Shown: positions 1-64,000 of the stretch, one piece after another | How positions within the stretch are numbered: position 1 is the first letter of the stretch | How the letters are laid out: every line of letters begins with the position of its first letter | DNA from: a virus | Taxonomy: Duplodnaviria; Heunggongvirae; Uroviricota; Caudoviricetes | Strand: one strand, 5' to 3' | DNA: 64,000 nucleotides | IMG/VR virus record: IMGVR_UViG_3300012348_000120 | Made by a program: the position numbers and the translations under genes | The notes under the pieces: generated by a model | The model's database searches: none | The model's input: only the letters and a program-made list of their open reading frames with translations | Told to the model about the DNA's origin: nothing

Positions 1-144
1 TCCAAGTTCCCCGTCAAGAGGTAAAAACCATTTACATCCACAACTACAGTCTGGATAATCTTGATTGTCAGCCCATCGCTTTACTTCACCACCATAATCT
101 GTATAATCAGATGGAAGGACTTTTACAAACGACATATCAATCAT
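1..144 (-). CDS. hypothetical Cys-rich protein; start (ATG at 144) lies in the window, 3' end truncated at the window edge
   Basis: minus-strand frame open from the ATG at 144 to position 1 (MIDMSFVKVLPSDYTDYGGEVKRWADNQDYPDCSCGCKW...); not in the ORF track because it is under 60 aa. Confidence 0.4.
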   Translation of the reverse strand, partial: MIDMSFVKVLPSDYTDYGGEVKRWADNQDYPDCSCGCKWFLPLDGELG

Positions 145-162
145 ATTCAGACCTTTTTATTT

Positions 163-238
163 TGGTAGTCCCCCTCGGACTTGAACCGAGATATCCGTTC
201 TTATGAGGAACGCTCATTCACCAATTATGATAAAGGAC
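163..238 (-). tRNA. tRNA with CAU anticodon (Met or lysidine-Ile), CCA encoded
   Basis: reverse complement folds as a cloverleaf with acceptor stem GTCCTTT/AGGGGAC-type pairing, anticodon stem CGTTC/GAACG, loop CTCATAA, T-loop GGTTCAAGTCC, 3' CCA. Confidence 0.7.
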
Positions 239-354
239 CGTAATTCTGATCGGTTTGTCGCAGACACCGAAAAACTGCTTTCAGCAACCTAGACGCAGAG
301 CATCATCCCTGTAGGACCATTGTCCCGCAACCGCCATCGTGTTACTGTCTAAAA

Positions 355-437
355 TGGTGTCCCCTGTCGGACTCGAACCGACACTCCTAAGAAGGAGATT
401 TTAAGTCTCCCGCGCCTACCAATTACGCCAAGGGGAC
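355..437 (-). tRNA. tRNA-Leu (UAA anticodon), class II with long variable arm, CCA encoded
   Basis: reverse complement: 7-bp acceptor GTCCCCT/AGGGGAC, anticodon stem GGAGA/TCTCC, loop CTTAAAA, T-loop GGTTCGAGTCC, 83 nt. Confidence 0.65.
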
Positions 438-557
438 GTTTATTTCGTTTCCGACACCAGCCCCCATACCCGCCGTGTCAGTGATTACTTCCATATCCCA
501 AAGAGAACAAGAAAGGAGAAAAGTTCTCAACGGTTTATTAAGTATCTTTCCTAAGAT

Positions 558-634
558 TGGCGATTCCGACAGGACTCGAACCTGTAACCCACAGCTTAGA
601 AGGCTGTTGCTCTATCCAGTTGAGCTACGGAACC
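558..634 (-). tRNA. tRNA-Arg (UCU anticodon), CCA encoded
   Basis: reverse complement: acceptor GGTTCCG/CGGAATC (one G-U pair), anticodon stem ACAGC/GCTGT, loop CTTCTAA, T-loop GGTTCGAGTCC. Confidence 0.7.
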
Positions 635-855
635 ATTATGTAGGTATTTATCAAATGGCTTTCAGTTCAGCACGAGACACGCCGTTGTGTCCACGAATGG
701 CATGAAAGAAAGACAAGGCGGCGGCACGAGTATCAAACACTTTTTCACCAGCATGACGACCATAGCGGCTCCAAACGACTTTGAACATTTCGTTCATCCC
801 TCTCTTGATTACTTTCTTACTATAGCTGATTCGCGTTAGATTGTCAAGTGTGTTT

Positions 856-1191
856 TCAGAGTTTGATGCCGAGAACTTCAAGTTCTTCTGCGGTGAGTTT
901 ACCCAAAGCAACTTTGCGAAGTTCTTCCTTACGCTTTTCAGCAGCTTCACGAGCACGGCGCTTTTCATCTTTCTCTTTGTGCTTCTTCCACCAAAGACCA
1001 AGAGTGCGGCGTTTCACGCCAGCTTCTTCCCAATCAACCAAGTCAAGAACCTTGTTCAGTTCGTCTACACCGAGTTTGGTTTCAAGTGCAGTCAACATAC
1101 CGCACATCGATGCTTCAAGCATATTGTGTTCAGCAACATCATCGCGGCTCACGCGAACTTCATCACTCCAACCACCATCACTGCAAGGCAT
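856..1191 (-). CDS. hypothetical protein with basic Lys/Arg-rich C-terminus
   Basis: ORF with AGGAGA RBS before the ATG at 1191; 3' end overlaps a hairpin. Confidence 0.5.
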   Translation of the reverse strand: MPCSDGGWSDEVRVSRDDVAEHNMLEASMCGMLTALETKLGVDELNKVLDLVDWEEAGVKRRTLGLWWKKHKEKDEKRRAREAAEKRKEELRKVALGKLTAEELEVLGIKL

Positions 1192-1226
1192 TTTGTATCT
1201 CCTTATGTTTCAGAAGTAGGGTTGGT

Positions 1227-1530
1227 TCAGGCAGCAGCCTGAACCTTATTCACCATCATTGCAGGAACTTTCCAGTTCGTAGTCACATTGTTCAGAGCCT
1301 TCTGAGAAACAATCAGGTTCTTGCGATTGACTTTTGTGACAACACCACGAATGGTCATACCACGAGCAACAAATTCAACTTGGTCACCAACAACAACCGA
1401 GCGAACATTTTGGTTGGTAATGAAGGTGCGTTGAAGTTTGATGCGTTCAGCAATGCGAACGATTTGGTCAAAGTCGGCTTTACCGATTAGAGCAAGAACG
1501 GTGTCCATTTCAGTGGCGGTGAGTTTCATT
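1227..1530 (-). CDS. hypothetical protein (start trimmed to MKLTATEM)
   Basis: ATG follows the conserved leader aagagaggaaatcaaaATG; the upstream part of the track ORF is the translated promoter. Confidence 0.55.
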
Positions 1531-1548
1531 TTGATTTCCTCTCTTTTG

Positions 1549-1590
1549 CTTACAGGATATGTATATCGTGATTCGTTCAGAATGTCAAGC
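1549..1590 (-). promoter_or_regulatory. early sigma70-type promoter plus conserved leader (copy)
   Basis: gene-sense TTGACA-ttctgaacgaatcac-gaTATACA-tatcctgtaagc then RBS. Confidence 0.6.
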
Positions 1591-1782
1591 AGATTCTTCA
1601 ACGTAAAAGTTATGAGTTTCTTTTACGAATTGAGAAAGCCAAGCATCAACCATATCAATGTATGATTTATACTTTGCAACTGGGATTGCGCCATTCAATC
1701 CAGTGTAAGGATCATAGGTGACGCCTTTGGTTTCATACACAACGTAGATGGGATTTTCTAACAACTCAGTTTTCATCATCAC
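1585..1782 (-). CDS. hypothetical protein (start trimmed to MMKTELLENP)
   Basis: RBS agggaag before ATGATG; promoter cassette immediately upstream. Confidence 0.5.
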   Translation of the reverse strand: MMMKTELLENPIYVVYETKGVTYDPYTGLNGAIPVAKYKSYIDMVDAWLSQFVKETHNFYVEESA

Positions 1783-1790
1783 TTCCCTAT

Positions 1791-1833
1791 TGGTTACATT
1801 GTATGTATATAGTGATTCGTTCAGATAGTCAAG
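1791..1833 (-). promoter_or_regulatory. early promoter plus conserved leader (copy)
   Basis: gene-sense TTGACT-atctgaacgaatcac-TATATA-catacaatgtaacc. Confidence 0.6.
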
Positions 1834-2230
1834 TGAAAACCATAGGAAGAATTGCCATAAACATAGCAAAAATCCCACCAGCAACGACTTTCATCATATA
1901 ATTACTGGACTTCAAATCGCGAACTTGTCGTTGCAATGAATAATTTTTGCTCATCAGACTGCGATGTTCAGTTGACAGATTGTCATACATGTATTTCAAT
2001 GTCTGCAAGTCAGCAGAGTTTGCGTTTTGCTTATGATAGTTGTAATAAGCCAGTGCCTTCTCATACCAATACTTCGCGGTATGGCCATTGTAAGTAACTT
2101 CTTCAACCTTGGTGTCAAAGGATTGAGTTACTTTTCCACCTTTTTTTCGTGCCATACGCAGACAAGCAATCGCTTCATCTTCTGAAGTTGTGCTCATAGC
2201 CTTGGCGATAAGTTGGTTAGTTGTGCTCAT
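1829..2230 (-). CDS. hypothetical protein with C-terminal transmembrane helix
   Basis: 133-aa ORF; hydrophobic C-terminus VVAGGIFAMFMAILPMVF. Confidence 0.5.
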   Translation of the reverse strand: MSTTNQLIAKAMSTTSEDEAIACLRMARKKGGKVTQSFDTKVEEVTYNGHTAKYWYEKALAYYNYHKQNANSADLQTLKYMYDNLSTEHRSLMSKNYSLQRQVRDLKSSNYMMKVVAGGIFAMFMAILPMVFT

Positions 2231-2478
2231 TTTACTTCCACTTCACGATATTGAACTTCAAGCCATTCATATGCAGAAATAGCATCATTAGGAATCCAGC
2301 GACCTTTGACAAACTCATGCTCACGACCATGGTTAGGTAAGTCAGCGTAAGCCTCTTCGGCTGTTGGCCAACGATCAAGAACTACCGCGCTGTTTGGATA
2401 GTTACAACCATATTGGTCAACTTGTTGAATAACAACTTGCCATTCACACTGAATTGTTTTTGTCCTGAAGTTTTTCAT
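2227..2478 (-). CDS. hypothetical protein
   Basis: 83-aa ORF; ATGA overlap with the upstream gene. Confidence 0.5.
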   Translation of the reverse strand: MKNFRTKTIQCEWQVVIQQVDQYGCNYPNSAVVLDRWPTAEEAYADLPNHGREHEFVKGRWIPNDAISAYEWLEVQYREVEVK

Positions 2479-2646
2479 CAGTAATCCCGCTCAGTTTCAA
2501 ACATCACGCCAAAGACAAACATCAGGGCAAGCCCTGGAATAGCAAGGGCAGCAGCAACCCATAGGGAAACTCCTTCATCAATGCAACCAGCGGCAATCAC
2601 CATCAAAAGACCAATCATAACCATCACAGTGCGAAACCAAGCCATT
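2478..2646 (-). CDS. small hydrophobic membrane protein (about 56 aa)
   Basis: not in the ORF track; RBS cagaaaggaaaataca then ATG; two predicted TM helices; stop overlaps the next ATG. Confidence 0.45.
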
Positions 2647-2662
2647 GTATTTTCCTTTCTGA

Positions 2663-2929
2663 TTAGGTGCGAACCGAAATGGTTGAACCATCTTTGAATT
2701 TCATATAGAAGCCATCATAGTAGTCAGCATCACCATGATCTTTTTCAAACTTGCCATATTCTTCTTCAAGGGCATCATATGCAATCACGGGAACAGACGT
2801 ATGAAACAGCTTGGCATCACGAGGATCAAACTTGACAAACTGTGCAAGGTGAGCGATGGTGGTTGACGTATCACCTTCTGCGGGATTGATCAGAAGCCGA
2901 GAACCGAAATGAGAAGCGAGAGTTTTCAT
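2663..2929 (-). CDS. hypothetical protein (start trimmed to MKTLASHFGS)
   Basis: ATG after a conserved-leader-like RBS; the track ORF runs through the promoter. Confidence 0.5.
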   Translation of the reverse strand: MKTLASHFGSRLLINPAEGDTSTTIAHLAQFVKFDPRDAKLFHTSVPVIAYDALEEEYGKFEKDHGDADYYDGFYMKFKDGSTISVRT

Positions 2930-2946
2930 GGTTGTCTCCTTGTTTG

Positions 2947-2986
2947 CTACAGGATATGTATATAGTGATTCGTAGTTCTTGTCAAG
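2947..2986 (-). promoter_or_regulatory. early promoter plus leader (copy)
   Basis: gene-sense TTGACA-agaactacgaatcac-TATATA-catatcctgtagc. Confidence 0.6.
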
Positions 2987-3194
2987 CCACATTCGGCTCA
3001 AGACGGAAAAACCACGAGTTTTTGTTTTCGGAAAACTTCGCAAGCACACGCTCACCGCAATGACGATAAGTGTTCATCAAACGAAGGCAAGCGAGTTCGG
3101 AACCAAAGGCATATAGCGTTCCACCAATTTCTTCAACCTCAAGATTTTCTTTTGCATGGATTTCAAACTCACGCTTGGCACGGAAAAGGTTCAT
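2982..3194 (-). CDS. hypothetical protein
   Basis: ATG preceded by cctgtaaccaagagagaggaaaccag. Confidence 0.5.
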   Translation of the reverse strand: MNLFRAKREFEIHAKENLEVEEIGGTLYAFGSELACLRLMNTYRHCGERVLAKFSENKNSWFFRLEPNVA

Positions 3195-3210
3195 CTGGTT
3201 TCCTCTCTCT

Positions 3211-3252
3211 TGGTTACAGATTACTTATATAGTGATTCGTATGGAATGTCAA
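3211..3252 (-). promoter_or_regulatory. early promoter plus leader (copy)
   Basis: gene-sense TTGACA-ttccatacgaatcac-TATATAagtaatctgtaacc. Confidence 0.6.
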
Positions 3253-3262
3253 TAGAAAAAAC

Positions 3263-4513
3263 TCAAGCGGCGGCAACCGCTTGAGTCCGAGCACGTTTCA
3301 TGCCTTCTTTGATCTTTTCAACTTTCTTTTCACCATTCGGGAAAACATCGTTGAACTTCACACTCTTGAACGCTTCCCACTTAGTCAGCAGAACATCCAG
3401 TTGATCAACAGGATTGTTTTCACTACCCAGACGACCACGCTCATCGCACATACCAACCCGATGCAGAACATTCACAGTCTCAGGATCATTCAGCGAACCC
3501 ATTTCATCAAACATTTTGACGAAAGTTTTAGCAGTCAGTTCATCCAGCTTGTGCATATTCATGTGAAACCGAGTAGCTTTCATAGCACGGTCACGCATCT
3601 TAGCAGGAACAGTCAGCCGATCAGCAAAGGCTTCAACAACGGGAACACCTTTCACGTCATGACCGAAGTGCTTCGGAAAGTCTTCTTTACGAGTCAGACC
3701 TTTACCAAAGTCATGAACCAGTGCAGCAAACCGAGTTTCCAGATCAAACCCAAACTTGGCAGCTTGAGTCAGAACCAGCATGGTATGCTCAAAGGCATTA
3801 CCTTCGGGATGCCAACGACGACTTTCCATTGCAGAACACAGGGCATACACTTCAGGAAACAGAACATGCAGAGCATCACATTCCAGCAGCGTATCAAAGA
3901 ACAGACGAGGATGGGGTTCCATCAGAGCACGGCTCAGTTCTTTCCACACACGTTCAGCAGTCAGTTCGTTCAGAACACCCTTCTTGGCCATCATGTGAAC
4001 CAGTTCACGAGTTTCCTTGGCAACAGTCCATTCCGCACCAAAACGAGCGCGAAACCGAGCCAGCCGCAGAACACGAACAGGGTCTTCAACAAAAGCATCA
4101 GAAGTATGACGCAGCACTTTCGCTTGCAGATCGTCTTGACCACCAAAGGGATCAAACAGAGCAAAACGACCTTCGTCACCTTCAACAAAGAACTCAGTGT
4201 CTTCCATCCGTTGCAGAGACATACTGTTGATGGTCAGGTCACGACGAGACAGGTCTTCTTCCAGCGTCACATCAGTGCCGAACTCAGAAGTGAAACCCAG
4301 ATACCCAGTGCCAGTCTTTTTTTCACGACGAGCCAGAGCAAATTCTTCACCAGTTTCGGGGTGCAGAAACACAGGAAAATCAGCGCCAACTTTTTCAAAG
4401 CCAGCAGCCAGCATTTCTTCGACCGTGGAACCAACCACCACGAAATCTTTATCTTTCGGCTCCATGCCCATCAGCATATCGCGAACAGCACCGCCGACCA
4501 GAAACGTTTGCAT
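3263..4513 (-). CDS. cca: CCA-adding tRNA nucleotidyltransferase with HD domain
   Basis: N-terminal PolB-type NTase (GGAVRD...DxD) plus HD-domain residues along 417 aa; start trimmed to MQTFLVGG after RBS aaggaa. Confidence 0.85.
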   Translation of the reverse strand: MQTFLVGGAVRDMLMGMEPKDKDFVVVGSTVEEMLAAGFEKVGADFPVFLHPETGEEFALARREKKTGTGYLGFTSEFGTDVTLEEDLSRRDLTINSMSLQRMEDTEFFVEGDEGRFALFDPFGGQDDLQAKVLRHTSDAFVEDPVRVLRLARFRARFGAEWTVAKETRELVHMMAKKGVLNELTAERVWKELSRALMEPHPRLFFDTLLECDALHVLFPEVYALCSAMESRRWHPEGNAFEHTMLVLTQAAKFGFDLETRFAALVHDFGKGLTRKEDFPKHFGHDVKGVPVVEAFADRLTVPAKMRDRAMKATRFHMNMHKLDELTAKTFVKMFDEMGSLNDPETVNVLHRVGMCDERGRLGSENNPVDQLDVLLTKWEAFKSVKFNDVFPNGEKKVEKIKEGMKRARTQAVAAA

Positions 4514-4532
4514 TGGTGATTCCTTTCTCATT

Positions 4533-4570
4533 ACTGTTATACCATACAGTATGATTCTTTCTTTGTCAAA
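4533..4570 (-). promoter_or_regulatory. sigma70-type promoter for cca (variant: TTGACA-N17-TATGGTATAAC)
   Basis: gene-sense TTGACAaagaaagaatcatactgTATGGTATAAC. Confidence 0.5.
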
Positions 4571-4601
4571 TAAAAAAGAGGGTTTCCCCTCTTTATTTTT
4601 G
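4571..4601 (-). terminator. intrinsic terminator hairpin (GAGGG-tttc-CCCTC flanked by A/T runs)
   Basis: aaaaaagagggtttcccctctttattttt, symmetric, downstream of CDS 4593..4787. Confidence 0.6.
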
Positions 4602-4787
4602 TTCTACAACTCGTATTTCTTTTTCTGCAATCATATACCAATCAGGTGCGATTGGTAGTTGATTGAATGAGTTGATATGGTCACGATACTTGATTGCTTC
4701 TTCTATTGTGTCAAACAGTGCATATTCTCGTGTTTGCCCCCAACCACGTTCTGATTCGATGGTGCAAACTTCATATTTTACTTTCAT
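4593..4787 (-). CDS. hypothetical protein
   Basis: 64-aa ORF with RBS. Confidence 0.5.
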   Translation of the reverse strand: MKVKYEVCTIESERGWGQTREYALFDTIEEAIKYRDHINSFNQLPIAPDWYMIAEKEIRVVEQK

Positions 4788-4845
4788 CTTGGGTTCCTTT
4801 CTGTTTCTATACTTCTATGATAGGTCCATAAACAAAGTTTGTCAA

Positions 4846-4878
4846 ACAAAAAAGGCGACCGAAGCCGCCTTTTGTTGA
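4846..4878 (-). terminator. UUCG-tetraloop intrinsic terminator (copy 1)
   Basis: aaaaaaggcgaccgaagccgccttttgttg; GGCGGCUUCGGUCGCC stem-loop plus U-tract in gene sense, downstream of LemA. Confidence 0.7.
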
Positions 4879-4880
4879 GA

Positions 4881-5426
4881 TTATCGTAGTTTGAGAGGTT
4901 CTTCAATTCCAGTCTTGAATGCTTCTTCGGTTCGGGCATTCGTAACAATCTTATAGTCGTCAAGATTGATTTTCGGGTATCCAGCAATTCGCATCCAAGT
5001 GCCTTGCCAGAAAGAACCAAGAGCAGTTTCATAAACACGTTTTTGATCAATCAACCGAGTTTGAGAGTTTGCAAAATCAATACGACCAGCTTCAATCATA
5101 CGTTGTAGTTGAGTATAAACCGTGCTGTCAATAGTTGGGTTTTGTTCCTGAATGAACTGAAACATAGCTTTTGAACCTTCTTCACCATAACGAGCATCAA
5201 GGGCAGCGGTTACAACGGCAGTAAGATCATCACGTTGCATAGCAGGGATTTGTGCAGCTTCGCCAATACGGTTGCTATACTGCGCAAGAACGTTTTTGTT
5301 GTCTTCAAATGTAGCAACAATTTGATTTTCAAGTTGGTTTGCAGTGTTATACGCTGTGATATAACTCATACTGACAATTCCAACAAGACCAACAACAAAA
5401 ACAAGGGCGGCGATTAGGTATTTCAT
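4881..5426 (-). CDS. lemA: LemA-family membrane protein
   Basis: N-terminal TM helix then LemA-like domain (AQIPAMQRDDLTAVV...FANSQTRLIDQKRVYE...); start trimmed to MKYLIAALVF after AAGGAGA. Confidence 0.75.
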   Translation of the reverse strand: MKYLIAALVFVVGLVGIVSMSYITAYNTANQLENQIVATFEDNKNVLAQYSNRIGEAAQIPAMQRDDLTAVVTAALDARYGEEGSKAMFQFIQEQNPTIDSTVYTQLQRMIEAGRIDFANSQTRLIDQKRVYETALGSFWQGTWMRIAGYPKINLDDYKIVTNARTEEAFKTGIEEPLKLR

Positions 5427-5436
5427 CTTTTTCTCC

Positions 5437-6546
5437 TTAGACGATTTCATATTTGTTCATCACATATGTGATGAGTGGGGTTACGATGAGAAGGACAATC
5501 AGTGCCAAGACAAATGCCCAAGTTGGCGGAACAATGTCGTTTGACAGGTATTCAAAAGCATCCATTGATTGGAGTTTATAGTCACTCCGAATCACATTCT
5601 CAATATAGGCATTGATAGTGTCAATGTCAAGAACTTTCGCATCATAAATTGCATCACGGATTTTAACATTTACGATACTATCAGAACTCCAACTACGAAC
5701 ATCTACCCAAGATACTTTGTCATCAGACATGCCAACAACAACAATCACATCGTTGATATTATGAGCATCCCAAGATTGCGCAAGTTGTTCTGCAAAGTTT
5801 TGCGTTTTACTGGTTACTACTACAATTACGTTTGCACCAGTTTTCATAACATTTGAGTTTAGAACAGAAAGTTTCTTATTCCACTCTGCTTTCATAGTGG
5901 CTGACATAGCATAATCAACTGTGATCACACGATCAGTCTTATAAAAATCATAGATTTTTGGATATGAGATTGATGGTAGTTCTTCTGGTTTCAGGCGTTT
6001 ATTGAAAAGACTTGCTGATGCACCACGAATATAGTTGGTGTATGAGACTTGACCAGACACAGGATCACCAACTTTCACTTCTGCAAAACGAGGTGGCGTA
6101 TTTACACCTTGGGCATCAACACGAGAAACCTCATACGTGTCAATTGTTGAGGTAATAAAGTAGCGGCGTTCCCAAGGATATACTGAACGGTATTGTGTTT
6201 TGTATTTTGGTGTGCAAGTCCGCTTATCATTTATAGTAGTGCAAGTTTGGCCATCACGGACTCGACGAGTATTTTGGTTTGTGCAAAAACTATCTGGCCA
6301 ATCACTCCAATATTGATCACATGATTTCTTACGTGGATCAAGTTCTGTCACCACGCCATTTACAAACTTAACATCACTTGTCTGTGATCCAACGCCAGTG
6401 AGGAATACCAGAAATATGATGAGACTTGTTGCGAAAAACTGAATCGCAATTTCACCCCAAGTAATATTCATATGAAGAAATATCTTGGCGATACCAATCC
6501 ATACAATAAGAGGAAGAATGAATAGAAATGCATAGTATATGGTCAT
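5437..6546 (-). CDS. membrane protein with two N-terminal TM helices and a Cys-rich extracytoplasmic domain
   Basis: 369-aa ORF; promoter TTGACA-N17-TATATG just upstream at 6560-6605. Confidence 0.55.
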   Translation of the reverse strand: MTIYYAFLFILPLIVWIGIAKIFLHMNITWGEIAIQFFATSLIIFLVFLTGVGSQTSDVKFVNGVVTELDPRKKSCDQYWSDWPDSFCTNQNTRRVRDGQTCTTINDKRTCTPKYKTQYRSVYPWERRYFITSTIDTYEVSRVDAQGVNTPPRFAEVKVGDPVSGQVSYTNYIRGASASLFNKRLKPEELPSISYPKIYDFYKTDRVITVDYAMSATMKAEWNKKLSVLNSNVMKTGANVIVVVTSKTQNFAEQLAQSWDAHNINDVIVVVGMSDDKVSWVDVRSWSSDSIVNVKIRDAIYDAKVLDIDTINAYIENVIRSDYKLQSMDAFEYLSNDIVPPTWAFVLALIVLLIVTPLITYVMNKYEIV

Positions 6547-6559
6547 GTATCACCTATTG

Positions 6560-6605
6560 ATCGATTACGAATCCATACATATACTATACAGATAAATTTG
6601 TCAAG
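6560..6605 (-). promoter_or_regulatory. early promoter (variant) for CDS 5437..6546
   Basis: gene-sense TTGACAaatttatctgtatagTATATGtatggattcgtaatcg. Confidence 0.5.
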
Positions 6606-6609
6606 TGTT

Positions 6610-7168
6610 TTTTTCATACAGATACTTACTTTGTAAGTATCAAATTATTATAGATATTCATTCCTCGCTATCACTTCGTCATTCATATCTATAATAATTC
6701 TTTTAGTTATGATATTATTTTGAATATCATTTCCAGAGCCAAGATACACTTTGCCTTCAGGCTGGCAAGCGTGTATCTATGGGGAAATCTTTTCCGTCAC
6801 ACTGATACTTCATACAGAACAACCTTATAATGTCAGGTTATGGTGGTCACGCGGTGCCATTTTACGTTCTAACTTATTATGACGCAGACATGCTATAGCA
6901 GTATGAATTACATTAGCAGTCTTGCAAGTTTCCGAGGTGTCGTGAAGAGCTTGCTCATTTTCAAGTGGTCATCTTGATACATAAACGAACTCAGGCATCG
7001 GTAAAATGCCTGAGCACACATTGTTACTATATCTATTCGCATAGTGGTTTATTACTACCGAAAACGTAACAGAGGATATATCCTCATTATTTGTGTTATG
7101 GGTTTTACTACCTTTATATGACAGGTATTACCTGACCTTATTAGAGTATCATAGACTCCATGATTCGG
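6610..7168. other. roughly 560-bp ORF-free, hairpin-dense intergenic region; candidate structured ncRNA(s) or origin
   Basis: no ORF of 60 aa or more on either strand; several perfect palindromes or hairpins (6621-6641, 6648-6693, 6751-6787, 6993-7017, 7071-7084, 7123-7135). Confidence 0.4.
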
Positions 7169-7417
7169 TCAACATACTACTTTATCAAAATATGCTTTTA
7201 GTTCTGTGAATCCACCAATGTGATTTCCATCTACCCAGATTTGAGGATATGTTCTTGGCGTATATCCAGCTTTTTCACACTCTATAAGCATGTTTTCTTT
7301 TGCCCCATCTACAAACTCAACGTTCAATTCTTCATACTGAACGCCACGAATTTGCAATAGTGTTTTCGCTTGAATGCAATAACTGCATCCATTTTTTGTG
7401 TATATTTTTGCTTTCAT
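7169..7417 (-). CDS. nrdC: glutaredoxin (T4 NrdC-like)
   Basis: 82 aa with CxYC active site (NGCSYCIQAK) and a thioredoxin fold. Confidence 0.8.
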   Translation of the reverse strand: MKAKIYTKNGCSYCIQAKTLLQIRGVQYEELNVEFVDGAKENMLIECEKAGYTPRTYPQIWVDGNHIGGFTELKAYFDKVVC

Positions 7418-7420
7418 TTT

Positions 7421-7735
7421 TTATCCATATAATATAATAAGATGTGCCTTTGTTTCGTCTGGCACATTAGTTTTGTTGATCCATTCATCAAAGTCATAAC
7501 GTTCACCATTCAAATAGAAATCAGAAAAATCATTTTCAATTATATCGGCTGGACCATCATTACGATGTATTTTTCCATAGCGGTAATATATTTTTCTATT
7601 TGCAGTGTGGTCAATATACGCTGCGCCTTTTTCTCTATGAAGACAACCGTATCTGTAATACATTGTCAAATTGCCATCTTGATAGATGGTATATTTATGA
7701 TCACCTTTACTTTTTGGTCTTTTGTAGTTCTTCAT
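7421..7735 (-). CDS. MORN-repeat-like protein
   Basis: repeated YYRYG(x)HRxxGPA motifs; paralogous to CDS 29562..29837. Confidence 0.45.
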   Translation of the reverse strand: MKNYKRPKSKGDHKYTIYQDGNLTMYYRYGCLHREKGAAYIDHTANRKIYYRYGKIHRNDGPADIIENDFSDFYLNGERYDFDEWINKTNVPDETKAHLIILYG

Positions 7736-8135
7736 TTGTTACTCGTTTTCGTAGATCACTTGAACTGAATCTGTGATCTCTCTGGTTGAAGTGAATTTCA
7801 ATTCCACGCTTTTTACAAATGTCTCTGCCTGTGAAATCCATATCTCTGTATTCAACACCAAGAATACGAATGTCAATATGCATTCCTGACAAAATATCTT
7901 CTAAGTCTTGTTCGGTTGCATATGGTATTATTTCGTCAACATACTTACATGCTCTTAGCTGTAAGTATCGTTCAACGACTGTTTGAACTGGTTTGTTCTT
8001 ATTTGGTCGGTCAATGGTTGGGTCGGTTTGAAGTCCTACAATGAGATAATCACACACTGTTTTAGCTTCTTCAAGCATCAGTGTGTGACCAGAATGTAGT
8101 AAATCAAAGGAAGACGCTGTAAATCCTATTTTCAT
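7707..8135 (-). CDS. cytidylyltransferase-like nucleotidyltransferase (TagD / RfaE-domain-II family, HxGH motif)
   Basis: FTASSFDLLHSGHTLMLEEAK...YLIVGLQTD matches the (H/T)xGH nucleotidyltransferase signature. Confidence 0.7.
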   Translation of the reverse strand: MKIGFTASSFDLLHSGHTLMLEEAKTVCDYLIVGLQTDPTIDRPNKNKPVQTVVERYLQLRACKYVDEIIPYATEQDLEDILSGMHIDIRILGVEYRDMDFTGRDICKKRGIEIHFNQRDHRFSSSDLRKRVTNEELQKTKK

Positions 8136-8408
8136 TTATATCAACATTGTAAATATGGCTGCATCATCTTCGTTGCGAAAACTGAGAGTTGCGGTCAATG
8201 TATATCTATCAAAGTATATACCAATATCTTTCCCACAGTTTTCAGCAAGAAGTTTGCGAAAGTCTTTTTCGCATTTTTTGATATTATGATTGTCGTAACT
8301 GCCAGGGTCTATACTAACAATTACGGTGTATGGAAGTCCAGCCCCTTTTATATGTCGTGTGCTGACAATCTTTATTTTGTAATCAAGGTTGGAGTTCTTC
8401 TCATACAT
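8136..8408 (-). CDS. hypothetical protein
   Basis: 90-aa ORF. Confidence 0.5.
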   Translation of the reverse strand: MYEKNSNLDYKIKIVSTRHIKGAGLPYTVIVSIDPGSYDNHNIKKCEKDFRKLLAENCGKDIGIYFDRYTLTATLSFRNEDDAAIFTMLI

Positions 8409-8414
8409 TCATTA

Positions 8415-8615
8415 TCAGCCAGCAATATCCTTAATTCGTTTTGCTTCTTCGCCTCTTTTCTCAACTGTTTTACCAGCGATAAGAAGGACCAATCCTACCA
8501 ATACGGGAGAAAGAATAAAGGCGGCGATGCCCCAACCCCAACCATTTCTACCCCAAGAGTTTGCCCAATATCCTACACCGAATGAGAATATCAGAAGAAA
8601 AATTAAAACTTCCAT
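8415..8615 (-). CDS. small membrane protein (two TM helices)
   Basis: 66-aa hydrophobic ORF. Confidence 0.5.
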   Translation of the reverse strand: MEVLIFLLIFSFGVGYWANSWGRNGWGWGIAAFILSPVLVGLVLLIAGKTVEKRGEEAKRIKDIAG

Positions 8616-8624
8616 TGTCTTTCC

Positions 8625-9797
8625 TTACATTTTTGTTGTTGTGGACTCGTATGTCCGATTGTATTGATTATTTACTCGAATAAATGTTGTGCATTTACTG
8701 AGTTGTTTCAGAGTTGGTGCGCCAACATATGTGCAAGTTGATCGTATTCCTCCGAGAATGGTTTGAACCGTAGATGAAACATTTCCACGATACGGAACTA
8801 ATACTTCCCTGCCTTCACTTGCCCGATAGTCCTTGAGGCCACCAAAGTGTTTTTCATTTGCAGCATCAGAACTCATACCATAGAACTGAACAAACTTCTT
8901 TTCTTTAACAACTGGAATATATGCCCTGTATTCTTCTGGGCGTCCAGTATTTGTATATTCACCCGTGGCATACCATTTACTTATGATTTCGCCGCCGCCT
9001 TCATCATGGCCAGCAAGCATTCCACCGAGCATCACAAAATCGGCCCCTGCTGCAAAAGCCTTTGCAACATCACCAGCACAGACACAACCGCCATCAGCAA
9101 TAATATGTCCCCCAAGACCATGAGCGGCATCAGCACATTCGATGATGGCCGATAGTTGAGGATAACCAACCCCAGTTTGTATACGAGTAGTGCACACGCT
9201 GCCAGGGCCAATCCCAACTTTAACAATATCGGCTCCATTTAGAATTAACTCCTGTGTTTGATCTGCGGTTACAACGTTTCCTGCAATGATCACGATGTTT
9301 GGATAAATTTTACGAATGTTTTTCACATGCTCAACAAAATGCTGACTGTATCCATTCGCAACATCAATGCACAAGTATTTCAGCTTTTCCCCAACTCTGG
9401 CATAGACTTGAACAAATTTATCATAGTCGGAATTGCTAATGCCAATACTCATCGCTACATGTTGAGTTATACGTTCAATGTTTTGTGAAAAGAACTCAAC
9501 AAGTTCTTCCTTAGAATATGTCTTGACCAAGCAAGTAAATATGCCTTGACTGGACAGAACGTCTGCCATTTTAAATGTTCCAACGCCATCCATGTTTGCT
9601 GCCATAATCGGAACTCCCTTGTATTGAGAGTAGTGACGATCAAACACTTCATTCATAGTTTCGTTTGGACTTGAAACATAGTTTCGAAACGTATACGACC
9701 GTTCCAGACTTACATCTGAACGGCTTTTGAGTGTGCTTCGTTTTGGACGAATTAGAACATCACTATAATCAAGTAACACTTCATTTTCTATACGCAT
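8625..9797 (-). CDS. guaC: GMP reductase (IMPDH/GuaC family)
   Basis: N-terminus [29 protein letters not shown] is near-identical to bacterial GuaC; catalytic-Cys loop [11 protein letters not shown]. Confidence 0.85.
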
Positions 9798-9999
9798 TCT
9801 TATTCCTATTTTTTACGTGTTGTTTTATAAATTCAACAGGAACATTAGGATTTAAATTGACCAATTCCTGTTCAGTATATGTTTCTGGTTTGCGAACACC
9901 GAACTTGTCGAATTGTTCGTAAGCCCAATCTGTTAAATCTTTTTTGTCTTTGAAAATCATTAGTATTTTCCATGTAATAAAGGGTGGGACGTTGCCCAC
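9781..9999 (-). CDS. hypothetical protein
   Basis: 72-aa ORF. Confidence 0.45.
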
Positions 10000-10006
10000 C
10001 CTTATT

Positions 10007-10279
10007 TTACTTACCGAGAATTTGTTTGAATTCTGTCAGGGTGTCGGCATCAACTAAGTCACTTCGGTAGAGTGCGTATCGTTTTGTGTTGCCATTATAT
10101 ACACCTACTTCGGTCACATCCCCACGATCATTGGTAGAAATCATGCCGTATAGATTTTCCTTGCCGCGAAACTGCTTTGCCAGTTTAATCGCTTCATCAA
10201 GAGAAGGAGTCCGAGAACGCCGCTGGTTTGATTGATTTGATTGAGGGCGACGATTCTTCTGATTAGTTTGGTTTGTCAT
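10007..10279 (-). CDS. hypothetical basic protein
   Basis: 90-aa ORF with RBS gaggaaaat before the ATG; preceded by an unusually long (about 300 nt) leader. Confidence 0.5.
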   Translation of the reverse strand: MTNQTNQKNRRPQSNQSNQRRSRTPSLDEAIKLAKQFRGKENLYGMISTNDRGDVTEVGVYNGNTKRYALYRSDLVDADTLTEFKQILGK

Positions 10280-10371
10280 ATTTTCCTCATATTGACAAAT
10301 TTAAAAAAGAGAAAGTTTTCAACTTGAGGTGAAGCATTTCTCATTACGGCTTCACCGATTAATTAATAAGA

Positions 10372-10530
10372 ATAACGATGACGGTTACATGACACCTACT
10401 CCAAGTGGAGGTTGAAGGTTAGTTTTTTGTTTTACGAGCAGCATTCCCATTATTCGGCGCTCATCATACTAAATTAGTCTCATATATCTATTAGTCAGTC
10501 ATAACATTAAGATGTAACCGTCATCGTCGC
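10372..10530. repeat. perfect 15-bp inverted repeat (CGATGACGGTTACAT / ATGTAACCGTCATCG) separated by about 120 bp, inside a 300-nt untranslated leader
   Basis: read directly: 10376-10390 and 10512-10526 are exact reverse complements; no ORF between them. Confidence 0.6.
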
Positions 10531-10564
10531 ATTTTGTTCTCCACGGTCAAGTTCTTGTTTCTGA

Positions 10565-10603
10565 TGTATTATTTATATCAGATTCGTGTCAAAGTGTCAA
10601 GAC
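10565..10603 (-). promoter_or_regulatory. early promoter with duplicated -35-like TGTCAA boxes
   Basis: gattcgtgtcaaagtgtcaagac; TTGACA occurs twice 9 bp apart. Confidence 0.45.
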
Positions 10604-11134
10604 TTATTCACTATCTTTGTAGAAAATATGATTGTCAATCACTTTCGTTTCTACGAAGTCTGAACTCCAATACGGATTTACGTAATCCGCATGATACATT
10701 GTTGCTCCACCAGTTGGGTCTGGAATTTGCCCATATGTATGGATTGCAACTTCTGCAACGAATTGTGCAAGCATCCAAGATGTTTTATCTTTTGGTTTGT
10801 CAGACATTCCGTCTTCTGTCCAAGAGAATTGGCCATCTTGCCAAACTACTTCACATACGCTTTTTGGGTAATTTTCATTTGTAACCCGATTGAGTGTCAC
10901 CCAAGCAACTGCCCGTTGCCCAAGAAACGATTGATTTCGTGCTTCAAAATAAATATTTTTTGCAAGACAATCTGTTTGTTTTTCAATATTCACTTGTTGA
11001 ATTTCGTTGTCGATAGACTTGGCCATAGCCACACGTCTTTCCGACTCTGCTTTTACCTCATGAACTCCGAGACCCGCAAGTCCTATTGCTACAGTAGCAT
11101 TCATGAGAAACGCTGCAAGGTTTAACCTTTTCAT
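10604..11134 (-). CDS. SleB-family cell-wall hydrolase with N-terminal signal or SAR-like segment (endolysin candidate)
   Basis: Hydrolase_2-like core (CLAKNIYFEARNQS...VAWVTLNRV...YPKSVCEVVWQDGQFSW); Gly/Ala-rich weakly hydrophobic N-terminus LAAFLMNATVAIGLAGLG. Confidence 0.75.
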   Translation of the reverse strand: MKRLNLAAFLMNATVAIGLAGLGVHEVKAESERRVAMAKSIDNEIQQVNIEKQTDCLAKNIYFEARNQSFLGQRAVAWVTLNRVTNENYPKSVCEVVWQDGQFSWTEDGMSDKPKDKTSWMLAQFVAEVAIHTYGQIPDPTGGATMYHADYVNPYWSSDFVETKVIDNHIFYKDSE

Positions 11135-11154
11135 TGTTGCTCCATGTTTGTTTC

Positions 11155-11196
11155 TTTTGCATCTTACTTATATTCTGATTCGTCGGTCGTGTCAAG
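11155..11196 (-). promoter_or_regulatory. early promoter (copy) for the hydrolase gene
   Basis: gene-sense TTGACAcgaccgacgaatcagaaTATAAGtaag. Confidence 0.5.
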
Positions 11197-11201
11197 GATT
11201 A

Positions 11202-11744
11202 TTATGCGAAAATTTTCAATATTTCGAGTTCTATATAATCTTTGTTTCGTTCAATATAAGCAACATCACCGATGGAACATCCTAATAGTTCTTTTCCAAC
11301 TGGTGATTTATGACTTATAACGCCCTCAGATGGATTACTTTCCATCTCTCCAAGGATTGTGTATGTTATAATTTTGTCAGTTGATAAGTTTTTCACAGTC
11401 ACACTAAGCCCAACTTCGACCTTACTATATTCCCCCTTTTTTTTCGCTGGTATGATAGTATATGTTTCTGCTACGATTTGGAGTTTTGCAATCTCCATAT
11501 CTAATCTCATCATTTCTTCCAGCGCCATAGAGAATTCTTCATTTTCTTCTATGCCGCCGTTTTCTCTGGCATCTTTAAGTTGCTCAGAAATTAGTGGTTT
11601 CTTTTTGGAAAGGATTTGAATCTTTTCCAAAATTTGTTTTCTTCCCTGTTCGGTAATAATGTCCCCACTCACTTCGTAGTATTCCTTGTTATTATTGTTG
11701 TGGTTATATTTATCGAAAACCACAAATGAAAGAGCATTATTCAC
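11202..11744 (-). CDS. GreA/GreB-family transcript-cleavage-factor-like protein
   Basis: coiled-coil N-domain with acidic tip plus C-terminal FKBP-like domain (VEVGLSVTVKNLSTDKIITYTILGE...SPVGKELLGCSIGDV). Confidence 0.65.
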   Translation of the reverse strand: MNNALSFVVFDKYNHNNNNKEYYEVSGDIITEQGRKQILEKIQILSKKKPLISEQLKDARENGGIEENEEFSMALEEMMRLDMEIAKLQIVAETYTIIPAKKKGEYSKVEVGLSVTVKNLSTDKIITYTILGEMESNPSEGVISHKSPVGKELLGCSIGDVAYIERNKDYIELEILKIFA

Positions 11745-12009
11745 TTTGCGTAACCTTATCGTTTATAATAGAGAAAACTTCAAACAAGTTGTCATCAATA
11801 TCATTTAGGTAATTGATGTGTGATTGAAATAGCATACTCAGTAAAATCATATTTTCTGCGGTCTGAATGTCATACGCATTATATTTGTATTTCATAAGTA
11901 TGGTTATAATGGATTTCATCAACTCTAATGACTCTATTTCATCTGTGCGAGTTGAAATAGAGTCATCTTTCTTGGAACGATAGTCTTCCAAATTTATTAT
12001 ATTACTCAT
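11737..12009 (-). CDS. hypothetical protein
   Basis: 90-aa ORF; ATGA coupling. Confidence 0.5.
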   Translation of the reverse strand: MSNIINLEDYRSKKDDSISTRTDEIESLELMKSIITILMKYKYNAYDIQTAENMILLSMLFQSHINYLNDIDDNLFEVFSIINDKVTQSE

Positions 12010-12545
12010 CGGATAGACAAACCTAATGTAGCAATAGCATCTTGGACAGACTTCGCTTGAAACTTCGCATCCTGCAACGGATCATGTTTCAAAAATGTGT
12101 ATTTCTTCCTTGGGTCATCTGGAAGAATACCAAACAATGTGGCACTATCTTTGATTCCCCAATAAGGCCAAGGAACGGGCGAGTCATATTGCTTGCACAT
12201 ATTCTGAACAATGCCAATATCCATCAGAATGCGTTGTGACCATACTGTGTCACAGCCAACATACCACTTCTTCAAGTGGCGTAGCATTTCTTGTGGTGAT
12301 ACACGATTGTCTGGCGAGAATGCCATTTCAATCGCATCTTTGTCCTGAGTAGACCACCAATCCAGCGTCTCAGTGCTTACGGTTCTACCAGTGCTTTCCT
12401 GACAGTCAATATCAACCCGAAAGAAAAACTCATCAAACGGGTCTTCTTTTGTATTCGGATTGAATTTTACTCCACCGATGGATAGAACCTGTGCGGTTGG
12501 AGACACGTCAAGTGTCTCCAAATCAATCATTGCATGTATTGTCAT
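12006..12545 (-). CDS. dexA: DnaQ-like 3'-5' exonuclease (T4 DexA-like)
   Basis: Exo I motif IDLETLD at the N-terminus, 179 aa. Confidence 0.7.
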   Translation of the reverse strand: MTIHAMIDLETLDVSPTAQVLSIGGVKFNPNTKEDPFDEFFFRVDIDCQESTGRTVSTETLDWWSTQDKDAIEMAFSPDNRVSPQEMLRHLKKWYVGCDTVWSQRILMDIGIVQNMCKQYDSPVPWPYWGIKDSATLFGILPDDPRKKYTFLKHDPLQDAKFQAKSVQDAIATLGLSIR

Positions 12546-12559
12546 TATTTTTCCTGTAA

Positions 12560-13027
12560 TTAAATACCATACGTATCTAGCAATAACTGCCCAACACGTT
12601 TCATATCTACTTTCGCCCCAAATGCGAATCTTGCAGCTTGCATAAATTCACTTTTCTTTGGAGTTGTTTCTGGGGTTTTGTCTTTCATTATCGAATTTAA
12701 CAAATTCAAAATTTCTTCCTCAGATGCCATTTGTGGCAGAACACCAGAAAGAATATTCTTTTCAAAATTCAGGGCGACACGGCGACCATCATCAATATTC
12801 AGCTTTAAGTTTTCGTCAATAGTGACGATAAGTTTTTGAATAACCTTGATGGCTTCGTCTTCTGTGGTTTCACGGTTGCCGTTATTCTTGCCAACCTTTT
12901 CAATTTCGCTAAGTGCAAAAAGAATGGATGGCGCAATAGGACTGCGAGTTTTACGCAGTGCGATGGATTCAGCTTTTAGTTTTTCAATAACACTCATTTT
13001 CTTTTCCTTAGCTACATAGTCCTGCAA
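12560..13027 (-). CDS. GatB/YqeY-domain protein
   Basis: C-terminal segment ILSGVLPQMASEEEILNLLNSI...KSEFMQAARFAFGAKVDMKRVGQLL resembles YqeY. Confidence 0.55.
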   Translation of the reverse strand: MQDYVAKEKKMSVIEKLKAESIALRKTRSPIAPSILFALSEIEKVGKNNGNRETTEDEAIKVIQKLIVTIDENLKLNIDDGRRVALNFEKNILSGVLPQMASEEEILNLLNSIMKDKTPETTPKKSEFMQAARFAFGAKVDMKRVGQLLLDTYGI

Positions 13028-13403
13028 GCATTTGATAGTGTTCCCATGCTTCTTTTACGGCGGGAACGTTGTCAAGTTCGTCAATTGGAACTGCACAATC
13101 AAGCCAATAATAGTTCAGCCGAAGTGGATTTGAACCAAACTTTCGCGGTTGGTGTATCTTTCCACTGTCATATAACTTGACTGCCAGTTTCCGAAAATCG
13201 TCGTATTTTTCAGCATGTGCATACCATTCTGGATTTGACCAACCACCTCGTGTGTATCCTTCCCAGATTTGATTCCATTCTGAGTCCACGTGAGGCGAAA
13301 AGTCGGTTCTTGAAATGATGACCATTACGTCATGAAAGTCAACCTTTCCTTCGTAGATGTCACGCATACAGCGACTAAAACTCAATCCGACTTTCATTTG
13401 CAC
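13008..13403 (-). CDS. hypothetical protein, paralog A of a tandem pair
   Basis: C-terminus AVKEAWEHYQMLAGLCS matches the neighbour's AVKLAWDHYRMLSGLCK. Confidence 0.5.
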   Translation of the reverse strand: MQMKVGLSFSRCMRDIYEGKVDFHDVMVIISRTDFSPHVDSEWNQIWEGYTRGGWSNPEWYAHAEKYDDFRKLAVKLYDSGKIHQPRKFGSNPLRLNYYWLDCAVPIDELDNVPAVKEAWEHYQMLAGLCS

Positions 13404-13801
13404 AATCCTGACAACATTCTATAATGATCCCACGCCAACTTTACCGCTGGCTCCATATCTTTTTCTCTTAGGTTTATCTGATACCAGTGATCACGTATTG
13501 ACTGATTTGCTCTCACAAGCAAGTTGATCGGATTACCTGTATCGCGAACCACTATAACACCATCTTGATACAGTGTCAAGCACAAATGATAAACTTCTTC
13601 AAAATCAAATAGGTGTAACACATTGTTTCCTTTTGATAGATTGACAACCATCGGATCAACTTGACCATCATACCAGTGAGTAAACGAATCCATATTTTTT
13701 ATGTTTACTTCATGTGCGATTATACAGTAAACATCGTTGATGTTTACTTTTTTTAGTAGTATGTCGCTGACACAATACGAAAGTTTTGTTCCGAGTAACA
13801 T
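13394..13801 (-). CDS. hypothetical protein, paralog B of a tandem pair
   Basis: same length class and shared C-terminal motif with CDS 13008..13403. Confidence 0.5.
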   Translation of the reverse strand: MLLGTKLSYCVSDILLKKVNINDVYCIIAHEVNIKNMDSFTHWYDGQVDPMVVNLSKGNNVLHLFDFEEVYHLCLTLYQDGVIVVRDTGNPINLLVRANQSIRDHWYQINLREKDMEPAVKLAWDHYRMLSGLCK

Positions 13802-14520
13802 TATAGCTTTCTTAGTTTGTTATTTACTTCTATCACTTTTTCAAGGATTTCACTGTTGCTGAAGTTCAGAAAGGCTTCTGTATCCTTTGGAAAGCAGTAA
13901 CCACCAAATCCCAACCCACCTTCATCATTTGGTGCCATCATATGACTTGGACCGATGTTTGGGAATTGAGATAGAATGTTTACCATAGAGTAAAAATTAG
14001 CTTCTGGAACAAGGGAATATATTTCATGAAAAAAGGCAACCTTCGTTGCAAGCCATACGTTATGCATATACTTTACCATACTTGCGGTATGCCGATCAGT
14101 TTCCATAATTTTGGCATCAATGTAAGAAAACACATGCTTCCAGTAAAATAGCTGAGAGTGGTCCCCACCAAGAACCATAATCTGTTGGTTCTTGAAATCC
14201 TCATAAGCATGAGCCGCCCGTAAAAACTCTGGATAGTAACTCACGTTATTTGGATATAGTGCGATAAGATCAGGAGGAACAGTGCTTTTCAGCAATATCG
14301 GAATATCACCAAGTTTTTCTATGATGAACCGTATTAGAGAATCGTCACATTTTCCATCTACTGTTGGAGTAGGAAGGCATATAATAGCAGACTGAAAGTT
14401 TGAAAAACTTGAAAGGTCTGTATCAAGTTTTGGGTCAACTCGCCCAACTGTATGTCTATTTTTTTCTAGGCTTGTTGCAACAGTTTCACCAACAAACCCA
14501 CATCCGATTACTAATATCAT
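13801..14520 (-). CDS. nucleotide-sugar dehydrogenase-like protein (UDP-glucose/GDP-mannose dehydrogenase family) lacking the C-terminal sugar-nucleotide-binding domain
   Basis: Rossmann start MILVIGCGFVGETVA, ICLPTP, PEFLRAAHAYEDF, catalytic-Cys motif GFGGYCFPKDTEAF; only 239 aa. Confidence 0.7.
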   Translation of the reverse strand: MILVIGCGFVGETVATSLEKNRHTVGRVDPKLDTDLSSFSNFQSAIICLPTPTVDGKCDDSLIRFIIEKLGDIPILLKSTVPPDLIALYPNNVSYYPEFLRAAHAYEDFKNQQIMVLGGDHSQLFYWKHVFSYIDAKIMETDRHTASMVKYMHNVWLATKVAFFHEIYSLVPEANFYSMVNILSQFPNIGPSHMMAPNDEGGLGFGGYCFPKDTEAFLNFSNSEILEKVIEVNNKLRKL

Positions 14521-14720
14521 TCTTCTATCTCAGCCCACCAACAACGACAAGGAATTTCTTTGTTTGGGAAACTATCTATAATTGATTGTGGGTAGCCCTC
14601 AGAAACCAACCAACGATGGAAATCAAAATCTTCTTTGAGTGTGAAATATTCTTCATGCATCTGTTTCGGAAAGCCATACTTCCAACCCTCTGGCGGGTCA
14701 ACCATTAGAACTTTTTGCAT
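14517..14720 (-). CDS. hypothetical protein
   Basis: 67-aa ORF, ATGA coupling. Confidence 0.45.
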   Translation of the reverse strand: MQKVLMVDPPEGWKYGFPKQMHEEYFTLKEDFDFHRWLVSEGYPQSIIDSFPNKEIPCRCWWAEIEE

Positions 14721-14854
14721 TTATTCCTCTTGCTTTGAAAGTAGATACATTTTCCAATAATGCTCAAAACATTTTGGATAGTGTTCTGGGTTTGGAATCT
14801 TACTTCCAAACATTTCAATGAACTCTTGAATTTGATCGTCAGTTGGTTTTGATT

Positions 14855-15697
14855 TTACGTCCACAGACTTCCTCTAACTTTGATCAGGCGAATAAGCATT
14901 TCAGTTTCTTCATCTTCGTATGCTTTTTCCATTTCGCGAATTTTATCATGCATTGAACGAGTATCCCATTTTTCTTCATCTGGGTCTTCTTCAAGAAAGT
15001 CTACGCCACGTTCACGCTTGTTGTCGCAGTATTCACTCCAACCGCTTACATCATATGGGTCTGGACGATTTGGATATACTTCTGTCCACCAAATGTAAAG
15101 ATCGTAGATTTCTTTTGCAGCAATGGATTGATAAGTTGGCTGTGCTTCAGATTTCTTATCTTCATCAAGCCATTCCTCATCGGTCAAGCCCATTTCCCAT
15201 TTCAGGTGTTCAATACCAGCTTCGGCACTTCTCCAAGTGCGAGTGCGCCAGCGACCAACTTGCCACCACTTCATGCCTTTTTGCTTTTCTTCGCACCAGC
15301 GATAATTGCTATATGCTTTTTCAATTTCAACAAAGTCGGCAAGTTCATCAAACAGACAAATCAGAATGCGATTATCAAAGTCGCGATACTCACCAGGTTT
15401 GATATGCTTTGGATGTGCAACAAGTGCATTTGACTGGTCAATCCAACGATTGACAATATAGTATTTCACTTCGTAAAGTTTGTCGATGGGCCAGTTTACA
15501 AAATTCTGAACTTTATCCAAGCCTTCTTCTGCCAACCAATAGCGGAAAGAATGCTTTTGTTTCGCTTCATTCTTCCATTGTTTCCAACCAGAACCAGACG
15601 CAACGTATGGTTTTTCAGTTCCACGAAGCCAGTCGGCAAACTTACTACAAGACCAATAATTATTTCTACTTACCATTTTTTGCAATCCTTTGATCAC
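14855..15697 (-). CDS. hypothetical Trp-rich protein with acidic C-terminus
   Basis: 280-aa ORF. Confidence 0.5.
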   Translation of the reverse strand: MIKGLQKMVSRNNYWSCSKFADWLRGTEKPYVASGSGWKQWKNEAKQKHSFRYWLAEEGLDKVQNFVNWPIDKLYEVKYYIVNRWIDQSNALVAHPKHIKPGEYRDFDNRILICLFDELADFVEIEKAYSNYRWCEEKQKGMKWWQVGRWRTRTWRSAEAGIEHLKWEMGLTDEEWLDEDKKSEAQPTYQSIAAKEIYDLYIWWTEVYPNRPDPYDVSGWSEYCDNKRERGVDFLEEDPDEEKWDTRSMHDKIREMEKAYEDEETEMLIRLIKVRGSLWT

Positions 15698-16049
15698 GAA
15701 ACTGTTTCACATCTTCAATCGCTGATTTCAGCACAGCAGAATAATTGAGTGCAGTCTGCTCATTCAACACAATAGTAGTTTCCATTTCTGCGTATCCTTT
15801 GGATAGGATTTGCCAGATTTGTTTCCACCGATTAGACTTCCACCACTTGGTATGCTGCTTGTGATAAATGTGGACTTGGACAAGCATATCATCTGCCTCT
15901 ACTTCAACAATGTGAGCACAATCTTCATTGCTACAATCACACTGCACATAGTAGAACTTTGCGTCTCCATAGTCGCCTTGTTTTAGAATACCTGATGCTG
16001 GTGTCTCTGGTGTCATACTTCTTTGACCTTTCCCTTTTCGTAATCCCAT
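15666..16049 (-). CDS. hypothetical protein (Cys/His-rich)
   Basis: 127-aa ORF. Confidence 0.45.
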   Translation of the reverse strand: MGLRKGKGQRSMTPETPASGILKQGDYGDAKFYYVQCDCSNEDCAHIVEVEADDMLVQVHIYHKQHTKWWKSNRWKQIWQILSKGYAEMETTIVLNEQTALNYSAVLKSAIEDVKQFRDQRIAKNGK

Positions 16050-16246
16050 CCTTGTCCACCAAGGATTTCCATCATTTTATACATTTCTGCTTTTTCTTGG
16101 CATTGCCTTGGTTCGCCAATGCTACCAACCATTGCAAAACAAGTCATGCAGCGATAACCCATATCTGATTCAGAATCCCACCTTGCAATATTGTTACAAG
16201 GTGGAATAATAAACTTTGGCGTCATTACTTTGTTGCTTCCAAACAT
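16013..16246 (-). CDS. hypothetical Cys-rich small protein
   Basis: 77-aa ORF. Confidence 0.4.
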   Translation of the reverse strand: MFGSNKVMTPKFIIPPCNNIARWDSESDMGYRCMTCFAMVGSIGEPRQCQEKAEMYKMMEILGGQGWDYEKGKVKEV

Positions 16247-16527
16247 GCAATATATGAAATGCCAGCAACCGATTCTGGGGCGGCAGTCGGCATCTTGTCA
16301 TAGACAATTTTGATGATTCCAAGTGCGACTTCTTCATCCAGACCTTGTTCAACAAGTGCTACGTATGCAGTAGATGCTGTCTGTCCCTCGTCTCTATATG
16401 CGGCGGTAACTCCAGCAAGTCGTCCCACAGCATTACAAAGTAATTCCCTGTCGGTGTCAGATATAGGTTGAGCAATTACAGCCAAGGGAGTAATAGCCAA
16501 CAGAGTAGCAAGTAGTAGTGATTTCAT
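16225..16527 (-). CDS. secreted protein with signal peptide (start trimmed to MKSLLLATLLAI)
   Basis: RBS ggagaacgaa before the ATG; classic n/h/c signal peptide ending AVIAQP. Confidence 0.5.
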   Translation of the reverse strand: MKSLLLATLLAITPLAVIAQPISDTDRELLCNAVGRLAGVTAAYRDEGQTASTAYVALVEQGLDEEVALGIIKIVYDKMPTAAPESVAGISYIACLEATK

Positions 16528-16547
16528 TTCGTTCTCCAAACGGTAGG

Positions 16548-16889
16548 TTATGCAACACCCTGTAGAATCTTCCACATATGGGCGGTCTTCTGCTTTTCCG
16601 CCCAATCTGAACGGATACCATTGGTGTCTTTGCACCAATTTTTGAAATTACCCTCATTGCCAAAACTACCATTTGGAAATTCAAGATAAATCCATTTTGC
16701 CTGACGTGTCATTAGTGGAGCATTGAAGTGGTCTGCTCTTGCCGAAGCAAGATACAGATTGCCACTCAGCAATGCGGTTGTGTATCCACCAGGTTCAATC
16801 CCAAGAAAAAGATACAATTCCAACGCTTCTACCATATAGTTGTTAAAAATATCATTTGGGATTTCAAACACGCCCTGAATGTCTTTCAT
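16548..16889 (-). CDS. hypothetical protein
   Basis: 113-aa ORF. Confidence 0.5.
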   Translation of the reverse strand: MKDIQGVFEIPNDIFNNYMVEALELYLFLGIEPGGYTTALLSGNLYLASARADHFNAPLMTRQAKWIYLEFPNGSFGNEGNFKNWCKDTNGIRSDWAEKQKTAHMWKILQGVA

Positions 16890-17038
16890 TCTTTTGCCTT
16901 TTTCTCTAAGATTTCAATGTATTGTAGCACACGATCTAGGCGATTCGCAAGGGTGTGAAACCCTTCATCCCACATCCAATCAATATCTTGTTCTAGCATC
17001 TTTTTTAGGCTGTCAGAATTTGGCATTGTTTTCTCCAT
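16886..17038 (-). CDS. small hypothetical protein (about 50 aa)
   Basis: not in the ORF track; ATGA-coupled to the downstream gene; weak RBS. Confidence 0.3.
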   Translation of the reverse strand: MEKTMPNSDSLKKMLEQDIDWMWDEGFHTLANRLDRVLQYIEILEKKAKE

Positions 17039-17090
17039 TGCACCAAAGTTTTTGTAGAGTTGATGGTAGTAGGTTGGCTAAAAGCCAACC

Positions 17091-17744
17091 TTATTGATCA
17101 AGCGGCGTAGTCGCGAGTTTTACGCCTTCAAAATACTTCGTAGCTTTTTCGCTCTTGGTATCAACTGCAACAACTTTTGCAATTGTGATGCCTTTGGTAT
17201 CATCAGTTTTGAGTAGCAAATCGCCAACCGAAACTGAACCTTCTTTACCAAGATACGAATACTCAGTTCCTTGTCCATTGAATTTGACAGAGAATGTGAA
17301 TGGCATAACCACTTCGACCTCTCGCTTGTCAAATGCTTCAAGATCACCAGAACCTTTCATTTCAAGAACGTATTTTCCAGTGCTATTGATCGCAAGACCA
17401 ATACCGAACCGTGGATTTGGTTCTTTCGTTTGAAATAGTTTACCCTTCATAGTAGTATTACCCTTCTGTTCATTGTTTCCATCAATCCTGACAAACTCAC
17501 TCATATGACGATAAGAAATCATACCACCACTATGCTCATAGCGGGCAGAAACTTTGTCATTGCCATATACACTTTCAACTATCAGTGGTCTTGTTCCAAA
17601 TCCGAGACGAACCCTGTCGCCTACAACAAGTTTCATGCTGTTTCCTTTTTTCTTCGTTTTTGTGATGTGATGGTATGGCGGGTCATCAAACCAACCGTCA
17701 ACCATGTGGTCAATATAATCGTCTGTATAATCGCTCATATCCAT
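17091..17744 (-). CDS. hypothetical protein
   Basis: 217-aa ORF; variant early promoter at about 17762-17790 (caatcattcgcctaagtcaagg). Confidence 0.5.
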   Translation of the reverse strand: MDMSDYTDDYIDHMVDGWFDDPPYHHITKTKKKGNSMKLVVGDRVRLGFGTRPLIVESVYGNDKVSARYEHSGGMISYRHMSEFVRIDGNNEQKGNTTMKGKLFQTKEPNPRFGIGLAINSTGKYVLEMKGSGDLEAFDKREVEVVMPFTFSVKFNGQGTEYSYLGKEGSVSVGDLLLKTDDTKGITIAKVVAVDTKSEKATKYFEGVKLATTPLDQ

Positions 17745-17771
17745 ATCCTTAGTTCAAGTATACTACTACAA

Positions 17772-18080
17772 TCATTCGCCTAAGTCAAGGACTTTATTAG
17801 GTTTTTTTACAGCTTTTATTCTGTCTTCCATCGTCAGTGGCGGTTGTGGGTCAACACTCCAATGTGGACTTCCCCATCGCCTTCTTTGGTTTTCTTTGTG
17901 AGTTTCTTCTTTACTTAGGTATTCACCAGACCAACTATCTATCACATCGGCCATTTCATATAGGGCTGAAACAACACTCTGATTGTCACCCCATGGACTC
18001 TCCCTTGCATTATGCTCACTCAAAAACTTGGCGCGGTCACGAAATGCATCTGCTAAACTTTTCATTACTTTTCCTTCCAT
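17772..18080 (-). CDS. hypothetical protein
   Basis: 102-aa ORF. Confidence 0.45.
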   Translation of the reverse strand: MEGKVMKSLADAFRDRAKFLSEHNARESPWGDNQSVVSALYEMADVIDSWSGEYLSKEETHKENQRRRWGSPHWSVDPQPPLTMEDRIKAVKKPNKVLDLGE

Positions 18081-18289
18081 ACAAATGAGAAATATACAGC
18101 ATCTTCTTCATCATCAAAGAAGAAAGTCCCTGCTATATCATGAAATGGGGATGCGTCAGAAATATCCAATACGTCATAGTAGGTATAACTTGGACAATGA
18201 TCTACCGCCCAATTATGTAGTTCGCTGTAGTATCGTGATGCATCATGCCAAGGTTCAACATCATATATTATAATTTTGTTCATAACCAA
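18065..18289 (-). CDS. hypothetical protein
   Basis: 74-aa ORF, coupled. Confidence 0.45.
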   Translation of the reverse strand: MVMNKIIIYDVEPWHDASRYYSELHNWAVDHCPSYTYYDVLDISDASPFHDIAGTFFFDDEEDAVYFSFVWKEK

Positions 18290-18525
18290 GTAAACAAAAA
18301 CTGACTGCGTTCTTCTTCGGTGTCAAAGTAAAAATGATTGCCCCATGGCCACCCAACATTCTGATTGCACCACTCATGTGCATTTTTCATTAGTTCATCG
18401 TCTTCGTCGGTTTCTTTTGACATATGGACACCAAATCGTTCGGGACTTGGTTGCATTACCCATTCGTCTTCTTCAATCTCAAACGGCTGTAAGGTTGATT
18501 CTTGATAAAAAAGACGTATTTTCAT
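18280..18525 (-). CDS. hypothetical acidic protein
   Basis: 81-aa ORF. Confidence 0.45.
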   Translation of the reverse strand: MKIRLFYQESTLQPFEIEEDEWVMQPSPERFGVHMSKETDEDDELMKNAHEWCNQNVGWPWGNHFYFDTEEERSQFLFTWL

Positions 18526-18526
18526 T

Positions 18527-18919
18527 TTATCCGTTTACCATACCAAACCATACGGCATCAGCTTCATATGCGAACACGAAGTGGTTATTCAACTGAATAT
18601 ATGCCCCAGGTTTTAGGTTTTTTTCACACCATAACATTGCATCTTTATACTTCAATGCAGGTATTTTCACACGAGTATACTTGTATTTTTCAACAATCTC
18701 TGAAAACCTATGAAACTTCTTACGGTTTGGCAACCGAACAAAATGCTGATAGTGAACTTTCTGCATAATAACCGACCCTTTTTCATAAATCATTGCATCA
18801 ATATAGTTGTCGGACGACATGTTTTGAACGCCAATAATATCATTTGCAATGATATTTGGCATAACTCGTCTTATGAGCGGCAGTAATACCTTGGCTGTGT
18901 TTGTATCTAACTCATTCAA
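18527..18919 (-). CDS. hypothetical protein
   Basis: 130-aa ORF. Confidence 0.5.
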   Translation of the reverse strand: MNELDTNTAKVLLPLIRRVMPNIIANDIIGVQNMSSDNYIDAMIYEKGSVIMQKVHYQHFVRLPNRKKFHRFSEIVEKYKYTRVKIPALKYKDAMLWCEKNLKPGAYIQLNNHFVFAYEADAVWFGMVNG

Positions 18920-19166
18920 ACTGATAATCCACTTCTTTTAGCATTTCTGCGATTCTGACCAAGTTATTTGCCCATGATCCAGTGATTGTAATATAGTTCA
19001 ACTCTCCAGTTTCGTCAAGAACTTTCTCATATTCAAAGTTGAAATCTATTTCGTCTTCCATCAGCAACTTGATAAACTTGCGAACTTGTGACACATCACG
19101 AAAATGAAACTCAAGTTCCCAAGTGCAGATACTTGCTCTGCCATTCACTACTGGCTTGTATGTCAA
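18912..19166 (-). CDS. hypothetical protein
   Basis: 84-aa ORF. Confidence 0.45.
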   Translation of the reverse strand: MTYKPVVNGRASICTWELEFHFRDVSQVRKFIKLLMEDEIDFNFEYEKVLDETGELNYITITGSWANNLVRIAEMLKEVDYQFE

Positions 19167-19738
19167 AATCCATGATCCTTTTTGTATTGAGTAAGCCAGT
19201 TTACTGCTCTTACTCGTTCTCTATCCCATCGTGGAATATGTTCTTCATATCCAACATAATATGGCCAAGTTGTGGGCTTCACATACGACTGTGGTGCTGA
19301 CAACTTTTCAATGGCTTCATCAATAGTTACGTTTCCACCAGAACCAAATACTCCCTGAATCTTTGCCGCTTCATGTTTCCCAAGTCCCTCAAGGGTAGAA
19401 ATACCAAGGGCGGTTTCCGCCCAACATTTCATACAGGATGCAGCAACACAGGTGCAATCACCCATATGAGAATATTGAAGTTCACTTACAAGTGCGGCTA
19501 CTCTTGAATCATCTTCATCCATATCACAGATTCTTGCCCACGCCGAAACTCGTCGTAGAATGTCTTTGTTAGATAGTGGGGGTTTGTTTTGATTGATGTG
19601 TTCTTCAAGTGTTAGAGACAGATCACAAAGAATCTCAACATAATCCTCGTTTTGAAGATACATACAAATACGTTGACGATCCCGTTCATCAACATCAACT
19701 GTTGTGAGTAGTGGGTTTTGATGCCAGTTTATTTTCAT
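19163..19738 (-). CDS. hypothetical Cys-containing protein
   Basis: 191-aa ORF. Confidence 0.5.
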   Translation of the reverse strand: MKINWHQNPLLTTVDVDERDRQRICMYLQNEDYVEILCDLSLTLEEHINQNKPPLSNKDILRRVSAWARICDMDEDDSRVAALVSELQYSHMGDCTCVAASCMKCWAETALGISTLEGLGKHEAAKIQGVFGSGGNVTIDEAIEKLSAPQSYVKPTTWPYYVGYEEHIPRWDRERVRAVNWLTQYKKDHGF

Positions 19739-20157
19739 TCGTATTTCGTGCTTTCTCGCTTACTTGCAAGATTGTGGTTCTTACAATCTTCCAAGAATAC
19801 ATTCAGATTTTCGCTTGTGCGACTTACTTTATAGCAGAACGTCCCACCAAAATAAACAAGGTATTCTTGTGTATTTCTGCATTCCAACACAATAGTATAA
19901 GCAGTTGTTATAGCAGCACCACCCATCCCACCATGTCCAAGTGCAGTGCTCCCCCAAGTTTGAGTAAACATAGTGTAAACCCAAAAGTCACGACCCGTGG
20001 GTCTGCGGGTTGCAGTAATTCTCACATCATCTTTACCAGAACTGTCGCGGTATGCTTTCCAGTCTCGCGTTTCATATTCAATGTCACTAAACCCCTCGTA
20101 TTGAGCATGTGCCATGGCTTCGTGCAAGTCGTGTAGTGGATTTTCTGCATACATCAT
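19735..20157 (-). CDS. hypothetical protein
   Basis: 140-aa ORF. Confidence 0.5.
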   Translation of the reverse strand: MMYAENPLHDLHEAMAHAQYEGFSDIEYETRDWKAYRDSSGKDDVRITATRRPTGRDFWVYTMFTQTWGSTALGHGGMGGAAITTAYTIVLECRNTQEYLVYFGGTFCYKVSRTSENLNVFLEDCKNHNLASKRESTKYE

Positions 20158-20435
20158 TTGGTCCTCACAATATATCTGCCTACTTGCTTGATCTTCATTT
20201 TCTTTTTCAGGCGGCGCATATGCTTTCCTCTGATTTGAAGAAGATGTTTCCCGTTGATACGAATACCATCAGGAAAGATTTCAAGCCTTTCTTCAACTTT
20301 GTTTTTTAGTTCGCGGGTTGAATACCAATGTTGGATTCCTTTTGGTTGGTCAATAACCGCCTTGCCATTACGAAGGATGCGACCCTTTACGTATCCAAGC
20401 TCGATAAGTCGGCGCTTTTTATCATTCGTCATCAT
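20154..20435 (-). CDS. hypothetical basic protein
   Basis: 93-aa ORF. Confidence 0.45.
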   Translation of the reverse strand: MMTNDKKRRLIELGYVKGRILRNGKAVIDQPKGIQHWYSTRELKNKVEERLEIFPDGIRINGKHLLQIRGKHMRRLKKKMKIKQVGRYIVRTK

Positions 20436-20743
20436 TTCTTGATACTTCCTCCAATCAAGTATGAAACTGCCCAGAACAACGCAGTTGAGCCGTTTTCAGT
20501 CTCATAATGCACATCCAGCCAGTCAAGAAACTCTGCCAGTTTTTCTTGTGCATCTATTGGCAACGGATTGGTTCCGATTGGAGTTTCAAGTGTATGATAA
20601 ACAACAGGACAAGGATCAGCAAGTTTGCCCCATCCACTTGGTGTATCAGCGGTATCACACTTTTTACATACGTAATCGTAGTGTGAACTATCATGCCATT
20701 CTAAATCATGGCTTGGATGTGCTTGGCTCATTTTCTTCTCCAC
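20432..20743 (-). CDS. hypothetical Cys-rich protein
   Basis: 103-aa ORF. Confidence 0.45.
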   Translation of the reverse strand: MEKKMSQAHPSHDLEWHDSSHYDYVCKKCDTADTPSGWGKLADPCPVVYHTLETPIGTNPLPIDAQEKLAEFLDWLDVHYETENGSTALFWAVSYLIGGSIKK

Positions 20744-20930
20744 AAACAGGGCAATGGTTTTCTCTTACATTGAATGAAGTAAGAAAGGCATTTGACGTTC
20801 CTACATAAGAGCCTTTTGCCCATCGAATAGTTGTATCATAAAGTGCATCGCAACACTTGCAACGCACAAGATTGTGCTGGTTGGAATAAGTCATTTTTTC
20901 TTCGGAAAGCAAGTGCATTTGGGGCCGCAA
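20706..20930 (-). CDS. zinc-ribbon protein (CxxC...CxxC)
   Basis: 74 aa; CKCC...CPVCG. Confidence 0.45.
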   Translation of the reverse strand: MRPQMHLLSEEKMTYSNQHNLVRCKCCDALYDTTIRWAKGSYVGTSNAFLTSFNVRENHCPVCGEENEPSTSKP

Positions 20931-20970
20931 CTACTTCCACGATGTTCAAAGTTGTTTGGACAAATCAGTT

Positions 20971-21195
20971 TCATTTCTTACCCCATGTGGCGATGAAATA
21001 GCTGGCATCATCTTGTGAAGGAAAATCAATAGTGATAGTAGGTGAATTCCCATTGGTGTATTTCATAAACACTTTGATGTTGTGAGTAGCCAACCAACTT
21101 TTTACATCTTGTGTCAAGTTCCACTCTCCTTGTTGTGGACTCGGTTCCACCAAGTTACTATGATCTTTATGATGAAATATAACTTGATGTATCAT
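20971..21195 (-). CDS. hypothetical protein
   Basis: 74-aa ORF. Confidence 0.45.
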   Translation of the reverse strand: MIHQVIFHHKDHSNLVEPSPQQGEWNLTQDVKSWLATHNIKVFMKYTNGNSPTITIDFPSQDDASYFIATWGKK

Positions 21196-21210
21196 TCTAT
21201 AAGAATTCCC

Positions 21211-21357
21211 CGTGTCCCCCAGTTGTTCAGGTCAGAAAGGCGATGAACTTTACGCCAGTCATCAGCATAGTCGCCACCCTCATAGAAAACTTCTGTATCA
21301 GGTGGAAACTTTTTTAGTTCTTCAATGAGTTCTTTGACTGTCATTTTCTTGCTCTTT
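21211..21357 (-). CDS. small hypothetical protein (about 49 aa)
   Basis: not in the ORF track; MTVKELIEELKKFPPDTEVFYEGGDYADDW... Confidence 0.3.
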
Positions 21358-21439
21358 CAGAAGTTCCAGAAGTCGTTCTTCCAATGCTGGCATTCTATAA
21401 CCATGAAATGCTCCAAGCATAATCTCACCTTCAAGATCA

Positions 21440-21679
21440 TCAATCAGTTTGAGTCGTTCTTTCGCTGTCATCTTCAATGCCTTCTTCGTTTATAATTTCC
21501 ATAACACGCATAATGGCGTGACGAGTCATATTACATTCTTGTTTGTAACGATCTATAATCTCGTCCTTGGTCAGTGGAGTATGTCTAAAGCCAACTTCAA
21601 GTGAGTTATACGTTGGGTTCTCCAAGCAACTTGCCCAGAACTCAAGATTTACCAATACGTCACTTACTTTCATTTGCAT
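21440..21679 (-). CDS. hypothetical acidic protein
   Basis: 79-aa ORF. Confidence 0.45.
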   Translation of the reverse strand: MQMKVSDVLVNLEFWASCLENPTYNSLEVGFRHTPLTKDEIIDRYKQECNMTRHAIMRVMEIINEEGIEDDSERTTQTD

Positions 21680-21807
21680 TACCTATATGAATAATGACTT
21701 TTCGCCGTTCTTTTATCAACTCCACAATTCTATGCAAAGACGTTTCATCCTCTATTGTGATGAAACGTCTCATAGAATCTTTGATTTCCGTGTTTATTCG
21801 GCGTAGG

Positions 21808-22182
21808 TCATTCGACACTTTTTGGTTTCCATAACTTGGCGAACTTCAACACATTTGGCAAAGGTTCATCATCTTGATATGGACATACTACCACGCAACT
21901 ATCCCTTCCGTCAAGAGTTTTCTTCTCATGACCAATATAAACACTTGGAAGTGCTGCAATCTTGTCAAACTCTTTTTGACTTACTCGGACCACACATTTC
22001 TTGAATGAGTTTTCAAGCCAGTCAATATATTGCGGATACTTGTATGGACCATCATCTACAATACGAGCAAGGTCAGTATGGCATTTGACAAAATGCAGAT
22101 GAGCACCAAGCATAGAATGAGCGACAAGAGTTGGCGTCATATAGTCTGGAAACTCATCTAATACTGCAATGTAAAGTTTCAT
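21808..22182 (-). CDS. possible PTH2-family peptidyl-tRNA hydrolase-like protein (weak)
   Basis: MKLYIAVLDEF...TPTLVAHSMLGAHLHF resembles the PTH2 N-terminal motif; weaker than CDS 29170..29559. Confidence 0.4.
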   Translation of the reverse strand: MKLYIAVLDEFPDYMTPTLVAHSMLGAHLHFVKCHTDLARIVDDGPYKYPQYIDWLENSFKKCVVRVSQKEFDKIAALPSVYIGHEKKTLDGRDSCVVVCPYQDDEPLPNVLKFAKLWKPKSVE

Positions 22183-22346
22183 TTGTCATCCCATTCTTCC
22201 AAGGTTTCCATAAGTTCATACAAACTCATATCAATAATGTGTTGTCTGAATGCTATTTCTGGAGTATCCCCATAGTAAAGCGATGGAATGTTATGTGGGG
22301 CTTGATGCTTGATCCACCAAGCCTTATAGTTAGTATATGCTTTCAT
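22180..22346 (-). CDS. small hypothetical protein (about 55 aa)
   Basis: not in the ORF track; ATGA-coupled at both ends. Confidence 0.35.
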
Positions 22347-22582
22347 TCTTGAATAAACCCTTGCTGCTTTTGATATTCAATTAAACCCAAGTTGATCAAA
22401 TTTTCAATAAACTTAGGATCAAACTGAGAAGCGGGTTCAACCATATTGATTAGGTTCCATCCATGCCTATGACCACATCGCCCTAAGTAAAGGGCGTAGC
22501 CATCTCCATGTGGTTCAATCGTGTATTTACTTTCACAAGTGCAAGGTTTGAGTAATGCTGTCCATACATCTTCATTGGTCAT
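22343..22582 (-). CDS. hypothetical Cys/His-rich protein
   Basis: 79-aa ORF. Confidence 0.45.
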   Translation of the reverse strand: MTNEDVWTALLKPCTCESKYTIEPHGDGYALYLGRCGHRHGWNLINMVEPASQFDPKFIENLINLGLIEYQKQQGFIQE

Positions 22583-23199
22583 CCGCGATACTCTCCAACG
22601 CCAAGTCCATCTTTCAGCCCCGCACTTCGAGTTCCCGGCCTTACAGGAATTACTGTGAGGTTAATCCAGCTTTCAATTCCAACACCATCATGTGCGTCTT
22701 CAACCCTGATATGAAGTGCGTTCTCCCTTGCCCATCTCGCAAGTTCGTCCCAAATATCTTGGTGTGCAGCTTTACCTTTCACTGCATCTTGAACCCATTT
22801 CTTTCGGTCATAATCCTTGATCTTAATCAAGGGAACTTTTCCTTCAACGATTGATGCGGTCAACGTAACAATCGTGTCATCTTTCAGACGCGATAGTTTG
22901 ATACGTTCTTGACGAATCTTTTCACGATCCGCATTCGCTTGTTGTTCAAGACCTTTGATTTTTGCTTGTTCAAGTTCATCAAGGGTAGCAGCCAGTTTTT
23001 GGCCAAGAGTTTCACTTTGCATATTCTTATCTCCGCGATTCAAGTAAATGAGAGTTTTTACCAAGTCGGGGTTTGGAACACATTCCCCTTTGTTATGCCC
23101 CATCATAGACGATGCCTTTCCGCAAGTCAAGCAGAAATATCCATGAGCAAGACCGTTTGGGCGAATGTGTTCCATATTAGTTACTCCATAGTCGGACAA
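22579..23199 (-). CDS. hypothetical protein with N-terminal zinc-finger-like motif and coiled coil
   Basis: 206-aa ORF; CLTCGK...HNKGEC. Confidence 0.5.
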   Translation of the reverse strand: MSDYGVTNMEHIRPNGLAHGYFCLTCGKASSMMGHNKGECVPNPDLVKTLIYLNRGDKNMQSETLGQKLAATLDELEQAKIKGLEQQANADREKIRQERIKLSRLKDDTIVTLTASIVEGKVPLIKIKDYDRKKWVQDAVKGKAAHQDIWDELARWARENALHIRVEDAHDGVGIESWINLTVIPVRPGTRSAGLKDGLGVGEYRG

Positions 23200-24230
23200 A
23201 GGTTACGTAGTTGTGGGGCTTCAGTGAAGCCATAACGGTTCATAATGTTCTGTGCCTCTTGGACAGTGCCGCGATGATAGTAGCCACCAGCTACCGATTG
23301 CTCAGTCATAACAACAGGAACCATACCATACGGCAGTTCTACAAACTCTGCGGTCACACCGTCAAACTTGTTTTGTGGAATAACCCATACTGCTACAGCT
23401 TCTTCATCGCCATCCCAAGGATTATCAATGGTGAAAGCAACATAGTAGCAATCTTCTGGATTCAGTTCTGGTTCTTTGACAACAAGACTTTCTTTTTCTT
23501 TTTCATCACTTTCGATTTTGTTTGCCAACGCATCAAGAAAATCATCAAGAGAGAGGTTCATAAAGTCGTCAGAGAACTCAACACCAGTGTCTTTTTCTGT
23601 AACTTCATCTGCAAGTTCCATCAAAAGTTTGAATGGTTCTGAGCCTTCAGCAAACTCGTCATTATCTTCATTGCACTTATCCATATAGTCTTGGATCATT
23701 TTAGAAAAATCGGAATTTTCAACCAGACCAAGAGCAAGAAGCGCGGCCTTAGCTTCCTCTACCGTGCCATCATACACAAACTGCCCTTCCATGACTTCAT
23801 CAAATCCATCAGGAAGATCAATTCCACTGTGCTGATCATACATGTGTCCAGTTTGCTTGAAATAGTCAATCGGCGTGATAGAAACCGATGTTACAAGATC
23901 ATCATCGTCATCACCGAAAATGTCGGGTGCTTCATGTGCATAAAAGCAGTAACCACTTGGATTGGTTGGCGGTTGATACGTTGCCGTGTTATCATCCTCA
24001 TCTTCATCATCTTCATACGGATGATAGTGTTCGGAAATCTCAAAATCCGCATTATCATGAAGTTCCAAGTCTTCTTCGCGCCAGCCGATGTCTTCATTTA
24101 GGTCAGACAACTTGTCAATACGTGCCTGACGTGCAGCCGCAGTCGAAAACACTTCAATCGGAGAATAGAAGATATTGCAATCTTCACGGCTTCCATGGTC
24201 AACATCATAGATGAGAACGTATACGGTCAT
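23181..24230 (-). CDS. highly acidic protein (Asp/Glu-rich); candidate DNA mimic or internal protein
   Basis: 349 aa with long D/E runs (EDDEDEDD, GDDDDDL). Confidence 0.5.
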   Translation of the reverse strand: MTVYVLIYDVDHGSREDCNIFYSPIEVFSTAAARQARIDKLSDLNEDIGWREEDLELHDNADFEISEHYHPYEDDEDEDDNTATYQPPTNPSGYCFYAHEAPDIFGDDDDDLVTSVSITPIDYFKQTGHMYDQHSGIDLPDGFDEVMEGQFVYDGTVEEAKAALLALGLVENSDFSKMIQDYMDKCNEDNDEFAEGSEPFKLLMELADEVTEKDTGVEFSDDFMNLSLDDFLDALANKIESDEKEKESLVVKEPELNPEDCYYVAFTIDNPWDGDEEAVAVWVIPQNKFDGVTAEFVELPYGMVPVVMTEQSVAGGYYHRGTVQEAQNIMNRYGFTEAPQLRNLCPTME

Positions 24231-24496
24231 TTAGTTTCGCTTTCCATTACAAAAAAAGTGGGTTCGTAGTCAAGTTCAAATACAAAGTATCGTTTATTTC
24301 CTGATTCGTCAATAGCCAAAATGCGTTCATCCGAATCTTTCATCCATTCCCAACCATCGCGGTGACTATACAGATACTTGCAAAAGTTGGTAATATCCCA
24401 ATCAATCATCAAATCGGAAGAATCGATGACGTGAGTTGGTTCCAACTCACCATTGAAATCTTTATATTCTTGTTCTAAGAACAACTGATACTTCAT
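24227..24496 (-). CDS. hypothetical acidic protein
   Basis: 89-aa ORF. Confidence 0.45.
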   Translation of the reverse strand: MKYQLFLEQEYKDFNGELEPTHVIDSSDLMIDWDITNFCKYLYSHRDGWEWMKDSDERILAIDESGNKRYFVFELDYEPTFFVMESETK

Positions 24497-25206
24497 TAGT
24501 AGTCTCGCTTTCCATATGTGAAACGTTTCACTGACCCAGTGATACTTGCATCGTCAACAAGCAACTCATGAGAAAGAGTTGCGGCCAAAGTAGGCCAATC
24601 TTCAGCAAACATTTTGCAATCATAGCTAAATGTGTTATTATTGCCGCCACCACCTGTTCCAATGTGAATACCAGTTTTACGCATTACGTCAGAACCAAAG
24701 CCAAGATCATGACTGACCTGATACGAGATGCGTCCTTGCCAACCAGGGTAAGAACGAGGAATGCCCTCTTTATCCTTGCTACCACACCAGTTGGTTTTCT
24801 TTCCACGCGGTGCAGAATGTGAGTTGGAAATTTGTTGGTTGTAGGTCAAGTCCAAATAATGGATTTTGATCCAGAATTCGGAACGAATATGAGCACGACG
24901 ATTTGACCACCCACTGTGGCCAAACTCAATCATATTGTCAAAAAAGAATTCTGGATTGGTTTCAATCCAATCAATAATGTCTTTGAATGTCGGTTGATTG
25001 TAGAACGTAGCAAACTTACGGTCTAAGATGTTGCGCCGCGCCCGCTTATGCATACGATTTTCGCGAAGGTCTTTCAAATGTTTCAAATATGCTTTTTTTG
25101 TGGAAAACAAATCGTTTGTCCAAGGGCATTGGTAAACCTTTGCAATCTTTGCTTCACTCACTGGAATAATCTTTCCGTTTGCTTTGTATGCTTGAATCGC
25201 GGGCAT
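24496..25206 (-). CDS. hypothetical protein
   Basis: 236-aa ORF. Confidence 0.5.
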   Translation of the reverse strand: MPAIQAYKANGKIIPVSEAKIAKVYQCPWTNDLFSTKKAYLKHLKDLRENRMHKRARRNILDRKFATFYNQPTFKDIIDWIETNPEFFFDNMIEFGHSGWSNRRAHIRSEFWIKIHYLDLTYNQQISNSHSAPRGKKTNWCGSKDKEGIPRSYPGWQGRISYQVSHDLGFGSDVMRKTGIHIGTGGGGNNNTFSYDCKMFAEDWPTLAATLSHELLVDDASITGSVKRFTYGKRDY

Positions 25207-25259
25207 TTTAGTTTCCTATTGTTTCTTCAAAACAGTTATGCCACAAAATGGCATAACTG

Positions 25260-25601
25260 TCAAGAACCTTTTTTCTTGTCCCAATAGTCTTTTGGAACGT
25301 TTGTCCAGTAAGTCGACCAATAGAACACAATGAAATACAGGTTCAGTTGAGCATGTGGACAATCATGCCAAAATTTATGAAACCCGAAGTTCTCAGAACC
25401 CCAAATTTTTCGCATCCAAGAGTCGCCTTTGAACTCTCGCATCGCTTTACGCATTTCTTTGTCAACGAGTCCGACCTTGAAATAGTAGGCATACCAATCA
25501 GACCCAAGAGTCTTTTCGGTTTGATACCATTCAATACCAAGTTCGCCCTTCCAACAAAGTTTGAACTTCCAAGGATATTGTTTTACTTTTTCCATTGTCA
25601 T
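25260..25601 (-). CDS. hypothetical Trp-rich protein
   Basis: 113-aa ORF. Confidence 0.45.
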   Translation of the reverse strand: MTMEKVKQYPWKFKLCWKGELGIEWYQTEKTLGSDWYAYYFKVGLVDKEMRKAMREFKGDSWMRKIWGSENFGFHKFWHDCPHAQLNLYFIVFYWSTYWTNVPKDYWDKKKGS

Positions 25602-25607
25602 TTACTA

Positions 25608-25796
25608 CTATCCAAGTTTCTCTGCCCAAAACTCCGCATATGCTCGGTCAGGAGACGCCCATGATTTATGACCCGGCTGTTTCCTGATCCACGATTCTAC
25701 TTCTTTTCGCATCTGTAATTCAAAATCTGATTTGACTGGCTTTGCATAGATTCTCCAATACTCATCCATCACAGTATCATTATACTTGTCACTCAT
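25608..25796 (-). CDS. hypothetical protein
   Basis: 62-aa ORF. Confidence 0.4.
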   Translation of the reverse strand: MSDKYNDTVMDEYWRIYAKPVKSDFELQMRKEVESWIRKQPGHKSWASPDRAYAEFWAEKLG

Positions 25797-25820
25797 TGTT
25801 TATCCTCTACATATTTCATA

Positions 25821-26870
25821 TCAGTCCCCGCCTTTCAGAAGGAACTGATTGCTGATCGTCTTGAAACTGAAACTTGGGTCTTCGTTGCATTTCCACACAA
25901 GACCCTCGCGAACCTTGTGAACGATGCTTGGACCTTCAGCAAGAGCAAGACCTTCTTCCACATTACGTGGCGCTGGCATTGCCGTTCCGAACACTGGAAC
26001 GTGTTCCAGTTTCAATTGTTTACATACTTCCCGCCGTGCTGTGGGACCAACGTATAGATGGCTGAACATATTGAACACGTCAAACACAAAGAACTGATGT
26101 TCTTTGAACCCTTCACGGTTTCCCTGAATGCCCGGACCCATAAATTCACCTTGGAAAGCAAACCCATCGGGAATGCTGTCACCAATCTTGAGGGCCATAG
26201 CAACAAGAGTATTGTCTTTGTTTTCTTCGTTGATTTTCAGTTCAAGGTTCCGACTGCAAACACGAAGTTCACCTTCCCAACGGAAGATAGTGCAACTGGT
26301 TCCATCCAGTTTCATTGTTACTTCGTAAGTAACATCACCTTTGTCCTGAATCTCTTGGAAACAGTTCTGAATGCGTTCCTGATCAGTTTTAGGAATCAGG
26401 CTGGTGGGAAACAGACCACGAACTTGACCAGCAAGTTGAGCAGGGATTTCTGGTTCCCACTTTTGGATGTTGAGAGCATCAGTTACGTCATCGTCCAGTG
26501 AAACTTGTCGATGGAACCCAATCCCATCTTCATGCTTGAAAGCCAGAATACATGGGAACTTGTCGCGGTCACCGTGCCATTCTACAGGAAGCAGTAGCCC
26601 CTGAGAAACTTGACCACGCAGTTTGACTGTCCGAAGACGTTCACCTTTCACCCCATTGTATTCACGGGGTTCTTGTCCTTTTGACAGGAACGCAGCAAGT
26701 TCAGTTGGCACCCAAGAGTCAATTTCAAGGTAAACGGCAAGGTCACCAACTTGAAACTCGTCTTTCTTGACCACAACTTTCCAGCCATCAACTGTGGCCA
26801 CGACAATAGCATCAGCACCTTCAATGGGCTGAATGTCGGAAATCCGACGAATAGAGGCAAGTTTACGCAT
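25821..26870 (-). CDS. ATP-dependent RNA ligase, DraRnl/Rnl5-like (N-terminal OB-like domain plus nucleotidyltransferase domain)
   Basis: motif I KLDGTS (Lys about 187), motif III FQGEFMGPG, motif IV EGLVWK, motif V SFKTISNQFLLK; start trimmed to MRKLASIRR after gggagaaaaaata. Confidence 0.8.
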   Translation of the reverse strand: MRKLASIRRISDIQPIEGADAIVVATVDGWKVVVKKDEFQVGDLAVYLEIDSWVPTELAAFLSKGQEPREYNGVKGERLRTVKLRGQVSQGLLLPVEWHGDRDKFPCILAFKHEDGIGFHRQVSLDDDVTDALNIQKWEPEIPAQLAGQVRGLFPTSLIPKTDQERIQNCFQEIQDKGDVTYEVTMKLDGTSCTIFRWEGELRVCSRNLELKINEENKDNTLVAMALKIGDSIPDGFAFQGEFMGPGIQGNREGFKEHQFFVFDVFNMFSHLYVGPTARREVCKQLKLEHVPVFGTAMPAPRNVEEGLALAEGPSIVHKVREGLVWKCNEDPSFSFKTISNQFLLKGGD

Positions 26871-27229
26871 TATTTTTTCTCCCGAATAAAGGCAGTGAGT
26901 GGAGTTCCGTATCCACATTGTAAGTCCGAATGAAGATTTCCACCGTTGATGGAATCGTTTAGATAGTCACTTTCAGTATAGCCATACCGATCAATACCAT
27001 CGCCAATCCCAACGTATTCACCGTCAGCATCAAAGGCAGAGTATCCGTAACTGTCAAAACCTTCGCTGTCGTAGTCGCCAAACATGGTTTTTTCATCATA
27101 TTCGATTCCATCCTCATACACTTCTTGATTCCAATCGGCAGGAACTTCGCCATAGCAGTTGTATTTGAACATTTCCCATCCGCTTTCATTCGCGTGTGGG
27201 CATAGCGGCGAATATTTTCCAGTGCTCAT
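26870..27229 (-). CDS. acidic Tyr/Gly/Asp-rich protein
   Basis: 119-aa ORF. Confidence 0.45.
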   Translation of the reverse strand: MSTGKYSPLCPHANESGWEMFKYNCYGEVPADWNQEVYEDGIEYDEKTMFGDYDSEGFDSYGYSAFDADGEYVGIGDGIDRYGYTESDYLNDSINGGNLHSDLQCGYGTPLTAFIREKK

Positions 27230-27240
27230 TTGTTACTCCT

Positions 27241-27468
27241 TCAGATTTCGCCGTTCAGACCTACATAGACCGCAATGGTTTTGATGTCATGCTCACGAAA
27301 GCCTTCCATCGCAAGACAGTTGCGAAGATATTTCAACAGTCGTTCTTCGTCCGCTTTGATTTGCGGCATCTGATTTTCAAGCGTGTTCCAAATGGAGAAC
27401 GACTTCCAAGGTTTCAGAAACCCAGAAGTGAAGCTATTGCAGAACGATTCAAAACGACGATAGTCCAT
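27241..27468 (-). CDS. hypothetical protein
   Basis: 75-aa ORF directly after a promoter cassette. Confidence 0.5.
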   Translation of the reverse strand: MDYRRFESFCNSFTSGFLKPWKSFSIWNTLENQMPQIKADEERLLKYLRNCLAMEGFREHDIKTIAVYVGLNGEI

Positions 27469-27483
27469 ATCTTCACCTCTCTT

Positions 27484-27525
27484 GGTTACAGATTATGTAT
27501 ACAGTGATTCGTATGAAATGTCAAG
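27484..27525 (-). promoter_or_regulatory. early promoter plus leader (copy)
   Basis: gene-sense TTGACAtttcatacgaatcacTGTATAcataatctgtaacc. Confidence 0.6.
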
Positions 27526-28045
27526 AGTATGATTTCAAAAAGTTGCGAACATATTCATCGGAAGCATCGCCCATATCTTTGCCTTCATCCATCACATGAT
27601 GCTGATTGCCAAATTTAGCAAGTTTGCGGCCAGCAGCATCATTATCACATACACAAATGACGGGACGATTCTTTCTCGCCACCCATAACCAACGAGCCAC
27701 AGAACTGTCCAGATCATTAGAAAGGGTGGCAATAGCAGAATAGCCATAAGAAGTAAGTCGAGCAGCATCAAAAACACCTTCTGTTACAAACAATACGTTT
27801 GAGAATGACCAAGATTCAAGACCCCAAACCCCGACCACTTTATCTTTTCGCCAAGTAAAGTATTTGCCATCTTTCGGATGGTTGAATGCTTTTTTGTCAC
27901 CAGCAGGGCGATATTGCTGATAGCCAACCATTTGACCAGAAAGGTTCCACAATGGAAAAGTGGCAACGCCTTCTTCTTCATCCACCCAAGCAGTGTGAAC
28001 GTTCAAGTCAAAGTGTCTGGACTTCAAGTTTTCAAGAACGGTCAC
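27521..28045 (-). CDS. stand-alone Toprim-domain protein
   Basis: VICVCDNDAAGRKLAKF...DASDEY Toprim acidic motifs; probable GTG start after aaggag; the track start is a TTG. Confidence 0.55.
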   Translation of the reverse strand: MTVLENLKSRHFDLNVHTAWVDEEEGVATFPLWNLSGQMVGYQQYRPAGDKKAFNHPKDGKYFTWRKDKVVGVWGLESWSFSNVLFVTEGVFDAARLTSYGYSAIATLSNDLDSSVARWLWVARKNRPVICVCDNDAAGRKLAKFGNQHHVMDEGKDMGDASDEYVRNFLKSYS

Positions 28046-28057
28046 AATATTACTCCT

Positions 28058-28100
28058 TCTTATCAAAAGCAATATACGACGATTCGTGTAGAATGTAAAG
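28058..28100 (-). promoter_or_regulatory. early promoter variant (TTTACA -35)
   Basis: gene-sense cTTTACAttctacacgaatcgtcgTATATTg. Confidence 0.45.
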
Positions 28101-28102
28101 AG

Positions 28103-28327
28103 TTATTTTTGTTTTTCGATGACTTCTTTACGCCAGTCGGCATAAAAAACGAAAGTCAAATAACCCAAAACGATCATTGCCGCATACCACAAAAAATCTA
28201 CGGTTGTAGCGGCAGTGATGGTCATTATAAAACTTGCAGCCATTCCATCTGCAATCCACAAACAAACTAAGTAATCATACCATTTCATAGTTTTGTTTCC
28301 GCAAGTTGTTTCATTTTCGGTAGCCAA
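28103..28327 (-). CDS. small membrane protein (two TM helices)
   Basis: 74-aa ORF. Confidence 0.5.
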   Translation of the reverse strand: MATENETTCGNKTMKWYDYLVCLWIADGMAASFIMTITAATTVDFLWYAAMIVLGYLTFVFYADWRKEVIEKQK

Positions 28328-28764
28328 GTATTGGTGTAATCGTTCAGAAACGTTGTAAGACCATCAGGTGCGTTTTTGAACTCTGGGGCATTATGAATCA
28401 TATCGATGAGTTCGTTCAAATGACGTTGCAGAATATTTCGCTGAACGATTGCGTTTGCAACATGATCATCAATGAACGCAGCGACTGGAACATTTTGAGA
28501 GTTCAATAGATCGCGAATTGCTGCACTTACTGCTCCTTCCAATCCATCGTTTTCATGATACTTTTCAATTGCACTATCACGTTCATATACCAAGGCAGTG
28601 ATAGCAATAGCCGCTTCTTTTTGAATAGGTGGAGTTTCAAACGTCCGAACAAACTCGTTTGGATTATTTGGTTCTTCTCCACCCGCCGCTCCAAGCCCAT
28701 CAGTGATCGGAATACGGTATTCTCCATTCAGTCGTTGAACCAAACTTGTGTATTCATGTGCCAT
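28285..28764 (-). CDS. hypothetical protein
   Basis: 159-aa ORF. Confidence 0.5.
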   Translation of the reverse strand: MAHEYTSLVQRLNGEYRIPITDGLGAAGGEEPNNPNEFVRTFETPPIQKEAAIAITALVYERDSAIEKYHENDGLEGAVSAAIRDLLNSQNVPVAAFIDDHVANAIVQRNILQRHLNELIDMIHNAPEFKNAPDGLTTFLNDYTNTWLPKMKQLAETKL

Positions 28765-29159
28765 CAGTCGTCCTTTACTAACATATTCATTGCGATTCTT
28801 TCAAGTGAAAGATATTCTTTTTCGGACATACCGTTCATCATGATTTCTTTTTTATGCTTCTGCAACTCATCTATATACTTTTTGAAACGATATATAGTAT
28901 ACCGAGATGCCCTTCCATTGATTGGAGAATCACGAAGAGTAGCGTATGAATGTGGATATGACGCAATCCAAACAGAGACATCACCAAATGAAATAGTATA
29001 TGTGTTTAGGTCACCTTTTACGTTTCTATCCAAAATATCATTTATGAACTTGTCTATGTTGGGGTTGTATTTTGATGACATCACCCAAAATGCAGGGTTT
29101 AAAATGACAGTTGAGTAGAAAAGAAACTTTACCAACTTATTTTTTGCGTTTTGTCTCAT
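28764..29159 (-). CDS. hypothetical membrane-anchored protein
   Basis: 131 aa; N-terminal TM helix. Confidence 0.5.
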   Translation of the reverse strand: MRQNAKNKLVKFLFYSTVILNPAFWVMSSKYNPNIDKFINDILDRNVKGDLNTYTISFGDVSVWIASYPHSYATLRDSPINGRASRYTIYRFKKYIDELQKHKKEIMMNGMSEKEYLSLERIAMNMLVKDD

Positions 29160-29169
29160 TTACTTTCAC

Positions 29170-29559
29170 CTACCGATGCAGAGAAAATTGTTTCATGTAT
29201 TCCGCTTCTTCTTCGGTGTAAACAAACACCCAAGCACAGGTGACTTCCGAACTTACGAAAACATCACCATAGAAGTTACGCCAAGGATAAGTCGGATCAA
29301 CCGTAACGCCACTGTGTGGCATAACACTGGTGATTTCGTTGATCTTTTCCAGAGGTTCGTGTAGAACCAGAGTTACACCAAATTCACGATCTTCTCGCCA
29401 AGCACTCATAGCCCGCCAAAACTCATCTCCGTCTTGATGAACTAACGAACTTTGATAAGCCCCAAAGTCTGCTTGAGCATGTGCAGCTTGCGCCATAGCT
29501 TTGCCAGGATTCATATCCTGAATATCTTTGCGCATGATAATATACAGTTTCGGTTCCAT
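29170..29559 (-). CDS. PTH2-family peptidyl-tRNA hydrolase
   Basis: LYIIMRKDIQDMNPGKAMAQAAHAQ matches the PTH2 signature (KMVxVVRxDL..GKxAAQxxHA). Confidence 0.65.
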   Translation of the reverse strand: MEPKLYIIMRKDIQDMNPGKAMAQAAHAQADFGAYQSSLVHQDGDEFWRAMSAWREDREFGVTLVLHEPLEKINEITSVMPHSGVTVDPTYPWRNFYGDVFVSSEVTCAWVFVYTEEEAEYMKQFSLHR

Positions 29560-29561
29560 TT

Positions 29562-29837
29562 TTACTCCATTGTGAACAACATCATTGCCTTATCTGTATC
29601 AGATAATGTGCAGTATGTCAACCATTCTTTGAAGGACATATCACATCCTTCGATATAAAACAAGGAAACCCCACGCCGAATAATTGCAGGACCATTCGTG
29701 TTATGGAGTTTCCCATTTTTTAGAAACATCGTTCCCTGTGATAAATCCACTCGTTTCGTCTCACCTTCGGTTACAAAAATAATCCGACTCGCGATGTATT
29801 GATCAATAGTCTTTGATGTATTCTTAGCCTTTGCCAT
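29562..29837 (-). CDS. MORN-repeat-like protein
   Basis: NGKLHNTNGPAII motif; paralogous to CDS 7421..7735. Confidence 0.45.
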   Translation of the reverse strand: MAKAKNTSKTIDQYIASRIIFVTEGETKRVDLSQGTMFLKNGKLHNTNGPAIIRRGVSLFYIEGCDMSFKEWLTYCTLSDTDKAMMLFTME

Positions 29838-30519
29838 AGATACTCTCGTGTGTCACTTCCAGATCATCCAAATCCACGTCTACATAATCAAGTTCTCCAA
29901 GACACATAAACGTGGTGTTTCCATACTTGTGACGCATGGTGTGGTGCCAGTGGCCAAAAAACCAAAAGTCAGGTTGATGAATATCAAGCATTGCATCAAA
30001 CGCTTGGGCAGTTCTGGTTTTGTATTCAGCCCCTTTGATAATCCCAGTATTGAAAAACATTTCTCGTGAGATACGTTGAGGGCAATCATGAGTAATCATA
30101 ATACGAGGTTTTGCAAAAGAATACAGTTCAATAAAACGATAGAACTGTTCATCAGAACATTGCTCATCTGCCCACCAATCCACATCCTCTGTGCGACGAT
30201 ACCAACCTGGTGCACCATCTGGACCGTCAATACTCCAAGCACCACCGATGAACATTGTTTCATTTTCAACCGTGCCATCTGGAATGTATCCGACCATTTC
30301 AGACCTACACATTGAAGGCTTGTCATGGTTTCCACGAATGAAGCGATGAGTGCCATCAGAATGAAATGAGTTTACACTTTCAACCCAGTAGTCACTTTGA
30401 CCAAACCCAATGCCAAAATCTCCGACCTGAATAGTAGGACCACCAAAGTTTCCAATAGAGTATGCTTTGTAGTCATTCACCATACCATGAATGTCACCAA
30501 TCAAACGAGTGAGTGTCAT
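29824..30519 (-). CDS. calcineurin-like metallophosphoesterase
   Basis: GDIHG, GDFG...GNHD, GHWHH motifs. Confidence 0.75.
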   Translation of the reverse strand: MTLTRLIGDIHGMVNDYKAYSIGNFGGPTIQVGDFGIGFGQSDYWVESVNSFHSDGTHRFIRGNHDKPSMCRSEMVGYIPDGTVENETMFIGGAWSIDGPDGAPGWYRRTEDVDWWADEQCSDEQFYRFIELYSFAKPRIMITHDCPQRISREMFFNTGIIKGAEYKTRTAQAFDAMLDIHQPDFWFFGHWHHTMRHKYGNTTFMCLGELDYVDVDLDDLEVTHESIYGKG

Positions 30520-30707
30520 TGTCCAACTTCCTCCAAGAAACTTTCAATGTCCTCTTTCAGACAGTAACCATCACAATCAGTGCCATCGTAGAACGCAGTT
30601 TCACTGAGAACATCCAACACATACGTGCTTTTATCGCATTTGTTTAGTAGTTGCAGTGCTGCTTTCAGAAGCACAATAGCACGATCTTCTTCCATCAAAA
30701 TCTCCAT
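30516..30707 (-). CDS. hypothetical acidic protein
   Basis: 63-aa ORF. Confidence 0.4.
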   Translation of the reverse strand: MEILMEEDRAIVLLKAALQLLNKCDKSTYVLDVLSETAFYDGTDCDGYCLKEDIESFLEEVGQ

Positions 30708-30973
30708 TACTCATTTTCGTCTTCGGAGTCCAGACTGACCCATTCGGTTTCAAGATGACATTCTGCGAAGAATGTGCTTGTCTCACCTTCTTTACCATAC
30801 ACGAAGATACTTGGTCCGTCAAGGTCTTTTGACATAAAAACAGTGTGAAACATCAAATCTTCTGCTGTTTCTAGGCTTTCACATAGATAATCAAGTTCTG
30901 ATCTTACCTTTGCTACTTGTTCTGCGGTGGGAATGATTTCGCCTTCCCATACGATTTCATAGTTTTCAATCAT
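30707..30973 (-). CDS. hypothetical acidic protein
   Basis: 88-aa ORF. Confidence 0.45.
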   Translation of the reverse strand: MIENYEIVWEGEIIPTAEQVAKVRSELDYLCESLETAEDLMFHTVFMSKDLDGPSIFVYGKEGETSTFFAECHLETEWVSLDSEDENE

Positions 30974-31194
30974 CTACATTTCTCAATCATTTGACGAGCC
31001 AGTGTGGTATCTTTTGTTTCTTCCAATTCTTCATCAATCATAGACAGTATCAGCATTTCACGCAAAACCATTACTTCTTTGACAAGAACTGGGGGTAGAC
31101 CTCGTATCCAATCTGCCAATTCTTCCTCTGTTTCAATACTCCACATTTTGTCAAGTAGCTTGCATTGATCTTGGGTGATTCCATGTAGGATCAT
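30970..31194 (-). CDS. hypothetical protein
   Basis: 74-aa ORF; promoter TTGACT-N17-TATATT upstream at about 31200-31250. Confidence 0.45.
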   Translation of the reverse strand: MILHGITQDQCKLLDKMWSIETEEELADWIRGLPPVLVKEVMVLREMLILSMIDEELEETKDTTLARQMIEKCR

Positions 31195-31254
31195 TCGCCA
31201 TTCCTTTTCTTGGTTGCAATAGAGTCAATATACTCTAAACTTATTCCGAAGTCA

Positions 31255-31292
31255 ACAAAAAAGAGGCGACCGAAGCCGCCTCTTTTGTATAT
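31255..31292 (-). terminator. UUCG-tetraloop intrinsic terminator (copy 2)
   Basis: aaaaaagaggcgaccgaagccgcctcttttgtat; same GGCGGCUUCGGUCGCC core as at 4846-4878. Confidence 0.7.
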
Positions 31293-31301
31293 GTAAACAG
31301 A

Positions 31302-32696
31302 TTACTGTTTGGTAGGAGTTCCGATAGTTGGATCAACACTCAGTTGTTTTGCAGAGTTCAGCATCATAAGTTGCATGAACTGGTCAACCGTGCCAAGTGC
31401 ATTTCCAGAAGTCCCATCACCACCACCAGCAATCACAGTAGAAGGAACGTTGATCTTAGAGGCAGCATCCGCCCAAACACGCTGTGCTTCAACCCAAGCA
31501 TCAAGTTTCTGTTGTAGAGCACCGTCAGCTTCAAGAATGGCTTGCTTTGCGTAGGCTTCTGCATCAGCAGCAACAGTCACAGATTGTGCGTCAACCTTTG
31601 CACGTTCCAGATTGATTTCAGAAGTTTCTTGTGCAATTCGGGCTTCTTCGCGAACACGTTCAGCTTCGATCAGAGCAAGTTTTTTCGTGGTTTCAGCGTT
31701 TGTGGTCTTTTCAATCTGTTCCACTTTTGCTTCTGCTTGACGCTTGGCAATGTCAGTTTCACCTTGTTGGATTGCAAGCAACCGCTGTTCTTCTTGTTCA
31801 AGACGCTGTTCACGAGCAACTACGCGACGAGATGCAGCTTTCTTACGTTCACCAATCTGACGCTCGTATTCATCATCGGGGTCAATGTTTTCAAGAATTG
31901 CAGAAGATACAACAACACCGATTTCCGCGAAGTCATGTGGGGTTCGGATGTCATTGCCGCTTGCGTCTGTCACTTTTTCCATCATAACACGACGAACTTC
32001 AGTGTCACCAACTTCCGAAGTGTCGGCAGCAACATCGCTACTTGATGGAGCAGCACGGCTAGGAATTACGCCACCAGCTTGGTTGAATGAAACTTGACGA
32101 ACCTGAGCACGACCCTTTTCAACAGTATCTTTGAACTCGCTCTTGAACTGGTCACGCTTACCACCAGAGTAGTATTCTTCCATTGTGAACATGTTAGATA
32201 CTGAGTCAAGTGATGCAGTAACGGCAGGTTTCAGAGTAGTGCTAATTAGACGTTCAGGACTACGGAAGGTTCGTGCCATCGTCAAGAATTGTTCTTGATC
32301 TTGTGGGATCGCAAAACGAGTGGTCTGAGTAACATCACCTGTCCAGTTGTCTGCTAGGCGAACACGATATGGACCCGTGACAGAACTGCCATCCGCTTCG
32401 ATATCAATCGTGTTTGCGACTGTGATGAAGTGAGGCCATGCTGTGGAAGTCCCCCAACCAACAAAGAACCAACCTGTTTCACAGACTGCGGTTTCGGTTC
32501 CGAAAATGCTTCGCGTATGCTGGCAGTATCCAGCGTCATTGTAACTTACCGCGCCAAGACCGATGATCGCGACACCAAATACACCAATTGCCGATGCGAC
32601 AATTGTTTTTACTTTTCGTAGTTCGGGAATGAGAGGAACCGCCTTGATTGCAATTGCAGCAATGATAAAGACGATGCCTAGAATGAGTCCAGTCAT
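31302..32696 (-). CDS. SPFH/band-7 (prohibitin/HflK-like) membrane protein with long coiled-coil C-terminal region
   Basis: N-terminal TM helix, SPFH-like core, then a long Ala/Glu/Gln-rich coiled coil. Confidence 0.7.
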   Translation of the reverse strand: MTGLILGIVFIIAAIAIKAVPLIPELRKVKTIVASAIGVFGVAIIGLGAVSYNDAGYCQHTRSIFGTETAVCETGWFFVGWGTSTAWPHFITVANTIDIEADGSSVTGPYRVRLADNWTGDVTQTTRFAIPQDQEQFLTMARTFRSPERLISTTLKPAVTASLDSVSNMFTMEEYYSGGKRDQFKSEFKDTVEKGRAQVRQVSFNQAGGVIPSRAAPSSSDVAADTSEVGDTEVRRVMMEKVTDASGNDIRTPHDFAEIGVVVSSAILENIDPDDEYERQIGERKKAASRRVVAREQRLEQEEQRLLAIQQGETDIAKRQAEAKVEQIEKTTNAETTKKLALIEAERVREEARIAQETSEINLERAKVDAQSVTVAADAEAYAKQAILEADGALQQKLDAWVEAQRVWADAASKINVPSTVIAGGGDGTSGNALGTVDQFMQLMMLNSAKQLSVDPTIGTPTKQ

Positions 32697-32744
32697 TTAT
32701 ATATCCTATTTTGAGATTGTGTGTGAGTTAGAGTTGTGTTGAAC

Positions 32745-32880
32745 TATCGTAGTTCATAATGGTTTCATGGTTTTCAATCAAGTGCCATACTCCGCGCTCA
32801 ATCGCTTTACCAAGACCCCATAGCCCGCCAAACATAAGAACGTTTGGGATTACATAGTATACAATTACATCTACCATGTT
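32745..32880 (-). CDS. small membrane protein (about 45 aa)
   Basis: not in the ORF track; promoter cassette at 32912-32956 directly upstream; RBS ggaaataac before the ATG. Confidence 0.4.
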
Positions 32881-32911
32881 ATTTCCTTCATATTGAGTTC
32901 GCACTATTGCT

Positions 32912-32956
32912 CACTCTTATGTGTTATATATAGTATAGATTCGTGTCTATGTCAAG
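32912..32956 (-). promoter_or_regulatory. early promoter (copy)
   Basis: gene-sense TTGACAtagacacgaatctatacTATATAtaacac. Confidence 0.55.
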
Positions 32957-33144
32957 AGGATATTAAGTGAAAAGCAAGATTTTCTGAGTTTGCATACTTT
33001 CTATAAGTATAGATGTATTCCATCCTTCCGCCCATAATAGTAACTTTAGTGCATATTCTCAAAAACATCCACTTTTTAGTAAAGATGCACCAACTAAATG
33101 GATTGATGCACCTTACTTCTTTGCAGTCTATTATACGGTCATCA

Positions 33145-33483
33145 TTATGCAAAGTTTACAGAGACTCCACATCCGCAGCCAGATTGTGCATTTGGATTGA
33201 AAAGTTCAATCTTACTTCCAGTAATATCGCTGACATAATCAACAGTTGTTCCGATGAGATACATTAGACTGTGACTGTCAACATACAGAGTAAATGTATC
33301 GTATTCTTGAACTTCATCACCAAACATATGGTCTTTGACTTCATCAAAGATTTCCCAGTGGTATTGAAACCCTGCACATCCGCCGCCTATAATTCCAAAC
33401 TTCACCAGTTTGCCAGATGCGATATTAGTAAAGTGATTGATTGCTTTGTCGGTTAGTGTTACAACACTCATTTTTTTCTCCAT
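33145..33483 (-). CDS. HesB/IscA-family iron-sulfur cluster insertion protein
   Basis: GGGCAGFQY and C-terminal GCGCGVS Cys motifs. Confidence 0.75.
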   Translation of the reverse strand: MEKKMSVVTLTDKAINHFTNIASGKLVKFGIIGGGCAGFQYHWEIFDEVKDHMFGDEVQEYDTFTLYVDSHSLMYLIGTTVDYVSDITGSKIELFNPNAQSGCGCGVSVNFA

Positions 33484-33965
33484 TTCGTAATTGATAGACC
33501 ACTATCTGTGAGTTCGTTATTGTGAATATAAAAGTTACTTTCAACTTTTTCTTTGGGTAAGAATACATCACAGTCATACGAACTCGTAATATTACTTATC
33601 CACAATTCATCTATAATGCCAATACAGCTTTCAACAAGAGTTGCGCCGCCGATGATCCATGTGATATACTCTGAATATCTGGGTTCAATGATTTCTTTTA
33701 TTATCTTAGATGGATCGCCACTATAAACTCCATGTGGGGCATTCTTCCACTCATTTGAATTCATGGTAGAAGATATTACAAAGTTTAGACGATTAGATAG
33801 TGGCTTATAAGGAAGACTTTCCCAAGTTTTTCGCCCCATAACAACTGAATGTCCATTTGTGCAATCTTTGAACCATTTCAGATCAGCAGAGTTGCGAGGC
33901 CAAGGCAAGTCTCCGTTCTTGCCTATGCCCCAATTTTCATCCATCGCAAATATTGCTCTTATCAT
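33468..33965 (-). CDS. frd: dihydrofolate reductase
   Basis: MIRAIFAMDENWGIGKNGDLPW...VMGRKTWESLP...IGGATL. Confidence 0.85.
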   Translation of the reverse strand: MIRAIFAMDENWGIGKNGDLPWPRNSADLKWFKDCTNGHSVVMGRKTWESLPYKPLSNRLNFVISSTMNSNEWKNAPHGVYSGDPSKIIKEIIEPRYSEYITWIIGGATLVESCIGIIDELWISNITSSYDCDVFLPKEKVESNFYIHNNELTDSGLSITKWRKK

Positions 33966-33976
33966 TGTATTCCTAC

Positions 33977-36643
33977 TTAAAACCTTTTTGTAAGTGTGAA
34001 ACCAATCTGTGGTGCAGTTTCACCGTCAATGCCCATATAGTTTTCGCGAACTTCTGCAAACATAGACACATTTGTAGTAGGTGTTACATCTACGTTATAA
34101 AACAGACCAAGATTTACTTCTCGGCTATTGTTCGCAAGAGATTCCGACGAAGTAGCGGAAGACACAATTCCCTCTGCACTTACGGATGATGCGTATTCCA
34201 TACTTACGTCACCAGATTGAATTGCTACGGGCAATGCAGCAACAATACCAAAATTTCCATTTCTGGTATTGAATTTTGCTCCAACACTCGCAGTGTTGCT
34301 GATCATTGTGCCAGCACTTTTCATCATAGAATTTTCTCCAACGTTTAGATCAGTAGCACCAACACCGATACTTCCGAACAAAGAACCAGACGAAGTTTGG
34401 ACTTCATGCTTCAGATTTACATAGGTAGTGGTTGCGCCCGTTACATTCATAATTGGACTGGTTGCCACATTTCCAAGGAATGATCCATCTTCTTTCATAA
34501 CACCAAATGTTACAAAGTCGTTGTTATATGAAACCCCATAGTTTGTGCCATCGTCATTAGCTGATACTGCAAAGTTTCCAACATTGATATTGAGTCCCTT
34601 TGTATAGCCAAGATAATTGTCCGCATTTGAATTGTATGATGCGGCAAGAACTGGACTCACCATACGAGTATCAGTCGCAATATTTAGTTTGTTGCCATCC
34701 ATATAAAAGTTTCGGTCATATTCATCTACCACCATCATACTTGACAGTGAAGCCATATTCATACCAGAAACCGATAGCTGTCCATCAATAGATGTAGTTG
34801 CACCATCAACCCGCCCAGTAGTTGGAATACCAATCGCACCCTGTGGACTTGTTGCATTGTCAAGGTCCATAAGTCCTTGTCCATGAATGTTTACATCATA
34901 ACCAGAAAATGATTTGTCAGCAGTATTCATTAGCAACTTTACAACATTCTCGCCAGTCATATATGGCCACATTTGATGAACAAGTGCAACGCCACCAGAA
35001 ATAGCAGGAGCAGCCATTGAAGTTCCACTCAATGCACGATAGTCGCCGTTATTGTTGGTAGAAGTCACCCAAGTCCCTGGTGCCATTAGGTAGTAATCAC
35101 TAATACGGTTTGTATTGTTACAATCGTTTGTGACTGCATTGTAATCAAAGCACATTGTTCCAGCACGGTTGGAGTAGGATGCAATGTTATTGGTGCCAAG
35201 ATCAAATGAACCAGCGATGATTACACGACCATCCAGCGCAAGGTTTCCACTTTCGTCTGTGATAGTTGCATAATGTGCAGGGAAAGCAGGAAATGCCAAG
35301 CCTTGGTTTCCAGCAGCAACAACCAGAACGGTGTCATTTCCACTCATTGCAGTAATAACTGGTGCCGTGAAATTGTCGCTGTTTAGGAGTTGGTTATATC
35401 CAAGAGACTGATATGGAGCATATGTGCTGCGATAGAACCCATCACCAATTGATACTACGCTGTTGCGATAGGTAGAGTCCATATTCATTTCTGCACTTAC
35501 GTTTACAACATCAGCACCGTTTGATACTGCCCAAGCGATGCCATTGCCAACTTGGTCAAGTTCAACGTATCCATTATCATGGCTGATTTTACCAACCAGA
35601 ATATCAGCATCGGGTGCAACACCAGTCATACCCACTCCATCAAGTGCGGCAGCAGCAATACCAGTAACATGTGTGCCATGTGCTACTGAGTTTTTGTCCT
35701 GAATCGTTTCATAGCCATTCTTGCACATCACAGTGAAACATTTGGTTCCGACAATACGACCATCAAACTCTTGATGATCCAAATCAATACCAGTGTCCAG
35801 AATTGCGATAGTTGAGCCAGCACCAGTATATCCGCGACTCCAAGCAACGTTTGCGCCAGTAGCAGGAAGCCAGTTGGCATATGGTCCAAGCCCACTTGGA
35901 TTTAGAATTGTATTAGTTGTGTAATATGGATTCGTAACTTTTACCGCATCAATATACGTCTGTGTCCCTGCAAGGCTTACGTCCGTTCTTGTCGCATATT
36001 CTTCTGCGGTCAAGAATTCAGATTGGCTCGCGTGTGTATTTTGCACAGAACTTACCAACACTCTACCCGATGTTTGCGTCTCAGAGATTGACGAAGAAGT
36101 TGAAATTACGTTTGATGCTGTATTTGTTTTTGTTGTTCCATCACTGTAATACTCAGTGGTAATTTTGGTTTCAACAACTTGAATCGTAGTTGTGGTTTGA
36201 TAATACTTTACCGTAACCTCATATGTATCGGTTGTAGTGTCAGTGTTTACAACTTCGGTTGTTTTAGTTGTATTTACGAGAACTGGATCAGAAACCGTTG
36301 TATTTGTATTTTGTGTAGAAGTTGATGCAGTGTTGATAACTGTCGGTGTGAGAGGATTTGAAACACCCAACAGAATAGCAAACTTTGCAACATCTTCCTT
36401 ATACATTACAACTTTCGCTTCCAACGATTCGTAACTTGCAGTGCCATCTAACCGCTTGTATGCATCAAGATAGGCAGAATAGGTTTTGATATAACCCAAG
36501 TATTGAGTCATATATCTTTGAGCAAGAGTTGTCTGTGTTGTTTTGTTTTTGATGCTTGCGATTGAATCGTAAACTGCACCAGCATACACTGGTGAGACGA
36601 CTGCGAACATAGAAATCAAAAAAGCGAACAGAAAGTTTTTCAT
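33977..36643 (-). CDS. secreted subtilisin-like serine protease (S8) with Thr-rich linker and autotransporter-like C-terminal beta-domain
   Basis: signal peptide; catalytic triad motifs DTGID, HGTHVTG, GTSMAAPAISG; about 330-aa C-terminal region of alternating residues ending in ...FTLTKRF. Confidence 0.75.
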   Translation of the reverse strand: MKNFLFAFLISMFAVVSPVYAGAVYDSIASIKNKTTQTTLAQRYMTQYLGYIKTYSAYLDAYKRLDGTASYESLEAKVVMYKEDVAKFAILLGVSNPLTPTVINTASTSTQNTNTTVSDPVLVNTTKTTEVVNTDTTTDTYEVTVKYYQTTTTIQVVETKITTEYYSDGTTKTNTASNVISTSSSISETQTSGRVLVSSVQNTHASQSEFLTAEEYATRTDVSLAGTQTYIDAVKVTNPYYTTNTILNPSGLGPYANWLPATGANVAWSRGYTGAGSTIAILDTGIDLDHQEFDGRIVGTKCFTVMCKNGYETIQDKNSVAHGTHVTGIAAAALDGVGMTGVAPDADILVGKISHDNGYVELDQVGNGIAWAVSNGADVVNVSAEMNMDSTYRNSVVSIGDGFYRSTYAPYQSLGYNQLLNSDNFTAPVITAMSGNDTVLVVAAGNQGLAFPAFPAHYATITDESGNLALDGRVIIAGSFDLGTNNIASYSNRAGTMCFDYNAVTNDCNNTNRISDYYLMAPGTWVTSTNNNGDYRALSGTSMAAPAISGGVALVHQMWPYMTGENVVKLLMNTADKSFSGYDVNIHGQGLMDLDNATSPQGAIGIPTTGRVDGATTSIDGQLSVSGMNMASLSSMMVVDEYDRNFYMDGNKLNIATDTRMVSPVLAASYNSNADNYLGYTKGLNINVGNFAVSANDDGTNYGVSYNNDFVTFGVMKEDGSFLGNVATSPIMNVTGATTTYVNLKHEVQTSSGSLFGSIGVGATDLNVGENSMMKSAGTMISNTASVGAKFNTRNGNFGIVAALPVAIQSGDVSMEYASSVSAEGIVSSATSSESLANNSREVNLGLFYNVDVTPTTNVSMFAEVRENYMGIDGETAPQIGFTLTKRF

Positions 36644-36678
36644 TGCGAGTCTCCAATTGGTAAAATACTTCGCACCAA

Positions 36679-37230
36679 TTATTTGATGCGAAGTTCTTCG
36701 ATGTTGACAGGAGTGTAGTTAGTCTGTTCCACACAGACACACTTGTATGGACCTTCTGGCGAAAGGTTTTGGTGAATGTGACCATGAACGTTCAATAGTT
36801 GGTTTGGTGGATGCTCCGAAAAACTCTTATCGGGCGCACCACGAAATAGAGAACTTTCGTGCAATGGAACATGGCTCAACATAAGTCCAAACTCTGGAAA
36901 CATTCTCCACATTTGAACTTTCTGAAAGAAGCCACCACTGGATAGAAACTTGATGTCATCATGGTTTCCAACAATCAGACGCTTACTGCCTGTAAGTCGT
37001 GGCCATAGCTTCTTGAATTCATCGCCATTTCCCATGAACACATCACCAAGGTGATATACTTTGTCGCCTTGTTTGACAACGCTATTCCAGCGGTCTACCA
37101 TACATTCATTCATTTCCTCAACAGTTGAAAACTCTGGACGAATTCTTAGCCCAGTATTACTGTCGGTAAATGAAAGAATATTTTTATGGAAAAAGTGTGT
37201 ATCACTCGTAATCCAAATATCAGACATCAT
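36679..37230 (-). CDS. calcineurin-like metallophosphoesterase (second copy)
   Basis: ITSDTHFFH, LGDVF, GNHD, GHIH motifs. Confidence 0.75.
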   Translation of the reverse strand: MMSDIWITSDTHFFHKNILSFTDSNTGLRIRPEFSTVEEMNECMVDRWNSVVKQGDKVYHLGDVFMGNGDEFKKLWPRLTGSKRLIVGNHDDIKFLSSGGFFQKVQMWRMFPEFGLMLSHVPLHESSLFRGAPDKSFSEHPPNQLLNVHGHIHQNLSPEGPYKCVCVEQTNYTPVNIEELRIK

Positions 37231-37465
37231 ATTCTCCGTATATTAGCACATAATGTGCCTTGCTTATATCATCAAGATAGAATACCACATCGCACACTTC
37301 TGCGTCAAGGTCCATATCAAAGACATGATTAGAAAATTCATACTTGTTGCTATTATGACATAGAAAGTTGATTTTTTCATAATCTTGACATATTTGAGCC
37401 AACCAAGTTTCTTTTGTCCATCCGCCTGAAATCTCCATCGTTATTTTCAATGTGTCAGATTTCAT
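37220..37465 (-). CDS. hypothetical acidic protein
   Basis: 81-aa ORF, coupled chain. Confidence 0.45.
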   Translation of the reverse strand: MKSDTLKITMEISGGWTKETWLAQICQDYEKINFLCHNSNKYEFSNHVFDMDLDAEVCDVVFYLDDISKAHYVLIYGEYDV

Positions 37466-37707
37466 GATTGTTGCCCGTATAGCAATGCATACATTGCCGC
37501 ATCATCAAATGTCATAACATAGCAGATTTGCCAGCGTTCAATATAATCCATTGTATCTAACATCAACTCAGTTCTATCAAGTTTGTGAGTTTCAAGATAG
37601 TTTAGCCATGGCATCTTTGATGCCATTCCCTCAACCAAATCGGAGTATTTATCGCCAGCCGCCAAGGCCCACTCAACGTAAACTGCGCCTGAATCAGTGT
37701 CGATCAT
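37462..37707 (-). CDS. hypothetical protein
   Basis: 81-aa ORF, ATGA coupling. Confidence 0.45.
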   Translation of the reverse strand: MIDTDSGAVYVEWALAAGDKYSDLVEGMASKMPWLNYLETHKLDRTELMLDTMDYIERWQICYVMTFDDAAMYALLYGQQS

Positions 37708-37943
37708 TTGAACCTCACGATAAATTCTGCTGCGTCATCTTCAATCATATACGAAAAGAACTCTAAACGCAATCCCATATTTTCATAATCGTTGTGAATG
37801 TCGTATTCAATCACACATTCGGGTTTTGACGTAACCCATTTTCCAGCGTCAGTTTGGTAGAAATCATTTAGAACAAGTTTGGCGGTCCTGTTTACTGCTA
37901 TATCCATACCAATAAGCTGTTCATAAACTGAAACTCTTACCAT
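37704..37943 (-). CDS. hypothetical protein
   Basis: 79-aa ORF. Confidence 0.45.
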   Translation of the reverse strand: MVRVSVYEQLIGMDIAVNRTAKLVLNDFYQTDAGKWVTSKPECVIEYDIHNDYENMGLRLEFFSYMIEDDAAEFIVRFK

Positions 37944-38278
37944 CTCTGAACCGCTGGATACACAAATTGTGTGTCTCCTTTTCGCAAGGTAGAGTGAAGA
38001 ACTGCATGGTCATATTCGTCAATCGCATAGATCAATGCCGCACGAAATACTCCTTCGCCAAGGGATTCTTTGGCAAAGGTTTGAGCATCGGTGGGAGAAG
38101 TAAATTCAATATCAGAGCGAACACTGCCACCAGTTCGAAAGAAGTTCACAACGAAGCGTGTATTCTCGCCGTTGCGAATATCTTCTTCATACTTGTCAAG
38201 CGGCTTCAATTCACCTTTCACCCGTTCAGATTGAATCTTCTGAACAGGTGCAGATTTCTTTACGACAAAGGGTTTCAT
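37937..38278 (-). CDS. hypothetical protein
   Basis: 113-aa ORF. Confidence 0.5.
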   Translation of the reverse strand: MKPFVVKKSAPVQKIQSERVKGELKPLDKYEEDIRNGENTRFVVNFFRTGGSVRSDIEFTSPTDAQTFAKESLGEGVFRAALIYAIDEYDHAVLHSTLRKGDTQFVYPAVQRW

Positions 38279-38514
38279 TACAATCCAAGAACTCGTGAAA
38301 CAGAAGTGCTTGTAAGTTTCTCTGGACTGTCAGCAATGAACTCTGCAAGTTGCCCAAAGTAATATGCAGCGCCTTCTTCGCCAGCGGCTTCAAGTTCTTT
38401 CTGCGCAAGAAGTGCAAATGTCTTCAAATCTTGCAAAGACATATTACCTTCGTTGGCAGAGGCAGCGGCACGATGCATTTTGGCAGGACGTTGATTCGAC
38501 ATGTATATCTCCAA
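38278..38514 (-). CDS. hypothetical protein
   Basis: 78-aa ORF. Confidence 0.45.
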   Translation of the reverse strand: MEIYMSNQRPAKMHRAAASANEGNMSLQDLKTFALLAQKELEAAGEEGAAYYFGQLAEFIADSPEKLTSTSVSRVLGL

Positions 38515-38556
38515 GGTTTCTCTTCACTTGTTTTATACACCGCTGGAGTTAGAATG

Positions 38557-39873
38557 TCAATCGTTTTTTTCTTTCATTTTCAGAAAACCTAACTTATTTC
38601 CAGCACTAAACCCTGCCCAGTCAAATTTGAAGTCGGCATTCTTGAAACGCTCGTGTGAAAAATACACAATTGATTTTGTCACGTCAACGTTCAACTGTAT
38701 CATTGAAATGTTTCTGGCTAAGTTGGTAAGAGATTCACGATACTCTTTATGATCGTTGTTTAGATATTTTGCAATATAGTCTCCAAGTGGAGCAACAACA
38801 AAACGAACTCTGTCGTCTGCTTCTAACACTCGTTTGGTGAATTTGTAATCATTCGCTGCTTTCCAGAATGGAGACAACGTTTGAATTATGTCTTTTTGAG
38901 GAAGCCCATCCATAAATTCTTTGATAGAATAGATATTGATTTCTGAACTATCCATCTGCATAACTTCTGCAAGTTTCTGTATTGCAGGAGTATTCAAATA
39001 CTTATTGAGTTCAATGAAACCTTCTTTCATTGTCGTAGTATTCACAATATCAATGATCTTGTATACTTTGTGTTCTGGCAATGAAATTTTGCCTTGTGTG
39101 ATTTTATCTGACAATGCATCAACAATGTTTTGAACGGTGACCTTACCACCCCCACCAGATTTGATAGAAACTGGATATTCTACTTTCAGGCGTTCTCCAT
39201 AAAAGTCGATCAGTTTTTCATTTGAAACGGATGGAAATGAAATAGTCTTGAACGAAAGATTGTTAGTTGCCCATATTGCACCCAATACTTCTCCAAAGTT
39301 TTTTGATATTGTTGCCAAATCGGAGGAAGAATATTTTGTAGTGTCAATACTAAACGAAAATGAACTGCCCTTCTTATTGCATATATCCATCAAGTAAGAA
39401 AGCATTTCAAGATGGTCAGGATATTTTTGCTGTATTACGTTTTTTGATTCTGTTATGATTTCAGAAGCAGTCAGTTTCTTTCCAGCAAGTTCAAGGTCAT
39501 CTGGTGTAAGGTCTTTTGGTCCAAATAGTTTGTTTACAGAAGAGTTTGCACCCACGTAGTTGTTGACCCAAGGCAGAGTTGTTCCAACTGGAATACCGTT
39601 GGTTTCGTCTCTCATTACTAAGTCATATGTGGGAAACGTGCCAGAGGACGAACTTGCGCCCGTCATAACATCTACGCCAAATTCATCAAAAAAAGATTGA
39701 AAGTCGGACAGTTCGCCTTCCAATTGAAAACGAATATGCATGCCACCTCGGCCAAGATCACTTGATCCAAGTATTTTTTGTATTCCTTTTTGGCGTAGCT
39801 TAGACATAAGCCAACGCTTGAAATCATTCTGTGCTGCGTCTTCAAGTAGAATGCTTGTGATTTTTGAAATCAT
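38557..39873 (-). CDS. large hypothetical protein (438 aa), no recognisable motif
   Basis: long uninterrupted ORF; Ser-rich. Confidence 0.55.
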   Translation of the reverse strand: MISKITSILLEDAAQNDFKRWLMSKLRQKGIQKILGSSDLGRGGMHIRFQLEGELSDFQSFFDEFGVDVMTGASSSSGTFPTYDLVMRDETNGIPVGTTLPWVNNYVGANSSVNKLFGPKDLTPDDLELAGKKLTASEIITESKNVIQQKYPDHLEMLSYLMDICNKKGSSFSFSIDTTKYSSSDLATISKNFGEVLGAIWATNNLSFKTISFPSVSNEKLIDFYGERLKVEYPVSIKSGGGGKVTVQNIVDALSDKITQGKISLPEHKVYKIIDIVNTTTMKEGFIELNKYLNTPAIQKLAEVMQMDSSEINIYSIKEFMDGLPQKDIIQTLSPFWKAANDYKFTKRVLEADDRVRFVVAPLGDYIAKYLNNDHKEYRESLTNLARNISMIQLNVDVTKSIVYFSHERFKNADFKFDWAGFSAGNKLGFLKMKEKND

Positions 39874-39902
39874 CTGATAAACCCCAATTTGTATATTGGT
39901 AT

Positions 39903-40274
39903 TTATCCTTTCGTTGCTTCATCTTTTGCAGATTGTGCATCTCCAATATTGAGATATACATTTACAAGCGGGTTTTCACATACAAAATTCAATGTATGTT
40001 TTTCGTTGGTTTTCACATTTTCCAACACAATAATGTCAGTATAGTCACTTATGGTGTCATCTTCTGGCAACTCTCCTTCAAACAGTTGAGTTACTTTTCC
40101 TTTGACCACCCATGTCGCAACATAATATTCAACGCTTGGCTTGTCATAACGATGCCATTGATTGCCTTCATCATCAATCATAGTAAGACGCTTCTGACTT
40201 CCATTCGCCCAGTTGTATATTTCTTCAACTGTATAAATTAAGTCGCCTATGTTTATATCTTTTATATGTGTCAT
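39903..40274 (-). CDS. hypothetical protein
   Basis: 123-aa ORF. Confidence 0.5.
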   Translation of the reverse strand: MTHIKDINIGDLIYTVEEIYNWANGSQKRLTMIDDEGNQWHRYDKPSVEYYVATWVVKGKVTQLFEGELPEDDTISDYTDIIVLENVKTNEKHTLNFVCENPLVNVYLNIGDAQSAKDEATKG

Positions 40275-40633
40275 GAGAAGTTAAAATGAAACTCTTGGAA
40301 ATATATAAGATTGAATGGCTGATTTTCGTTTTCTGGATTGCTCATATTAATGACTACGTGTGGAATATAGAATTGATATGCATTCAAAAATTCTTCACGA
40401 GTATAATGCTGAACGCCTCTCATAAAGTATGAATCAACACGTTCCGCCATTTCTCGCTCAATTATTTTTTCTGGTGGAACAGCAAGAGTTCCGAACCAGC
40501 CATTTTTCAATGATGGCGGGTCTTCCCAATCCTCTGCGATAGGATTTCCACGTGTGATCATAAGAAACATAGTGCGACCTTCTCCTGTAGCAGAATAGTC
40601 AATCGCTGCATAATAATTCAAGTCTTCGGTCAT
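40271..40633 (-). CDS. hypothetical protein
   Basis: 120-aa ORF. Confidence 0.5.
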   Translation of the reverse strand: MTEDLNYYAAIDYSATGEGRTMFLMITRGNPIAEDWEDPPSLKNGWFGTLAVPPEKIIEREMAERVDSYFMRGVQHYTREEFLNAYQFYIPHVVINMSNPENENQPFNLIYFQEFHFNFS

Positions 40634-40941
40634 TTTACGATTTCTTTCACTATGTCGTAGTTTTCTTTGGCTTCGCGAAGTGCAGGATATTCTCGCAACA
40701 GATGCTTATCAGTTTGACGATATTTCAGTTGGGCATTGCCTTCGTTATTGATGCCCATGTAATACTCATACCCCTTTTCAAAACGGTTCAGAATACGCTC
40801 CAAACTCCTACGCTGACGTTGGTAGTCTGACAGCAACAAAAACTTTTCCTCTTTTTCATAGACGGTTTCAAGTTCTTTGAGAGTATCGATTTCTTCACGA
40901 ATTGCATCTATGATGGTATATGGTTCACTCATCGGTTCCAC
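40630..40941 (-). CDS. hypothetical protein
   Basis: 103-aa ORF. Confidence 0.5.
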   Translation of the reverse strand: MEPMSEPYTIIDAIREEIDTLKELETVYEKEEKFLLLSDYQRQRRSLERILNRFEKGYEYYMGINNEGNAQLKYRQTDKHLLREYPALREAKENYDIVKEIVK

Positions 40942-41290
40942 CTTGGATTATTTTGAAAGGAATGACTTTTGCTGATTTATTAATGATTGGTTTTTTTGTC
41001 GGACGTGGGGGCGTAGGAACATATCCTTCGCCAATAGTTCGCGGATCATAGCTTCCATCTGGGACAACGCCTACTTCCAGCCAATTGTCTCTGGCAAGAT
41101 TAATTCCACGATGTTTGCTATAATCGATAGAGTAATCAGTTTTGAACTTTCGTTTCCCACATGCACACTGATAGAAACGCATCGTGTGATATATTACTCT
41201 CTCAGAATCAGTGTAAGTTGTATGATAGTCGCGATTGACTGCGACCACCTCAAACTTATGTGAGCCAAAAAAACAACCAATAGATTTCAA
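40925..41290 (-). CDS. hypothetical Cys-containing protein
   Basis: 121-aa ORF. Confidence 0.5.
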   Translation of the reverse strand: MKSIGCFFGSHKFEVVAVNRDYHTTYTDSERVIYHTMRFYQCACGKRKFKTDYSIDYSKHRGINLARDNWLEVGVVPDGSYDPRTIGEGYVPTPPRPTKKPIINKSAKVIPFKIIQGGTDE

Positions 41291-41565
41291 ATCAGATCAC
41301 TCCATTTTTTCAGTTTTTCTTTCTTGACTTCTGATCGGGCTTCCAGTTCATCCCAAGTCAATACATTATGGGCAACCATTAGCTGTAACATGCACAACAC
41401 GTCACCCGCTTCTTCTACCAACTTTACGCGGTTCGCAATCGCTCTTTCATCATCGGCAATCACTTCTTCAACAGTTTCGTATTTGCGAACAGTCTTACTG
41501 CATTGCTGCGTAAGTTCGGCGCATTCTTCCATGGTGATTACCATCAGTTGTTGTAGCTTATTCAT
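41287..41565 (-). CDS. mazG: MazG-like nucleotide pyrophosphohydrolase
   Basis: ITMEECAELTQ...LVEEAGDVLCMLQL, all-alpha NTP-PPase EExxE motifs. Confidence 0.65.
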   Translation of the reverse strand: MNKLQQLMVITMEECAELTQQCSKTVRKYETVEEVIADDERAIANRVKLVEEAGDVLCMLQLMVAHNVLTWDELEARSEVKKEKLKKWSDLI

Positions 41566-41804
41566 GTGAACCTCAATTTATGTAGTTTGTCTCTTACCGC
41601 ACGAGTATACCAAGTTTGATCCTGTTTGTCAACGGTTTCAATAAGATATTCAAGATCAAACTTATCTAAGAATTGATCGGAACTGTGGTTTTCCTCTGGT
41701 TCAGCAATATAGCCACGGAGTTTTAGTTCTTCCACTAAGTCATCATCAGTGAAATCATCCAAGTCAACATCTACATCAACATCGACTGTAATCGTTTTAT
41801 ACAT
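41562..41804 (-). CDS. hypothetical acidic protein
   Basis: 80-aa ORF. Confidence 0.45.
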   Translation of the reverse strand: MYKTITVDVDVDVDLDDFTDDDLVEELKLRGYIAEPEENHSSDQFLDKFDLEYLIETVDKQDQTWYTRAVRDKLHKLRFT

Positions 41805-42051
41805 TTTCCATCTCCCTTATTTTTGCTGGTGGAAGTATGTCGCCTTGCATAAGCATCATTTCTTCCAATGCATTCTCATTTGTTGGATGTGTGACGACCC
41901 ATCTAACCGTTTCGTTAGCTTGTGTCACCTCTTTAGTCACAAATCCTGTATCACGTAGGATGTTTCGCCATCTGTCAATTTTGTTCCTCTTGACATAATA
42001 CGGATTTGTGTTTCCGTAGTATACTTCAATCACCCAAGTTTTCATAGCCAT
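41797..42051 (-). CDS. hypothetical protein
   Basis: 84-aa ORF. Confidence 0.45.
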   Translation of the reverse strand: MAMKTWVIEVYYGNTNPYYVKRNKIDRWRNILRDTGFVTKEVTQANETVRWVVTHPTNENALEEMMLMQGDILPPAKIREMENV

Positions 42052-42473
42052 TGTAATGCAAACCTCGCAGCGTCAGTTTCATTTTCAAATGCGACAAATA
42101 CAGCTTCGCCGCCTCTCCCATCAAAGTAGTCAAATGTTCCATCGGAACGAGTTCTATGCCAATGCACTCTATACTTGCCCTCGCAGTTATGTTTGCACCA
42201 TATTCTAAACTCAAACGTTCCGTCTGAAAAAAATCCATTATCATACGAAGGCTGTCGCATTACAATTCCAAATGGAACTTCAAACAGAATGTAACCAGAA
42301 TAAAACTCTTGGACTGTCTTAGCATTTACATTCAAGTTGGGGTCACGAATCATATGATATTCATACCAAGTCTTGCATCCAGAATCTTCAAGAACCTTGC
42401 GGATTCTTCTTTTTCTAAGTCTTGCCCTGATACGAAAAATACCAAACATAGTTATTGCTTGCGTTCCCACCAC
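42042..42473 (-). CDS. hypothetical protein
   Basis: 143-aa ORF. Confidence 0.5.
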   Translation of the reverse strand: MVGTQAITMFGIFRIRARLRKRRIRKVLEDSGCKTWYEYHMIRDPNLNVNAKTVQEFYSGYILFEVPFGIVMRQPSYDNGFFSDGTFEFRIWCKHNCEGKYRVHWHRTRSDGTFDYFDGRGGEAVFVAFENETDAARFALQWL

Positions 42474-43018
42474 TGTTTCCAGACTTTGCGTGACACAGTG
42501 TCATACAAATCTTCGTATCCAGTCTCTACTGGATTATCATTGCCGCCTTTCTTGATATGAAAGAACGCCAACGCACCTTTATTTTCCTTGCAGAAGTTCT
42601 CAATCGGTATGAGTTCATCTGCAATTTTCATCAGTTCTTCAGAACCAGTAAAGAATTCTCCTTGCCAATTCAGTCTTAGGCCATAACAATACACGTTGAT
42701 ATTCCAATTGTCAACAAGATTCGCTAAATCCCATACTTGTTCTTTTGTAAGAAACTGTGCCTCATCAACCATCAAAAAGTCTGGTTTGGTGGCGTGTGAT
42801 TTTAGAATCTTTGCACTCGGTAAGTCAGATGGTCCGACAATCAAACACTCATGCTCAATACCAAGGCGAGTTGTAATGGCAGTTGATCTATCATCAACCG
42901 CTGGCTTCATTAGAACCGTGCTAAATCCTTTTTGTGTCAATGTATGATTTCTGGTAAGAACCGAAAGGCTCTTACCAGAATTCATTGACGAATATACAAA
43001 CGTCAGTTTAGTCATCAA
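42452..43018 (-). CDS. tk: thymidine kinase
   Basis: P-loop FVYSSMNSGKS, FLMVDEAQF, C-terminal zinc-ribbon-like region. Confidence 0.85.
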   Translation of the reverse strand: MMTKLTFVYSSMNSGKSLSVLTRNHTLTQKGFSTVLMKPAVDDRSTAITTRLGIEHECLIVGPSDLPSAKILKSHATKPDFLMVDEAQFLTKEQVWDLANLVDNWNINVYCYGLRLNWQGEFFTGSEELMKIADELIPIENFCKENKGALAFFHIKKGGNDNPVETGYEDLYDTVSRKVWKQWWERKQ

Positions 43019-43590
43019 CGGCTCTCGCTGTGCAGCTTCTTTGCATAGTATTTGCCGATTTTGTCAAACGACGAACCAAGGAAAACATAAACGAAGTTGT
43101 ATAGGAATACAAAAGGCTTATGAATAACTTCCCAAGTAAAGTGGAATGGCCACATTAGAACGTATGACGCAAGACGATCTTTGTTGTTTCGGGCTGTATA
43201 CTTTGAATATTCATATGAGTCCAAATAGTCATCAAACGTGCCTTCATGATTGCGATGCCAAGATTTGAACTTATCTTCAATATCGTAGTGATGATGTTTG
43301 ATGAACAGAGGCCAACGCCATAGACCTGTATATACTGCACCAATAGCTGCGTAGACAAATGCGGAAACTACAAATGTCAAGGTATTTGCAAAAATATAAG
43401 AAATAACTGCAATACCCACCGCATACTCTGCGACTATGGCACCAAGGAATAGAATTCCAAACCCCATAATCATACTTTCAGTTCGGCTTGCCAGAATACC
43501 AGAGGCAAGAAATACAATCAAAAATAGTGCCGCCCAAACGCCACTAAACGCACCAATAAAACTTTCCATCAGATTTACCTTTCTATCCAA
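43015..43590 (-). CDS. polytopic membrane protein (about 5 TM helices)
   Basis: 191-aa hydrophobic ORF. Confidence 0.55.
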   Translation of the reverse strand: MDRKVNLMESFIGAFSGVWAALFLIVFLASGILASRTESMIMGFGILFLGAIVAEYAVGIAVISYIFANTLTFVVSAFVYAAIGAVYTGLWRWPLFIKHHHYDIEDKFKSWHRNHEGTFDDYLDSYEYSKYTARNNKDRLASYVLMWPFHFTWEVIHKPFVFLYNFVYVFLGSSFDKIGKYYAKKLHSESR

Positions 43591-44087
43591 TTGCCCATGA
43601 TGCTTTGTGCATTGAGCATGTGTTTATACAATAGACCGTTTTCTGGATCGGTCTGAACCAATCTTCCTTTTCCGAGGATTTCCTTGAACCGATACCGATT
43701 ATCATCAAACAAGATGAAATCATCTACATCGGTTGCAAAATTTTCAAGATAGTCTTTTACTTCATTTGCACGATCCCACTTCTTTTGAACTGCAAAATTG
43801 TCTGGATCGGTTTTCCAAGGTGATGCAATCATACCACGAAAACCAGAGTTGGCAAAAGCAGAACGAACCCAATGTTCAATCATGTTGTCGTCATTACGAA
43901 GTCCATTTTTCCAAGTTGACATAATAACAAACTCAACTGGATACTTGTCATGAATCTTGTTCATAAAGTCAACGGCAACTGGATCAAACCTTGCCCACAT
44001 CTTGTATTCTGAATTGTGTGCAAAGTGGACACGTGACGAAGTAAACACTCCGTCAATATCCAAAAACACAAGATACTTTCTATCCAT
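43575..44087 (-). CDS. HAD-superfamily phosphatase-like protein
   Basis: motif I FLDIDGVF near the N-terminus. Confidence 0.55.
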   Translation of the reverse strand: MDRKYLVFLDIDGVFTSSRVHFAHNSEYKMWARFDPVAVDFMNKIHDKYPVEFVIMSTWKNGLRNDDNMIEHWVRSAFANSGFRGMIASPWKTDPDNFAVQKKWDRANEVKDYLENFATDVDDFILFDDNRYRFKEILGKGRLVQTDPENGLLYKHMLNAQSIMGNWIER

Positions 44088-44242
44088 TACGCCAATTCTC
44101 GTAGTTTGTCTGGTGGGACTTTCATAATGTCTGCCAGCGCATCCACCACTTCGTTGATAGAATGACCACCAAACATCATATTCTCATCTTGCCGTTCTGC
44201 GAACAACAGAAAGAAGACCAACTTATATAGACTTTCATTCAT
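44087..44242 (-). CDS. small hypothetical protein (start trimmed to MNESLYK)
   Basis: ATG overlaps the upstream stop (ATGAATGA). Confidence 0.35.
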   Translation of the reverse strand: MNESLYKLVFFLLFAERQDENMMFGGHSINEVVDALADIMKVPPDKLRELA

Positions 44243-44519
44243 TATGTAGTTCCTTTCGGGCGGCTTCAAGTTCTGCGCGAAGTGAAAGAACTTCTGCGGC
44301 GAGTTCAGGTGCAAGAGCGATGAGTTCAGCGTTTGCGTCATTCTTCATGCCGACTACATAAGCGACTACAAACACATCACCTTCAAACTCAGGGGGGAAT
44401 TCAGCACCGCATACATATGGATGTGGATGTCCATTAGTGCCACGTTCATGATGCGTCCAAGGTCCAGTCGTTGCCTTTTGCAATAGATCAGGAAGACGCT
44501 TTATAAGATCATCATCCAT
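44235..44519 (-). CDS. hypothetical protein (start trimmed to MDDDLIKRL)
   Basis: ATG 4 nt after the upstream TAA. Confidence 0.4.
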   Translation of the reverse strand: MDDDLIKRLPDLLQKATTGPWTHHERGTNGHPHPYVCGAEFPPEFEGDVFVVAYVVGMKNDANAELIALAPELAAEVLSLRAELEAARKELHNE

Positions 44520-44523
44520 TCTT

Positions 44524-44679
44524 TTATGCTCGGTTGCTGCCAGCAGCAAGACCAAGGGCGACCCATCCAACGATGGAATCGACATGTTGATCAAGTAGCC
44601 AAGCCATACCGTATACGACACCAACAGCGATGACTGTGTTAATCAACACAGTGAACACATTTAGAAAAAACTTTTCCAT
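44524..44679 (-). CDS. small membrane protein, about 51 aa (start trimmed to MEKFFLNVF)
   Basis: hydrophobic core TVLINTVIAVGVVYGMAWLL. Confidence 0.4.
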   Translation of the reverse strand: MEKFFLNVFTVLINTVIAVGVVYGMAWLLDQHVDSIVGWVALGLAAGSNRA

Positions 44680-44680
44680 A

Positions 44681-44995
44681 TCAGGCACCCATCTTTTTAA
44701 GAGCAGTAAGAACACGTTTGGAACCACCCGATTTGTTCATCTTGAACATGCGGCTGGACATTGCAGACATTGCACCGATGCCACCACCATCAGTCCCCCA
44801 CACCGAACCAGCAGACGTGGAAGGCAGAAGTCCAAGAATGCTGTAATATTCCATATCAGCACGGCAGAAGGCTTCACGGTCATTGATGCCATCTTTGTAG
44901 ATGGTCAGAATGGAACCACGGACAGTAACGTCCCAACCAAGTTCTTTGGCGGTGTCAAGGATTTTCTTGGCGGTTTCAGTGGCGTTCACAGTCAT
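44681..44995 (-). CDS. hypothetical protein
   Basis: 104-aa ORF directly after a promoter cassette; RBS aaggagagataa. Confidence 0.5.
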   Translation of the reverse strand: MTVNATETAKKILDTAKELGWDVTVRGSILTIYKDGINDREAFCRADMEYYSILGLLPSTSAGSVWGTDGGGIGAMSAMSSRMFKMNKSGGSKRVLTALKKMGA

Positions 44996-45005
44996 TTATC
45001 TCTCC

Positions 45006-45050
45006 TTGCTGACTACTCTATTCTTATAGCGTGATTCGTTCAGTTTGTCA
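45006..45050 (-). promoter_or_regulatory. early promoter (copy)
   Basis: gene-sense TTGACAaactgaacgaatcacgcTATAAGaatagag. Confidence 0.55.
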
Positions 45051-45054
45051 ACTA

Positions 45055-45273
45055 TTAGATTGATTGGACTTTGTAAAATAGTCGAACCAACCCAACAAAC
45101 TCACAATAAACTTCTTCCAGTCCACCAGAGTGGCGACGATCATAAGCCTCGGACCAAAGGAATGAAGCCTGTGCTTCTGAAACAATGTCTTTGTATTCAT
45201 GAAAGACGCATTCAGTAAGGACGGCTTCATCATCAGTGCGGTATTCATGAAAGGAGCGATATTCAGGAAGCAT
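45055..45273 (-). CDS. hypothetical protein
   Basis: 72-aa ORF. Confidence 0.45.
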   Translation of the reverse strand: MLPEYRSFHEYRTDDEAVLTECVFHEYKDIVSEAQASFLWSEAYDRRHSGGLEEVYCEFVGLVRLFYKVQSI

Positions 45274-45294
45274 TTGTTTTCCTTTATTTGCGTT

Positions 45295-45335
45295 ATGTAG
45301 TCAATCTATACTGATTCTTTCAGTTTGTCAACTCA
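45295..45335 (-). promoter_or_regulatory. early promoter (copy)
   Basis: gene-sense TTGACAaactgaaagaatcagTATAGAttgac. Confidence 0.5.
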
Positions 45336-45781
45336 TTCTTTTTGATTTTCTGTTTTTTTCGAAACAAAAGAAGACTTAGTTGCGAACTGCGACCTACCTC
45401 GCGCAACGATTTTACACGGTAGTTTTTTTGCAGAGTTGTTTGAATTGTTTTGATTAGGGCAGATTGCGATTTTGGCAAGGAGTATGTCAGCGCCCGCAAT
45501 GATTTTTCTTGTTCATGCGTAAGTTGTGCAGTGTCAAGCACTTCTAATGTGTATTTGAATGTTTCTGCAAGACCCTTGGTGGCATAAGAGTTTCCTTCAT
45601 ACTCAAACCAAGAGACACCCGTTCCATCATAATACCACGCATCCTTGCCGATGATGGCAGGGCCGATAAATGAATCACAGTCTGGGGTTCTATCATCGAA
45701 GTTGTCGTCGCTGATCTTCATCCAGAACTCAAGTTGAAGAACTTTGATTCGTGTCGGAAACTTAGTCATTGAGTTCTCCAT
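45320..45781 (-). CDS. hypothetical protein
   Basis: 153-aa ORF. Confidence 0.5.
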   Translation of the reverse strand: MENSMTKFPTRIKVLQLEFWMKISDDNFDDRTPDCDSFIGPAIIGKDAWYYDGTGVSWFEYEGNSYATKGLAETFKYTLEVLDTAQLTHEQEKSLRALTYSLPKSQSALIKTIQTTLQKNYRVKSLREVGRSSQLSLLLFRKKQKIKKNELTN

Positions 45782-45829
45782 CTGATTCTTACTTTTGTAA
45801 GTTATACCAGATAGAGAACGAAGTCAACA

Positions 45830-46087
45830 TTATTCTACTGAAATAACGTTTTCCCAACGAAAAGATCGCCAACCATTTGCTTCAACGTCCCACACGCTGC
45901 AAACTTCTGGACTTACTGCTCTTACTTTCTTTTGTGATAGTGGGTCTTCTTTTGTTGCTGGCGGAATGACACTCTCTTGTAGAGTGCATTTCATAGTGCG
46001 TTCTTCACCAGAAACTTTCTTGAACTTTACAATTACTTCTTCTGATTTCAGACGTTCCGATAGAATGTCTTTTTCTTCTTGTGTCAT
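45830..46087 (-). CDS. hypothetical protein
   Basis: 85-aa ORF. Confidence 0.45.
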   Translation of the reverse strand: MTQEEKDILSERLKSEEVIVKFKKVSGEERTMKCTLQESVIPPATKEDPLSQKKVRAVSPEVCSVWDVEANGWRSFRWENVISVE

Positions 46088-46944
46088 TTGTATCCAATCC
46101 TCATAAATCGTTTGTATTTTGGGAGTAGTAGCTCACCAGAAAACAATTCAGTTTTCATTGGTGTTTGTATAGAGAACGCTTCCAAATCTTTTGAGCAATT
46201 CACATGTTCTTTGATTTCAAAGTAATCGTTACTTTGTAGAACAACTAATCTTCCTTCTGGAATCTTGGCATACCATTCATCAAAATTGCTGATGTGCTCA
46301 CAAGACGTGTTGATGATTGTATCAGGAGATTCAACAATAGGATGGCTATATCTATTGTTCTTGTTGCTCCACACTTGCCAAGAGTGCGATTCAAAATTTA
46401 TGTCATTGATGTTCTGTGTTATAGACTTGAATTTCCAGTTTTCCATAACCCAAGGTTTATTGAAGACTTCTGCAATTGCTACACAGCTTTCATCTATGTC
46501 AAAACTTCGTATGCTTTCAATTGAAGTTCCACTTTCAAACAGCATAGTGGCAAGAGTGCCATACCATCCTGCACAGAGATACACAGTTCCAAGTGGTATT
46601 TTCAAATCAACTACGTTATTCACTAACCAAAGCTTCGATTCAAGTTGACCCCTACTGAAACAGTCATCTGCGAATTCTGTGTTGTTCACGTAGAAATTTT
46701 TGAATGCTGCAACGAATTGAGTGGAATTACATTCTTGTAGAATTTTCCATAGCGCCCAATAATTATCTTCTAATATTACCTTACGCAAATCTTCTGGTTC
46801 AACGCCATTCGCTATGAGCCGAAAGATGCTATTCAAATCTTTGTCTATATATGCCCTACGAAGGTCAGACATATTTTTGTTGTCTGAATAGAGAAGTTCA
46901 AATCTATCAAGTAACTGATAGATGTCTAAATGTGTGGTCATCAT
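46084..46944 (-). CDS. hypothetical protein, possible SAM-dependent methyltransferase-like fold (weak)
   Basis: 286 aa; VYLCAGWYGTLATMLFE resembles an MTase motif I. Confidence 0.45.
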   Translation of the reverse strand: MMTTHLDIYQLLDRFELLYSDNKNMSDLRRAYIDKDLNSIFRLIANGVEPEDLRKVILEDNYWALWKILQECNSTQFVAAFKNFYVNNTEFADDCFSRGQLESKLWLVNNVVDLKIPLGTVYLCAGWYGTLATMLFESGTSIESIRSFDIDESCVAIAEVFNKPWVMENWKFKSITQNINDINFESHSWQVWSNKNNRYSHPIVESPDTIINTSCEHISNFDEWYAKIPEGRLVVLQSNDYFEIKEHVNCSKDLEAFSIQTPMKTELFSGELLLPKYKRFMRIGYK

Positions 46945-47687
46945 ATGTTATATCTTCCAACTATGTGGGCATAGTAAAAATTATTACCGAACAGTTTCCT
47001 TATGTAGACGGTTCCTGAAAAATCAATTGTGTTATTATTTAGGTCAAGAACCTTGTCCATAAGTTGAGATTCCATAGTATGCATTGGTATTAGCATACGA
47101 AACAAATGACCTTTGGTGTTCTTGAACCAGTAATCATGCTTCGCCGCAGAGTTCAAAAACTTAGTTGTTCGTTTTTTTGCAAAGATCAGCTTTCCTTGGT
47201 AATGCTCACCATTTTTATGATTGTCATTATGTGGAATATCCACAAACTCTTTCATAAGTTCAAATATCTTGTGGTCTTCTTCATACATGCTTGGCAGAGA
47301 AATAACCATACCAACATTGTCTAAGTTCAACGAGTTTTTATTGTCTGCCGCCAGAAATTTTATCAATGCAGTTTGAAACGGAGATAGATGTTCTTCTCCC
47401 ATCATAAGTGCGTAGGCATATTTTTGCTGGTAAAAGTCACGAATTTCTTGTGCTTTTCGAAGTGAGGATTCCGAAATCATATAAGCAGAGGGAGCCATAT
47501 CTGGCTGATTCGTCAATGCAGATGCAACGTCAAACGGCGCATATCCAGCCGATGACGCTGAATGTGGTAGATTTCCATCAAGCCAATGGATTGTCAATGC
47601 AAGAGGGTCAACAGGGTATGTTTTGAATCTTGATTCTATTTCTTTGGATTGTTCGTAATCTTCAAACAATACTTTTAACGTTTGCAT
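46941..47687 (-). CDS. hypothetical protein
   Basis: 248-aa ORF, ATGA-coupled to the downstream gene. Confidence 0.5.
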   Translation of the reverse strand: MQTLKVLFEDYEQSKEIESRFKTYPVDPLALTIHWLDGNLPHSASSAGYAPFDVASALTNQPDMAPSAYMISESSLRKAQEIRDFYQQKYAYALMMGEEHLSPFQTALIKFLAADNKNSLNLDNVGMVISLPSMYEEDHKIFELMKEFVDIPHNDNHKNGEHYQGKLIFAKKRTTKFLNSAAKHDYWFKNTKGHLFRMLIPMHTMESQLMDKVLDLNNNTIDFSGTVYIRKLFGNNFYYAHIVGRYNI

Positions 47688-47691
47688 TTCA

Positions 47692-48021
47692 CTATCCTTT
47701 CATAAACAGATATTGTGCGTATACTTCATCTGGTATTACCATAGACACAGTAAATTTCATTTCCATCGTTGCTGCCTCATAAAAGACTTGTGCGGTGGTG
47801 TGCTCGTCTACGTAGTCTTTTACAAGGTGGAAGTATTCGAACTCGTTGACAAACCAGTTCATCGCATATTCTTGCGCTACTTTTAATTTTACGTCAAATA
47901 CAATCCCATATAAAGAATTGCTTTGAATAAAATTATCTGGTATGGAACCTCTAAAAATGACACGTTTTGCCCATAGACGACCGTCTTTGTGCCAACGATA
48001 ATTGTTCAGTTGTTCCATCAA
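47692..48021 (-). CDS. hypothetical protein
   Basis: 109-aa ORF. Confidence 0.45.
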   Translation of the reverse strand: MMEQLNNYRWHKDGRLWAKRVIFRGSIPDNFIQSNSLYGIVFDVKLKVAQEYAMNWFVNEFEYFHLVKDYVDEHTTAQVFYEAATMEMKFTVSMVIPDEVYAQYLFMKG

Positions 48022-48260
48022 ATCATAGCAGTCCCTTGCTTCAAGTTGAGAACAAAGTTTTCAACAAGCAGCTTGACAATAGACGCCATCGCGACAACCT
48101 CTTTCTCGTTGTCGTTCAACTTCGTCATCATCTCAATAACAGATGCCGCCATCATTTCGTAGGCGACATCTTCTTGTATGGTAAGCTCGCCCCATTCAAT
48201 AGGGTCGGTTATTTCAGCTTCTTTGGCAAGTTTTGCCAACTGTGATGTTGTTATTTGCAT
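48018..48260 (-). CDS. hypothetical acidic protein
   Basis: 80-aa ORF. Confidence 0.45.
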   Translation of the reverse strand: MQITTSQLAKLAKEAEITDPIEWGELTIQEDVAYEMMAASVIEMMTKLNDNEKEVVAMASIVKLLVENFVLNLKQGTAMI

Positions 48261-48267
48261 ACGGTCC

Positions 48268-48528
48268 TTACTTGATGTCGGGAGAATGGACGAAACGTAG
48301 AAACGCTTCTACATCCGCCTTCTCTTTTGGAACCACAACAGTTTTACGAACAGCAGTGTTTGTGGAAAGCCAAGTGTATTGCTCTGACCTCTTCAGGCTT
48401 TTCAATACCCTTCCACGAATGGTCCACTTTCCTTTTCCGCACTCTTTGTTCAGAGTATTTACAACCGCATAAAATTGTTCACGATTAGTGAACACAAACT
48501 CAAATTCATGATCGTTAGTGGCAGTCAT
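48268..48528 (-). CDS. hypothetical protein
   Basis: 86-aa ORF; promoter TTGACA-N17-TAGTAT at 48560-48600. Confidence 0.5.
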   Translation of the reverse strand: MTATNDHEFEFVFTNREQFYAVVNTLNKECGKGKWTIRGRVLKSLKRSEQYTWLSTNTAVRKTVVVPKEKADVEAFLRFVHSPDIK

Positions 48529-48559
48529 TGTCTTTCTCTTTCAGTGTTGGTTTGATTCT

Positions 48560-48600
48560 ACATTTCTCATACTAACAGATAAATACATATATGTCAAGAA
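48560..48600. promoter_or_regulatory. divergent promoter region: minus-strand early promoter plus plus-strand ATAAATAC late-promoter-like box
   Basis: minus-sense cTTGACAtatatgtatttatctgttagTATGAG; plus-sense cagATAAATACat about 40 nt before the ATG at 48620. Confidence 0.45.
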
Positions 48601-48619
48601 ATGATGAAGGGATTTTTCA

Positions 48620-49354
48620 ATGAAATACAATGCAGACATGCTAAAGTGGAAGCGTCTTATCGAAAGTATATCAAGACAAGACGAGCAAGCAGAAGATGAG
48701 CCTGACCATGAAGTTGGTATGGCAAAGGGCCAATTGCTTTCGGCAGTGAAAAATGCAACTCGCATCGCAAAACATCTATCTAAAACCTCAGAAGAAGATG
48801 GAATAGATGGATGGATTGCAAGTAAAATTACATTAGCGAGTGACTACATCGAGAATGTGGCCAACTATATGGACGGTCAATCTCTGAGAGAATCATCAGA
48901 AGGTGGCGACAAGACGGATACCGTGACGATGGATGTTCCTCTCATTCTTCGCATAATGGAATATGCAAGAGAAGAAATAAAAGATGATGTGACTTTGCAC
49001 AAGGTTGCGGAAAAATTGGTTGAGTTGTCAAAAACAAAATCCCTTTCTATGGATGACTACGAATCTATTGTTGGCGAGGCCGCTGCTACTATGACAGAAG
49101 CAAGAGGCGAAGAGGTTTCCTCACCAGAAGAAGCAATTGAGCAAGCATATGACTATCTGGATACTCGCCATGATAGTTTGGATATGGTAGAAATTATGAC
49201 CAAAGATGGATCAGCTTTCATTCTTCGTGATTCCCAAAACCGAAACGGAATAAACTCAATGAAAGAACGCGGATGGAAAACAGTAATCATCGCGCACAAA
49301 GATCGAACTCTTAGAACCACTAAAAAATATGAATACGTGAAAACCGAGCAATAA
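48620..49354 (+). CDS. acidic hypothetical protein; the only plus-strand gene in the window; possible late gene
   Basis: 244-aa ORF with RBS gaaggga; bracketed by the divergent promoter region and a bidirectional terminator. Confidence 0.55.
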   Translation: MKYNADMLKWKRLIESISRQDEQAEDEPDHEVGMAKGQLLSAVKNATRIAKHLSKTSEEDGIDGWIASKITLASDYIENVANYMDGQSLRESSEGGDKTDTVTMDVPLILRIMEYAREEIKDDVTLHKVAEKLVELSKTKSLSMDDYESIVGEAAATMTEARGEEVSSPEEAIEQAYDYLDTRHDSLDMVEIMTKDGSAFILRDSQNRNGINSMKERGWKTVIIAHKDRTLRTTKKYEYVKTEQ

Positions 49355-49355
49355 A

Positions 49356-49395
49356 AAAAAGCCCTACAAAAAGTAGGGCTTTATTATTTCTGAGA
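49356..49395. terminator. bidirectional intrinsic terminator
   Basis: aaaaaaaagccctacaaaaagtagggctttattattt; hairpin flanked by A-tract and T-tract. Confidence 0.7.
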
Positions 49396-49455
49396 GTTAG
49401 TCCTTCGCGGGTTGCCTTATTGTTGACAACTTATGTTATTTATACAAAACTTAAA

Positions 49456-49869
49456 TTATAGCTTTACTTTTCCCTGTTCTATAAGAATTTTTCTATTTGC
49501 TGCATGCGCATCGGCTACTAACTTTTTATTTTCGCCGTTATATGGAACTGCCAAATGATTTTCAAGTAGGTGTTGACTGAGCAAAACTCCATCCACGCGA
49601 ATGTCTCCAAGTATACGCCCATACTTTCCTCTAAACTCCATTGAAACAAGAGTACATTCCTTTCCAACTGGAAGCATTTCTGTCACACATTTTTTGGCCA
49701 GCAGTCCAAATACTTTTTCTTGGGCATCTAATGTTTTGCTTTCTGGTGTATCAATTCCCTGAATGCGAATACGTTCTGATTGCATCCACACTCCGAACCC
49801 CAAGTCAATGTTCACATCAACTGTGTCGCCATCTATTACTTCTACGATCACGCATCTATACTCATACAT
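49456..49869 (-). CDS. staphylococcal-nuclease (SNase/thermonuclease)-like nuclease
   Basis: VIDGDTVDV...IRIQGIDTPE...GKYGRILGDI matches SNase fold motifs. Confidence 0.65.
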   Translation of the reverse strand: MYEYRCVIVEVIDGDTVDVNIDLGFGVWMQSERIRIQGIDTPESKTLDAQEKVFGLLAKKCVTEMLPVGKECTLVSMEFRGKYGRILGDIRVDGVLLSQHLLENHLAVPYNGENKKLVADAHAANRKILIEQGKVKL

Positions 49870-50867
49870 TATTCAATATCCTTCTTGCTTACTTGTTTCC
49901 ATTCACCATAAATTCCATGATCTGGCAAGTATAGCATACGGTCGTTCCAAGATATTTCTGTTCCACTTTCAATTATTGCATCAATATTTTCTACGTAACT
50001 ATTCATGTAATGATCTGGAAGTTCTTTTCCAACTTCATAGAACGATAAACTCTCTTCAGATGCAAACAGCCAAAAACTATTCACGCCGTAATTCAAACTG
50101 TCTGGCTCATCAATATAGCAGTATTTTCCATTTTCCAATAGCTTTATCATAGTACCAAGATGTGCGTAACGATTTCTGTGTGTTCCAGTAGGAGGAACTA
50201 ATGCAACTACATCAGTTTCGTTTACGATGCGAGTAAGTTTTATTTTACCTCTCATCACACGAGTTCCTATTGAATCTGTGACTTTTGGCTGTCCAAAGGT
50301 AATACACTCAGCGATGTTGAAATTACTGTAATCTAAATACCAAGACACAATAAGGGCTTGTGCCGCACCAAGGCTGTGACCAGTAACATATATGCTGTAT
50401 GTTTTGTCTAAGCGATTTAGCAAATCATCCGCAATTAGTTCTGCGGTTCTATGAAATCCAGTATGCAGATAAATTCCCAAACGAAAACTTTTGTCTTTTA
50501 GAAAGTTTATGTCTTGTAATGCGTTGTGTGAATTATTTGTTCCACGAATTGAAATGTAATACTTTTTTGTGGCATCGTCTTTCAATACGATATATTTGAT
50601 GCTATTGATTTCATGTATGTAAATTTCTGAGAAGGTTTCATACTTTTTGCGTATAACATCGTTGTCTCTTTTGTATGCGTATGCAGCAAGAACAGCGAAC
50701 CAACGAATGTTGACCCAATCGATCTCACGTGATCGTTCAACGTTCTGAACGAACGTTTCGTCCAGTCTGTATCTTTTTACGATTGCTCTGCGAATAAGTT
50801 TTGCAAAATTGGCAATAAGCCATTTTTGAAATACATGCCGTAGCAAGTATGAAATAATAATACTCAT
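49869..50867 (-). CDS. class-3 (fungal-type) lipase-like alpha/beta hydrolase with N-terminal hydrophobic segment
   Basis: ISIRGT motif and nucleophile elbow VTGHSLGAAQA. Confidence 0.7.
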   Translation of the reverse strand: MSIIISYLLRHVFQKWLIANFAKLIRRAIVKRYRLDETFVQNVERSREIDWVNIRWFAVLAAYAYKRDNDVIRKKYETFSEIYIHEINSIKYIVLKDDATKKYYISIRGTNNSHNALQDINFLKDKSFRLGIYLHTGFHRTAELIADDLLNRLDKTYSIYVTGHSLGAAQALIVSWYLDYSNFNIAECITFGQPKVTDSIGTRVMRGKIKLTRIVNETDVVALVPPTGTHRNRYAHLGTMIKLLENGKYCYIDEPDSLNYGVNSFWLFASEESLSFYEVGKELPDHYMNSYVENIDAIIESGTEISWNDRMLYLPDHGIYGEWKQVSKKDIE

Positions 50868-50900
50868 AGCGTCTCTCCCAACAGCTATGAGTATTTATCG

Positions 50901-51764
50901 TCAATCTTTGAATTTGTTCTCTATGTAATTTATAATTTCTTCAACACTTGACAGACGAAGTGAGGATGCCTTTGCTAAAAACTTATCCAAGTCTGGACGC
51001 GACGAGCCATTTCTTGCATTATGTATATCTGCGGCCAATGATCGTTTAGCATCATTTTTATACCAGCCATCCATATTAGACAACAGGCGTCTTGCATCTT
51101 TACTGAGTTTTGATTTATCTGGAACCGACAACAACTCCATATATGGTGCAAAGTAGTTCCTTGAAACACGGGCGTATGGTTTTACTATCTCTTGGTTGGT
51201 GTCATATTTTAGAGTTGAAATGCTTACTGATTTTGACGTATTCAACAGTTTGAATGCTTCTATGTCATCATATACATACATCTTTATTCCAAGTTTATTC
51301 GCCATCAGATATGCAGCCCGTAGCCATCTTACGCTTTTTGCCTTCATATCTTCATCTGATTCTGCTTTGTAAAATACGTGTATCTCTTTTAGATACTTTG
51401 ACGCACCTTCAATGTATGGCTTTTTACTGAACAAACGATCTTCCATTTCATCTTTGTTGCCCCATCCCCAATAGTCAATTGGGTTGCCAGTATATCCATC
51501 TTGTTTTAACTGTCTGCCATCAATCACCAAGAGTGCAAGATTTCCAGCATACTTGCTTGGTTGATGATAATCTCCCATCTTGCTTCTTGCGAAACTCATG
51601 TAATAGATACGGTTTTTCTTTCGTAGATTTGCTTCTGCGTCCGTGCCAATGTCTGGAGTCAATTGAAATTTGTTATTTTTTAGAATGCTCAACACATTAT
51701 ACAAACTGGTAGAATGATAGAGTATATCACTCAATCCTTCGGTTATAATTTGTGACATTTTCAT
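50901..51764 (-). CDS. hypothetical protein (start trimmed to MKMSQIITEG); ATAAATAC late-promoter-like box upstream
   Basis: RBS ggagaacatca before the ATG; gene-sense ttgATAAATACatcaaatacc about 25 nt upstream. Confidence 0.5.
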   Translation of the reverse strand: MKMSQIITEGLSDILYHSTSLYNVLSILKNNKFQLTPDIGTDAEANLRKKNRIYYMSFARSKMGDYHQPSKYAGNLALLVIDGRQLKQDGYTGNPIDYWGWGNKDEMEDRLFSKKPYIEGASKYLKEIHVFYKAESDEDMKAKSVRWLRAAYLMANKLGIKMYVYDDIEAFKLLNTSKSVSISTLKYDTNQEIVKPYARVSRNYFAPYMELLSVPDKSKLSKDARRLLSNMDGWYKNDAKRSLAADIHNARNGSSRPDLDKFLAKASSLRLSSVEEIINYIENKFKD

Positions 51765-51815
51765 TGATGTTCTCCAACTGGTATTTGATGTATTTATCAA
51801 AAAAAACGCAGCCAA

Positions 51816-51850
51816 TAAAGGCTGCGTTGAGTAGGAAAACCAAATGAAAT
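51816..51850 (-). terminator. intrinsic terminator
   Basis: gene-sense caacgcagcctttattggctgcgtttttttt. Confidence 0.65.
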
Positions 51851-51859
51851 TATTATATA

Positions 51860-52102
51860 TTATGCCATGAAGCCAGTTCGTTTACGTGGATCGCCATAGT
51901 GTTCACGGGCGTTCACGCGAATGAACTTTTTGTTAGTTTCATTCTTGTTTGGGTTTTCAATGGTAATCACTACGTTCTTACCAGCTTTCCATGCCAGAAG
52001 CTGGTTCATAATCCGATCCGCAGGATGACGAGTTGCGGTCTTCATTGACCCAATACGTTCACCCTTGGAAGTGTAATGCTTACCAGATGCTTTCTTACCC
52101 AT
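51860..52102 (-). CDS. small basic hypothetical protein
   Basis: 80-aa Lys/Arg-rich ORF. Confidence 0.5.
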   Translation of the reverse strand: MGKKASGKHYTSKGERIGSMKTATRHPADRIMNQLLAWKAGKNVVITIENPNKNETNKKFIRVNAREHYGDPRKRTGFMA

Positions 52103-52103
52103 T

Positions 52104-52619
52104 TTATAGTCCTTCTTTGTTGATTTTGTATGGAATGATCTTTACGTCTTCAAACTTTTGACCAAACGTATCGATCCAGTGTTTCAGTCTATTTTCAGCT
52201 TCTTTGTGTGTTTCAAAACCCCACTCTTGGTGAATATCTCCCCAAGAGCCATACCATCTAAACTGCAATCTCCACCTGTCCACTAATTCAACATCAGTGT
52301 TTGGTTTCAATTTTAGCTGTCGTTCAAGTTCAGCAACACGTTCTTTGTAGAACTTTGTTTCATCAGAATTTGAATATACCACAGATTCGGCTTTGATGTC
52401 AAGTCTTTTTTCTAATACTTTTGAATTCAATGGAAGTGCGATATTTGGATTTTCAGTTGCGGATGTTTGAATATATTCTGGTGGATCACAGACGGTGTAT
52501 GGCATAACTGCCATGTTTACATAACCCTTATGTCCATCCTCATCCGAAACTTCCCATACGTTTGGAGTTGTGAGTTCAAACCCACGGCGATGACAAGTTG
52601 TGTATACTTTCATAACCAA
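52104..52619 (-). CDS. hypothetical protein
   Basis: 171-aa ORF. Confidence 0.5.
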   Translation of the reverse strand: MVMKVYTTCHRRGFELTTPNVWEVSDEDGHKGYVNMAVMPYTVCDPPEYIQTSATENPNIALPLNSKVLEKRLDIKAESVVYSNSDETKFYKERVAELERQLKLKPNTDVELVDRWRLQFRWYGSWGDIHQEWGFETHKEAENRLKHWIDTFGQKFEDVKIIPYKINKEGL

Positions 52620-53329
52620 GCATCCAATATGGGCAATAGTTTTTGTGTAAGGTTTGCAGCTTTTTCACTGCTTTCGTCTACAAACGTATCAAAATCAAAG
52701 TGAGACGTATTTCCAGCCAAGTCACTCAAAACACGAATGACAATGAATGGCTTGCTCCAGTTACAGCAAACTTGTGCGATTGCCGCACCTTCCATTTCAA
52801 CTGCGTCTGCGCCGAATTTGTTTCGTAGTTGTTCTCTGGTTGTGCTACAAGCCACATAGGTGTCGCCTGTCAAGACCTTGCCAAAGTAAACATCATGGTC
52901 TGGTCCGAGAAGATGGCGAATGGTATTCTTCATTGCGGTTGGCATTTTGTAAGAGACGTTTTTATCATCTTCGGTATACCCAGGAAAACTCCCAGGAATC
53001 GCATTGAAGAAAACACTTTTTGACATTGTGCCGTAATCATGCTGCACAAGTTCATCTGCAATGATGACTTGTCCTATATTGAGTTTTGGATTTATTCCAC
53101 CAGCAACGCCGCTAAAAATAATCCCATCACAGTTGTAGTGGCCAAGAAGCAAAGAAGTGGTCATTGCAGCGTTTACTTTTCCAATACCGCACTCTGCGGC
53201 AATTACGTCAACGCCGTTGATTGTTCCAAATTGGAATATCTTGTTTATTATAGATTCTGTTCTTGGTGCAGCGTCCCAAGATAATTTAGAATATTCTTCT
53301 GGAATTGCGGATATTACGCCAATTGGCAT
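52610..53329 (-). CDS. mtnN: 5'-methylthioadenosine/S-adenosylhomocysteine nucleosidase
   Basis: GVISAIPEE..., SGVAGGINP, AVEMEGAAIAQVC, VIRVLSDLAGN match Pfs/MtnN. Confidence 0.8.
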   Translation of the reverse strand: MPIGVISAIPEEYSKLSWDAAPRTESIINKIFQFGTINGVDVIAAECGIGKVNAAMTTSLLLGHYNCDGIIFSGVAGGINPKLNIGQVIIADELVQHDYGTMSKSVFFNAIPGSFPGYTEDDKNVSYKMPTAMKNTIRHLLGPDHDVYFGKVLTGDTYVACSTTREQLRNKFGADAVEMEGAAIAQVCCNWSKPFIVIRVLSDLAGNTSHFDFDTFVDESSEKAANLTQKLLPILDAWL

Positions 53330-53631
53330 TAGGCTGGCTCCACCGTAGATTTTAGTGGATGGTCATGAACTTTGGCTACATGAGAAACATCTGAAACCTT
53401 TTGTTCTGCGATTTCCAAGTTATACATTCCCACAATTGCTTTGCCTTCTTCGTGAATCTTCATTGTAAGATCAAAAGAAGTTTGAGGATCATGATGGAAG
53501 ATTTCAATCAATACATCAACGACGAAATCCATTGGAGTTGTGTCATCATTATGCATAATGACATAATAGTTAAGAGGTTCAGTAATTTCTACTTCAGTTC
53601 GACTTGATGATTTTACTTCTGCTATTGACAT
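53329..53631 (-). CDS. clpS: ClpS ATP-dependent Clp protease adaptor
   Basis: YYVIMHNDDTTPMDFVVDVL...GKAIVGMY matches the ClpS core. Confidence 0.8.
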   Translation of the reverse strand: MSIAEVKSSSRTEVEITEPLNYYVIMHNDDTTPMDFVVDVLIEIFHHDPQTSFDLTMKIHEEGKAIVGMYNLEIAEQKVSDVSHVAKVHDHPLKSTVEPA

Positions 53632-53680
53632 TGTTTCTATCCAGTAAAGGTGAGGGGCTTATTCAGCCCCTCTGTTAAAA

Positions 53681-54118
53681 TTATACTTGAGTGATCTCGA
53701 TGCGCTTTGGCTGTAGTTCTGGTGGAACAACTCTGGTTAGATGAATGTTCAACATTCCCAACTCCAATGTTGCATTAGAGATTTCGATATGATCCGCAAG
53801 AGTAAACTCTCTACGGAATGCCCGACCTGCAATACCTTTGTGTAGGTAATTTACTTCTTCCTCACCCGATGGCGGTGTTCCTTCAATTCGCAATATGTTT
53901 TTATCGCGAGTGATTTCAAGGTTGTCCATTCCAAATCCAGCCACGGCCAGAGTAACCATATACTCATTTTCATTGATCTGTGCAACATTATATGGAGGGT
54001 ATCCCCCACTGTTGACTCCACTCAGTTGCGCGTCAAGCGCACTTAGTAACTTGTCAAAACCAATTGTTGCACTGTATAGGTGTGGAATAGATGAAGATGT
54101 AATTTTTCGTTGTGTCAT
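53681..54118 (-). CDS. small heat-shock protein (Hsp20/alpha-crystallin family; IbpA-like)
   Basis: alpha-crystallin domain (YNVAQINENEYMVTLAVAGF...ILRIEG...AFRREFTL); start trimmed to MTQRK after AAGGAGA. Confidence 0.75.
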   Translation of the reverse strand: MTQRKITSSSIPHLYSATIGFDKLLSALDAQLSGVNSGGYPPYNVAQINENEYMVTLAVAGFGMDNLEITRDKNILRIEGTPPSGEEEVNYLHKGIAGRAFRREFTLADHIEISNATLELGMLNIHLTRVVPPELQPKRIEITQV

Positions 54119-54169
54119 TTTTTTCTCCTTAATAAGCAAGAATATCGTGACCCATTATGGCGTCACAGT

Positions 54170-54215
54170 AAAGTTCAAATCATTATGAAACTTTACACCA
54201 TCAATATAACACTTT
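54170..54215 (-). promoter_or_regulatory. sigma70-type promoter with about 80-nt structured leader upstream of hsp20
   Basis: gene-sense TTGACAatcaacataaaaagtgtTATATT, then hairpin gtgacgccataatgggtcac. Confidence 0.5.
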
Positions 54216-54235
54216 TTATGTTGATTGTCAATAGT

Positions 54236-54505
54236 TTAGAGACCAATTTTTTCAGAAAAAAGTTCAATACTTTTTGCTGGTCCGACTTGACTTGGCAATC
54301 CCCCATACTCATCCATGTATGACTGAATGACAGACTTATACCATAGTTGAGAATTGTGGTGTGCCAGTTTATTGAACTTTGAAAGTCCATCATTTGTCCC
54401 GTCCATTGTCAATAATGCACGGGTAGATTCTTTTTGCAATGTTCTCAAATCCAGACTGTCTAAGTTGATCAGTCGTTTCTCATCTGACGTAGCTTCTTCT
54501 GCCAT
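54236..54505 (-). CDS. hypothetical protein
   Basis: 89-aa ORF. Confidence 0.45.
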   Translation of the reverse strand: MAEEATSDEKRLINLDSLDLRTLQKESTRALLTMDGTNDGLSKFNKLAHHNSQLWYKSVIQSYMDEYGGLPSQVGPAKSIELFSEKIGL

Positions 54506-54717
54506 CTTTTTTTGCCCGCATCTTTATCTTTTCTGCGTTTCTCACTTCCACCAACATATTCTTGGCGGTCGCGATATTCTTGAATGATGTTTTCATCAAC
54601 GCATAGTTTTTTGAACCTACGGATTGCACGTTCAACATTTCCATTCTTCACAGTGACAGTTGTCCCTGATTTAATGTGTCGCTCTTGGTCGTTGCCTTTT
54701 ATATAATGTTTAGCCAT
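54469..54717 (-). CDS. rpsU: ribosomal protein S21 homolog
   Basis: VKNGNVERAIRRFKKLCVDENIIQEYRDRQEY...KRRKDKDAGKKRWQKKL parallels bacterial bS21. Confidence 0.65.
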   Translation of the reverse strand: MAKHYIKGNDQERHIKSGTTVTVKNGNVERAIRRFKKLCVDENIIQEYRDRQEYVGGSEKRRKDKDAGKKRWQKKLRQMRND

Positions 54718-55234
54718 CTTTTGTTATAACACCTGTAATTCGATTTCCCGATTGTTTAAGTTCTTGTTCATATTTGAAGTTTGAAAGAAGTGATGCAATA
54801 TCATCTATCATGCTTGCAATCACATCAGACCCTTTCGTGATCTCCCGACCACGAAGTGGAATTGTAATTTTTACTTTTGCATTAGCTTCAAGGAACTTCA
54901 TAACCTGTTTCATTTTGATTTCAAGGTCATGAATACCGATTCCCGGTCTGATCTTTACCTCTTTTACTTCAACAACATTCTGTCGTGCTTTTTTCTCAGC
55001 ATCTTTCTGACGCTTTTTTTGCTCGTAGGTATATTTAGCTACATCAACAATTCGTGCAACAGGAGGGTTGCTTTGTAGTGTGATTACAACTAAATCCAGA
55101 TTTTTATTATAGGCAAGACTTCTTGCTTTTGATGTTTCCATAACACCAAGTTGAGTTCCATCATCATCGATGACTCTGACCTCAGTGCTTTTAATATACT
55201 CGTTGTAGACGATTGTGTTGGCGGAATTAGTCAT
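54710..55234 (-). CDS. infC: translation initiation factor IF-3 homolog
   Basis: N- and C-domains align with E. coli IF3 ([14 protein letters not shown]...LDLVVI...PPVARIVD...[14 protein letters not shown]...[12 protein letters not shown]); start trimmed to MTNSANT overlapping the clpX stop. Confidence 0.75.
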
Positions 55235-56471
55235 TTTGAGTATCGGAAAGTCCTTGCTCGTCATTGAATACCATAATAGGTTTGTTGCTTCCTTCGATAA
55301 ATTCTTTGGTGATAATCACCTTTTTCAGTCCTTCTTTTGCAAGAGTTGGTAATTTAAATTGTAGTTGTAGTAGAGATTTTTCAATAACACTACGAAGACC
55401 ACGCGCACCAGTTTTGTTATTTATTGCTTGCTTCGCAACAGACTTGATTGCATCATCTGTAAATTCAAGTTCAACATTATCAAGGCTGAACAAGCGAATA
55501 AATTGGCTTACGATGTTGTTCTTTGGCGCAGTCATTACATGAATAAGCTGTTCCTCTGACAAGTTGTCCAGTCCAACAATGATAGGAAAGCGGCCCATAA
55601 ATTCTGGAATAAGACCGAATTTCATAAGGTCTTGTGCCATAATGTTCTGCCGAACATTTACTTCATCATTTTCAGATTTTACACTTGCATTGAAGCCAAT
55701 GCCACTCTTTTTGTTGACACGGCGCTCAATTATCTTATCTACGCCAACGAATGCCCCGCCGACAATGAATAGAATGTTAGTGGTATTTACCTCAATCATA
55801 TCTTGGCCAGGATGCTTTCTGCCGCCGCCAGGGGGGACACGAACCTTGGTGCCTTCAACGATTTTCAGAAGTGCTTGCTGGACGCCTTCACCAGAAACAT
55901 CTTTTGTAATCGACACGTTTTCGCCTTTCTTGGCTTTCTTGTCAATTTCATCAATGTATACAATTCCACGCTCTGCTTTTTCAATATCAAAGTCAGCAGC
56001 AATAAGTAGACGCTGAACGACATTTTCAACATCTTCTCCAACATACCCACTTTCAGTGAGTGTAGTGGCGTCCACTTGTGCGAATGGGACATCCAATATT
56101 TTAGCAACTGTTTTTGCGATCAGTGTTTTGCCTGTGCCAGACGGACCCAAAAGAATGACGTTAGATTTCTCAATCTCAATGTCACTATTTGTATGATTGA
56201 TACGCTTGTAATGATTATATACGGCCACACTCAATACTTCTTTTGCTTCATCTTGACCAATGATGTATTGGTCAAGATGTGCTTTTATTTCTTCTGGTGT
56301 GGGGAAACTGTCAGTAGATTTGTGCTTTTCCGACTTTTTCTGATGAATAATGTCATAGCATAAATCAATACACTCATCACATATATAAATTCCTGGCCCT
56401 GCAATTAGCGTGTTGACTTCGGATTTGTTCTTGCCGCAAAACGAACAAGAGTAGTTTTTATTATCAGACAT
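55227..56471 (-). CDS. clpX: ClpX ATP-dependent unfoldase (full length, with C4 zinc-binding domain and IGF loop)
   Basis: CSFCGK...CDEC ZBD, Walker A GPSGTGKT, pore loop GYVG, IGF docking tripeptide, sensor motifs. Confidence 0.9.
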
Positions 56472-56480
56472 ATTTCCTCG

Positions 56481-57917
56481 TTATTTGCGAATGTAATCTA
56501 ACCATCCGTTAGGTTTTCTTGGTGTTTTGATAATCGTAGGCTCTGGTGTTGCCTCCGTTTTATTTATCACAGTATATGACTTTTCACTGGTAGTTAGGTC
56601 ATTATGCGTAATTTCTTCATCAATAACAGTTTGATTATCACTTATATCCTCTTGATTGTCAAGAGGTTTTTCAGTCTTTTCTTCGTTAGTTTGACGTGAA
56701 AAGATTGCTTCAAAGATTTCCTCTTGGCCTCTGTCATCATGACGATGCTTCCAAGAGAAGTTTGCTGCAATCAACAACAAAACTGCCAGTGGATCAAACA
56801 CAAAAATGAATACAATGATTAGCCAACGGACTGCAACGTCAATTGTGCTTTTCTCTGTATTCCCATATACTAATTCTGCAATGTATTTTATCGGCCCAAC
56901 TTCTGCTTCTAATTTACGAATTTCTGTTTCCAGCATAAACTTTTCTTCAACCATTTTATTCAGTTCATCAGTCTCAGTTTCAATCTGAGTTTGAACCTTT
57001 TGAACTTCAGCCGTATTGTCAGCAGTAGAAACAGTTGTAAGTTGTTGACGTAAGTTGTCAATGGTTGTTTGTGATGCTGCAACCTCTTGTTCTGCCAATG
57101 AACGAATACGTGCAATCTCTGCACGTGCTGCATCAATTTTTGACTGGTCTGCGTTTTGCTGTGCTTTTGCTATTGAATCAAGTAAAGCGTTTTTCTCACT
57201 GATTTTTTGTTGTTTGAAACGATCAACTGCCGCAGTTGTTTGTGACCCATAGTTTCCATCAGCTTCAACGCCGACCATTGCTTGTAATTGAGCAATACTA
57301 TTAGATTCAATATAGCTTTGTATCTGTGCCAACTCAGCGTCAATTTGCTCAACACTACGTTGATAGGTCTGAACTTCTGGACTTGCGCCACTCTGTTCTC
57401 TTTCGATTATAGCATTTTGCTCATCAATCGCTGGTTGAATACGTGCATAAGCCTGATCTTTTCTTGCCTGTTCAGCATCAATCTGTGCTTGTATACTTGC
57501 AGTGTTGTCACTTGTCTGTGATTGCAACTCTTTTGATTTTTCTATAAGAGATGCAATCTCTCGTTCTTTATTGCTAATTTCTGAAGCAAACTGTTCAACT
57601 TGCGCACTACCTTGTTCCATTTGTGCAGATTGTTCTAAGTGAGCCTTAGACAAAAAGCCAAAAATGCCCATCGATGTGATGAACATCAAGATGACTGTCG
57701 CCGCAGTCAAATACGACTTCAATAGAAATGGTGCAATATTCCAGTTTCTATAAACCCAAGATGCAGATACTAACTTGCCCACTTCAAGCGATCCCGCCAT
57801 CAATGCAACAGGAATCGCAGCAGAAGAAAATATAGCAATCAACCCTGCGATAGAAAACCAAGCCGCAATGATTGCAATAGCAATAGCGACAATAAATGTA
57901 ATAATTGGAAATAACAT
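56481..57917 (-). CDS. membrane protein with N-terminal TM helices, long Gln/Ala-rich coiled coil, PG_binding_1-like motif and C-terminal TM helix
   Basis: VGVEADGNYGSQTTAAVDRFKQQ matches a peptidoglycan-binding-domain consensus; start trimmed to MLFPIITFIV after gagaggggg. Confidence 0.55.
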   Translation of the reverse strand: MLFPIITFIVAIAIAIIAAWFSIAGLIAIFSSAAIPVALMAGSLEVGKLVSASWVYRNWNIAPFLLKSYLTAATVILMFITSMGIFGFLSKAHLEQSAQMEQGSAQVEQFASEISNKEREIASLIEKSKELQSQTSDNTASIQAQIDAEQARKDQAYARIQPAIDEQNAIIEREQSGASPEVQTYQRSVEQIDAELAQIQSYIESNSIAQLQAMVGVEADGNYGSQTTAAVDRFKQQKISEKNALLDSIAKAQQNADQSKIDAARAEIARIRSLAEQEVAASQTTIDNLRQQLTTVSTADNTAEVQKVQTQIETETDELNKMVEEKFMLETEIRKLEAEVGPIKYIAELVYGNTEKSTIDVAVRWLIIVFIFVFDPLAVLLLIAANFSWKHRHDDRGQEEIFEAIFSRQTNEEKTEKPLDNQEDISDNQTVIDEEITHNDLTTSEKSYTVINKTEATPEPTIIKTPRKPNGWLDYIRK

Positions 57918-57971
57918 TACCAACCCCCTCTCAAAATAACTCTCACCTGTATTTATCATTTTTGAGGGACT

Positions 57972-58451
57972 TTACTGGATTTGAACATGGAAGGATACGT
58001 AGTCTCCATAGCGAAAACGTTCATTTGTATGAAAAGTGAAATACTGCCAACCATCATAGATCACAGTTTCAAATCCATGTCGGTGATGTGTTTGGACCGT
58101 AACCCACTCTACATAGCATTCAACATGGTTGGTAGTTTCAGTGCGAACATGACTATTCTTACGGCCTTGGTCGGCCCCGACAATGGCACCAAGAACTGTC
58201 ATTGCATCCTTGCCGCTTCCACTGCCGAATTGGTTTCCGATAATTGCTCCAATCACAGCGCCAGCTACTTGGTTGTCTTGGCGGTATTGTTGTGTGACCT
58301 GAACGTTTTGACAAACTTGTTGTGGAACACTCTCTGTGATGTAAGAACGAACTGGGTTAGTAGATACAACCTCGCCCTGAACAACAATAGTGTCTGCAAG
58401 TGCAGAACTTCCAACAAGAGCGAATACCGCCGCCATAAGTTTAGTTTTCAT
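57972..58451 (-). CDS. secreted glycine-zipper (SlyB/Pcp-like) envelope protein
   Basis: signal peptide MKTKLMAAVFALVGSSALA; glycine-zipper segment GAVIGAIIGNQFGSGSG...LGAIVGA. Confidence 0.6.
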   Translation of the reverse strand: MKTKLMAAVFALVGSSALADTIVVQGEVVSTNPVRSYITESVPQQVCQNVQVTQQYRQDNQVAGAVIGAIIGNQFGSGSGKDAMTVLGAIVGADQGRKNSHVRTETTNHVECYVEWVTVQTHHRHGFETVIYDGWQYFTFHTNERFRYGDYVSFHVQIQ

Positions 58452-58678
58452 TTGTTTTTTCCTTTTAGAATTCTGATGTTGCCAACGTCAACTGTAACCT
58501 CTCCCAATGCCACGTCATCAACAATAACATATTTAGGGTCATTGCCCCATAGTTTGTCAGCTTCGCATATTACTTTCTTGACAACACCCATGCCTTTTCG
58601 GTGAGGTTCAAACCATTCTACATTACATCCTTTCTGGACACGCCAGCTTGGTTTGTGTTTTGTTTTGTCTATTTTCAT
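58448..58678 (-). CDS. hypothetical protein
   Basis: 76-aa ORF. Confidence 0.45.
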   Translation of the reverse strand: MKIDKTKHKPSWRVQKGCNVEWFEPHRKGMGVVKKVICEADKLWGNDPKYVIVDDVALGEVTVDVGNIRILKGKNK

Positions 58679-59035
58679 GTGATTCTCGGTTTCGTCCCAC
58701 GTTCACCATACATCTTGGTTCCGTTCTTACGAATCCAATCCACCAACCACTGAGGATCACGATCAGCAACTTCACGCAGAGATTCTTCGGTGATGTCTTC
58801 ATTAGAAGTGAAAGTCCAAATCTCAGGATGGCGTTGAGGATTGAAACGCGCCCGCATCGTCATCATATTGTAGATGGACGAAATACTTTGATCTTGGCGT
58901 TTGTCATGCACTAATAGATCAAATGCTTCTTTTTCAAGACGAGCGCCAACGTCAACAATACCTTCAAATCCAGTATTGTCCCAATAAACTAACCATTGTT
59001 TTCCTTCAAACATCGTGAGTCCATTCTTCTTTTGC
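58675..59035 (-). CDS. hypothetical protein (start uncertain)
   Basis: the track ORF overlaps the upstream gene by 89 nt; probable start MTLQKK or MFEGK. Confidence 0.4.
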
Positions 59036-59482
59036 AAGGTCATTTTCTTCCGCCCACCGAACAAAAAGTCCAGTTTCGCGTCCGTATGCTTCAATTTCCC
59101 AAGGCAAATCCCAGTAGGAAATCGTATTCATATCTACTTCTTTTCCCATCCACTTGCGAATGTTAGCAGGACGGGACATCAAATCCTTCATTTCCCCTTT
59201 GGCAAACTGCTTCACATGAACCATTTCATGAGTCACAGTTTCCAGCATTCTACGAAGGCGAATATGTTTAGAGGCGTTCACTTCAATGGTGAACTCACGA
59301 GGGCGATGATTATCATCTTCCCAAGTCGCGTTTCCAAGAGTAGCGCCAAGGTCATGGCGAAGTTCAATAGTGATTTCAACTGAAGCGGCAAGACGCGAAC
59401 CCAACAGCTTCACTGCCGAATACTCAGCAATGCTCTGAACGAGTTCACGTTGTTTCTTAGTTCCGCCAGTAACTTCAATCAT
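59006..59482 (-). CDS. HExxH-motif protein, putative zinc metallopeptidase (SprT/WLM-like)
   Basis: TVTHEMVHVKQF HExxH motif; 158 aa. Confidence 0.45.
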   Translation of the reverse strand: MIEVTGGTKKQRELVQSIAEYSAVKLLGSRLAASVEITIELRHDLGATLGNATWEDDNHRPREFTIEVNASKHIRLRRMLETVTHEMVHVKQFAKGEMKDLMSRPANIRKWMGKEVDMNTISYWDLPWEIEAYGRETGLFVRWAEENDLAKEEWTHDV

Positions 59483-59724
59483 TACTTGATTTCCTTGCCA
59501 GTGGTGATTTCGTAAATAGCACCTTCTGCAAGTTTCACATTGAGAAATTTTACACCCTCATCGAGGATGTCCCAGTTGTCATGGGTTGAGGGATGATTAA
59601 TGAAATGTTGTTTTGCCAAGTCAAGGGCATCAGTGTATGTCGCAGTCGCAGCAAACGACTTGATGTCGTCAAGAGCAAGGCGAATAAGTTCTTCATTGGT
59701 CATGGCGATCTCCCGATTACTCAT
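59482..59724 (-). CDS. hypothetical protein
   Basis: 80-aa ORF. Confidence 0.45.
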   Translation of the reverse strand: MSNREIAMTNEELIRLALDDIKSFAATATYTDALDLAKQHFINHPSTHDNWDILDEGVKFLNVKLAEGAIYEITTGKEIK

Positions 59725-59870
59725 ACAATATAGAGTGATTCGGGAGATAAGTCAAGTAAAAAAGTATTGTGCAATCTCACAGTCTGCAATGATTGTGCCA
59801 AGATAAAGAATGGTCGGTTCAAAGTTTTTGTTAGTTCGAAAGGCGTGTGCGAAAATAAGTGCGATTGTAA

Positions 59871-60218
59871 TCATTGTTTGATAATCCCTTTTTGTTTGAG
59901 GCGTTGTTTCATATTATAAGAATCAGAGTATGGGCAAGGATCGGCAATGATTGCAATCCGTTGAAACTCATCGTTGTCAACTTGAAACTTAGAATGGGCG
60001 CTTTCACCCGTCCATCCATCATATTTTTCGTAAAACACATTTCCAGTTTTTGTATCATACCGCCAAATACGACGAGAACCGCTATCAAAGTTCTTCTTGT
60101 TCAGGGCATCCTTGTCCACTGCCATCGCATAATACTCATAGTTTTCTTGTTCTGGCCAAGCATGTATGTCTTTATATTCGTAATATTCAACATATCTTGA
60201 CATTAGTATAGCCCCCAA
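59871..60218 (-). CDS. hypothetical protein
   Basis: 115-aa ORF. Confidence 0.45.
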   Translation of the reverse strand: MGAILMSRYVEYYEYKDIHAWPEQENYEYYAMAVDKDALNKKNFDSGSRRIWRYDTKTGNVFYEKYDGWTGESAHSKFQVDNDEFQRIAIIADPCPYSDSYNMKQRLKQKGIIKQ

Positions 60219-60511
60219 CAGGTTCGTAGGTCATATTCAAGTTGCACAAAGAAACGCTTTACTTTGTGGCAAATCGTATTAGGGCGAATGTCTTTTTGAT
60301 TCCAATTGCGGACAGCAGATTCGATTGCTTCATCTTCTGTTTCTTCAATAAAGGTTCCGCCTTGAGCAGAACAATGCTCACATTTTACATATGCCTTTAC
60401 GCCCAACCGATGTTTGCCAGTGTTGATGCTAATACCGTCTTCACCGGCACCATTTCCACAAAACGGGCAGTATTCAAGCATATGTCCCATCAGAACTCTT
60501 CTACTTCCCAT
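60203..60511 (-). CDS. lar: Lar-family restriction-alleviation-like zinc-ribbon protein
   Basis: EYCPFCGNGAGEDG...CEHCSAQG Cys4 pattern typical of Lar. Confidence 0.55.
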   Translation of the reverse strand: MGSRRVLMGHMLEYCPFCGNGAGEDGISINTGKHRLGVKAYVKCEHCSAQGGTFIEETEDEAIESAVRNWNQKDIRPNTICHKVKRFFVQLEYDLRTCWGLY

Positions 60512-60819
60512 TGTGGCGCAACACCGTTATAGACGGTTTCAATGCCATATGGCATCTTACCATCGCGTTTGAGCAGGAATTCTTCAGTTTCAAACCAATG
60601 TGAGTGTAGGTTCTGTTGGTATCTCGCAGAAGAACGAGCACCCGAAAGTGTTGGATACACTCGTGCATAGATGGGGTCTTTGTAGTCCACCGACTTTGCG
60701 TGGCTTGTAGTTACATATTTACCAGTAGAAAGGTCTTTGACACGATACGGCATTACGTTTTCCTTATGAATAGTGAACGAGTGATACAAGTTTCCAAGGC
60801 TTTTCTGCAAGCCAGTCAT
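60490..60819 (-). CDS. hypothetical protein
   Basis: 109-aa ORF. Confidence 0.45.
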   Translation of the reverse strand: MTGLQKSLGNLYHSFTIHKENVMPYRVKDLSTGKYVTTSHAKSVDYKDPIYARVYPTLSGARSSARYQQNLHSHWFETEEFLLKRDGKMPYGIETVYNGVAPQWEVEEF

Positions 60820-61162
60820 AATACTGTGGAAACTTTTCTTTGAACTCGGCCATAAACTTTGTTTTCATATCTTCCAAAAGTGCGTCATTGATTTCAATCT
60901 CATTGGAATTATTCATTTCACCCCAACGAGCATCGCCAGAATCGTATAAACGATTGCCGAAGACCATATATTCGCAACTCATACCATCAAAAAGATATTG
61001 CGAAGTATCAAGTTCGTCATATACTTCTTCGAAATCTTCTGATAAGTCATGATTGTATTCAGTGCGGACACCCCAATAGGTGTAAACATGTGTATTGATA
61101 CCCAACTGACTTATTCCTTTTCCTCTGAAAAGTCGCCTTCGGTTCGTCCGTAGCTTCCCCAA
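60764..61162 (-). CDS. hypothetical acidic protein
   Basis: 132-aa ORF. Confidence 0.45.
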   Translation of the reverse strand: MGKLRTNRRRLFRGKGISQLGINTHVYTYWGVRTEYNHDLSEDFEEVYDELDTSQYLFDGMSCEYMVFGNRLYDSGDARWGEMNNSNEIEINDALLEDMKTKFMAEFKEKFPQYYDWLAEKPWKLVSLVHYS

Positions 61163-61380
61163 TAGACTTTACTTCCATCGGGCATCTTAATACGAATGAA
61201 CGATGTTCCGTTCACATATGAGGTTTTTGGTTTATCACCTTCTTTGAGGCCAGCCTCAGTGGTATTCCAAGCATGACTATGCCCAGAAAAGTCGCCAGGT
61301 CTGAATGCAGTTGCCGACTTGTCAGCCAAATACCATCCACTGCGAATGTAAAGGCCATGTTTATCCTTACGGATTATCAT
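61111..61380 (-). CDS. hypothetical protein
   Basis: 89-aa ORF. Confidence 0.45.
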   Translation of the reverse strand: MIIRKDKHGLYIRSGWYLADKSATAFRPGDFSGHSHAWNTTEAGLKEGDKPKTSYVNGTSFIRIKMPDGSKVYWGSYGRTEGDFSEEKE

Positions 61381-61537
61381 TGTTTCTCATCCCATTCAAT
61401 GCCACGGTCAGCAAACCATTTGCGGCGAACCGCTTTCTCTTGCTCAGTTTTGGCACAGAACGCCCAACTCTTATATCCATTGACAAACATAATCACATCT
61501 GCGATTACAAAGCCAGCGATCAAAATGCATATACCAG

Positions 61538-61771
61538 TCATATGTTTTCCGTTTTTTGAGGTTGCAGGATTTTCTGTTCACAAGTAACAGAAAATTCGTT
61601 GGTAGGATAGATACTGTTTTTTACTTCTTCTGTCGGATTTTCGTAGGTTGCTGCAATATCATTTTCTATGATTTGCGAAAGAGTGTTGCATTGATCTGCG
61701 TTCTGCCCTTCGTAACCCAATACCATAACGACTGTTCCGGCATACCAAACTGTCGCCCAAAATGTGACCAT
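61538..61771 (-). CDS. small membrane protein
   Basis: 77 aa; hydrophobic N-terminus. Confidence 0.4.
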   Translation of the reverse strand: MVTFWATVWYAGTVVMVLGYEGQNADQCNTLSQIIENDIAATYENPTEEVKNSIYPTNEFSVTCEQKILQPQKTENI

Positions 61772-61927
61772 TATTATATTCCATTTTTCAAAGTTTTAAT
61801 GCAACAGCCATTTGTAGAAGTTCAAACTTTCCAGCCATCAGCGCATACCGATGGTTGGAACCTTCTGGTTGTTGGGAAATCAGATGGTCCAGTTCGTTGA
61901 CCCGTTCAATGATGTATGCTTTCATAT

Positions 61928-62197
61928 TTAGTCTGTCCATTGTCCCAACCCTTCTGACGAAAAAGGATGAACATCATCAAGATGTTCACCATGTTGATAG
62001 TCTTTTAGGCGTTCTGGATGCAGATTACTTACTCCGCGTCCATTCATGAATGCTTTGTATTGTCCGTTTTTCTTTTCTTGATTTTTTGCTTTGCAAGATT
62101 TGGAACAAAATCGTCCCCATCCTCTTGTCACATCAGCGGCGCGGACGCTCATATTGCATCCGCACCACTTACAACGTGTATCAACCATCTTTGCCAT
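61928..62197 (-). CDS. zinc-ribbon protein
   Basis: CKWCGC...CSKSC. Confidence 0.45.
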   Translation of the reverse strand: MAKMVDTRCKWCGCNMSVRAADVTRGWGRFCSKSCKAKNQEKKNGQYKAFMNGRGVSNLHPERLKDYQHGEHLDDVHPFSSEGLGQWTD

Positions 62198-62202
62198 TAT
62201 GC

Positions 62203-62451
62203 TTACTCAAAGTAAACATGAAGGTTGCGATAGGTGGCGTTTTCGCCAGCAAGAAGAACAGACCCGTCAATAATATCGCCACCATACCCAGTTTCTTTCA
62301 TCGACTCTTCGTCATAAGCGATGGTGACTTGAATGTCGCTGCCATACTTCACACGAGTCTTGGTGATGTAACCAAGAAACGGCACATCATTCTTATAACC
62401 AGTGACAACCGAACCTTCAGCATTGTAAAGGGCGTTCATGAAGCTGTTCAT
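62203..62451 (-). CDS. hypothetical protein, paralog of CDS 63156..63359
   Basis: shared motif TRVKYGSDIQVT versus SRVKYGGKVQHT. Confidence 0.5.
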   Translation of the reverse strand: MNSFMNALYNAEGSVVTGYKNDVPFLGYITKTRVKYGSDIQVTIAYDEESMKETGYGGDIIDGSVLLAGENATYRNLHVYFE

Positions 62452-62467
62452 CGTGTTTCCTCTCTCT

Positions 62468-62511
62468 TGGCTACAGATTATGTATACAGCGATTCGTATG
62501 GAAAGTCAAGC
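62468..62511 (-). promoter_or_regulatory. early promoter plus leader (copy)
   Basis: gene-sense TTGACTttccatacgaatcgcTGTATAcataatctgtagcc. Confidence 0.6.
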
Positions 62512-62747
62512 GATGTTTTCGATTCTTTTGTATTATGCGTGTATGGAATGATGCGAATGTTATTTTCATCGCCTTCCATCATAAGCATAAGTGCTAACGA
62601 CTCTTCGTTGTAAGAATGATATATCACACCAATAGTATGATATATTCCATAATCTTTGATGCGTTCCTTGAACTCGCGTTTTGGTATTCCCGCAAGTCCT
62701 TGGGGAATGATTTTCCAGAACAAAGGAACGGGTGGAATGCTGGACAT
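62478..62747 (-). CDS. hypothetical protein (start trimmed to MSSIPPV); 3' end reads through the downstream promoter
   Basis: ATG 2 nt after the upstream TAA. Confidence 0.4.
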   Translation of the reverse strand: MSSIPPVPLFWKIIPQGLAGIPKREFKERIKDYGIYHTIGVIYHSYNEESLALMLMMEGDENNIRIIPYTHNTKESKTSLDFPYESLYT

Positions 62748-62748
62748 A

Positions 62749-63090
62749 TTAGTCCAGCCGCGACCCCGCCCACACATCCAGATCAGTCAGTTCACGCATC
62801 TTTGCAGCATAGGCAGCGGCCCCTGCTTCTTTGATGTCAATGTTCTGGCCAGGATATTTGGAGGGGTTCCACAGTTCCCACGATTTGCCAGTCCAGTCTT
62901 TGCGGAAGCCAATCGATTCAAGGAGTTTACGTTCAGCGCGGCCACCTTTGGTGTTACCTTTTTCTTTGGGCGTGACTTTCACCCAAGCAAAACCGCACAT
63001 ACCGAAGTCACCGCCCCACTGTTTCAGTGCAGCATCCGAAGCGGCTTTTGCTTCGTCAAGAGCGAGAGAGTGAACGAGTTGAATATCCAT
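62749..63090 (-). CDS. hypothetical protein
   Basis: 113-aa ORF after a promoter cassette. Confidence 0.5.
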   Translation of the reverse strand: MDIQLVHSLALDEAKAASDAALKQWGGDFGMCGFAWVKVTPKEKGNTKGGRAERKLLESIGFRKDWTGKSWELWNPSKYPGQNIDIKEAGAAAYAAKMRELTDLDVWAGSRLD

Positions 63091-63105
63091 TGGAAGTCCC
63101 TTTCT

Positions 63106-63150
63106 ATTGGCTACATTGTATGTATATAGTGATTCGTTCAGAAAGTCAAG
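63106..63150 (-). promoter_or_regulatory. early promoter plus leader (copy)
   Basis: gene-sense TTGACTttctgaacgaatcacTATATAcatacaatgtagcc. Confidence 0.6.
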
Positions 63151-63155
63151 AACTA

Positions 63156-63359
63156 TTACACTACAACCAGTTCATCTTCATCAACAAGAATCGTATCTCG
63201 GTCTTCGCCAAACACGTTGATGGCCGAAAGAAGTTTTACCGTATGCTGGACCTTGCCACCATACTTCACACGAGATTCAGAAATCTTGCCAGCATAGGGA
63301 AAGATACCCATATAGTTGCCAGCAACAAAATCACCTTCGCGGTTCCAAGAAGCCATTTT
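63156..63359 (-). CDS. hypothetical protein, paralog of CDS 62203..62451 (start trimmed to MKMASW)
   Basis: the upstream part of the track ORF is leader sequence. Confidence 0.45.
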   Translation of the reverse strand, partial: KMASWNREGDFVAGNYMGIFPYAGKISESRVKYGGKVQHTVKLLSAINVFGEDRDTILVDEDELVVV

Positions 63360-63372
63360 CATATCCTCTCTA

Positions 63373-63582
63373 TTAGCAGAAGCCAAACGCAGAAAGACCA
63401 AGCCGAATGAATTTGTCAGCAGCGTCTTTTGCAAACTCTTCAGTTTTCAGAAACATCGTGGTCATCAGTTGTTTACCTTCGTAAAGTTCAACAACCCAAG
63501 TCGTCTTGGTGACGAACCCATCATAATCACCGTAGCACACATCAACATCAATGAGTTCGGGAGTGATAGTCACGTTACGCAT
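63373..63582 (-). CDS. hypothetical protein
   Basis: 69-aa ORF after a promoter cassette. Confidence 0.45.
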   Translation of the reverse strand: MRNVTITPELIDVDVCYGDYDGFVTKTTWVVELYEGKQLMTTMFLKTEEFAKDAADKFIRLGLSAFGFC

Positions 63583-63595
63583 CTGATTTCCTCTC

Positions 63596-63640
63596 TTGGT
63601 TACAGGATATGTATATAGTGATTCGTCTTGAATGTCAAGA
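63596..63640 (-). promoter_or_regulatory. early promoter plus leader (canonical copy)
   Basis: gene-sense TTGACAttcaagacgaatcacTATATAcatatcctgtaaccaagagaggaaatcagATG. Confidence 0.65.
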
Positions 63641-63644
63641 CATT

Positions 63645-63932
63645 TTACACACGAATTTTGTTTACATTCCGAATTTCTTCGTCGTGTTCTTTCACAATCA
63701 TGGAAGAAGGATAGTAAAACCGACGAGAACCAAGACCATCAACCTCAGTGGGATAGTCTTTGGCGGGCAAGTAGCAGAACCCGTTGTAGTTGCCAGACTC
63801 ATGGAGAACAGCTTCAATGAACGAAGCAACACCTTCCCGTTCATCGGCTGACGTATTTTTTGCGGCAAGAAAGTGATTTGCCATACGCAGAATTTTACCA
63901 ACTTCAATCGTTTTACGAGCGGGTTTCGTCAT
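63645..63932 (-). CDS. hypothetical protein
   Basis: 95-aa ORF. Confidence 0.45.
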   Translation of the reverse strand: MTKPARKTIEVGKILRMANHFLAAKNTSADEREGVASFIEAVLHESGNYNGFCYLPAKDYPTEVDGLGSRRFYYPSSMIVKEHDEEIRNVNKIRV

Positions 63933-63944
63933 CTGTCTCTCCTT

Positions 63945-63990
63945 GCTGACTACATGATATGTATATAGTGATTCGTTAGGATTGTCAAAT
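63945..63990 (-). promoter_or_regulatory. early promoter plus leader (copy)
   Basis: gene-sense TTGACAatcctaacgaatcacTATATAcatatcatgtagtcagcaaggagagac. Confidence 0.6.
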
Positions 63991-64000
63991 AAAAAAAGAG

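Follow-up and report, generated by a model that had tools for sequence, protein, structure and literature searches.

A Probable Promoter-Proximal Edge of a Translation-Support Island in an Uncultured T4-Related Large Phage, with a Candidate Structured RNA between Two tRNA Genes

Organization of the Locus

The region spanning positions 163–4513 of the 64,000-nt stretch of viral DNA analyzed here (IMG/VR record IMGVR_UViG_3300012348_000120; hereafter the window) is probably the promoter-proximal edge of a translation-support island in an uncultured T4-related large phage, operating by the mechanism proposed in the sections below. The tRNA island, the CCA enzyme and the repeated early promoters are known kinds of phage feature, and the only new item is a conserved, putatively folded 115-base RNA encoded between two of the tRNAs. 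All parts of the region lie on the minus strand (Table 1). In the direction of transcription, cca comes first with a terminator on either side and is followed by a series of small ORFs without functional assignment, interspersed with early promoter cassettes of sigma-70 type that resemble the PeSL (promoter-early stem-loop) elements of T4-type phages. The promoter P847 then precedes a 48-aa ORF, tRNA-Arg(UCU), spacer 1, tRNA-Leu(UAA), spacer 2 and the CAU tRNA. An 83-aa ORF, a short gene for the lysidine synthetase TilS and at least 12 further tRNAs continue in the same transcript direction past the left edge of the window.

The tRNA island described in the initial annotation is therefore genuine but incomplete, as it is cut by the left edge of the window, and the three tRNAs found there are the first of many. 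One contig (L026) is 100% identical to window positions 1–1824 and extends beyond this edge, where it contains the 83-aa ORF, a short gene for a TilS N-domain and more tRNAs; in a second contig (L025), which shares 98.5% identity, 15 tRNAs are called. The nearest contigs measure 203 kb and 351 kb, and relatives carry UvsW, UvsY, a gp19-like tube protein and rIIB, indicating relatedness to T4. The 83-aa ORF scores 24.5 bits against the Pfam model DUF3027, slightly below the cut-off, and overlaps the start of the 197-aa TilS N-domain gene in the continuation beyond the window.

Table 1. Features at the left end of the window, in order of position
Feature	Position	Strand	Description
83-aa ORF, N-terminal part	1–145	−	Weak DUF3027-like Cys motif; leaves the window at the left edge
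tRNA, CAU anticodon	163–239	−	Encoded CCA; ARAGORN; Rfam 48.5 bits
Spacer 2 (115 nt)	240–354	−	Candidate structured non-coding RNA; outer helix around two hairpins, then 3′ hairpin
tRNA-Leu (UAA)	355–437	−	Type II, long variable arm, encoded CCA; ARAGORN; Rfam 58.5 bits
Spacer 1 (120 nt)	438–557	−	Two predicted hairpins
tRNA-Arg (UCU)	558–634	−	Reads AGA; encoded CCA; ARAGORN; Rfam 68.3 bits
48-aa ORF	651–797	−	Between P847 and tRNA-Arg; predicted first cistron of the tRNA transcript
Promoter P847	819–847	−	TTGACA, 17 nt, TATAGT; diverged cassette copy
Eight small ORFs	856–3194	−	111, 100, 64, 133, 83, 55, 88 and 70 aa
Full cassette P3252	3195–3252	−	TTGACA, 17 nt, TATAAG, leader GTAACC..., Shine-Dalgarno, ATG
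Intrinsic terminator	3259–3288	−	13-bp stem and T-run; overlaps the cca 3′ end; directly upstream of P3252, PeSL arrangement
cca (416 aa)	3263–4513	−	Class-II nucleotidyltransferase head, neck, HD domain
Promoter P4569	4541–4569	−	TTGACA, 17 nt, TATGGT; diverged cassette copy preceding cca
Terminator hairpin	4575–4594	−	Upstream of P4569

tRNA Genes and Identity of the CAU tRNA

The three tRNAs with encoded CCA that had been called initially (CAU, UAA and UCU) were all recovered by ARAGORN (3/3), and all score above the gathering score of the Rfam tRNA model (29). CCA is encoded in every tRNA of the island. Host enzymes (RNase P and 3′ processing enzymes) would release these tRNAs from precursors that combine mRNA and tRNA, and the tRNAs would serve to decode the A-ending codons AGA, UUA and AUA, which make up 17% of Arg, 8% of Leu and 17% of Ile codons in the window, respectively. 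In relatives, tRNA-Leu(UAA) has unrelated 77-nt bodies that keep the anticodon. The T4 tRNA cluster, likewise from a T4-related phage, also combines Arg-UCU, Leu-UAA and an Ile tRNA for phage-used codons in mixed transcripts. In contrast to the T4 cluster, the present island contains far more tRNAs (at least 15), is accompanied by its own cca and tilS genes, and encodes CCA in all of its tRNAs. Some T4 tRNAs need CCA to be added by the host.

CAU tRNAs are generally labelled Met by automatic tools. The CAU tRNA of the island is probably a tRNA-Ile2 (lysidine-modified and reading AUA) rather than a tRNA-Met, because a gene for a TilS N-domain (TilS_N) follows in the identical continuation and this pairing recurs in relatives. 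The TilS_N gene is located ~270 nt downstream of the CAU tRNA in L026, L025 and L004, and the pairing is retained in L046 and L048–50 and occurs in four differing arrangements. TilS_N contains the SGGxDS motif and scores 103.9 bits against TIGR02432 (cut-off 93.6). The CAU tRNA also has C4-G69 and C5-G68 pairs, which are the determinants for E. coli TilS. The phage TilS would convert C34 of this tRNA to lysidine, allowing AUA to be read. It is quite unlikely that this is an ordinary methionine tRNA, as it is labelled by ARAGORN. While an unmodified CAU anticodon reads AUG and two Aeromonas phages have similar tRNAs annotated as tRNA-Met, the pairing with TilS_N survives rearranged neighborhoods in relatives (once at a distance of 16 nt), a second CAU tRNA in the island (L025 8396–8473) can serve Met, and the partner tRNAs read AGA and UUA, which are of the same A-ending class as AUA.

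The phage TilS comprises the catalytic N-domain only, and its gene is outside the window. Similarly, the TilS proteins of the Pseudomonas jumbo phages PA5oct and MIJ3 (~200 aa) consist of the N-domain alone, and are 44% identical to that of the present lineage (PMC6892783). The PA5oct gene has no tRNA annotated within 4 kb on either side, whereas tilS of the present lineage directly follows the CAU tRNA; a further difference from PA5oct and MIJ3 is that tilS of the present genome lies just beyond the window.

A Candidate Structured RNA between tRNA Genes

It was initially suggested that both spacers between the tRNAs could hold small stable RNAs like those of the T4 tRNA region. This suggestion holds up in part for spacer 2, which is conserved and covarying, but spacer 1 has been lost or replaced in relatives, and neither spacer has sequence similarity to T4 rnaC or rnaD (z < 1.2). 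Spacer 2 is 84–96% identical in six genomes in which the flanking tRNAs have been exchanged for unrelated alleles. In an alignment of these six closely related sequences, 97.5% of cells are paired across 27 proposed pairs, and compensatory changes are observed at 4 pairs compared to 0–1 in slid controls. With the covariance model, each genome yields a single copy, with no matches elsewhere. These findings make spacer 2 a candidate conserved structured RNA.

The Rfam search that recovered the three tRNAs returned no family for either spacer at E ≤ 1. Rfam holds no model for rnaC or rnaD, and this search therefore could not address the analogy to T4. Like T4, the present phage has non-tRNA segments of ~115–140 nt between or beside tRNAs; in T4, rnaD begins 1 nt past tRNA-Arg. 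In contrast to the present spacers, rnaC has a tRNA-like T-arm at its 3′ end (GGGTTCGAATCCC, read from the sequence). The folding energies of both spacers are no better than those of shuffled sequence (z-scores −0.2 to −1.2).

Spacer 2 may be freed during processing as a folded RNA of ~115 nt, making it a positional analogue of the T4 species 1 and 2 RNAs, rnaC and rnaD respectively. It is quite possible, if tentative, that spacer 2 instead acts only in cis, as a fold in the precursor that guides processing or serves as the 5′ leader of the CAU tRNA, or that it is a homology anchor for swapping of tRNA alleles. Such roles are consistent with a segment that always sits between the UAA and CAU slots as those tRNAs change, lacks its own promoter and terminator, folds no more stably than shuffled sequence, and is missing where the two tRNAs of relatives are 5 nt apart. 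However, the four compensatory changes and the extent of pairing point to selection on RNA structure beyond DNA homology, and T4 provides a precedent for stable RNAs from non-tRNA segments of tRNA-cluster transcripts, rnaC and rnaD being so annotated. The relatives that lack spacer 2, with Leu(UAA) and CAU next to each other, are the farther ones, and spacer 2 is therefore not required for tRNA function in general.

Spacer 1 is present in the window and in L025, L004 and L035. In L029 an unrelated segment of 53 nt stands in its place, and in L038 a 199-aa ORF does. Where spacer 1 is retained its divergence is about neutral (12.7% vs 18.8% at third codon positions), and, judging from genome comparison, it is dispensable in relatives.

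The CCA-Adding/Repair Enzyme

The identification of a full-length CCA-adding enzyme with an HD domain near the tRNAs is borne out by further analysis. The cca product contains PolyA_pol head, PolyA_pol_RNAbd and HD domains (Pfam) and passes the NCBIfam equivalog NF008137, "multifunctional CCA addition/repair protein" (481.6 bits vs cut-off 451), and the gene is 2,628 nt upstream of tRNA-Arg. The class-II motifs, whose absence would have spoken against the initial assignment, are intact, as GGAVRD, D21xD23, RRD and EDPVR, together with W190-K-E and H267-D268, are invariant in an alignment with 17 homologues (68–93% identity). Sequence comparison thus confirms the predicted protein as an E. coli-type multifunctional CCA-adding/repair enzyme of class II with an HD domain. 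It is highly improbable that this nucleotidyltransferase is a poly(A) polymerase or an enzyme that adds only CC or only A. The best match of solved structure is an Aquifex A-adding enzyme deposited as "poly A polymerase", and head motifs alone do not separate members of the class-II family. However, its alignment to the E. coli-type Cca equivalog spans the full length and exceeds the cut-off, the PcnB models give 79 and 55 bits (cut-offs 306 and 702), the A-adding model gives 65 (cut-off 1440), and the HD domain is a typical Cca trait.

Homologues of Cca are found in 431 phage records. The present protein is no more than 45% identical to any Cca of the phage collection and belongs to a large, metagenome-only clade of more than 120 clusters at 67–93% identity. 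It shares its three-domain architecture and intact class-II and HD motifs with E. coli Cca. In contrast to E. coli Cca and the large-phage homologues, the present clade is repeatedly linked to a short TilS, with Cca and TilS_N separated by 1.6–8 kb in L031, L034 and L042. The terminators at 3259–3288 and 4575–4594 would make cca a self-contained transcription unit.

Since CCA is encoded in every tRNA of the island, the enzyme is not needed for maturation, and its most likely task is the repair of 3′ ends. Specifically, the enzyme would rebuild damaged or nibbled tRNA 3′ ends, and its HD phosphoesterase domain could also remove 2′,3′-cyclic or 3′-phosphate ends. With both activities, the tRNAs of host and phage would remain chargeable as infection proceeds. 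It is possible, though rather doubtful, that the enzyme functions mainly in counter-defense, restoring tRNA 3′ ends attacked by host defense or toxin nucleases or by end-modifying toxins after the HD domain has stripped the cyclic or phosphorylated ends left by the attackers. Under this proposal as well, maturation is not the role, given the CCA encoded in all island tRNAs, the HD catalytic residues are invariant throughout the clade, the window also encodes a DRB0094-family RNA ligase and a metallophosphoesterase, and a review of jumbo phages lists Cca among RNA-repair genes set against host RNase effectors (PMC7824862). However, the RNA ligase is 21 kb away and is unlinked to cca in relatives, and identical repair is ordinary housekeeping for E. 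coli Cca. Counter-defense is also compatible with a maintenance role, as neither excludes the other.

Probable Early-Promoter Cassettes and Small ORFs

A search for the cassette core (ACGAATCACTATATA) allowing up to 2 mismatches yields 12 matches in the window compared to 0.06 expected, and nhmmer identifies 15 strong copies, all on the minus strand. The cassette consists of TTGACA, a 17-nt spacer, TATAnn, a leader of ~20 nt, a Shine-Dalgarno sequence and ATG. The spacer contains a conserved GAATC, which is not a sigma-70 element. In most copies the distance from TTGAC to ATG is 53–61 nt, and in 4 copies the gene upstream ends with the TGA within TTGACA. The initial annotation correctly recognized a promoter-leader repeat, but placed it before each small gene of the gap between cca and the tRNAs and treated it as a property of this region. 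The cassette precedes five of the nine gap ORFs (TTGAC at 3252, 2985, 1832, 1588 and 847, the last diverged), the other four being tightly packed without a promoter of their own, and 9 of the 15 copies are located elsewhere in the window, clustered at 59.7–64 kb. The cassette is not region-specific but genome-wide, and constitutes a probable early-promoter class for which counterparts in T4-type phages have been described before. P847 likely drives the 48-aa ORF and the three tRNAs, and there is no terminator-like site from P847 to the tRNAs.

The published description of PeSLs in T4-type phages matches the cassette (PMC4122927). Both are repeated motifs that combine an optional stem-loop with a sigma-70-like promoter (TTGACA-N17-TAnnnn), a Shine-Dalgarno sequence and a start codon, both occur mainly where small ORFs, most of them uncharacterized, form hyperplastic regions, and both show gene gain and loss among close relatives at cassette borders (Arbiol et al. 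2010, PMC2839356; Comeau et al. 2014, PMC4122927), the borders being exact in the present case. Terminator-then-promoter modules are found at 3288/3252 and 4594/4569. The present cassette departs from PeSLs in that just 2 of 15 copies have a clear stem-loop upstream, the upstream stop codon and the −35 hexamer overlap in the 4 copies noted above, GAATC is found in the spacer throughout the lineage, and most −10 hexamers read TATACA or TATAAG.

Early in infection, the cassettes would be transcribed by host RNA polymerase carrying sigma-70. In 11 of 15 cassettes the −10 hexamer does not end in the canonical T (TATACA in 8, TATAAG in 3), and together with the strongly conserved GAATC this means that host polymerase alone may not be the whole story. 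It is conceivable, but considered unlikely, that the GAATC at −21 to −17 and the non-canonical −10 hexamer tie the cassette to a DNA-modification state or to a factor encoded by the phage (activator, repressor or sigma appropriator), so that it would define a separately regulated gene group. About one third of TTGACA-N17-TA sites, distant relatives included, have GAATC at a fixed place in the spacer, a second promoter subclass has the inverse GATTC directly after the −10 hexamer, and cassettes are 94–98.5% identical between genomes that differ by 19% at third codon positions (P3252 is 98.5% identical in L004). However, a perfect TTGAC(A/T) exactly 17 nt from TATAnn is a sigma-70 signature, and the PeSLs of RB49 and phi1, near-perfect sigma-70 promoters, are also conserved beyond the hexamers (PMC4122927).

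The 48-aa ORF differs from its L004 counterpart by 2, 0 and 6 changes at codon positions 1, 2 and 3, respectively. None of the eight small ORFs has a Pfam match up to the cut-off. The stretch that they occupy, which includes the three full cassettes at 1588, 1832 and 2985, varies in gene content among close relatives and is a hyperplastic, putatively early-gene stretch. Its 111-aa and 70-aa ORFs match PHROG families of unknown function.

tRNA Genes and Extent of the Island

All genes of the 64-kb window (40.6% G+C) lie on the minus strand, so transcription of the region runs from 4.6 kb toward position 1, with cca, the gene for the CCA-adding/repair enzyme, first and the tRNAs last. The tRNA genes were called with ARAGORN on the whole window and with the Rfam tRNA covariance model (gathering score, 29 bits). 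Over the full 64 kb, ARAGORN calls three tRNAs and no more, namely the CCA-encoding CAU, UAA, and UCU genes of the initial annotation. None of these models is rejected, as all three exceed the Rfam gathering score with 48.5–68.3 bits.

Features of the tRNA–cca region and possible RNA-repair genes elsewhere in the window
Feature	Position	Strand	Basis
tRNA (CAU)	163–239	−	ARAGORN; Rfam tRNA model, 48.5 bits; encoded CCA
Spacer 2	240–354		
tRNA (UAA)	355–437	−	ARAGORN; Rfam tRNA model, 58.5 bits; encoded CCA
Spacer 1	438–557		
tRNA (UCU)	558–634	−	ARAGORN; Rfam tRNA model, 68.3 bits; encoded CCA
cca, 416 aa	3263–4513	−	Pfam PolyA_pol head, PolyA_pol_RNAbd, HD
RNA ligase, DRB0094 family	25821–26918	−	TIGR02306, 182.9 bits; phrog_968
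Calcineurin-like metallophosphoesterase	29824–30519	−	

The tRNA island is cut by the left edge of the window. The contig L026, reached via the 111-aa protein at 859–1191, is 100% identical to window positions 1–1824 and extends 4.8 kb beyond the edge, while a second contig, L025, is 98.5% identical. L025 contains 15 ARAGORN tRNA calls, 13 of which reach the Rfam gathering score, along with a further partial tRNA match at the contig end, and CCA is encoded in all of its island tRNAs. The portion of the island beyond the edge includes a second CAU tRNA that could serve methionine. In the genes of the window, the codons AGA, UUA, and AUA have synonymous shares of 17%, 8%, and 17%, respectively, and these are the codons the trio would decode if the CAU tRNA is tRNA-Ile2, as is probable.

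The tRNA slots hold different alleles among related phages. In the UAA slot, L004 (10642–10718), L035 (14819–14895), and L038 (15072–15148) carry two unrelated tRNAs of 77 nt whose variable arm is short, the window's counterpart being an 83-nt type-II Leu tRNA. Two unrelated tRNA bodies occupy the CAU slot across the relatives, and the alleles are mixed mosaically among the genomes around the conserved spacer 2.

The CAU tRNA and a Short Lysidine Synthetase

The CAU tRNA, labelled tRNA-Met in the window, is probably tRNA-Ile2, the lysidine-modified tRNA that reads AUA. In L026, the CAU tRNA is followed by an 83-aa ORF, whose start is window 1–145, and then, ~270 nt downstream of the tRNA, by the gene for a 197-aa PP-loop protein (L026, 1913–2506). 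This protein contains the SGGxDS motif and passes the TilS N-domain equivalog TIGR02432 (103.9 bits; cut-off, 93.6), as expected for a short lysidine synthetase comprising the N-domain only (TilS_N). The pairing of CAU tRNA and TilS_N is kept in L029, L046, and L048–50 and occurs in four different local arrangements, once with the two genes 16 nt apart. It is because TilS_N follows the CAU tRNA, the pairing is kept, and the second CAU tRNA of the island could serve methionine that the former is read as tRNA-Ile2; the CAU anticodon thus occurs together with a dedicated TilS, the combination by which tRNA-Ile2 is recognized. The tRNA also has C4–G69 and C5–G68 pairs, which we take to be TilS determinants. 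Typing of the CAU tRNA by similarity gave no match in E. coli genomes and just two phage matches, both automatically labelled Met and uninformative for typing.

Sequenced phages seldom carry a short TilS gene, the cases found being the PA5oct/MIJ3 group and two megaphages, and such genes are plentiful in metagenomes (1,699 proteins at E ≤ 1e-10). A short TilS in the PA5oct/MIJ3 jumbo phage group has been described (PMC6892783). The TilS gene of PA5oct does not adjoin a tRNA. In more distant relatives of the phage studied here, cca and TilS_N are 1.6–8 kb apart.

The Spacers between the tRNAs

The initial annotation suggested that both spacers could hold small stable RNAs like those of the T4 tRNA region (species 1 and 2, encoded by rnaC and rnaD). 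The spacers resemble rnaC and rnaD in being non-tRNA segments within the transcript of a phage tRNA cluster. Homology is a separate matter, as local alignment finds no similarity of either spacer to rnaC or rnaD (z-scores of −0.9 to 1.2). Neither spacer has an Rfam match at E ≤ 1; since Rfam contains no model for rnaC and rnaD and leaves T4's own copies unmatched, this negative result cannot test the T4 analogy. Single-sequence folds of the spacers are no better than those of shuffled sequence.

Comparison with related phages sets the spacers apart from each other. The divergence of spacer 1 is close to neutral, and this segment is swapped for 53 unrelated nucleotides in L029 and for an ORF in L038. 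In contrast, spacer 2 is 84–96% identical in all six genomes with the tRNA trio, while its flanks have been exchanged for unrelated tRNA alleles (three UAA bodies, two CAU bodies). The six genomes yield a predicted structure that combines an outer helix and two hairpins with a hairpin at the 3′ side; 97.5% of its cells are paired and four pairs show compensatory changes. This number of compensatory pairs is reached by at most 6 of 500 shuffles, and the covariation score and percentage paired by 1–2 of 500; the count of further pair types is not exceptional. Slid controls yield 0–1 compensatory pairs. A covariance model of spacer 2, run on the retrieved sequences, finds one copy per genome; the rest of the window gives no match, nor do farther relatives or the T4 region with rnaC and rnaD. 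Genomes in which 5 nt separate the UAA and CAU tRNAs lack the spacer. The conservation, covariation, and single copy per genome argue for a lineage-specific, selected RNA structure, as predicted from six related sequences, which form a thin basis.

Other accounts of the spacers were considered. Decayed tRNAs were rejected, as the spacers give no tRNA-model match at E ≤ 1 and lack the T-loop motif that several spacers farther into the island carry. A small ORF was rejected as well, as the 35-aa ORF at 423–530 overruns the tRNA and a 2-nt indel breaks the reading in L004. Exact-pattern scans of viral and metagenome collections for wider relatives recovered only one close contig; 17 matches to a 16-mer and 3 metagenome matches lie in unrelated contexts and are attributed to chance.

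A bolder and rather unlikely reading of the selected structure in spacer 2 is that it represents a new family of functional phage non-coding RNA, stable and folded, held constant while the neighboring tRNAs change, and with an activity tied to the downstream tRNA-Ile2/TilS module. Such an RNA might, for example, steer processing or read-through into tRNA(CAU)-orf83-tilS, or act in trans on the translation apparatus.

The CCA-Adding Enzyme

The product of cca is predicted to be a class-II CCA-adding enzyme of the E. coli multifunctional Cca type that adds CCA. In addition to its three Pfam domains, the protein passes the NCBIfam model NF008137, "multifunctional CCA addition/repair protein," with 481.6 bits (cut-off, 451) over residues 1–415, bearing out the earlier call of a full-length enzyme with an HD domain. 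Models for the poly(A) polymerase PcnB and for A-adding enzymes score the protein far under their cut-offs. The class-II head motifs, whose absence on alignment would have spoken against the assignment, are present (GGAVRD, D21/D23, R90-R91-D92, D121/G125/D128, E143-D-P-V-R147, and R188/W190-K-E192), align with the Aquifex enzyme, and are unchanged in 17 homologues sharing 68–93% identity. The HD domain (Pfam E = 1.4e-7) contains H235, H267-D268, H282, and H285, which are invariant in the same homologues. Homologues of Cca were found in 431 phage records, every one at ≤45% identity, and a review of jumbo phages counts Cca among RNA-repair genes (PMC7824862). The gene has its own promoter, with TTGACA at 4569, and is flanked by terminators at 4594–4575 and 3288–3259. 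Relatives with Cca at 71–79% identity encode UvsW, UvsY, a gp19-like tube protein, and rIIB, which identifies the lineage as T4-related.

The window also encodes an RNA ligase and a calcineurin-like metallophosphoesterase, which could make up an RNA-repair toolkit with Cca, though the three genes are not neighbors. Upstream of cca in the close relatives L029 and L038, precomputed Pfam assignments point to several genes related to RNA or to nucleotide metabolism, namely those for a GreA/GreB-like factor, a YqeY-domain protein, an Rv2179c-like 3′–5′ exoribonuclease, an IMPDH-like dehydrogenase, a cytidylyltransferase-like protein, and glutaredoxin. The syntenic stretch of the window is ~10.6–14.5 kb and contains size-matched ORFs (e.g., 11202–11744, 12006–12545, and 12560–13027).

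The Promoter Cassette

The region contains a 66-nt repeat family, and its core, ACGAATCACTATATA, has 12 matches across the window at ≤2 mismatches (0.06 expected). A profile search of the window gives 15 strong copies, without exception on the minus strand; nine of these fall outside the region under study. The cassette begins with TTGAC(A/T) and, after a 17-nt spacer in which GAATC occupies −21 to −17, continues with TATAnn. Downstream come a conserved GTA at the predicted transcript start, a Shine-Dalgarno sequence, and an ATG located 53–61 nt past TTGAC in most copies. No copy lacks the promoter, the Shine-Dalgarno sequence, or the ATG. The −35 element is TTGAC(A/T) in 15 of 15, at a 17-nt spacing, and TATA lies at −12 to −9 in 13, which is the hexamer layout of a sigma-70-type promoter. 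The initial annotation placed this cassette before each of the small genes between cca and the tRNAs. The cassette itself is confirmed, while "each" is not, as it precedes five of these nine small ORFs, for which no functional assignment was obtained.

The cassette is probably a PeSL-type element. The promoter-early stem-loop (PeSL) cassettes of T4-type phages combine a sigma-70-like promoter, a Shine-Dalgarno sequence, a start codon, and often a stem-loop, lie in hyperplastic regions, and mediate gene shuffling (PMC2839356; PMC4122927). Similarly, the cassettes described here lie in a stretch of small uncharacterised ORFs where gains and losses in relatives fall at cassette borders: in L004, an insertion of two additional genes lies exactly upstream of the equivalent of the copy at 847 (P847), and the interval from cca to the tRNAs varies in gene content in L029, L035, and L038. 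In four copies, the preceding gene ends on the TGA inside the −35 TTGACA (1585–1588, 1829–1832, 2982–2985, and 27521–27524), and the intergenic region is exactly one cassette long. Relative to the closest relative, the cassettes are 94–98.5% identical (copy 1832, only 77%), and third codon positions differ by 18.8%. A clear stem-loop is found at just two of the 15 copies (3288/3252 and 4594/4569), where the cassette sits directly after a terminator hairpin. The −10 hexamer is also unusual, as its canonical final T is present in just four copies and missing from 11 (TATACA in eight, TATAAG in three), versus present at 49 of 62 sites in farther relatives.

The recurrent GAATC in the spacer is a further unusual feature. 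It is carried, for example, by the window promoters at 1588, 3252, 27524, and 63638 and is also seen in L005, L031, L032, L034, and L042. Even among distant relatives, about one third of these promoters have it at the same position, and another promoter subclass carries the inverse GATTC directly after the −10 hexamer (TATACTGATTCTATAAGG). GAATC/GATTC may be a protein-binding or modification site, and the lineage-wide GAATC possibly marks phage-specific transcription control on top of sigma-70 promoters. One lead is that GAATC, as a GANTC site, may be methylated and linked to CcrM/GcrA-type control; GANTC occurs in the window at 0.77 of expectation, neither notably depleted nor enriched. A promoter for a T7-type single-subunit polymerase was also considered, as ACGAATCACTATA fits ACGACTCACTATA, which we take to be the T7 promoter sequence, at 12 of 13 positions. 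This candidate was rejected because all copies have a perfect −35 element at 17 nt, there is no initiating GGG, and distant relatives keep GAATC, not CACTATA.

A perfect 9-bp G+C-rich hairpin, GGTTCAGGC-TGCT-GCCTGAACC, lies at 1199–1220 (minus strand) in the 35-nt gap between a 100-aa and the 111-aa ORF. No T-run follows it, and instead of terminating transcription it may serve in processing or stabilisation. Strong avoidance of several short palindromes is seen in window 1–64000, namely of GTAC (2 observed, 229 expected), CTAG (9, 229), CCGG (6, 107), TTAA (50, 492), and CCWGG (17, 64), with GATC and GANTC near expectation. This pattern looks like restriction-site avoidance in unmodified DNA.

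Expression and Significance of the Locus

The most likely course of expression begins early in infection, when the host polymerase would read the cassettes. P847 would drive the 48-aa ORF and the tRNAs, and no terminator intervenes ahead of the next ORF. The tRNAs would then be freed by host RNase P and 3′ processing enzymes, as is established for the tRNAs of T4. The phage TilS would turn the CAU tRNA into a reader of AUA. Because CCA is always encoded in the island tRNAs, Cca would restore 3′ ends rather than take part in maturation.

Large phages bring along parts of a translation machinery of their own, and the reason is debated, with codon supply and escape from tRNA-targeting defences as the competing proposals. 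The locus unites tRNAs for A-ending codons, a dedicated enzyme that would render the AUA tRNA functional, a predicted 3′-end repair enzyme, and a conserved RNA, in a lineage that is abundant in metagenomes and has no cultured member. The original observation is correct but incomplete, describing ordinary components of a large T4-like phage, and calls for three refinements: the probable identity of the CAU tRNA as Ile2 with its TilS, the likely PeSL-type nature of the cassette, and the truncation of the island by the window. As none of the kinds of component is new, the value is incremental, and the spacer-2 RNA is the modestly new item. The locus opens hypotheses on the action of a short TilS on a phage tRNA, on Cca in repair versus maturation, and on the stability of the spacer RNA.

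Additional Features of the Island

Non-canonical elements occur in the L025 island at 4667–4763, 7600–8570, and 8812–8900. A conserved 97-nt tRNA-like element has an acceptor stem, T-arm, and CCA, and is without support from the Rfam tRNA model. Several "spacers" carry GGTTCGAATCC T-arm motifs, in one case followed by an acceptor strand and CCA (8537–8568). The same island contains a type-II tRNA whose anticodon is GCA (Cys), a Ser-like tRNA in which it is ACU, and a weak match to YrlA (Y RNA-like) at 7876–7993 (26.7 bits). Finally, genes for a class-I SAM methyltransferase (236 aa) and an ornithine/arginine/DAP decarboxylase (375 aa) are located amid the island tRNA genes past the left edge of the window (L026, 3529–5505; L025, 5166–7142).

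Follow-up and report, generated by a model that had tools for sequence, protein, structure and literature searches.

The DNA analysed here, a window of 64,000 nt, comes from the 350-kb contig of an uncultured giant (jumbo) phage in which some 18 repeated promoter cassettes serve small genes. The cassettes comprise 14 canonical copies and four spacing variants, in which the CGAATCA block is displaced by 1–2 nt, and they are spread over positions 795–63988 (Table 1). A search of the window for TTGACW-N7-CGAATCR with at most one mismatch returned 15 matches, on the minus strand only, against 0.69 expected. A weight matrix trained on relatives only, with the window excluded, recovered the 14 canonical sites with scores of 11.7–45.8, compared with maxima of 5.8 for shuffled sequence and -17 for the plus strand. 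A 19th match, at 52375–52402, was discarded from the count as a chance occurrence; it sits within an ORF and is not preserved in the orthologue. The initial annotation had described about 20 near-identical minus-strand copies: all copies do lie on the minus (coding) strand, but they number 18, and near-identity holds only for about nine (those at 1583, 1827, 2980, 3247, 27519, 62504, 63144, 63633, and 63983). The first cassette (795–847) falls below the start of the range covered by that annotation.

Table 1 Cassettes and related promoter copies in the window.
Type	Position	Strand	Elements	Neighbouring features
Variant cassette	795..847	-	-35 842-847; CGAATCAG shifted +1; -10 TATAGT 819-824; predicted +1 812; ATG 795-797	Ahead of small ORF and tRNA cluster (163-634)
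Canonical cassette	1527..1588	-	-35 1583-1588; -10 TATACA 1560-1565; predicted +1 1553; ATG 1527-1529	100-aa ORF
Canonical cassette	1777..1832	-	-35 TTGACT 1827-1832; -10 1804-1809; predicted +1 1797; ATG 1777-1779	Upstream stop codon is the TGA within the -35
Canonical cassette	2927..2985	-	-35 2980-2985; -10 2957-2962; predicted +1 2950; ATG 2927-2929	88 aa
Canonical cassette	3192..3288	-	-35 3247-3252; -10 TATAAG 3224-3229; predicted +1 3217; ATG 3192-3194	70 aa; terminator-like stem-loop 3259-3288 immediately upstream (PeSL-like composite form)
Variant cassette	4511..4594	-	-35 4564-4569; AGAATCA shifted -2; -10 TATGGT 4541-4546	CCA-adding enzyme gene downstream; terminator-like stem 4575-4594; perfect palindrome TACTGT-N8-ACAGTA at 4532-4551
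Variant promoter	10572..10600	-	-35 10595-10600; CGAATCTG; -10 TATAAA	No gene next; instead ~270 nt conserved, structured, non-coding (10296-10566)
Canonical cassette	11132..11195	-	CGAATCAG; -10 TATAAG; start region TGCAA	Cell-wall hydrolase gene downstream; GreA-like gene directly upstream
Canonical cassette	27466..27524	-	-35 27519-27524; -10 27496-27501; predicted +1 27489; ATG 27466-27468	75 aa; upstream stop codon is the TGA in the -35
Weak copy	28043..28099	-	TTTACA; CGAATCGT; TATATT; matrix score 11.7	Precedes Toprim-domain ORF; GTG start 28043-28045
Variant cassette	32902..32955	-	-35 32950-32955; CGAATCT shifted -1; -10 TATATA	Ahead of 58-aa ORF and SPFH gene
Canonical cassette	44993..45051	-	-10 TATAAG; leader GTAGTCAGCAAGGAGAGA, sub-type shared with copy at 63983	
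Degenerate copy	45271..45331	-	AGAATCAG; -10 TAGATT; score 21.8; ATG 45271-45273	
Canonical cassette	59701..59755	-	TTGACT; -10 TATATT; AGTAA start region	Upstream stop codon is the TGA in the -35
Canonical cassette	62449..62509	-	CGAATCGC; TATACA; TGTAG; CCAAGAGAGAGG	
Canonical cassette	63088..63149	-	TGTAG; CCAATAGAAAGGG	
Canonical cassette, type copy	63580..63638	-	TTGACAttcaagaCGAATCACtaTATACAtatccTGTAACCAAGAGAGGaaatcagATG	
Canonical cassette, window edge	63930..63988	-	T-run 5' of -35	Orthologues carry terminator-like gcttcggcctcttttttt there

Each cassette occupies the gap from one stop codon to the next start codon. Of the 13 canonical copies that could be measured, 10 have the upstream stop at -4 to +10 nt relative to the -35; a crude gene map puts it 239–498 nt away in the other three. 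The start codon follows the -10 by 23–32 nt. In gene-sense order the cassette reads TTGACA, N7, (A)CGAATCAC(TA), TATAnn, 5–6 nt, T-R-T-A-R, a purine-rich Shine-Dalgarno sequence, and ATG; an A/T-rich, UP-like tract upstream of this core is visible in the logo built from related contigs. CGAATCAC itself occurs 11 times in the window, ten of them inside cassettes. The sub-families differ 3′ of the -10 (CCAAGAGAGG, CCAATAGRRAGGG, TCAGCAAGGAGAGA, and others), and the complete 22-nt string previously called the leader recurs just three times at ≤3 mismatches.

This anatomy bears out a sigma-70-type, early-style promoter joined to a leader, in a different register from that first proposed. At the 17-bp distance from the -35, the hexamer reads TATAca, or elsewhere TATAag or TATAtt, and the TATATA originally assigned as the -10 is 2 nt off. 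Since the 17-bp spacer sets the -10, the string CATATCC(T) corresponds to the end of the -10 plus an untranscribed discriminator. With the -10 so placed, transcription is predicted to start at the R of TRTAR, as judged from promoter geometry and likeness to T5, with a predicted 5′ UTR of 15–26 nt that consists of the start site and the Shine-Dalgarno sequence. The transcribed share of the conserved block is just GUAACCAAGAGAGG, so that only about 14 conserved nt fall in the predicted RNA rather than the approximately 30 nt initially supposed.

Differences per site compared were counted between the window and orthologues in three relatives (82–88% identity). The N7 spacer differs at 28/77 sites (36%), whereas differences amount to 1/66 in the -35, 0/66 in the -10, 4/110 in CGAATCAC plus two positions, 7/55 in the discriminator, 2/55 in TRTAR, and 2/66 at positions 40–45. 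Divergence of 0–4% in CGAATCAC, the start-site motif, and the first leader bases, against 36% for N7, shows that these three elements are under purifying selection. The same positions are fixed in a clade logo of 133 unique copies from 75 IMG/VR contigs that span 31–42% GC and share <70% identity with the window in coding DNA; within the start motif, R36 is found in 132/133 copies, T37 in 125/133, and A38 in 126/133. Both data sets uphold the initial claim that conservation extends past the -35 and -10 hexamers. A search anchored on the two hexamers alone gave the same pattern, with CGAATCAC in 118 copies and absent from 49. Among these 49, position 21 is T in 35 copies and position 22 is G in 35, the two positions at which the TG of an extended -10 falls. 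A second promoter class in the clade has an extended -10 TGn where the first has CGAATCAC. The copies could in principle be alike only because a mobile cassette was recently duplicated or spread by gene conversion, its spacer and leader being free of selection, as near-identical sub-families at opposite ends of the window and recombination at cassettes in relatives might suggest. Divergence that depends on position within the very same copies already contradicts that reading, as do the fixed positions across contigs of such varied GC content and low coding identity, and we regard it as very improbable.

The initial annotation interpreted the transcribed block as an independent cis-acting RNA element, namely a translational operator, a target of a RegB-type endoribonuclease, or a ribosome standby site used by the phage-encoded IF3 and S21. 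Several observations speak for such an element: the first ten leader positions match the -10 hexamer in orthologue conservation, leader sub-types such as GTAGTCAGCAAGGAGAGA recur before unrelated genes, and the IF3 and S21 genes are both encoded in the window. However, the predicted UTR is mostly Shine-Dalgarno sequence; the leaders show no structure (mean z +0.47) and contain 60–85% purine over +1 to +20; and 3′ of TRTAR the clade logo retains merely generic purine richness. The leader motif is missing ahead of all of the roughly 130 genes that lack the promoter. Leaders that are unstructured and never promoter-less do not support a separate RNA operator, and the RegB version fares no better, with GGAG in only 6/14 canonical copies and no match to the RegB family reported among approximately 140 window ORFs scanned against Pfam. 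An independent RNA element is therefore unlikely.

The cassette is probably a complete minimal early-gene expression unit read by host sigma-70 RNA polymerase, with early timing suggested by promoter geometry and by analogy to T5. Its parts are a consensus -35 TTGACA, a 17-bp spacer, and a -10 TATAnn. Numbered from the predicted start, the spacer element specific to the clade, (A)CGAATCAC(TA), would occupy -23 to -13, and the start-site motif would be T(-1) R(+1) T A R. Conservation past the -10 may be explained because the start site and initial transcribed sequence would belong to promoter function, with roles in choosing the start and in promoter escape like those in T5 N25-type promoters, and the remainder of the short, purine-rich, unstructured 5′ UTR, essentially a Shine-Dalgarno sequence, would be the ribosome-binding site. 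The role in escape is proposed by analogy.

We know of nothing in sigma-70 holoenzyme behaviour that explains a conserved, non-AT-rich block at -23 to -13. Our guess is that CGAATCAC is read by a phage or host factor, or contacts RNA polymerase, and marks a temporal promoter class. Lambda pR' has a Q-binding element in its spacer and, in the stretch transcribed first, a sigma-dependent pause element. The layout of the window cassettes resembles this, one conserved element lying in the spacer that separates the -35 from the -10 and another at +1 to +6. The cassette might be imagined as the place where a phage antiterminator or other RNA polymerase modifier is loaded, with CGAATCAC as DNA-binding element, the TA motif at +2 as a -10-like pause inducer, and the terminators between small genes read through. 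Terminator-like hairpins do separate some cassette genes, and known holoenzyme contacts leave CGAATCAC unaccounted for. However, a sigma-dependent pause needs A2 and T6 of the hexamer, and the window element at +2 to +7 mostly lacks the T: TAnnnN from +2 has T6 in only 50/133 clade copies, and the common window sub-types TAACCA, TAGCCA, and TAGTCA end in A. Instead of one late promoter, there are 18 copies ahead of early-style ORFans, and no Q homologue or Q-like protein was identified, making such a loading site decidedly unlikely. The ACGAATCACTATA block could also be viewed as a T7-type promoter embedded in a sigma-70 promoter, one cassette thereby serving two polymerases. It matches 12 of 13 bases of the T7 consensus core, ACGACTCACTATA at -13 to -1, a match whose chance probability we estimate at ~1e-4 given the shared TATA. 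Yet the block is always accompanied by TTGACA at a fixed distance, +1/+2 in that register would be TA, the invariant part of the -10, instead of G, and the A/T-rich upstream tract suits the sigma-70 holoenzyme. A tblastn search with T7 RNA polymerase found no match at E ≤10 in 875 kb of window and clade DNA, which represents the smaller part of each genome. We consider this dual arrangement extremely improbable, and retain the sigma-70 expression unit as the preferred reading.

Because identical copies flank many small genes, the cassettes probably also act as homology patches for module exchange between related phages. Relatives provide 51 unique chimeric pairs of loci that keep homology on one side and break within the cassette. 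Comparison of the window with the three relatives nearest to it (~22 kb, 12 cassettes) found a single indel, of 280 bp (60478–60759), which lies away from cassettes, so that recombination at cassettes is established for the clade but not for this window; the earlier proposal of cassettes as recombination sites holds to that extent.

The cassette is common to a large clade of uncultured phages. The motif was not found beyond chance in 185,579 bacterial and archaeal genomes, nor was it found in cultured phages. The window also encodes a GreA/GreB homologue, and Gre factors stimulate promoter escape (PMC12464699). The "T4-type" label of the initial annotation is not sustained, as no T4 core genes were seen in the window, the lone trace being a small unlocated ORF that matches the Pfam Gp23 capsid family.

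Three known systems resemble the cassette. The promoter-early stem-loop (PeSL) cassettes of T4-like phages (Arbiol et al. 2010, PMC2839356; Comeau et al. 2014, PMC4122927) are likewise repeated intergenic composites of an A/T-rich tract, a sigma-70-like -35, N17, a -10, a Shine-Dalgarno sequence, and a start codon; they precede many small ORFans and are sites of module swaps between related phages, a description (PMC4122927) that fits the 51 one-sided homology breaks. In contrast to PeSL, the defining upstream stem-loop accompanies only 3–4 of the 18 copies in the window, the invariant non-AT CGAATCAC and strong start-site motif are absent from the PeSL description (PMC4122927), no T4 core gene is visible in the window, and the window differs from its closest relatives by no cassette-linked indel. 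Alishewanella phage vB_AspM_Slicko01 (OQ508956), the closest cultured relative on the basis of one protein (58% identity), carries at 9.5–15.4 kb at least 12 consecutive small genes, each after an almost identical TTGACT-N17-TATACT cassette whose start region reads C-A-T-A-A-A-G-T-T-T and whose leader is short. The sequence is different, however, and its spacer and -10 lie within a 9-bp palindrome with compensatory variants that is absent from the window cassette.

T5 early promoters (T5P24–P38, AY587007; PN25) are also 70-nt units abutting the start codon, often after a terminator, with a repeated -10-to-Shine-Dalgarno segment; the annotated "repeat b/c" lies inside several of these promoter features, immediately upstream of the start codon. 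Their start region, Y-A-T-A-A-A-T-T-G-A, resembles the window T-R-T-A-R-(gtt), and a purine-rich GAGAGAGGAG transcribed region doubles as Shine-Dalgarno sequence. In T5, the purine-rich N25 transcribed region governs promoter escape (PMC12464699), and a class-specific discriminator motif is common to early promoters (PMC7472727). T5 differs in having TTGCTT, an AT-rich spacer, TATAAT, and an ATATT discriminator, and it lacks CGAATCAC; T5 has no DNA similarity to the window, and no T5-like phage is among the best protein matches. Together these comparisons identify the cassette as a known kind of phage early-gene unit in a new sequence version.

Searching the window for TTGACW-N7-CGAATCR with at most one mismatch returned 15 matches where 0.69 were expected, and all 15 are on the minus strand. 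With a weight matrix derived solely from cassettes on other contigs, 14 canonical sites were identified, with scores of 11.7–45.8, compared with 5.8 for the best shuffled sequence and −17 for the best plus-strand site. Four extra copies carry CGAATCA displaced by 1–2 nt, bringing the total to 18 cassettes between 795 and 63988, with clusters at 0.8–4.6 kb and 59.7–64 kb. In gene sense, the consensus reads cTTGAC(A/T), N7, CGAATCAC, ta, TATA(ca/ag/tt), 5–6 nt, TGTA(A/G), a purine-rich Shine-Dalgarno sequence, and ATG; the TTGAC(A/T)-N17-TATAnn frame runs through all 18 copies, with TTTACA in one. The repeats described in the initial annotation are thus real, but its count of about 20 near-identical copies was too high: near-identity over 45 bp holds for about nine, and a search for the 22-nt “leader” string allowing ≤3 mismatches recovers just three copies. 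A further candidate, at 52375–52402, was rejected: the site is internal to an ORF, and the orthologue has a mutated GAATC.

All of the ~145 window genes are on the minus strand. Of the 13 canonical copies in which the distance could be measured, 10 have the upstream stop codon −4 to +10 nt from the −35, and the other three have it 239–498 nt upstream on a crude gene map. The distance from the −10 to the start codon is 23–32 nt in all 14 canonical copies. Where the −35 itself supplies the upstream stop codon (see the feature table), the intergenic region therefore has zero slack. The cassette at 10572–10600 is an exception to the rule of a start codon at the 3′ end, as it heads a non-coding stretch.

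Coordinates of features in the window
Feature	Position	Strand	Remarks
tRNAs (three)	163–634		
TGA stop codon of the upstream gene within the −35 TTGACA/TTGACT	1827–1832, 2980–2985, 27519–27524, 59750–59755	minus	four copies
Perfect TACTGT-N8-ACAGTA palindrome	4532–4551		overlaps the −10 of a variant cassette upstream of the CCA-adding enzyme gene
Candidate phage non-coding RNA	10296–10566	minus	~270 nt, transcribed from the variant cassette 10572–10600
GreA/GreB homologue	11202–11744	minus	both Pfam domains; PDB 1grj at E = 1e-14
Translation/proteostasis set: IF3, ClpX, ClpS, S21, peptidyl-tRNA hydrolase PTH2, HSP20 (joined by the three tRNAs and the CCA-adding enzyme, encoded downstream of the cassette at 4511–4594)	54710–55264, 55227–56471, and small ORFs		
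280-bp insertion/deletion relative to L013 (close-relative locus)	60478–60759		one small ORF, no flanking cassette; only indel found

The initial annotation had taken TATATA as the −10, a register rejected here because it would give a 15-bp spacer; the hexamer 17 bp from TTGACA is TATAca, TATAag, or TATAtt. Assuming the usual 6-nt discriminator, transcription is predicted to start at the purine of a T-R-T-A-R motif (T at −1, R at +1), whose positions carry 1.0–1.7 bits in the clade logo. Such a start would assign “CATATCC” to the end of the −10 and the discriminator, outside the predicted transcript. Predicted starts include 63603, 63114, and 62474. The predicted 5′ UTRs are 15–26 nt long, for example GUAACCAAGAGAGGAAAUCAG-AUG, and the leader is 60–85% purine over +1 to +20.

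Three relatives, 3300042260_000232 and 3300047480_000545 (IMG/VR) and JBQVCE010007910 (NCBI), are collinear with parts of the window at 82–88% identity and provided 11 orthologous cassette pairs, whose divergence is tabulated by element.

Divergence of cassette elements over 11 orthologous pairs
Element	Differences/sites	Divergence
−35	1/66	1.5%
N7 spacer (positions adjoining the −35)	28/77	36%
CGAATCAC+2	4/110	3.6%
−10	0/66	0%
Discriminator	7/55	12.7%
TRTAR	2/55	3.6%
Positions 40–45	2/66	3%

More broadly, 92 sequence stretches contain TTGACW-N7-CGAATCACTATATA; they come from 75 IMG/VR contigs with lengths of up to 342 kb and 31–42% GC. Two matches in 185,579 bacterial and archaeal genomes represent chance level and do not point to a host. 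In a set of 50,697 phage records, blastn with the cassette found no match among cultured phages, and megablast with 20 kb of the window found no relative. In a logo of 133 unique clade copies, positions not forced by the search pattern are also kept: an A/T-rich tract at −8 to −3 relative to the −35; A12, A13, C21, T22, and A23; and, in the start region, T35 (98/133), R36 (132/133), T37 (125/133), A38 (126/133), and R39 (129/133), beyond which only generic purine richness is seen. In addition, 10 of the 11 exact occurrences of CGAATCAC in the window fall within cassettes. Conservation therefore extends past the −35/−10 hexamers, as the initial annotation had claimed, and reflects selection rather than mere recent duplication.

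Within the promoter, CGAATCAC occupies −23 to −13, is invariant and not AT-rich, and to our knowledge is accounted for by no sigma-70 holoenzyme contact. A clade search anchored only on TTGAC[AT]-N17-TAnA, a Shine-Dalgarno sequence, and a start codon returned 118 unique promoters with CGAATCAC and 49 without it. The latter keep a weaker RTAR; T at position 21 and G at position 22, the TG of an extended −10, each occur in 35 of them. The same phages carry a second promoter class, TTGACA-N14-TGn-TATAnn with weaker R-T-A-R, found for example at clade loci L002, L011, and L023 and at 54203–54231 of the window; CGAATCAC stands in place of its TGn. The two classes may represent different temporal or regulatory groups.

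Two precedents were considered for the CGAATCAC block. It agrees with the consensus T7 promoter core at 12 of 13 bases. Promoters of that type have a conserved core spanning −17 to −1, with G after it at +1/+2, need no −35, and are accompanied by a cognate polymerase gene. Here, +1/+2 would be the invariant TA and not G, the block never occurs without TTGACA, and tblastn found no T7-like RNA polymerase in 875 kb of clade DNA drawn from incomplete genomes; the T7-type reading was judged very unlikely. The cassette layout also resembles that of lambda pR′, in which a Q-binding element is combined with a pause element, a −10-like sequence in the initial transcribed region with A at position 2 and T at position 6. 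Lambda-type Q-loading was likewise judged unlikely, since most copies lack the T that should close the +2 to +7 hexamer. In the clade, 50 of 133 copies have T at position 42; the common window sub-types TAACCA, TAGCCA, and TAGTCA have A there.

Our preferred guess, and only a guess, is that CGAATCAC is read by a trans-acting factor that defines a temporal class. In its fullest form, which we regard as unlikely, CGAATCAC(TA) would be the site of a putative dedicated phage factor (a class-specific repressor, sigma appropriator, Q-like antiterminator, or second polymerase) that switches a regulon of ~20 or more early cassettes. Were this true, one regulatory code would be common to a very large uncultured jumbo-phage clade (at least 75 IMG/VR contigs, 31–42% GC), beside the TGn-type class. 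A Pfam scan of ~140 window ORFs, which brought out IF3, S21, ClpX, ClpS, PTH2, and a GreA-like protein, revealed no DNA-binding regulator, RegB, sigma, or anti-sigma factor, and a search of the cassette for dyad symmetry, a sign of an operator, uncovered only a weak, inconsistent GACATTC/GAATCAC half-match.

The conserved leader had been proposed to act as a cis-acting RNA element: a shared translational operator, a RegB-type processing site, or a ribosome standby site for the phage IF3/S21. Folding of +1 to +45 gave a mean z of +0.47, so that these regions are no more, and perhaps less, structured than shuffled sequence. The leader motifs CCAAGAGAGG, GTAACCAAGAG, and TCAGCAAGGAGAG precede start codons only where the promoter is present, and occur at none of the ~130 promoter-less window genes. 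Rfam searches of the window, at gathering score and at E up to 0.1, returned only the three tRNAs. Processing as by T4 RegB finds no support: GGAG, the RegB target within the Shine-Dalgarno region of early mRNAs, is found in 6 of 14 canonical leaders, and no RegB family is among the Pfam matches reported for ~140 window ORFs. Because the transcribed block is unstructured, purine-rich, and promoter-bound, with GGAG in a minority of leaders and no RegB match, we read its conservation as that of a start site, an initial transcribed sequence, and a Shine-Dalgarno sequence, which would leave no separate operator.

Flanks of 150 nt were compared for 173 clade copies. Homologous pairs share both sides in 128 cases, the downstream side only in 73, and the upstream side only in 19; the one-sided pairs reduce to 51 unique pairs, 40 downstream-only and 11 upstream-only. 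The breaks in homology fall within −10 to +13 for 39 of the 40 and within +7 to +57 for 8 of the 11. One pair of loci, for instance, matches perfectly up to and including TTGACAAATCTAACGAATCA and has nothing in common beyond it. In a more distant relative, the “1583 cassette plus gene” module adjoins the homologue of window position ~58.2 kb. Against the close relatives (loci L013/L053, L088, and L098), the window is collinear across 12 cassettes. The suggestion that cassettes act as recombination junctions is accordingly borne out in the clade but not for the window against its close relatives; overall, the promoter and recombination parts of the initial interpretation hold, and the RNA-element part does not.

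The window probably represents an early or accessory part of an uncultured jumbo-phage genome. One of its proteins, with >8000 metagenomic homologues, has an identical JGI counterpart encoded on a 350,385-bp contig. Among cultured phages, the top matches are to an Alishewanella phage and Salicola phage SCTP-2, from which a gammaproteobacterial host is weakly suggested as probable. The window also encodes an RNA ligase, DHFR, thymidine kinase, and an IMPDH/GMP-reductase-family protein alongside the CCA-adding enzyme. The GreA-like protein has the coiled-coil tip NGGIEENEEF compared with HGDLKENAEY in GreA (GGIEEN vs GDLKEN), such that G replaces the first catalytic acidic residue; this homologue may be relevant to promoter escape at strong cassettes. 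The candidate non-coding RNA has a 16-bp long-range stem (minimum free energy −68.5 kcal/mol, z = −4.33), few mismatches to its L088 orthologue, a terminator-like hairpin and T-run at its end, and no Rfam match. Both half-sites of the TACTGT-N8-ACAGTA palindrome, the E. coli-type LexA/SOS box consensus, are kept in L088, with an expected count of 0.15 at ≤1 mismatch.

The cassette is a ready signature by which early promoters and the limits of modules can be recognised in a widespread uncultured jumbo-phage clade, and so aids transcription-unit annotation, prediction of temporal class (CGAATCAC vs TGn), and detection of recombination junctions. Its invariant non-AT spacer element offers a specific lead in the search for a new transcription regulator, and the cassette could serve as a compact strong promoter-plus-RBS part.

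Together, these features describe a PeSL-like, T5-like phage regulatory cassette in a new sequence version, with one conserved element unexplained. Promoter-early stem-loop (PeSL) cassettes comprise an A/T-rich tract, stem-loop, sigma-70-like promoter, Shine-Dalgarno sequence, and start codon, and are repeated ahead of ORFans and at indel junctions (PMC4122927). Shared with the PeSLs of T4-like phages are the sigma-70-like −35, 17-bp spacer, and −10, and the Shine-Dalgarno sequence and downstream start codon at the 3′ end. The one-sided homology breaks at cassettes follow the PeSL pattern in the clade; the window itself shows none against L013/L053, L088, and L098. The window cassettes as a set lack the upstream stem-loop, which is present at 3259–3288 and 4575–4594, by orthologue at the 63988 copy, and possibly weakly at 59755; other copies begin 0–10 nt after, or overlap, the upstream stop codon, and the stem-loop is common in AT-rich relatives. 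PeSLs belong to T4-like myovirus genomes, where they occupy hyperplastic regions. Core structural and replication genes are absent from the window, in which one small ORF matches the Pfam Gp23 major-capsid family (E = 3e-8).

The closest cultured phage, Alishewanella phage Slicko01 (OQ508956), related by one protein at 58% identity, has a cassette of its own with a CATAAAGTTT start region. There, GTTGACTtttcAAGCTAGTAnnnnTATACTAGCTTCATAAAGTTTAC... precedes each of at least 12 consecutive small genes (~9500–15340), and a 9-bp palindrome spans the spacer and −10. Because variant copies change both arms together (AAGCCAGTA / TACTGGCTT), the palindrome suggests a hairpin or symmetric operator superimposed on the promoter.

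T5 early promoters have a TTGCTT −35, AT-rich spacer, TATAAT, and ATATT discriminator, and a class-specific non-hexamer motif in common (PMC7472727); the cassette differs in having TTGACA, CGAATCAC, TATAnn, and a variable discriminator. In the annotated T5 genome, to which the PN25 sequence is a 100% match, 70-nt “putative early promoters” abut start codons, often with terminators before them, and several have an annotated “repeat b/c” in their promoter-proximal part, directly before the start codon. TATAAT plus 6 nt is followed in T5 by Y-A-T-A-A-A-T-T-G-A and then GAGAGAGGAG-like leaders, so that the start motif and a purine-rich leader merging into the Shine-Dalgarno sequence are shared with the cassette. 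At N25, full-length RNA falls about 10-fold when +3 to +20 is replaced; the natural purine-rich sequence is reported to be optimised for promoter escape, and promoters that escape poorly are rescued by Gre factors (PMC12464699). The cassette extends to an unrelated phage lineage the idea from T5/N25 that strong phage promoters include a start site and an initial transcribed sequence that are under selection.

Follow-up and report, generated by a model that had tools for sequence, protein, structure and literature searches.

A conserved candidate large non-coding RNA following the glutaredoxin gene in uncultured aquatic T4-like phages

Results

The non-coding gap downstream of grx

The window analyzed here is a 64,000-nucleotide stretch of DNA from a tailed phage (IMG/VR record IMGVR_UViG_3300012348_000120). 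Within it, the glutaredoxin gene grx (7169–7417, minus strand; 82 amino acids, containing the full Pfam domain PF00462, E=2e-13) is separated from the next gene downstream, which encodes a 369-amino acid predicted membrane protein (5437–6546, minus strand), by a gap of 622 nt (6547–7168). Both genes are intact. Apart from the tRNA end, this is the largest non-coding gap of the 64-kb window. An earlier reading of this DNA, made from the sequence only, had described a coding desert of ~560 bp at 6610–7168; the stretch is indeed non-coding, and the full gap is wider than had been described. The same reading held that no ORF occurs here. Mechanical ORFs of up to 44 amino acids do exist, and what stands is that none is frame-conserved: across 11 related sequences, every ORF, whichever its strand, loses its frame in at least one variant, and a search across these variants for a conserved small ORF found none.

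The region around the gap is an early region of auxiliary genes rich in RNA functions, and every neighboring gene runs in the same direction as the element described below (minus strand). It includes three tRNAs (tRNA-Met, tRNA-Leu, and tRNA-Arg; 163–634, minus strand, found by ARAGORN and in agreement with Rfam), a 422-amino acid enzyme of the CCA-adding/poly(A) polymerase family with an HD domain (3263–4531, minus strand), and a T4 Rnl-type RNA ligase (25821–26918, minus strand). An IMPDH/GMP reductase is also among these genes. The phage is considered T4-like because its relatives carry UvsW, UvsY, and gp19. A TTG-initiated ORF of 412 amino acids (3281–4519, plus strand) lies exactly antisense to the gene for the 422-amino acid CCA-adding enzyme; it is most likely a shadow ORF rather than a gene.

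The gap is dense in inverted repeats. All six hairpins or palindromes pointed out by the sequence-only reading are present at the places it gave: GATACTTAC/GTAAGTATC (6621–6641), a hairpin with 15-nt arms AATTATTATAGATAT/ATATCTATAATAATT (6643–6657/6685–6699), AGATACAC/GTGTATCT (6742–6749/6771–6778), CTCAGGCAT/ATGCCTGAGT (6990–7014), GAGGATATATCCTC (7072–7085), and CAGGTATTACCTG (7122–7134). Six perfect inverted repeats (arm ≥8, loop ≤60) occur in 6610–7168, as compared with 0.53 ± 0.72 expected from dinucleotide shuffles (0 of 1000 reach six) and with a mean of 0.85 and a maximum of 3 in the 94 other 559-nt windows of the genome. Folding of the stretch as RNA, which the reading had suggested as a check, gives z-scores of about −5.5 on both strands (−5.5 for the minus and −5.7 for the plus strand).

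Related sequences and distribution

The locus was recovered from sequence collections starting from its two flanking proteins, glutaredoxin and the 369-amino acid protein. The loci comprise one from IMG/VR (L001), two from the NCBI assembly GCA_902725615.1 and a Logan assembly (L012 and L013), five from ENA and JGI metagenomes (L014–L018), and others reached through glutaredoxin homologues (L034–L047). Eleven distinct full-length sequences, of which ~7 are clearly different variants, were aligned (alignment A4); their pairwise identities range from roughly 80% to 99%. The sequence-only reading had proposed a search for the same block in related phages, with a lack of conservation there counting against it. 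The block is found in these 11 distinct sequences, which represent at least seven distinct metagenomic variants from one clade of uncultured aquatic T4-like phages, and it is better conserved than the flanking genes.

The element has a length of ~555 nt, and in every locus its first base directly follows the grx stop codon. An nhmmer profile built from the 11 aligned sequences matches 7168–6616 of the window end to end (E=5e-194). L012 and L013 have 98.7% identity to the window across the element, and the counterpart of window 6547–7168 in L012 is 2378–3000. The GCA_902725615.1 contig (356 kb) encodes a 369-amino acid protein that is 100% identical to that of the window, yet its element differs by ~1.3%, and therefore the window belongs to a closely related but distinct genome.

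The upstream neighbor of the element is grx in all loci recovered, and the grx–element junction is the only constant among lineages. The downstream neighbor varies. In most loci it is the gene for the 369-amino acid protein; in L044 and L046 it is a 66-amino acid gene followed directly by that of the CCA-adding enzyme, without the 369- and 181-amino acid genes; and in L047 it is an 83-amino acid gene with a canonical early promoter after the element. L047 also has an extra gene, for an FAD/NAD-binding oxidoreductase, upstream of grx. These differences in gene content are located at 2874–4249 in L044 and 1219–3142 in L047. Each alternative downstream gene has its own promoter past the element.

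Beyond this clade the element was not detected. Relatives whose 369-amino acid protein is ≤62% identical carry no copy by the nhmmer profile (49 sequences), and have other genes and no gap at the element's position; the contigs for P0006 and P0007 stop short of the upstream region. Distant-mode blastn with 6400–7400 against 50,697 INPHARED phage records gave no match. Exact and degenerate pattern scans of viral contigs returned only the known IMG/VR contig and chance matches in coding DNA (L010 and L025, which are not copies of the element), a scan of metagenomes returned the known variants and three chance matches (L026, L028, and L029), and a scan of genomes returned one chance match, inside recN of a Leptospirales MAG. 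Across the viral, metagenome, and genome collections scanned, the known distribution of the element is narrow: one phage clade, at ≥80% identity.

Conservation of the element

Compared with L001, the element has 93–97% nucleotide identity over most of its length, whereas the flanking coding DNA has 75–90%. The mean pairwise difference among the 11 sequences is 0.109 for the whole element and 0.071 for its core (alignment columns 251–452, window 6922–6730); the values for grx codon positions 1, 2, and 3 are 0.119, 0.074, and 0.32, respectively. The element evolves as slowly as non-synonymous codon positions. Its variable sites show no 3-base periodicity (61, 59, and 52 by position modulo 3), and the alignment of the element has 24 indel columns, mostly of single bases. 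The element is single-copy in the window, and its complementarity to the rest of the window is not above chance (matches of ≤13 nt).

Base-pair covariation and strand

A consensus structure calculated with RNAalifold on the alignment has 166 pairs in 27 helices. Standard pairs form in 98.7% of cells (166 pairs in 11 sequences), and 21 of the 166 pairs show compensatory double changes. Shuffling of the partners yields 8.0 ± 1.6 such pairs (0 of 500 shuffles reach 21), and sliding the 3' partners by 1–3 columns, a control that preserves relatedness, yields only 1–3. Helix 9 occurs in the compensated versions CAGGC/GCCUG, CUGGC/GCCAG, CACGU/ACGUG, and CGGAC/GUCCG; helix 12 in the versions GCAAG/CUUGC, GCGGG/CCCGC, and GUAGG/CCUAC; and helix 25 in at least five. 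L047, the most divergent sequence, rebuilds the three-tier hairpin of the core (6922–6886) through ~12 substitutions while keeping its 8-nt loop. Helices 2, 19, 23, and 24 have fixed stems and loops that drift in sequence and length. The core is too invariant for its pairing to be tested by covariation, and the alignment is shallow, covering one clade.

Among the one-sided changes, U-A to U-G and G-C to G-U predominate as read on the minus strand, a count biased by the prediction of the structure on that strand. As an unbiased check on the strand, consensus-fold energies were calculated for both strands of the same alignment: the value is −148.4 kcal/mol for the minus strand and −129.0 kcal/mol for the plus strand, a difference of 19 kcal/mol in favor of the minus strand. 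From these patterns, selection appears to act on RNA pairing on the minus (gene) strand, and we consider it highly probable that the locus holds a structured RNA element under selection on this strand.

Two features of the RNAalifold structure were dropped, as L018 and L047 break their pairing without compensation. Both are long-range closing helices, one pairing 46–54 with 372–380 and the other pairing 33–39 with the −35 hexamer of the downstream promoter P2.

Organization of the element

The whole conserved element (6616–7168, minus strand; ~553 nt) begins directly behind the grx stop codon and runs slightly beyond a 3' terminal hairpin. All features below are on the minus strand. The 5' hairpin, helix 2 (GUCAGG/CCUGUC; 7120–7136), is paired in all 11 sequences and has a loop that differs in five variants. 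It is followed by a 5' branched domain (7016–7096), which consists of the closing helix 5 (ACACA/UGUGU), hairpin helix 6 (GAGGAU/AUCCUC), and helices 7 and 8, with compensatory changes at pairs 74:155, 86:98, and 88:96. Helix 9 (6989–7015) is a GC-rich hairpin of 10–11 bp, followed by UCGUUUAUGU; compensatory changes in four of its pairs give four different stem sequences. Helices 10–13 (6924–6988) include the hairpin GCAAG...CUUGC (6954–6924) and have five pairs with double changes.

The nearly invariant core of ~190 nt (6731–6922; pairwise difference 0.071) comprises helices 14–16, which make up the three-tier hairpin, helices 17–19, and the long hairpin 21–23 (6787–6731). A search for further covarying helices brought out one plausible pseudoknot, PK1, in which the loop UUCAUAC (6907–6901) would form 7 bp with GUAUGAA (6815–6809), spanning 6809–6907. 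PK1 is paired in all 11 sequences and has one compensatory change, U-A to C-G in L047; support for this candidate is weak, since 36 of 500 shuffles do as well.

Downstream of the core are helix 24 (6709–6730), a hairpin AUGAUAU/AUAUCAU with a variable loop, and helix 25 (6643–6699), a long hairpin whose arms form 15 bp perfectly in the window. In helix 25, four pairs have changed in a compensatory manner, and U-A has become U-G several times. Its apical part, which has GAAUGA on both strands, is invariant in all 11 sequences (motif TGAATGACG.AG...TAGC.AGGAATGA). The 3' terminal hairpin, helix 27 (6621–6641), has the form GAUACUUAC-AAA-GUAAGUAUC, is followed by no U tract, and in L047 and L024 has G-C in place of A-U, a compensatory change. 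The unpaired parts of the element are conserved as well.

Promoters and transcript ends

The early promoter of this phage has the form TTGACA-N8-CGAATCAC-N2-TATACA, followed by AAGAGAGG and ATG, and occurs in ~15 copies on the minus strand. These promoters are often directly preceded by a terminator composed of a GC hairpin and T6–7. The stereotyped early cassette ends in GTAACCAAGAGAGG-ATG, for example at 1588, 1832, 2985, 3252, and 27524, and further at 45051, 62509, 63149, 63638, and 63988 (all minus strand). The invariant CGAATCA in the spacer of the early promoter is unusual, and its sequence suggests an extra recognition element.

The gene downstream of the element has a promoter, P2 (TTGACA-N17-TATGTA; 6604–6576, minus strand), which lies outside the RNA element. 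The early promoter that the sequence-only reading had placed here corresponds to P2, which resembles the repeated early-promoter pattern of the phage. In L047, P2 is replaced by a canonical early promoter slightly further downstream.

A consensus scan identified a candidate promoter, P1, at the 5' end of the element (7145–7172, minus strand), with hexamers TTGACC (7172–7167) and GATACT (7150–7145) separated by N16. Its −35 hexamer extends over the grx stop codon, and helix 1 offers an alternative use for the same bases. The hexamers of TTGACC-N16-GATACT are kept in 10 of the 11 variants, with a variable spacer; L047 has TTGACC-N18-TATGCT. P1 is without the CGAATCA spacer motif in the register of the canonical early promoters. 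Judging from the sequence, transcription from P1 would begin near 7138, with the first hairpin 2 nt further on, and would produce an RNA of ~525 nt with hairpins at both ends. Internal TATAAT sites at 6831 (plus strand) and 6647 (minus strand) were dropped as unconserved among the variants.

Neither end of the element has a canonical terminator (GC hairpin and T6–7). Transcription may therefore equally well run in from the upstream operon and on into the next gene, and the element may exist only within a long polycistronic early mRNA. Helix 9 was flagged by a terminator scan, having an 11-bp stem and a weak or broken U tail (UCGUUUAUGU). Located 150 nt into the element, it has the look of a weak terminator, which might divide the unit.

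Comparison with known RNAs

A search of Rfam (cmscan, E≤10) with window 6300–7500 and with L047, L044, L014, and L037 returned only noise outside the element, and a scan of the whole window at the gathering threshold returned the three tRNAs and nothing else. ARAGORN found no tRNA or tmRNA in the element, its only genes being those at 163–634. So far as covariance models tell, the lack of an Rfam match excludes ROOL, GOLLD, OLE, group I and II introns, RNase P, 6S, tmRNA, and known ribozymes. A group I or II intron is further excluded because neither flanking gene is interrupted. A riboswitch or 5' leader of the next gene was rejected, as L044 and L047 have other genes downstream and a promoter separates the element from the gene that follows. 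Beyond work on GOLLD and ROOL, neither Rfam nor the searchable literature yielded a similar phage RNA or a description of this element. As no catalogued RNA family matched, the element is a candidate new large phage RNA.

ROOL (rumen-originating, ornate, large RNA) is encoded by phages, has many helices and pseudoknots and no known protein partner, and often occurs in regions rich in tRNA genes; ROOL env-120 is 659 nt in length (PMC12286853). GOLLD, which was discovered in aquatic metagenomes, is a large and ornate RNA carried by phages and prophages; one of its halves is strongly conserved, the other less so (PMC12286853). Both are 600 to over 800 nt long and have recently been shown to form RNA-only cages, or nanocages (PMC12286853).

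The element resembles ROOL in its phage origin, similar size, and many helices, and the tRNA-rich setting of many ROOL RNAs has a parallel in the three tRNAs, CCA-adding enzyme, and RNA ligase of its early region. However, it has no detectable homology in sequence or structure to ROOL (Rfam model, E≤10, five variants). With GOLLD it shares a division into a strongly conserved and a more variable part, but GOLLD members, characterized by a defined conserved 3' region, are often >800 nt long, whereas the element is ~525–555 nt; it has no Rfam match to GOLLD at E≤10, and has no embedded or adjacent tRNA. ROOL and GOLLD are often found near tRNA genes in phages or prophages. The element has a phage setting, and its nearest tRNAs are ~6 kb downstream, not adjacent, with the CCA-adding enzyme between. 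The element falls outside ROOL and GOLLD because their models do not match. We regard it as a candidate new family among large structured phage RNAs, most like these two in kind.

The tRNA region of phage T4 encodes small stable non-coding RNAs (species 1 and 2, or RNAs C and D) of roughly 120–140 nt that are processed from a tRNA precursor. Like these, the element is non-coding and lies in the early/tRNA region of a T4-type phage; unlike these, it is ~4 times longer, 6 kb from the tRNAs, and directly after grx. The sequence-only reading had allowed for one or more structured RNAs, with those of T4 as the comparison. A structured RNA is strongly supported by the conservation, the compensatory changes, and the strand-specific G-U wobble. 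As to number, the evidence favors one unit of ~525–555 nt with a ~190-nt core over several small T4-type RNAs; sub-transcripts may occur within the unit.

Discussion

We consider it likely that the desert downstream of grx encodes a large structured non-coding RNA, which is read from the minus strand and acts as RNA. The RNA would span about 525–555 nt, beginning at or just after the grx stop codon, either from the σ70-like P1, whose −35 hexamer lies on that codon, or through read-through of the grx transcript, and its end would be the stable 3' hairpin that shortly precedes the next gene's promoter. About 25 helices are predicted in it. The peripheral covarying hairpins, in which pairing is kept while sequence drifts, may serve as struts and as protection against nucleases. 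The frozen ~190-nt core, with its possible loop-to-strand pseudoknot, could provide a tertiary fold and a site for binding a partner. We infer its ends, stability, action in trans, and binding partner from the sequences, and picture a compact fold that would bind a protein, another RNA, or copies of itself, rather than a leader of the next gene.

That the RNA accumulates as a discrete trans-acting molecule is at best an even proposition. More tentatively, and somewhat short of even, it may represent an undescribed class of ornate non-coding RNA of >500 nt in uncultured aquatic T4-like phages, expressed early as a discrete, stable, trans-acting molecule. Possible roles within such a class, by analogy, are a self-assembling scaffold like ROOL and GOLLD, or a decoy or sponge for a host factor; either might fit the surrounding RNA-repair and tRNA genes.

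In the main alternative, the element is not a free-standing RNA but belongs to the grx operon, as a structured 3' UTR or intercistronic module that acts in cis. Transcribed only within the polycistronic early mRNA, it would then stabilize, process, attenuate, or insulate that mRNA, for instance by blocking nucleases or through partial termination at helix 9. The grx stop codon always borders the element directly, a canonical terminator is lacking both between grx and the element and between the element and the next gene, and helix 9 has a terminator-like form with a covarying stem; helix 9 and the terminal hairpins do resemble ordinary intrinsic terminators or mRNA-stabilizing hairpins. However, a few hairpins would suffice for such functions, and they do not call for a unit of 550 nt with a ~190-nt core in which loops and joints, too, change as slowly as second codon positions. 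The terminators that this phage ordinarily uses are simple, single GC hairpins with T6–7 placed before promoters, whereas the element is a multi-domain unit of 550 nt, and a promoter-like site is present at its 5' end. We regard a cis-acting module as unlikely, if a serious competitor to a free-standing RNA.

Two kinds of element acting as DNA were candidates of the sequence-only reading: an origin of replication and an array of palindromes bound by protein. The palindromes are many, both strands fold well as single strands, and T4-type phages have origins in intergenic regions. Direct repeats in the element are nevertheless limited to two copies of 8–14 nt, with neither iterons nor repeated boxes, and the composition is ordinary (GC 0.30–0.40, close to that of the surroundings, with unremarkable skew). 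An origin of the iteron type or of the T4 oriE type, for which an array of direct repeats or an AT-rich unwinding element would be expected, is thereby not supported. An array of protein sites would not tolerate the drift of stem sequences with pairing kept, and the selection seen is on RNA pairing of one strand: wobble changes are mostly G-U on the minus strand, and the consensus energy favors that strand by the 19 kcal/mol given above. Function at the DNA level is accordingly very improbable.

A decayed pseudogene, which the sequence-only reading had set against its own proposal, or a recently spread selfish insert (a MITE or intron remnant) lacking its own function, would account for the absence of an ORF, and recent transfer between phages could in principle account for the near-identity of the core, but we give this explanation almost no weight, as the element is conserved above the flanking genes with compensatory changes, is a single copy in the window, has no terminal repeats, occupies one fixed position across the lineages, matches no intron family, and leaves both flanking genes intact.

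To our knowledge, very few bacterial or phage non-coding RNAs of >500 nt with elaborate conserved structure have been described, namely GOLLD, ROOL, OLE, and HEARO. Each of these is biologically or structurally unusual. If the proposed large RNA is real, an unrelated example from lytic T4-type phages would widen this small set. Because the element is narrowly distributed and has no cultured host, its immediate impact is limited. Because genes for tRNAs, a CCA-adding enzyme, and an RNA ligase surround it, the element could be relevant to the handling or protection of RNA by large phages during infection. At ~550 nt and with clear domain boundaries, it is a compact target for cryo-EM or probing.

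A second conserved non-coding stretch occurs in the window at 10280–10603 (minus strand; 324 nt), with 99% identity to L001 over 10401–10500. It has no Rfam match in the whole-window scan. Four TTGACA/TTGACC motifs are followed by a 16-bp long-range inverted repeat (10528–10513 with 10389–10374), which encloses ~120 nt, and then by a hairpin and T6. With an RNA fold z-score of −3.8, this stretch may be another structured RNA.
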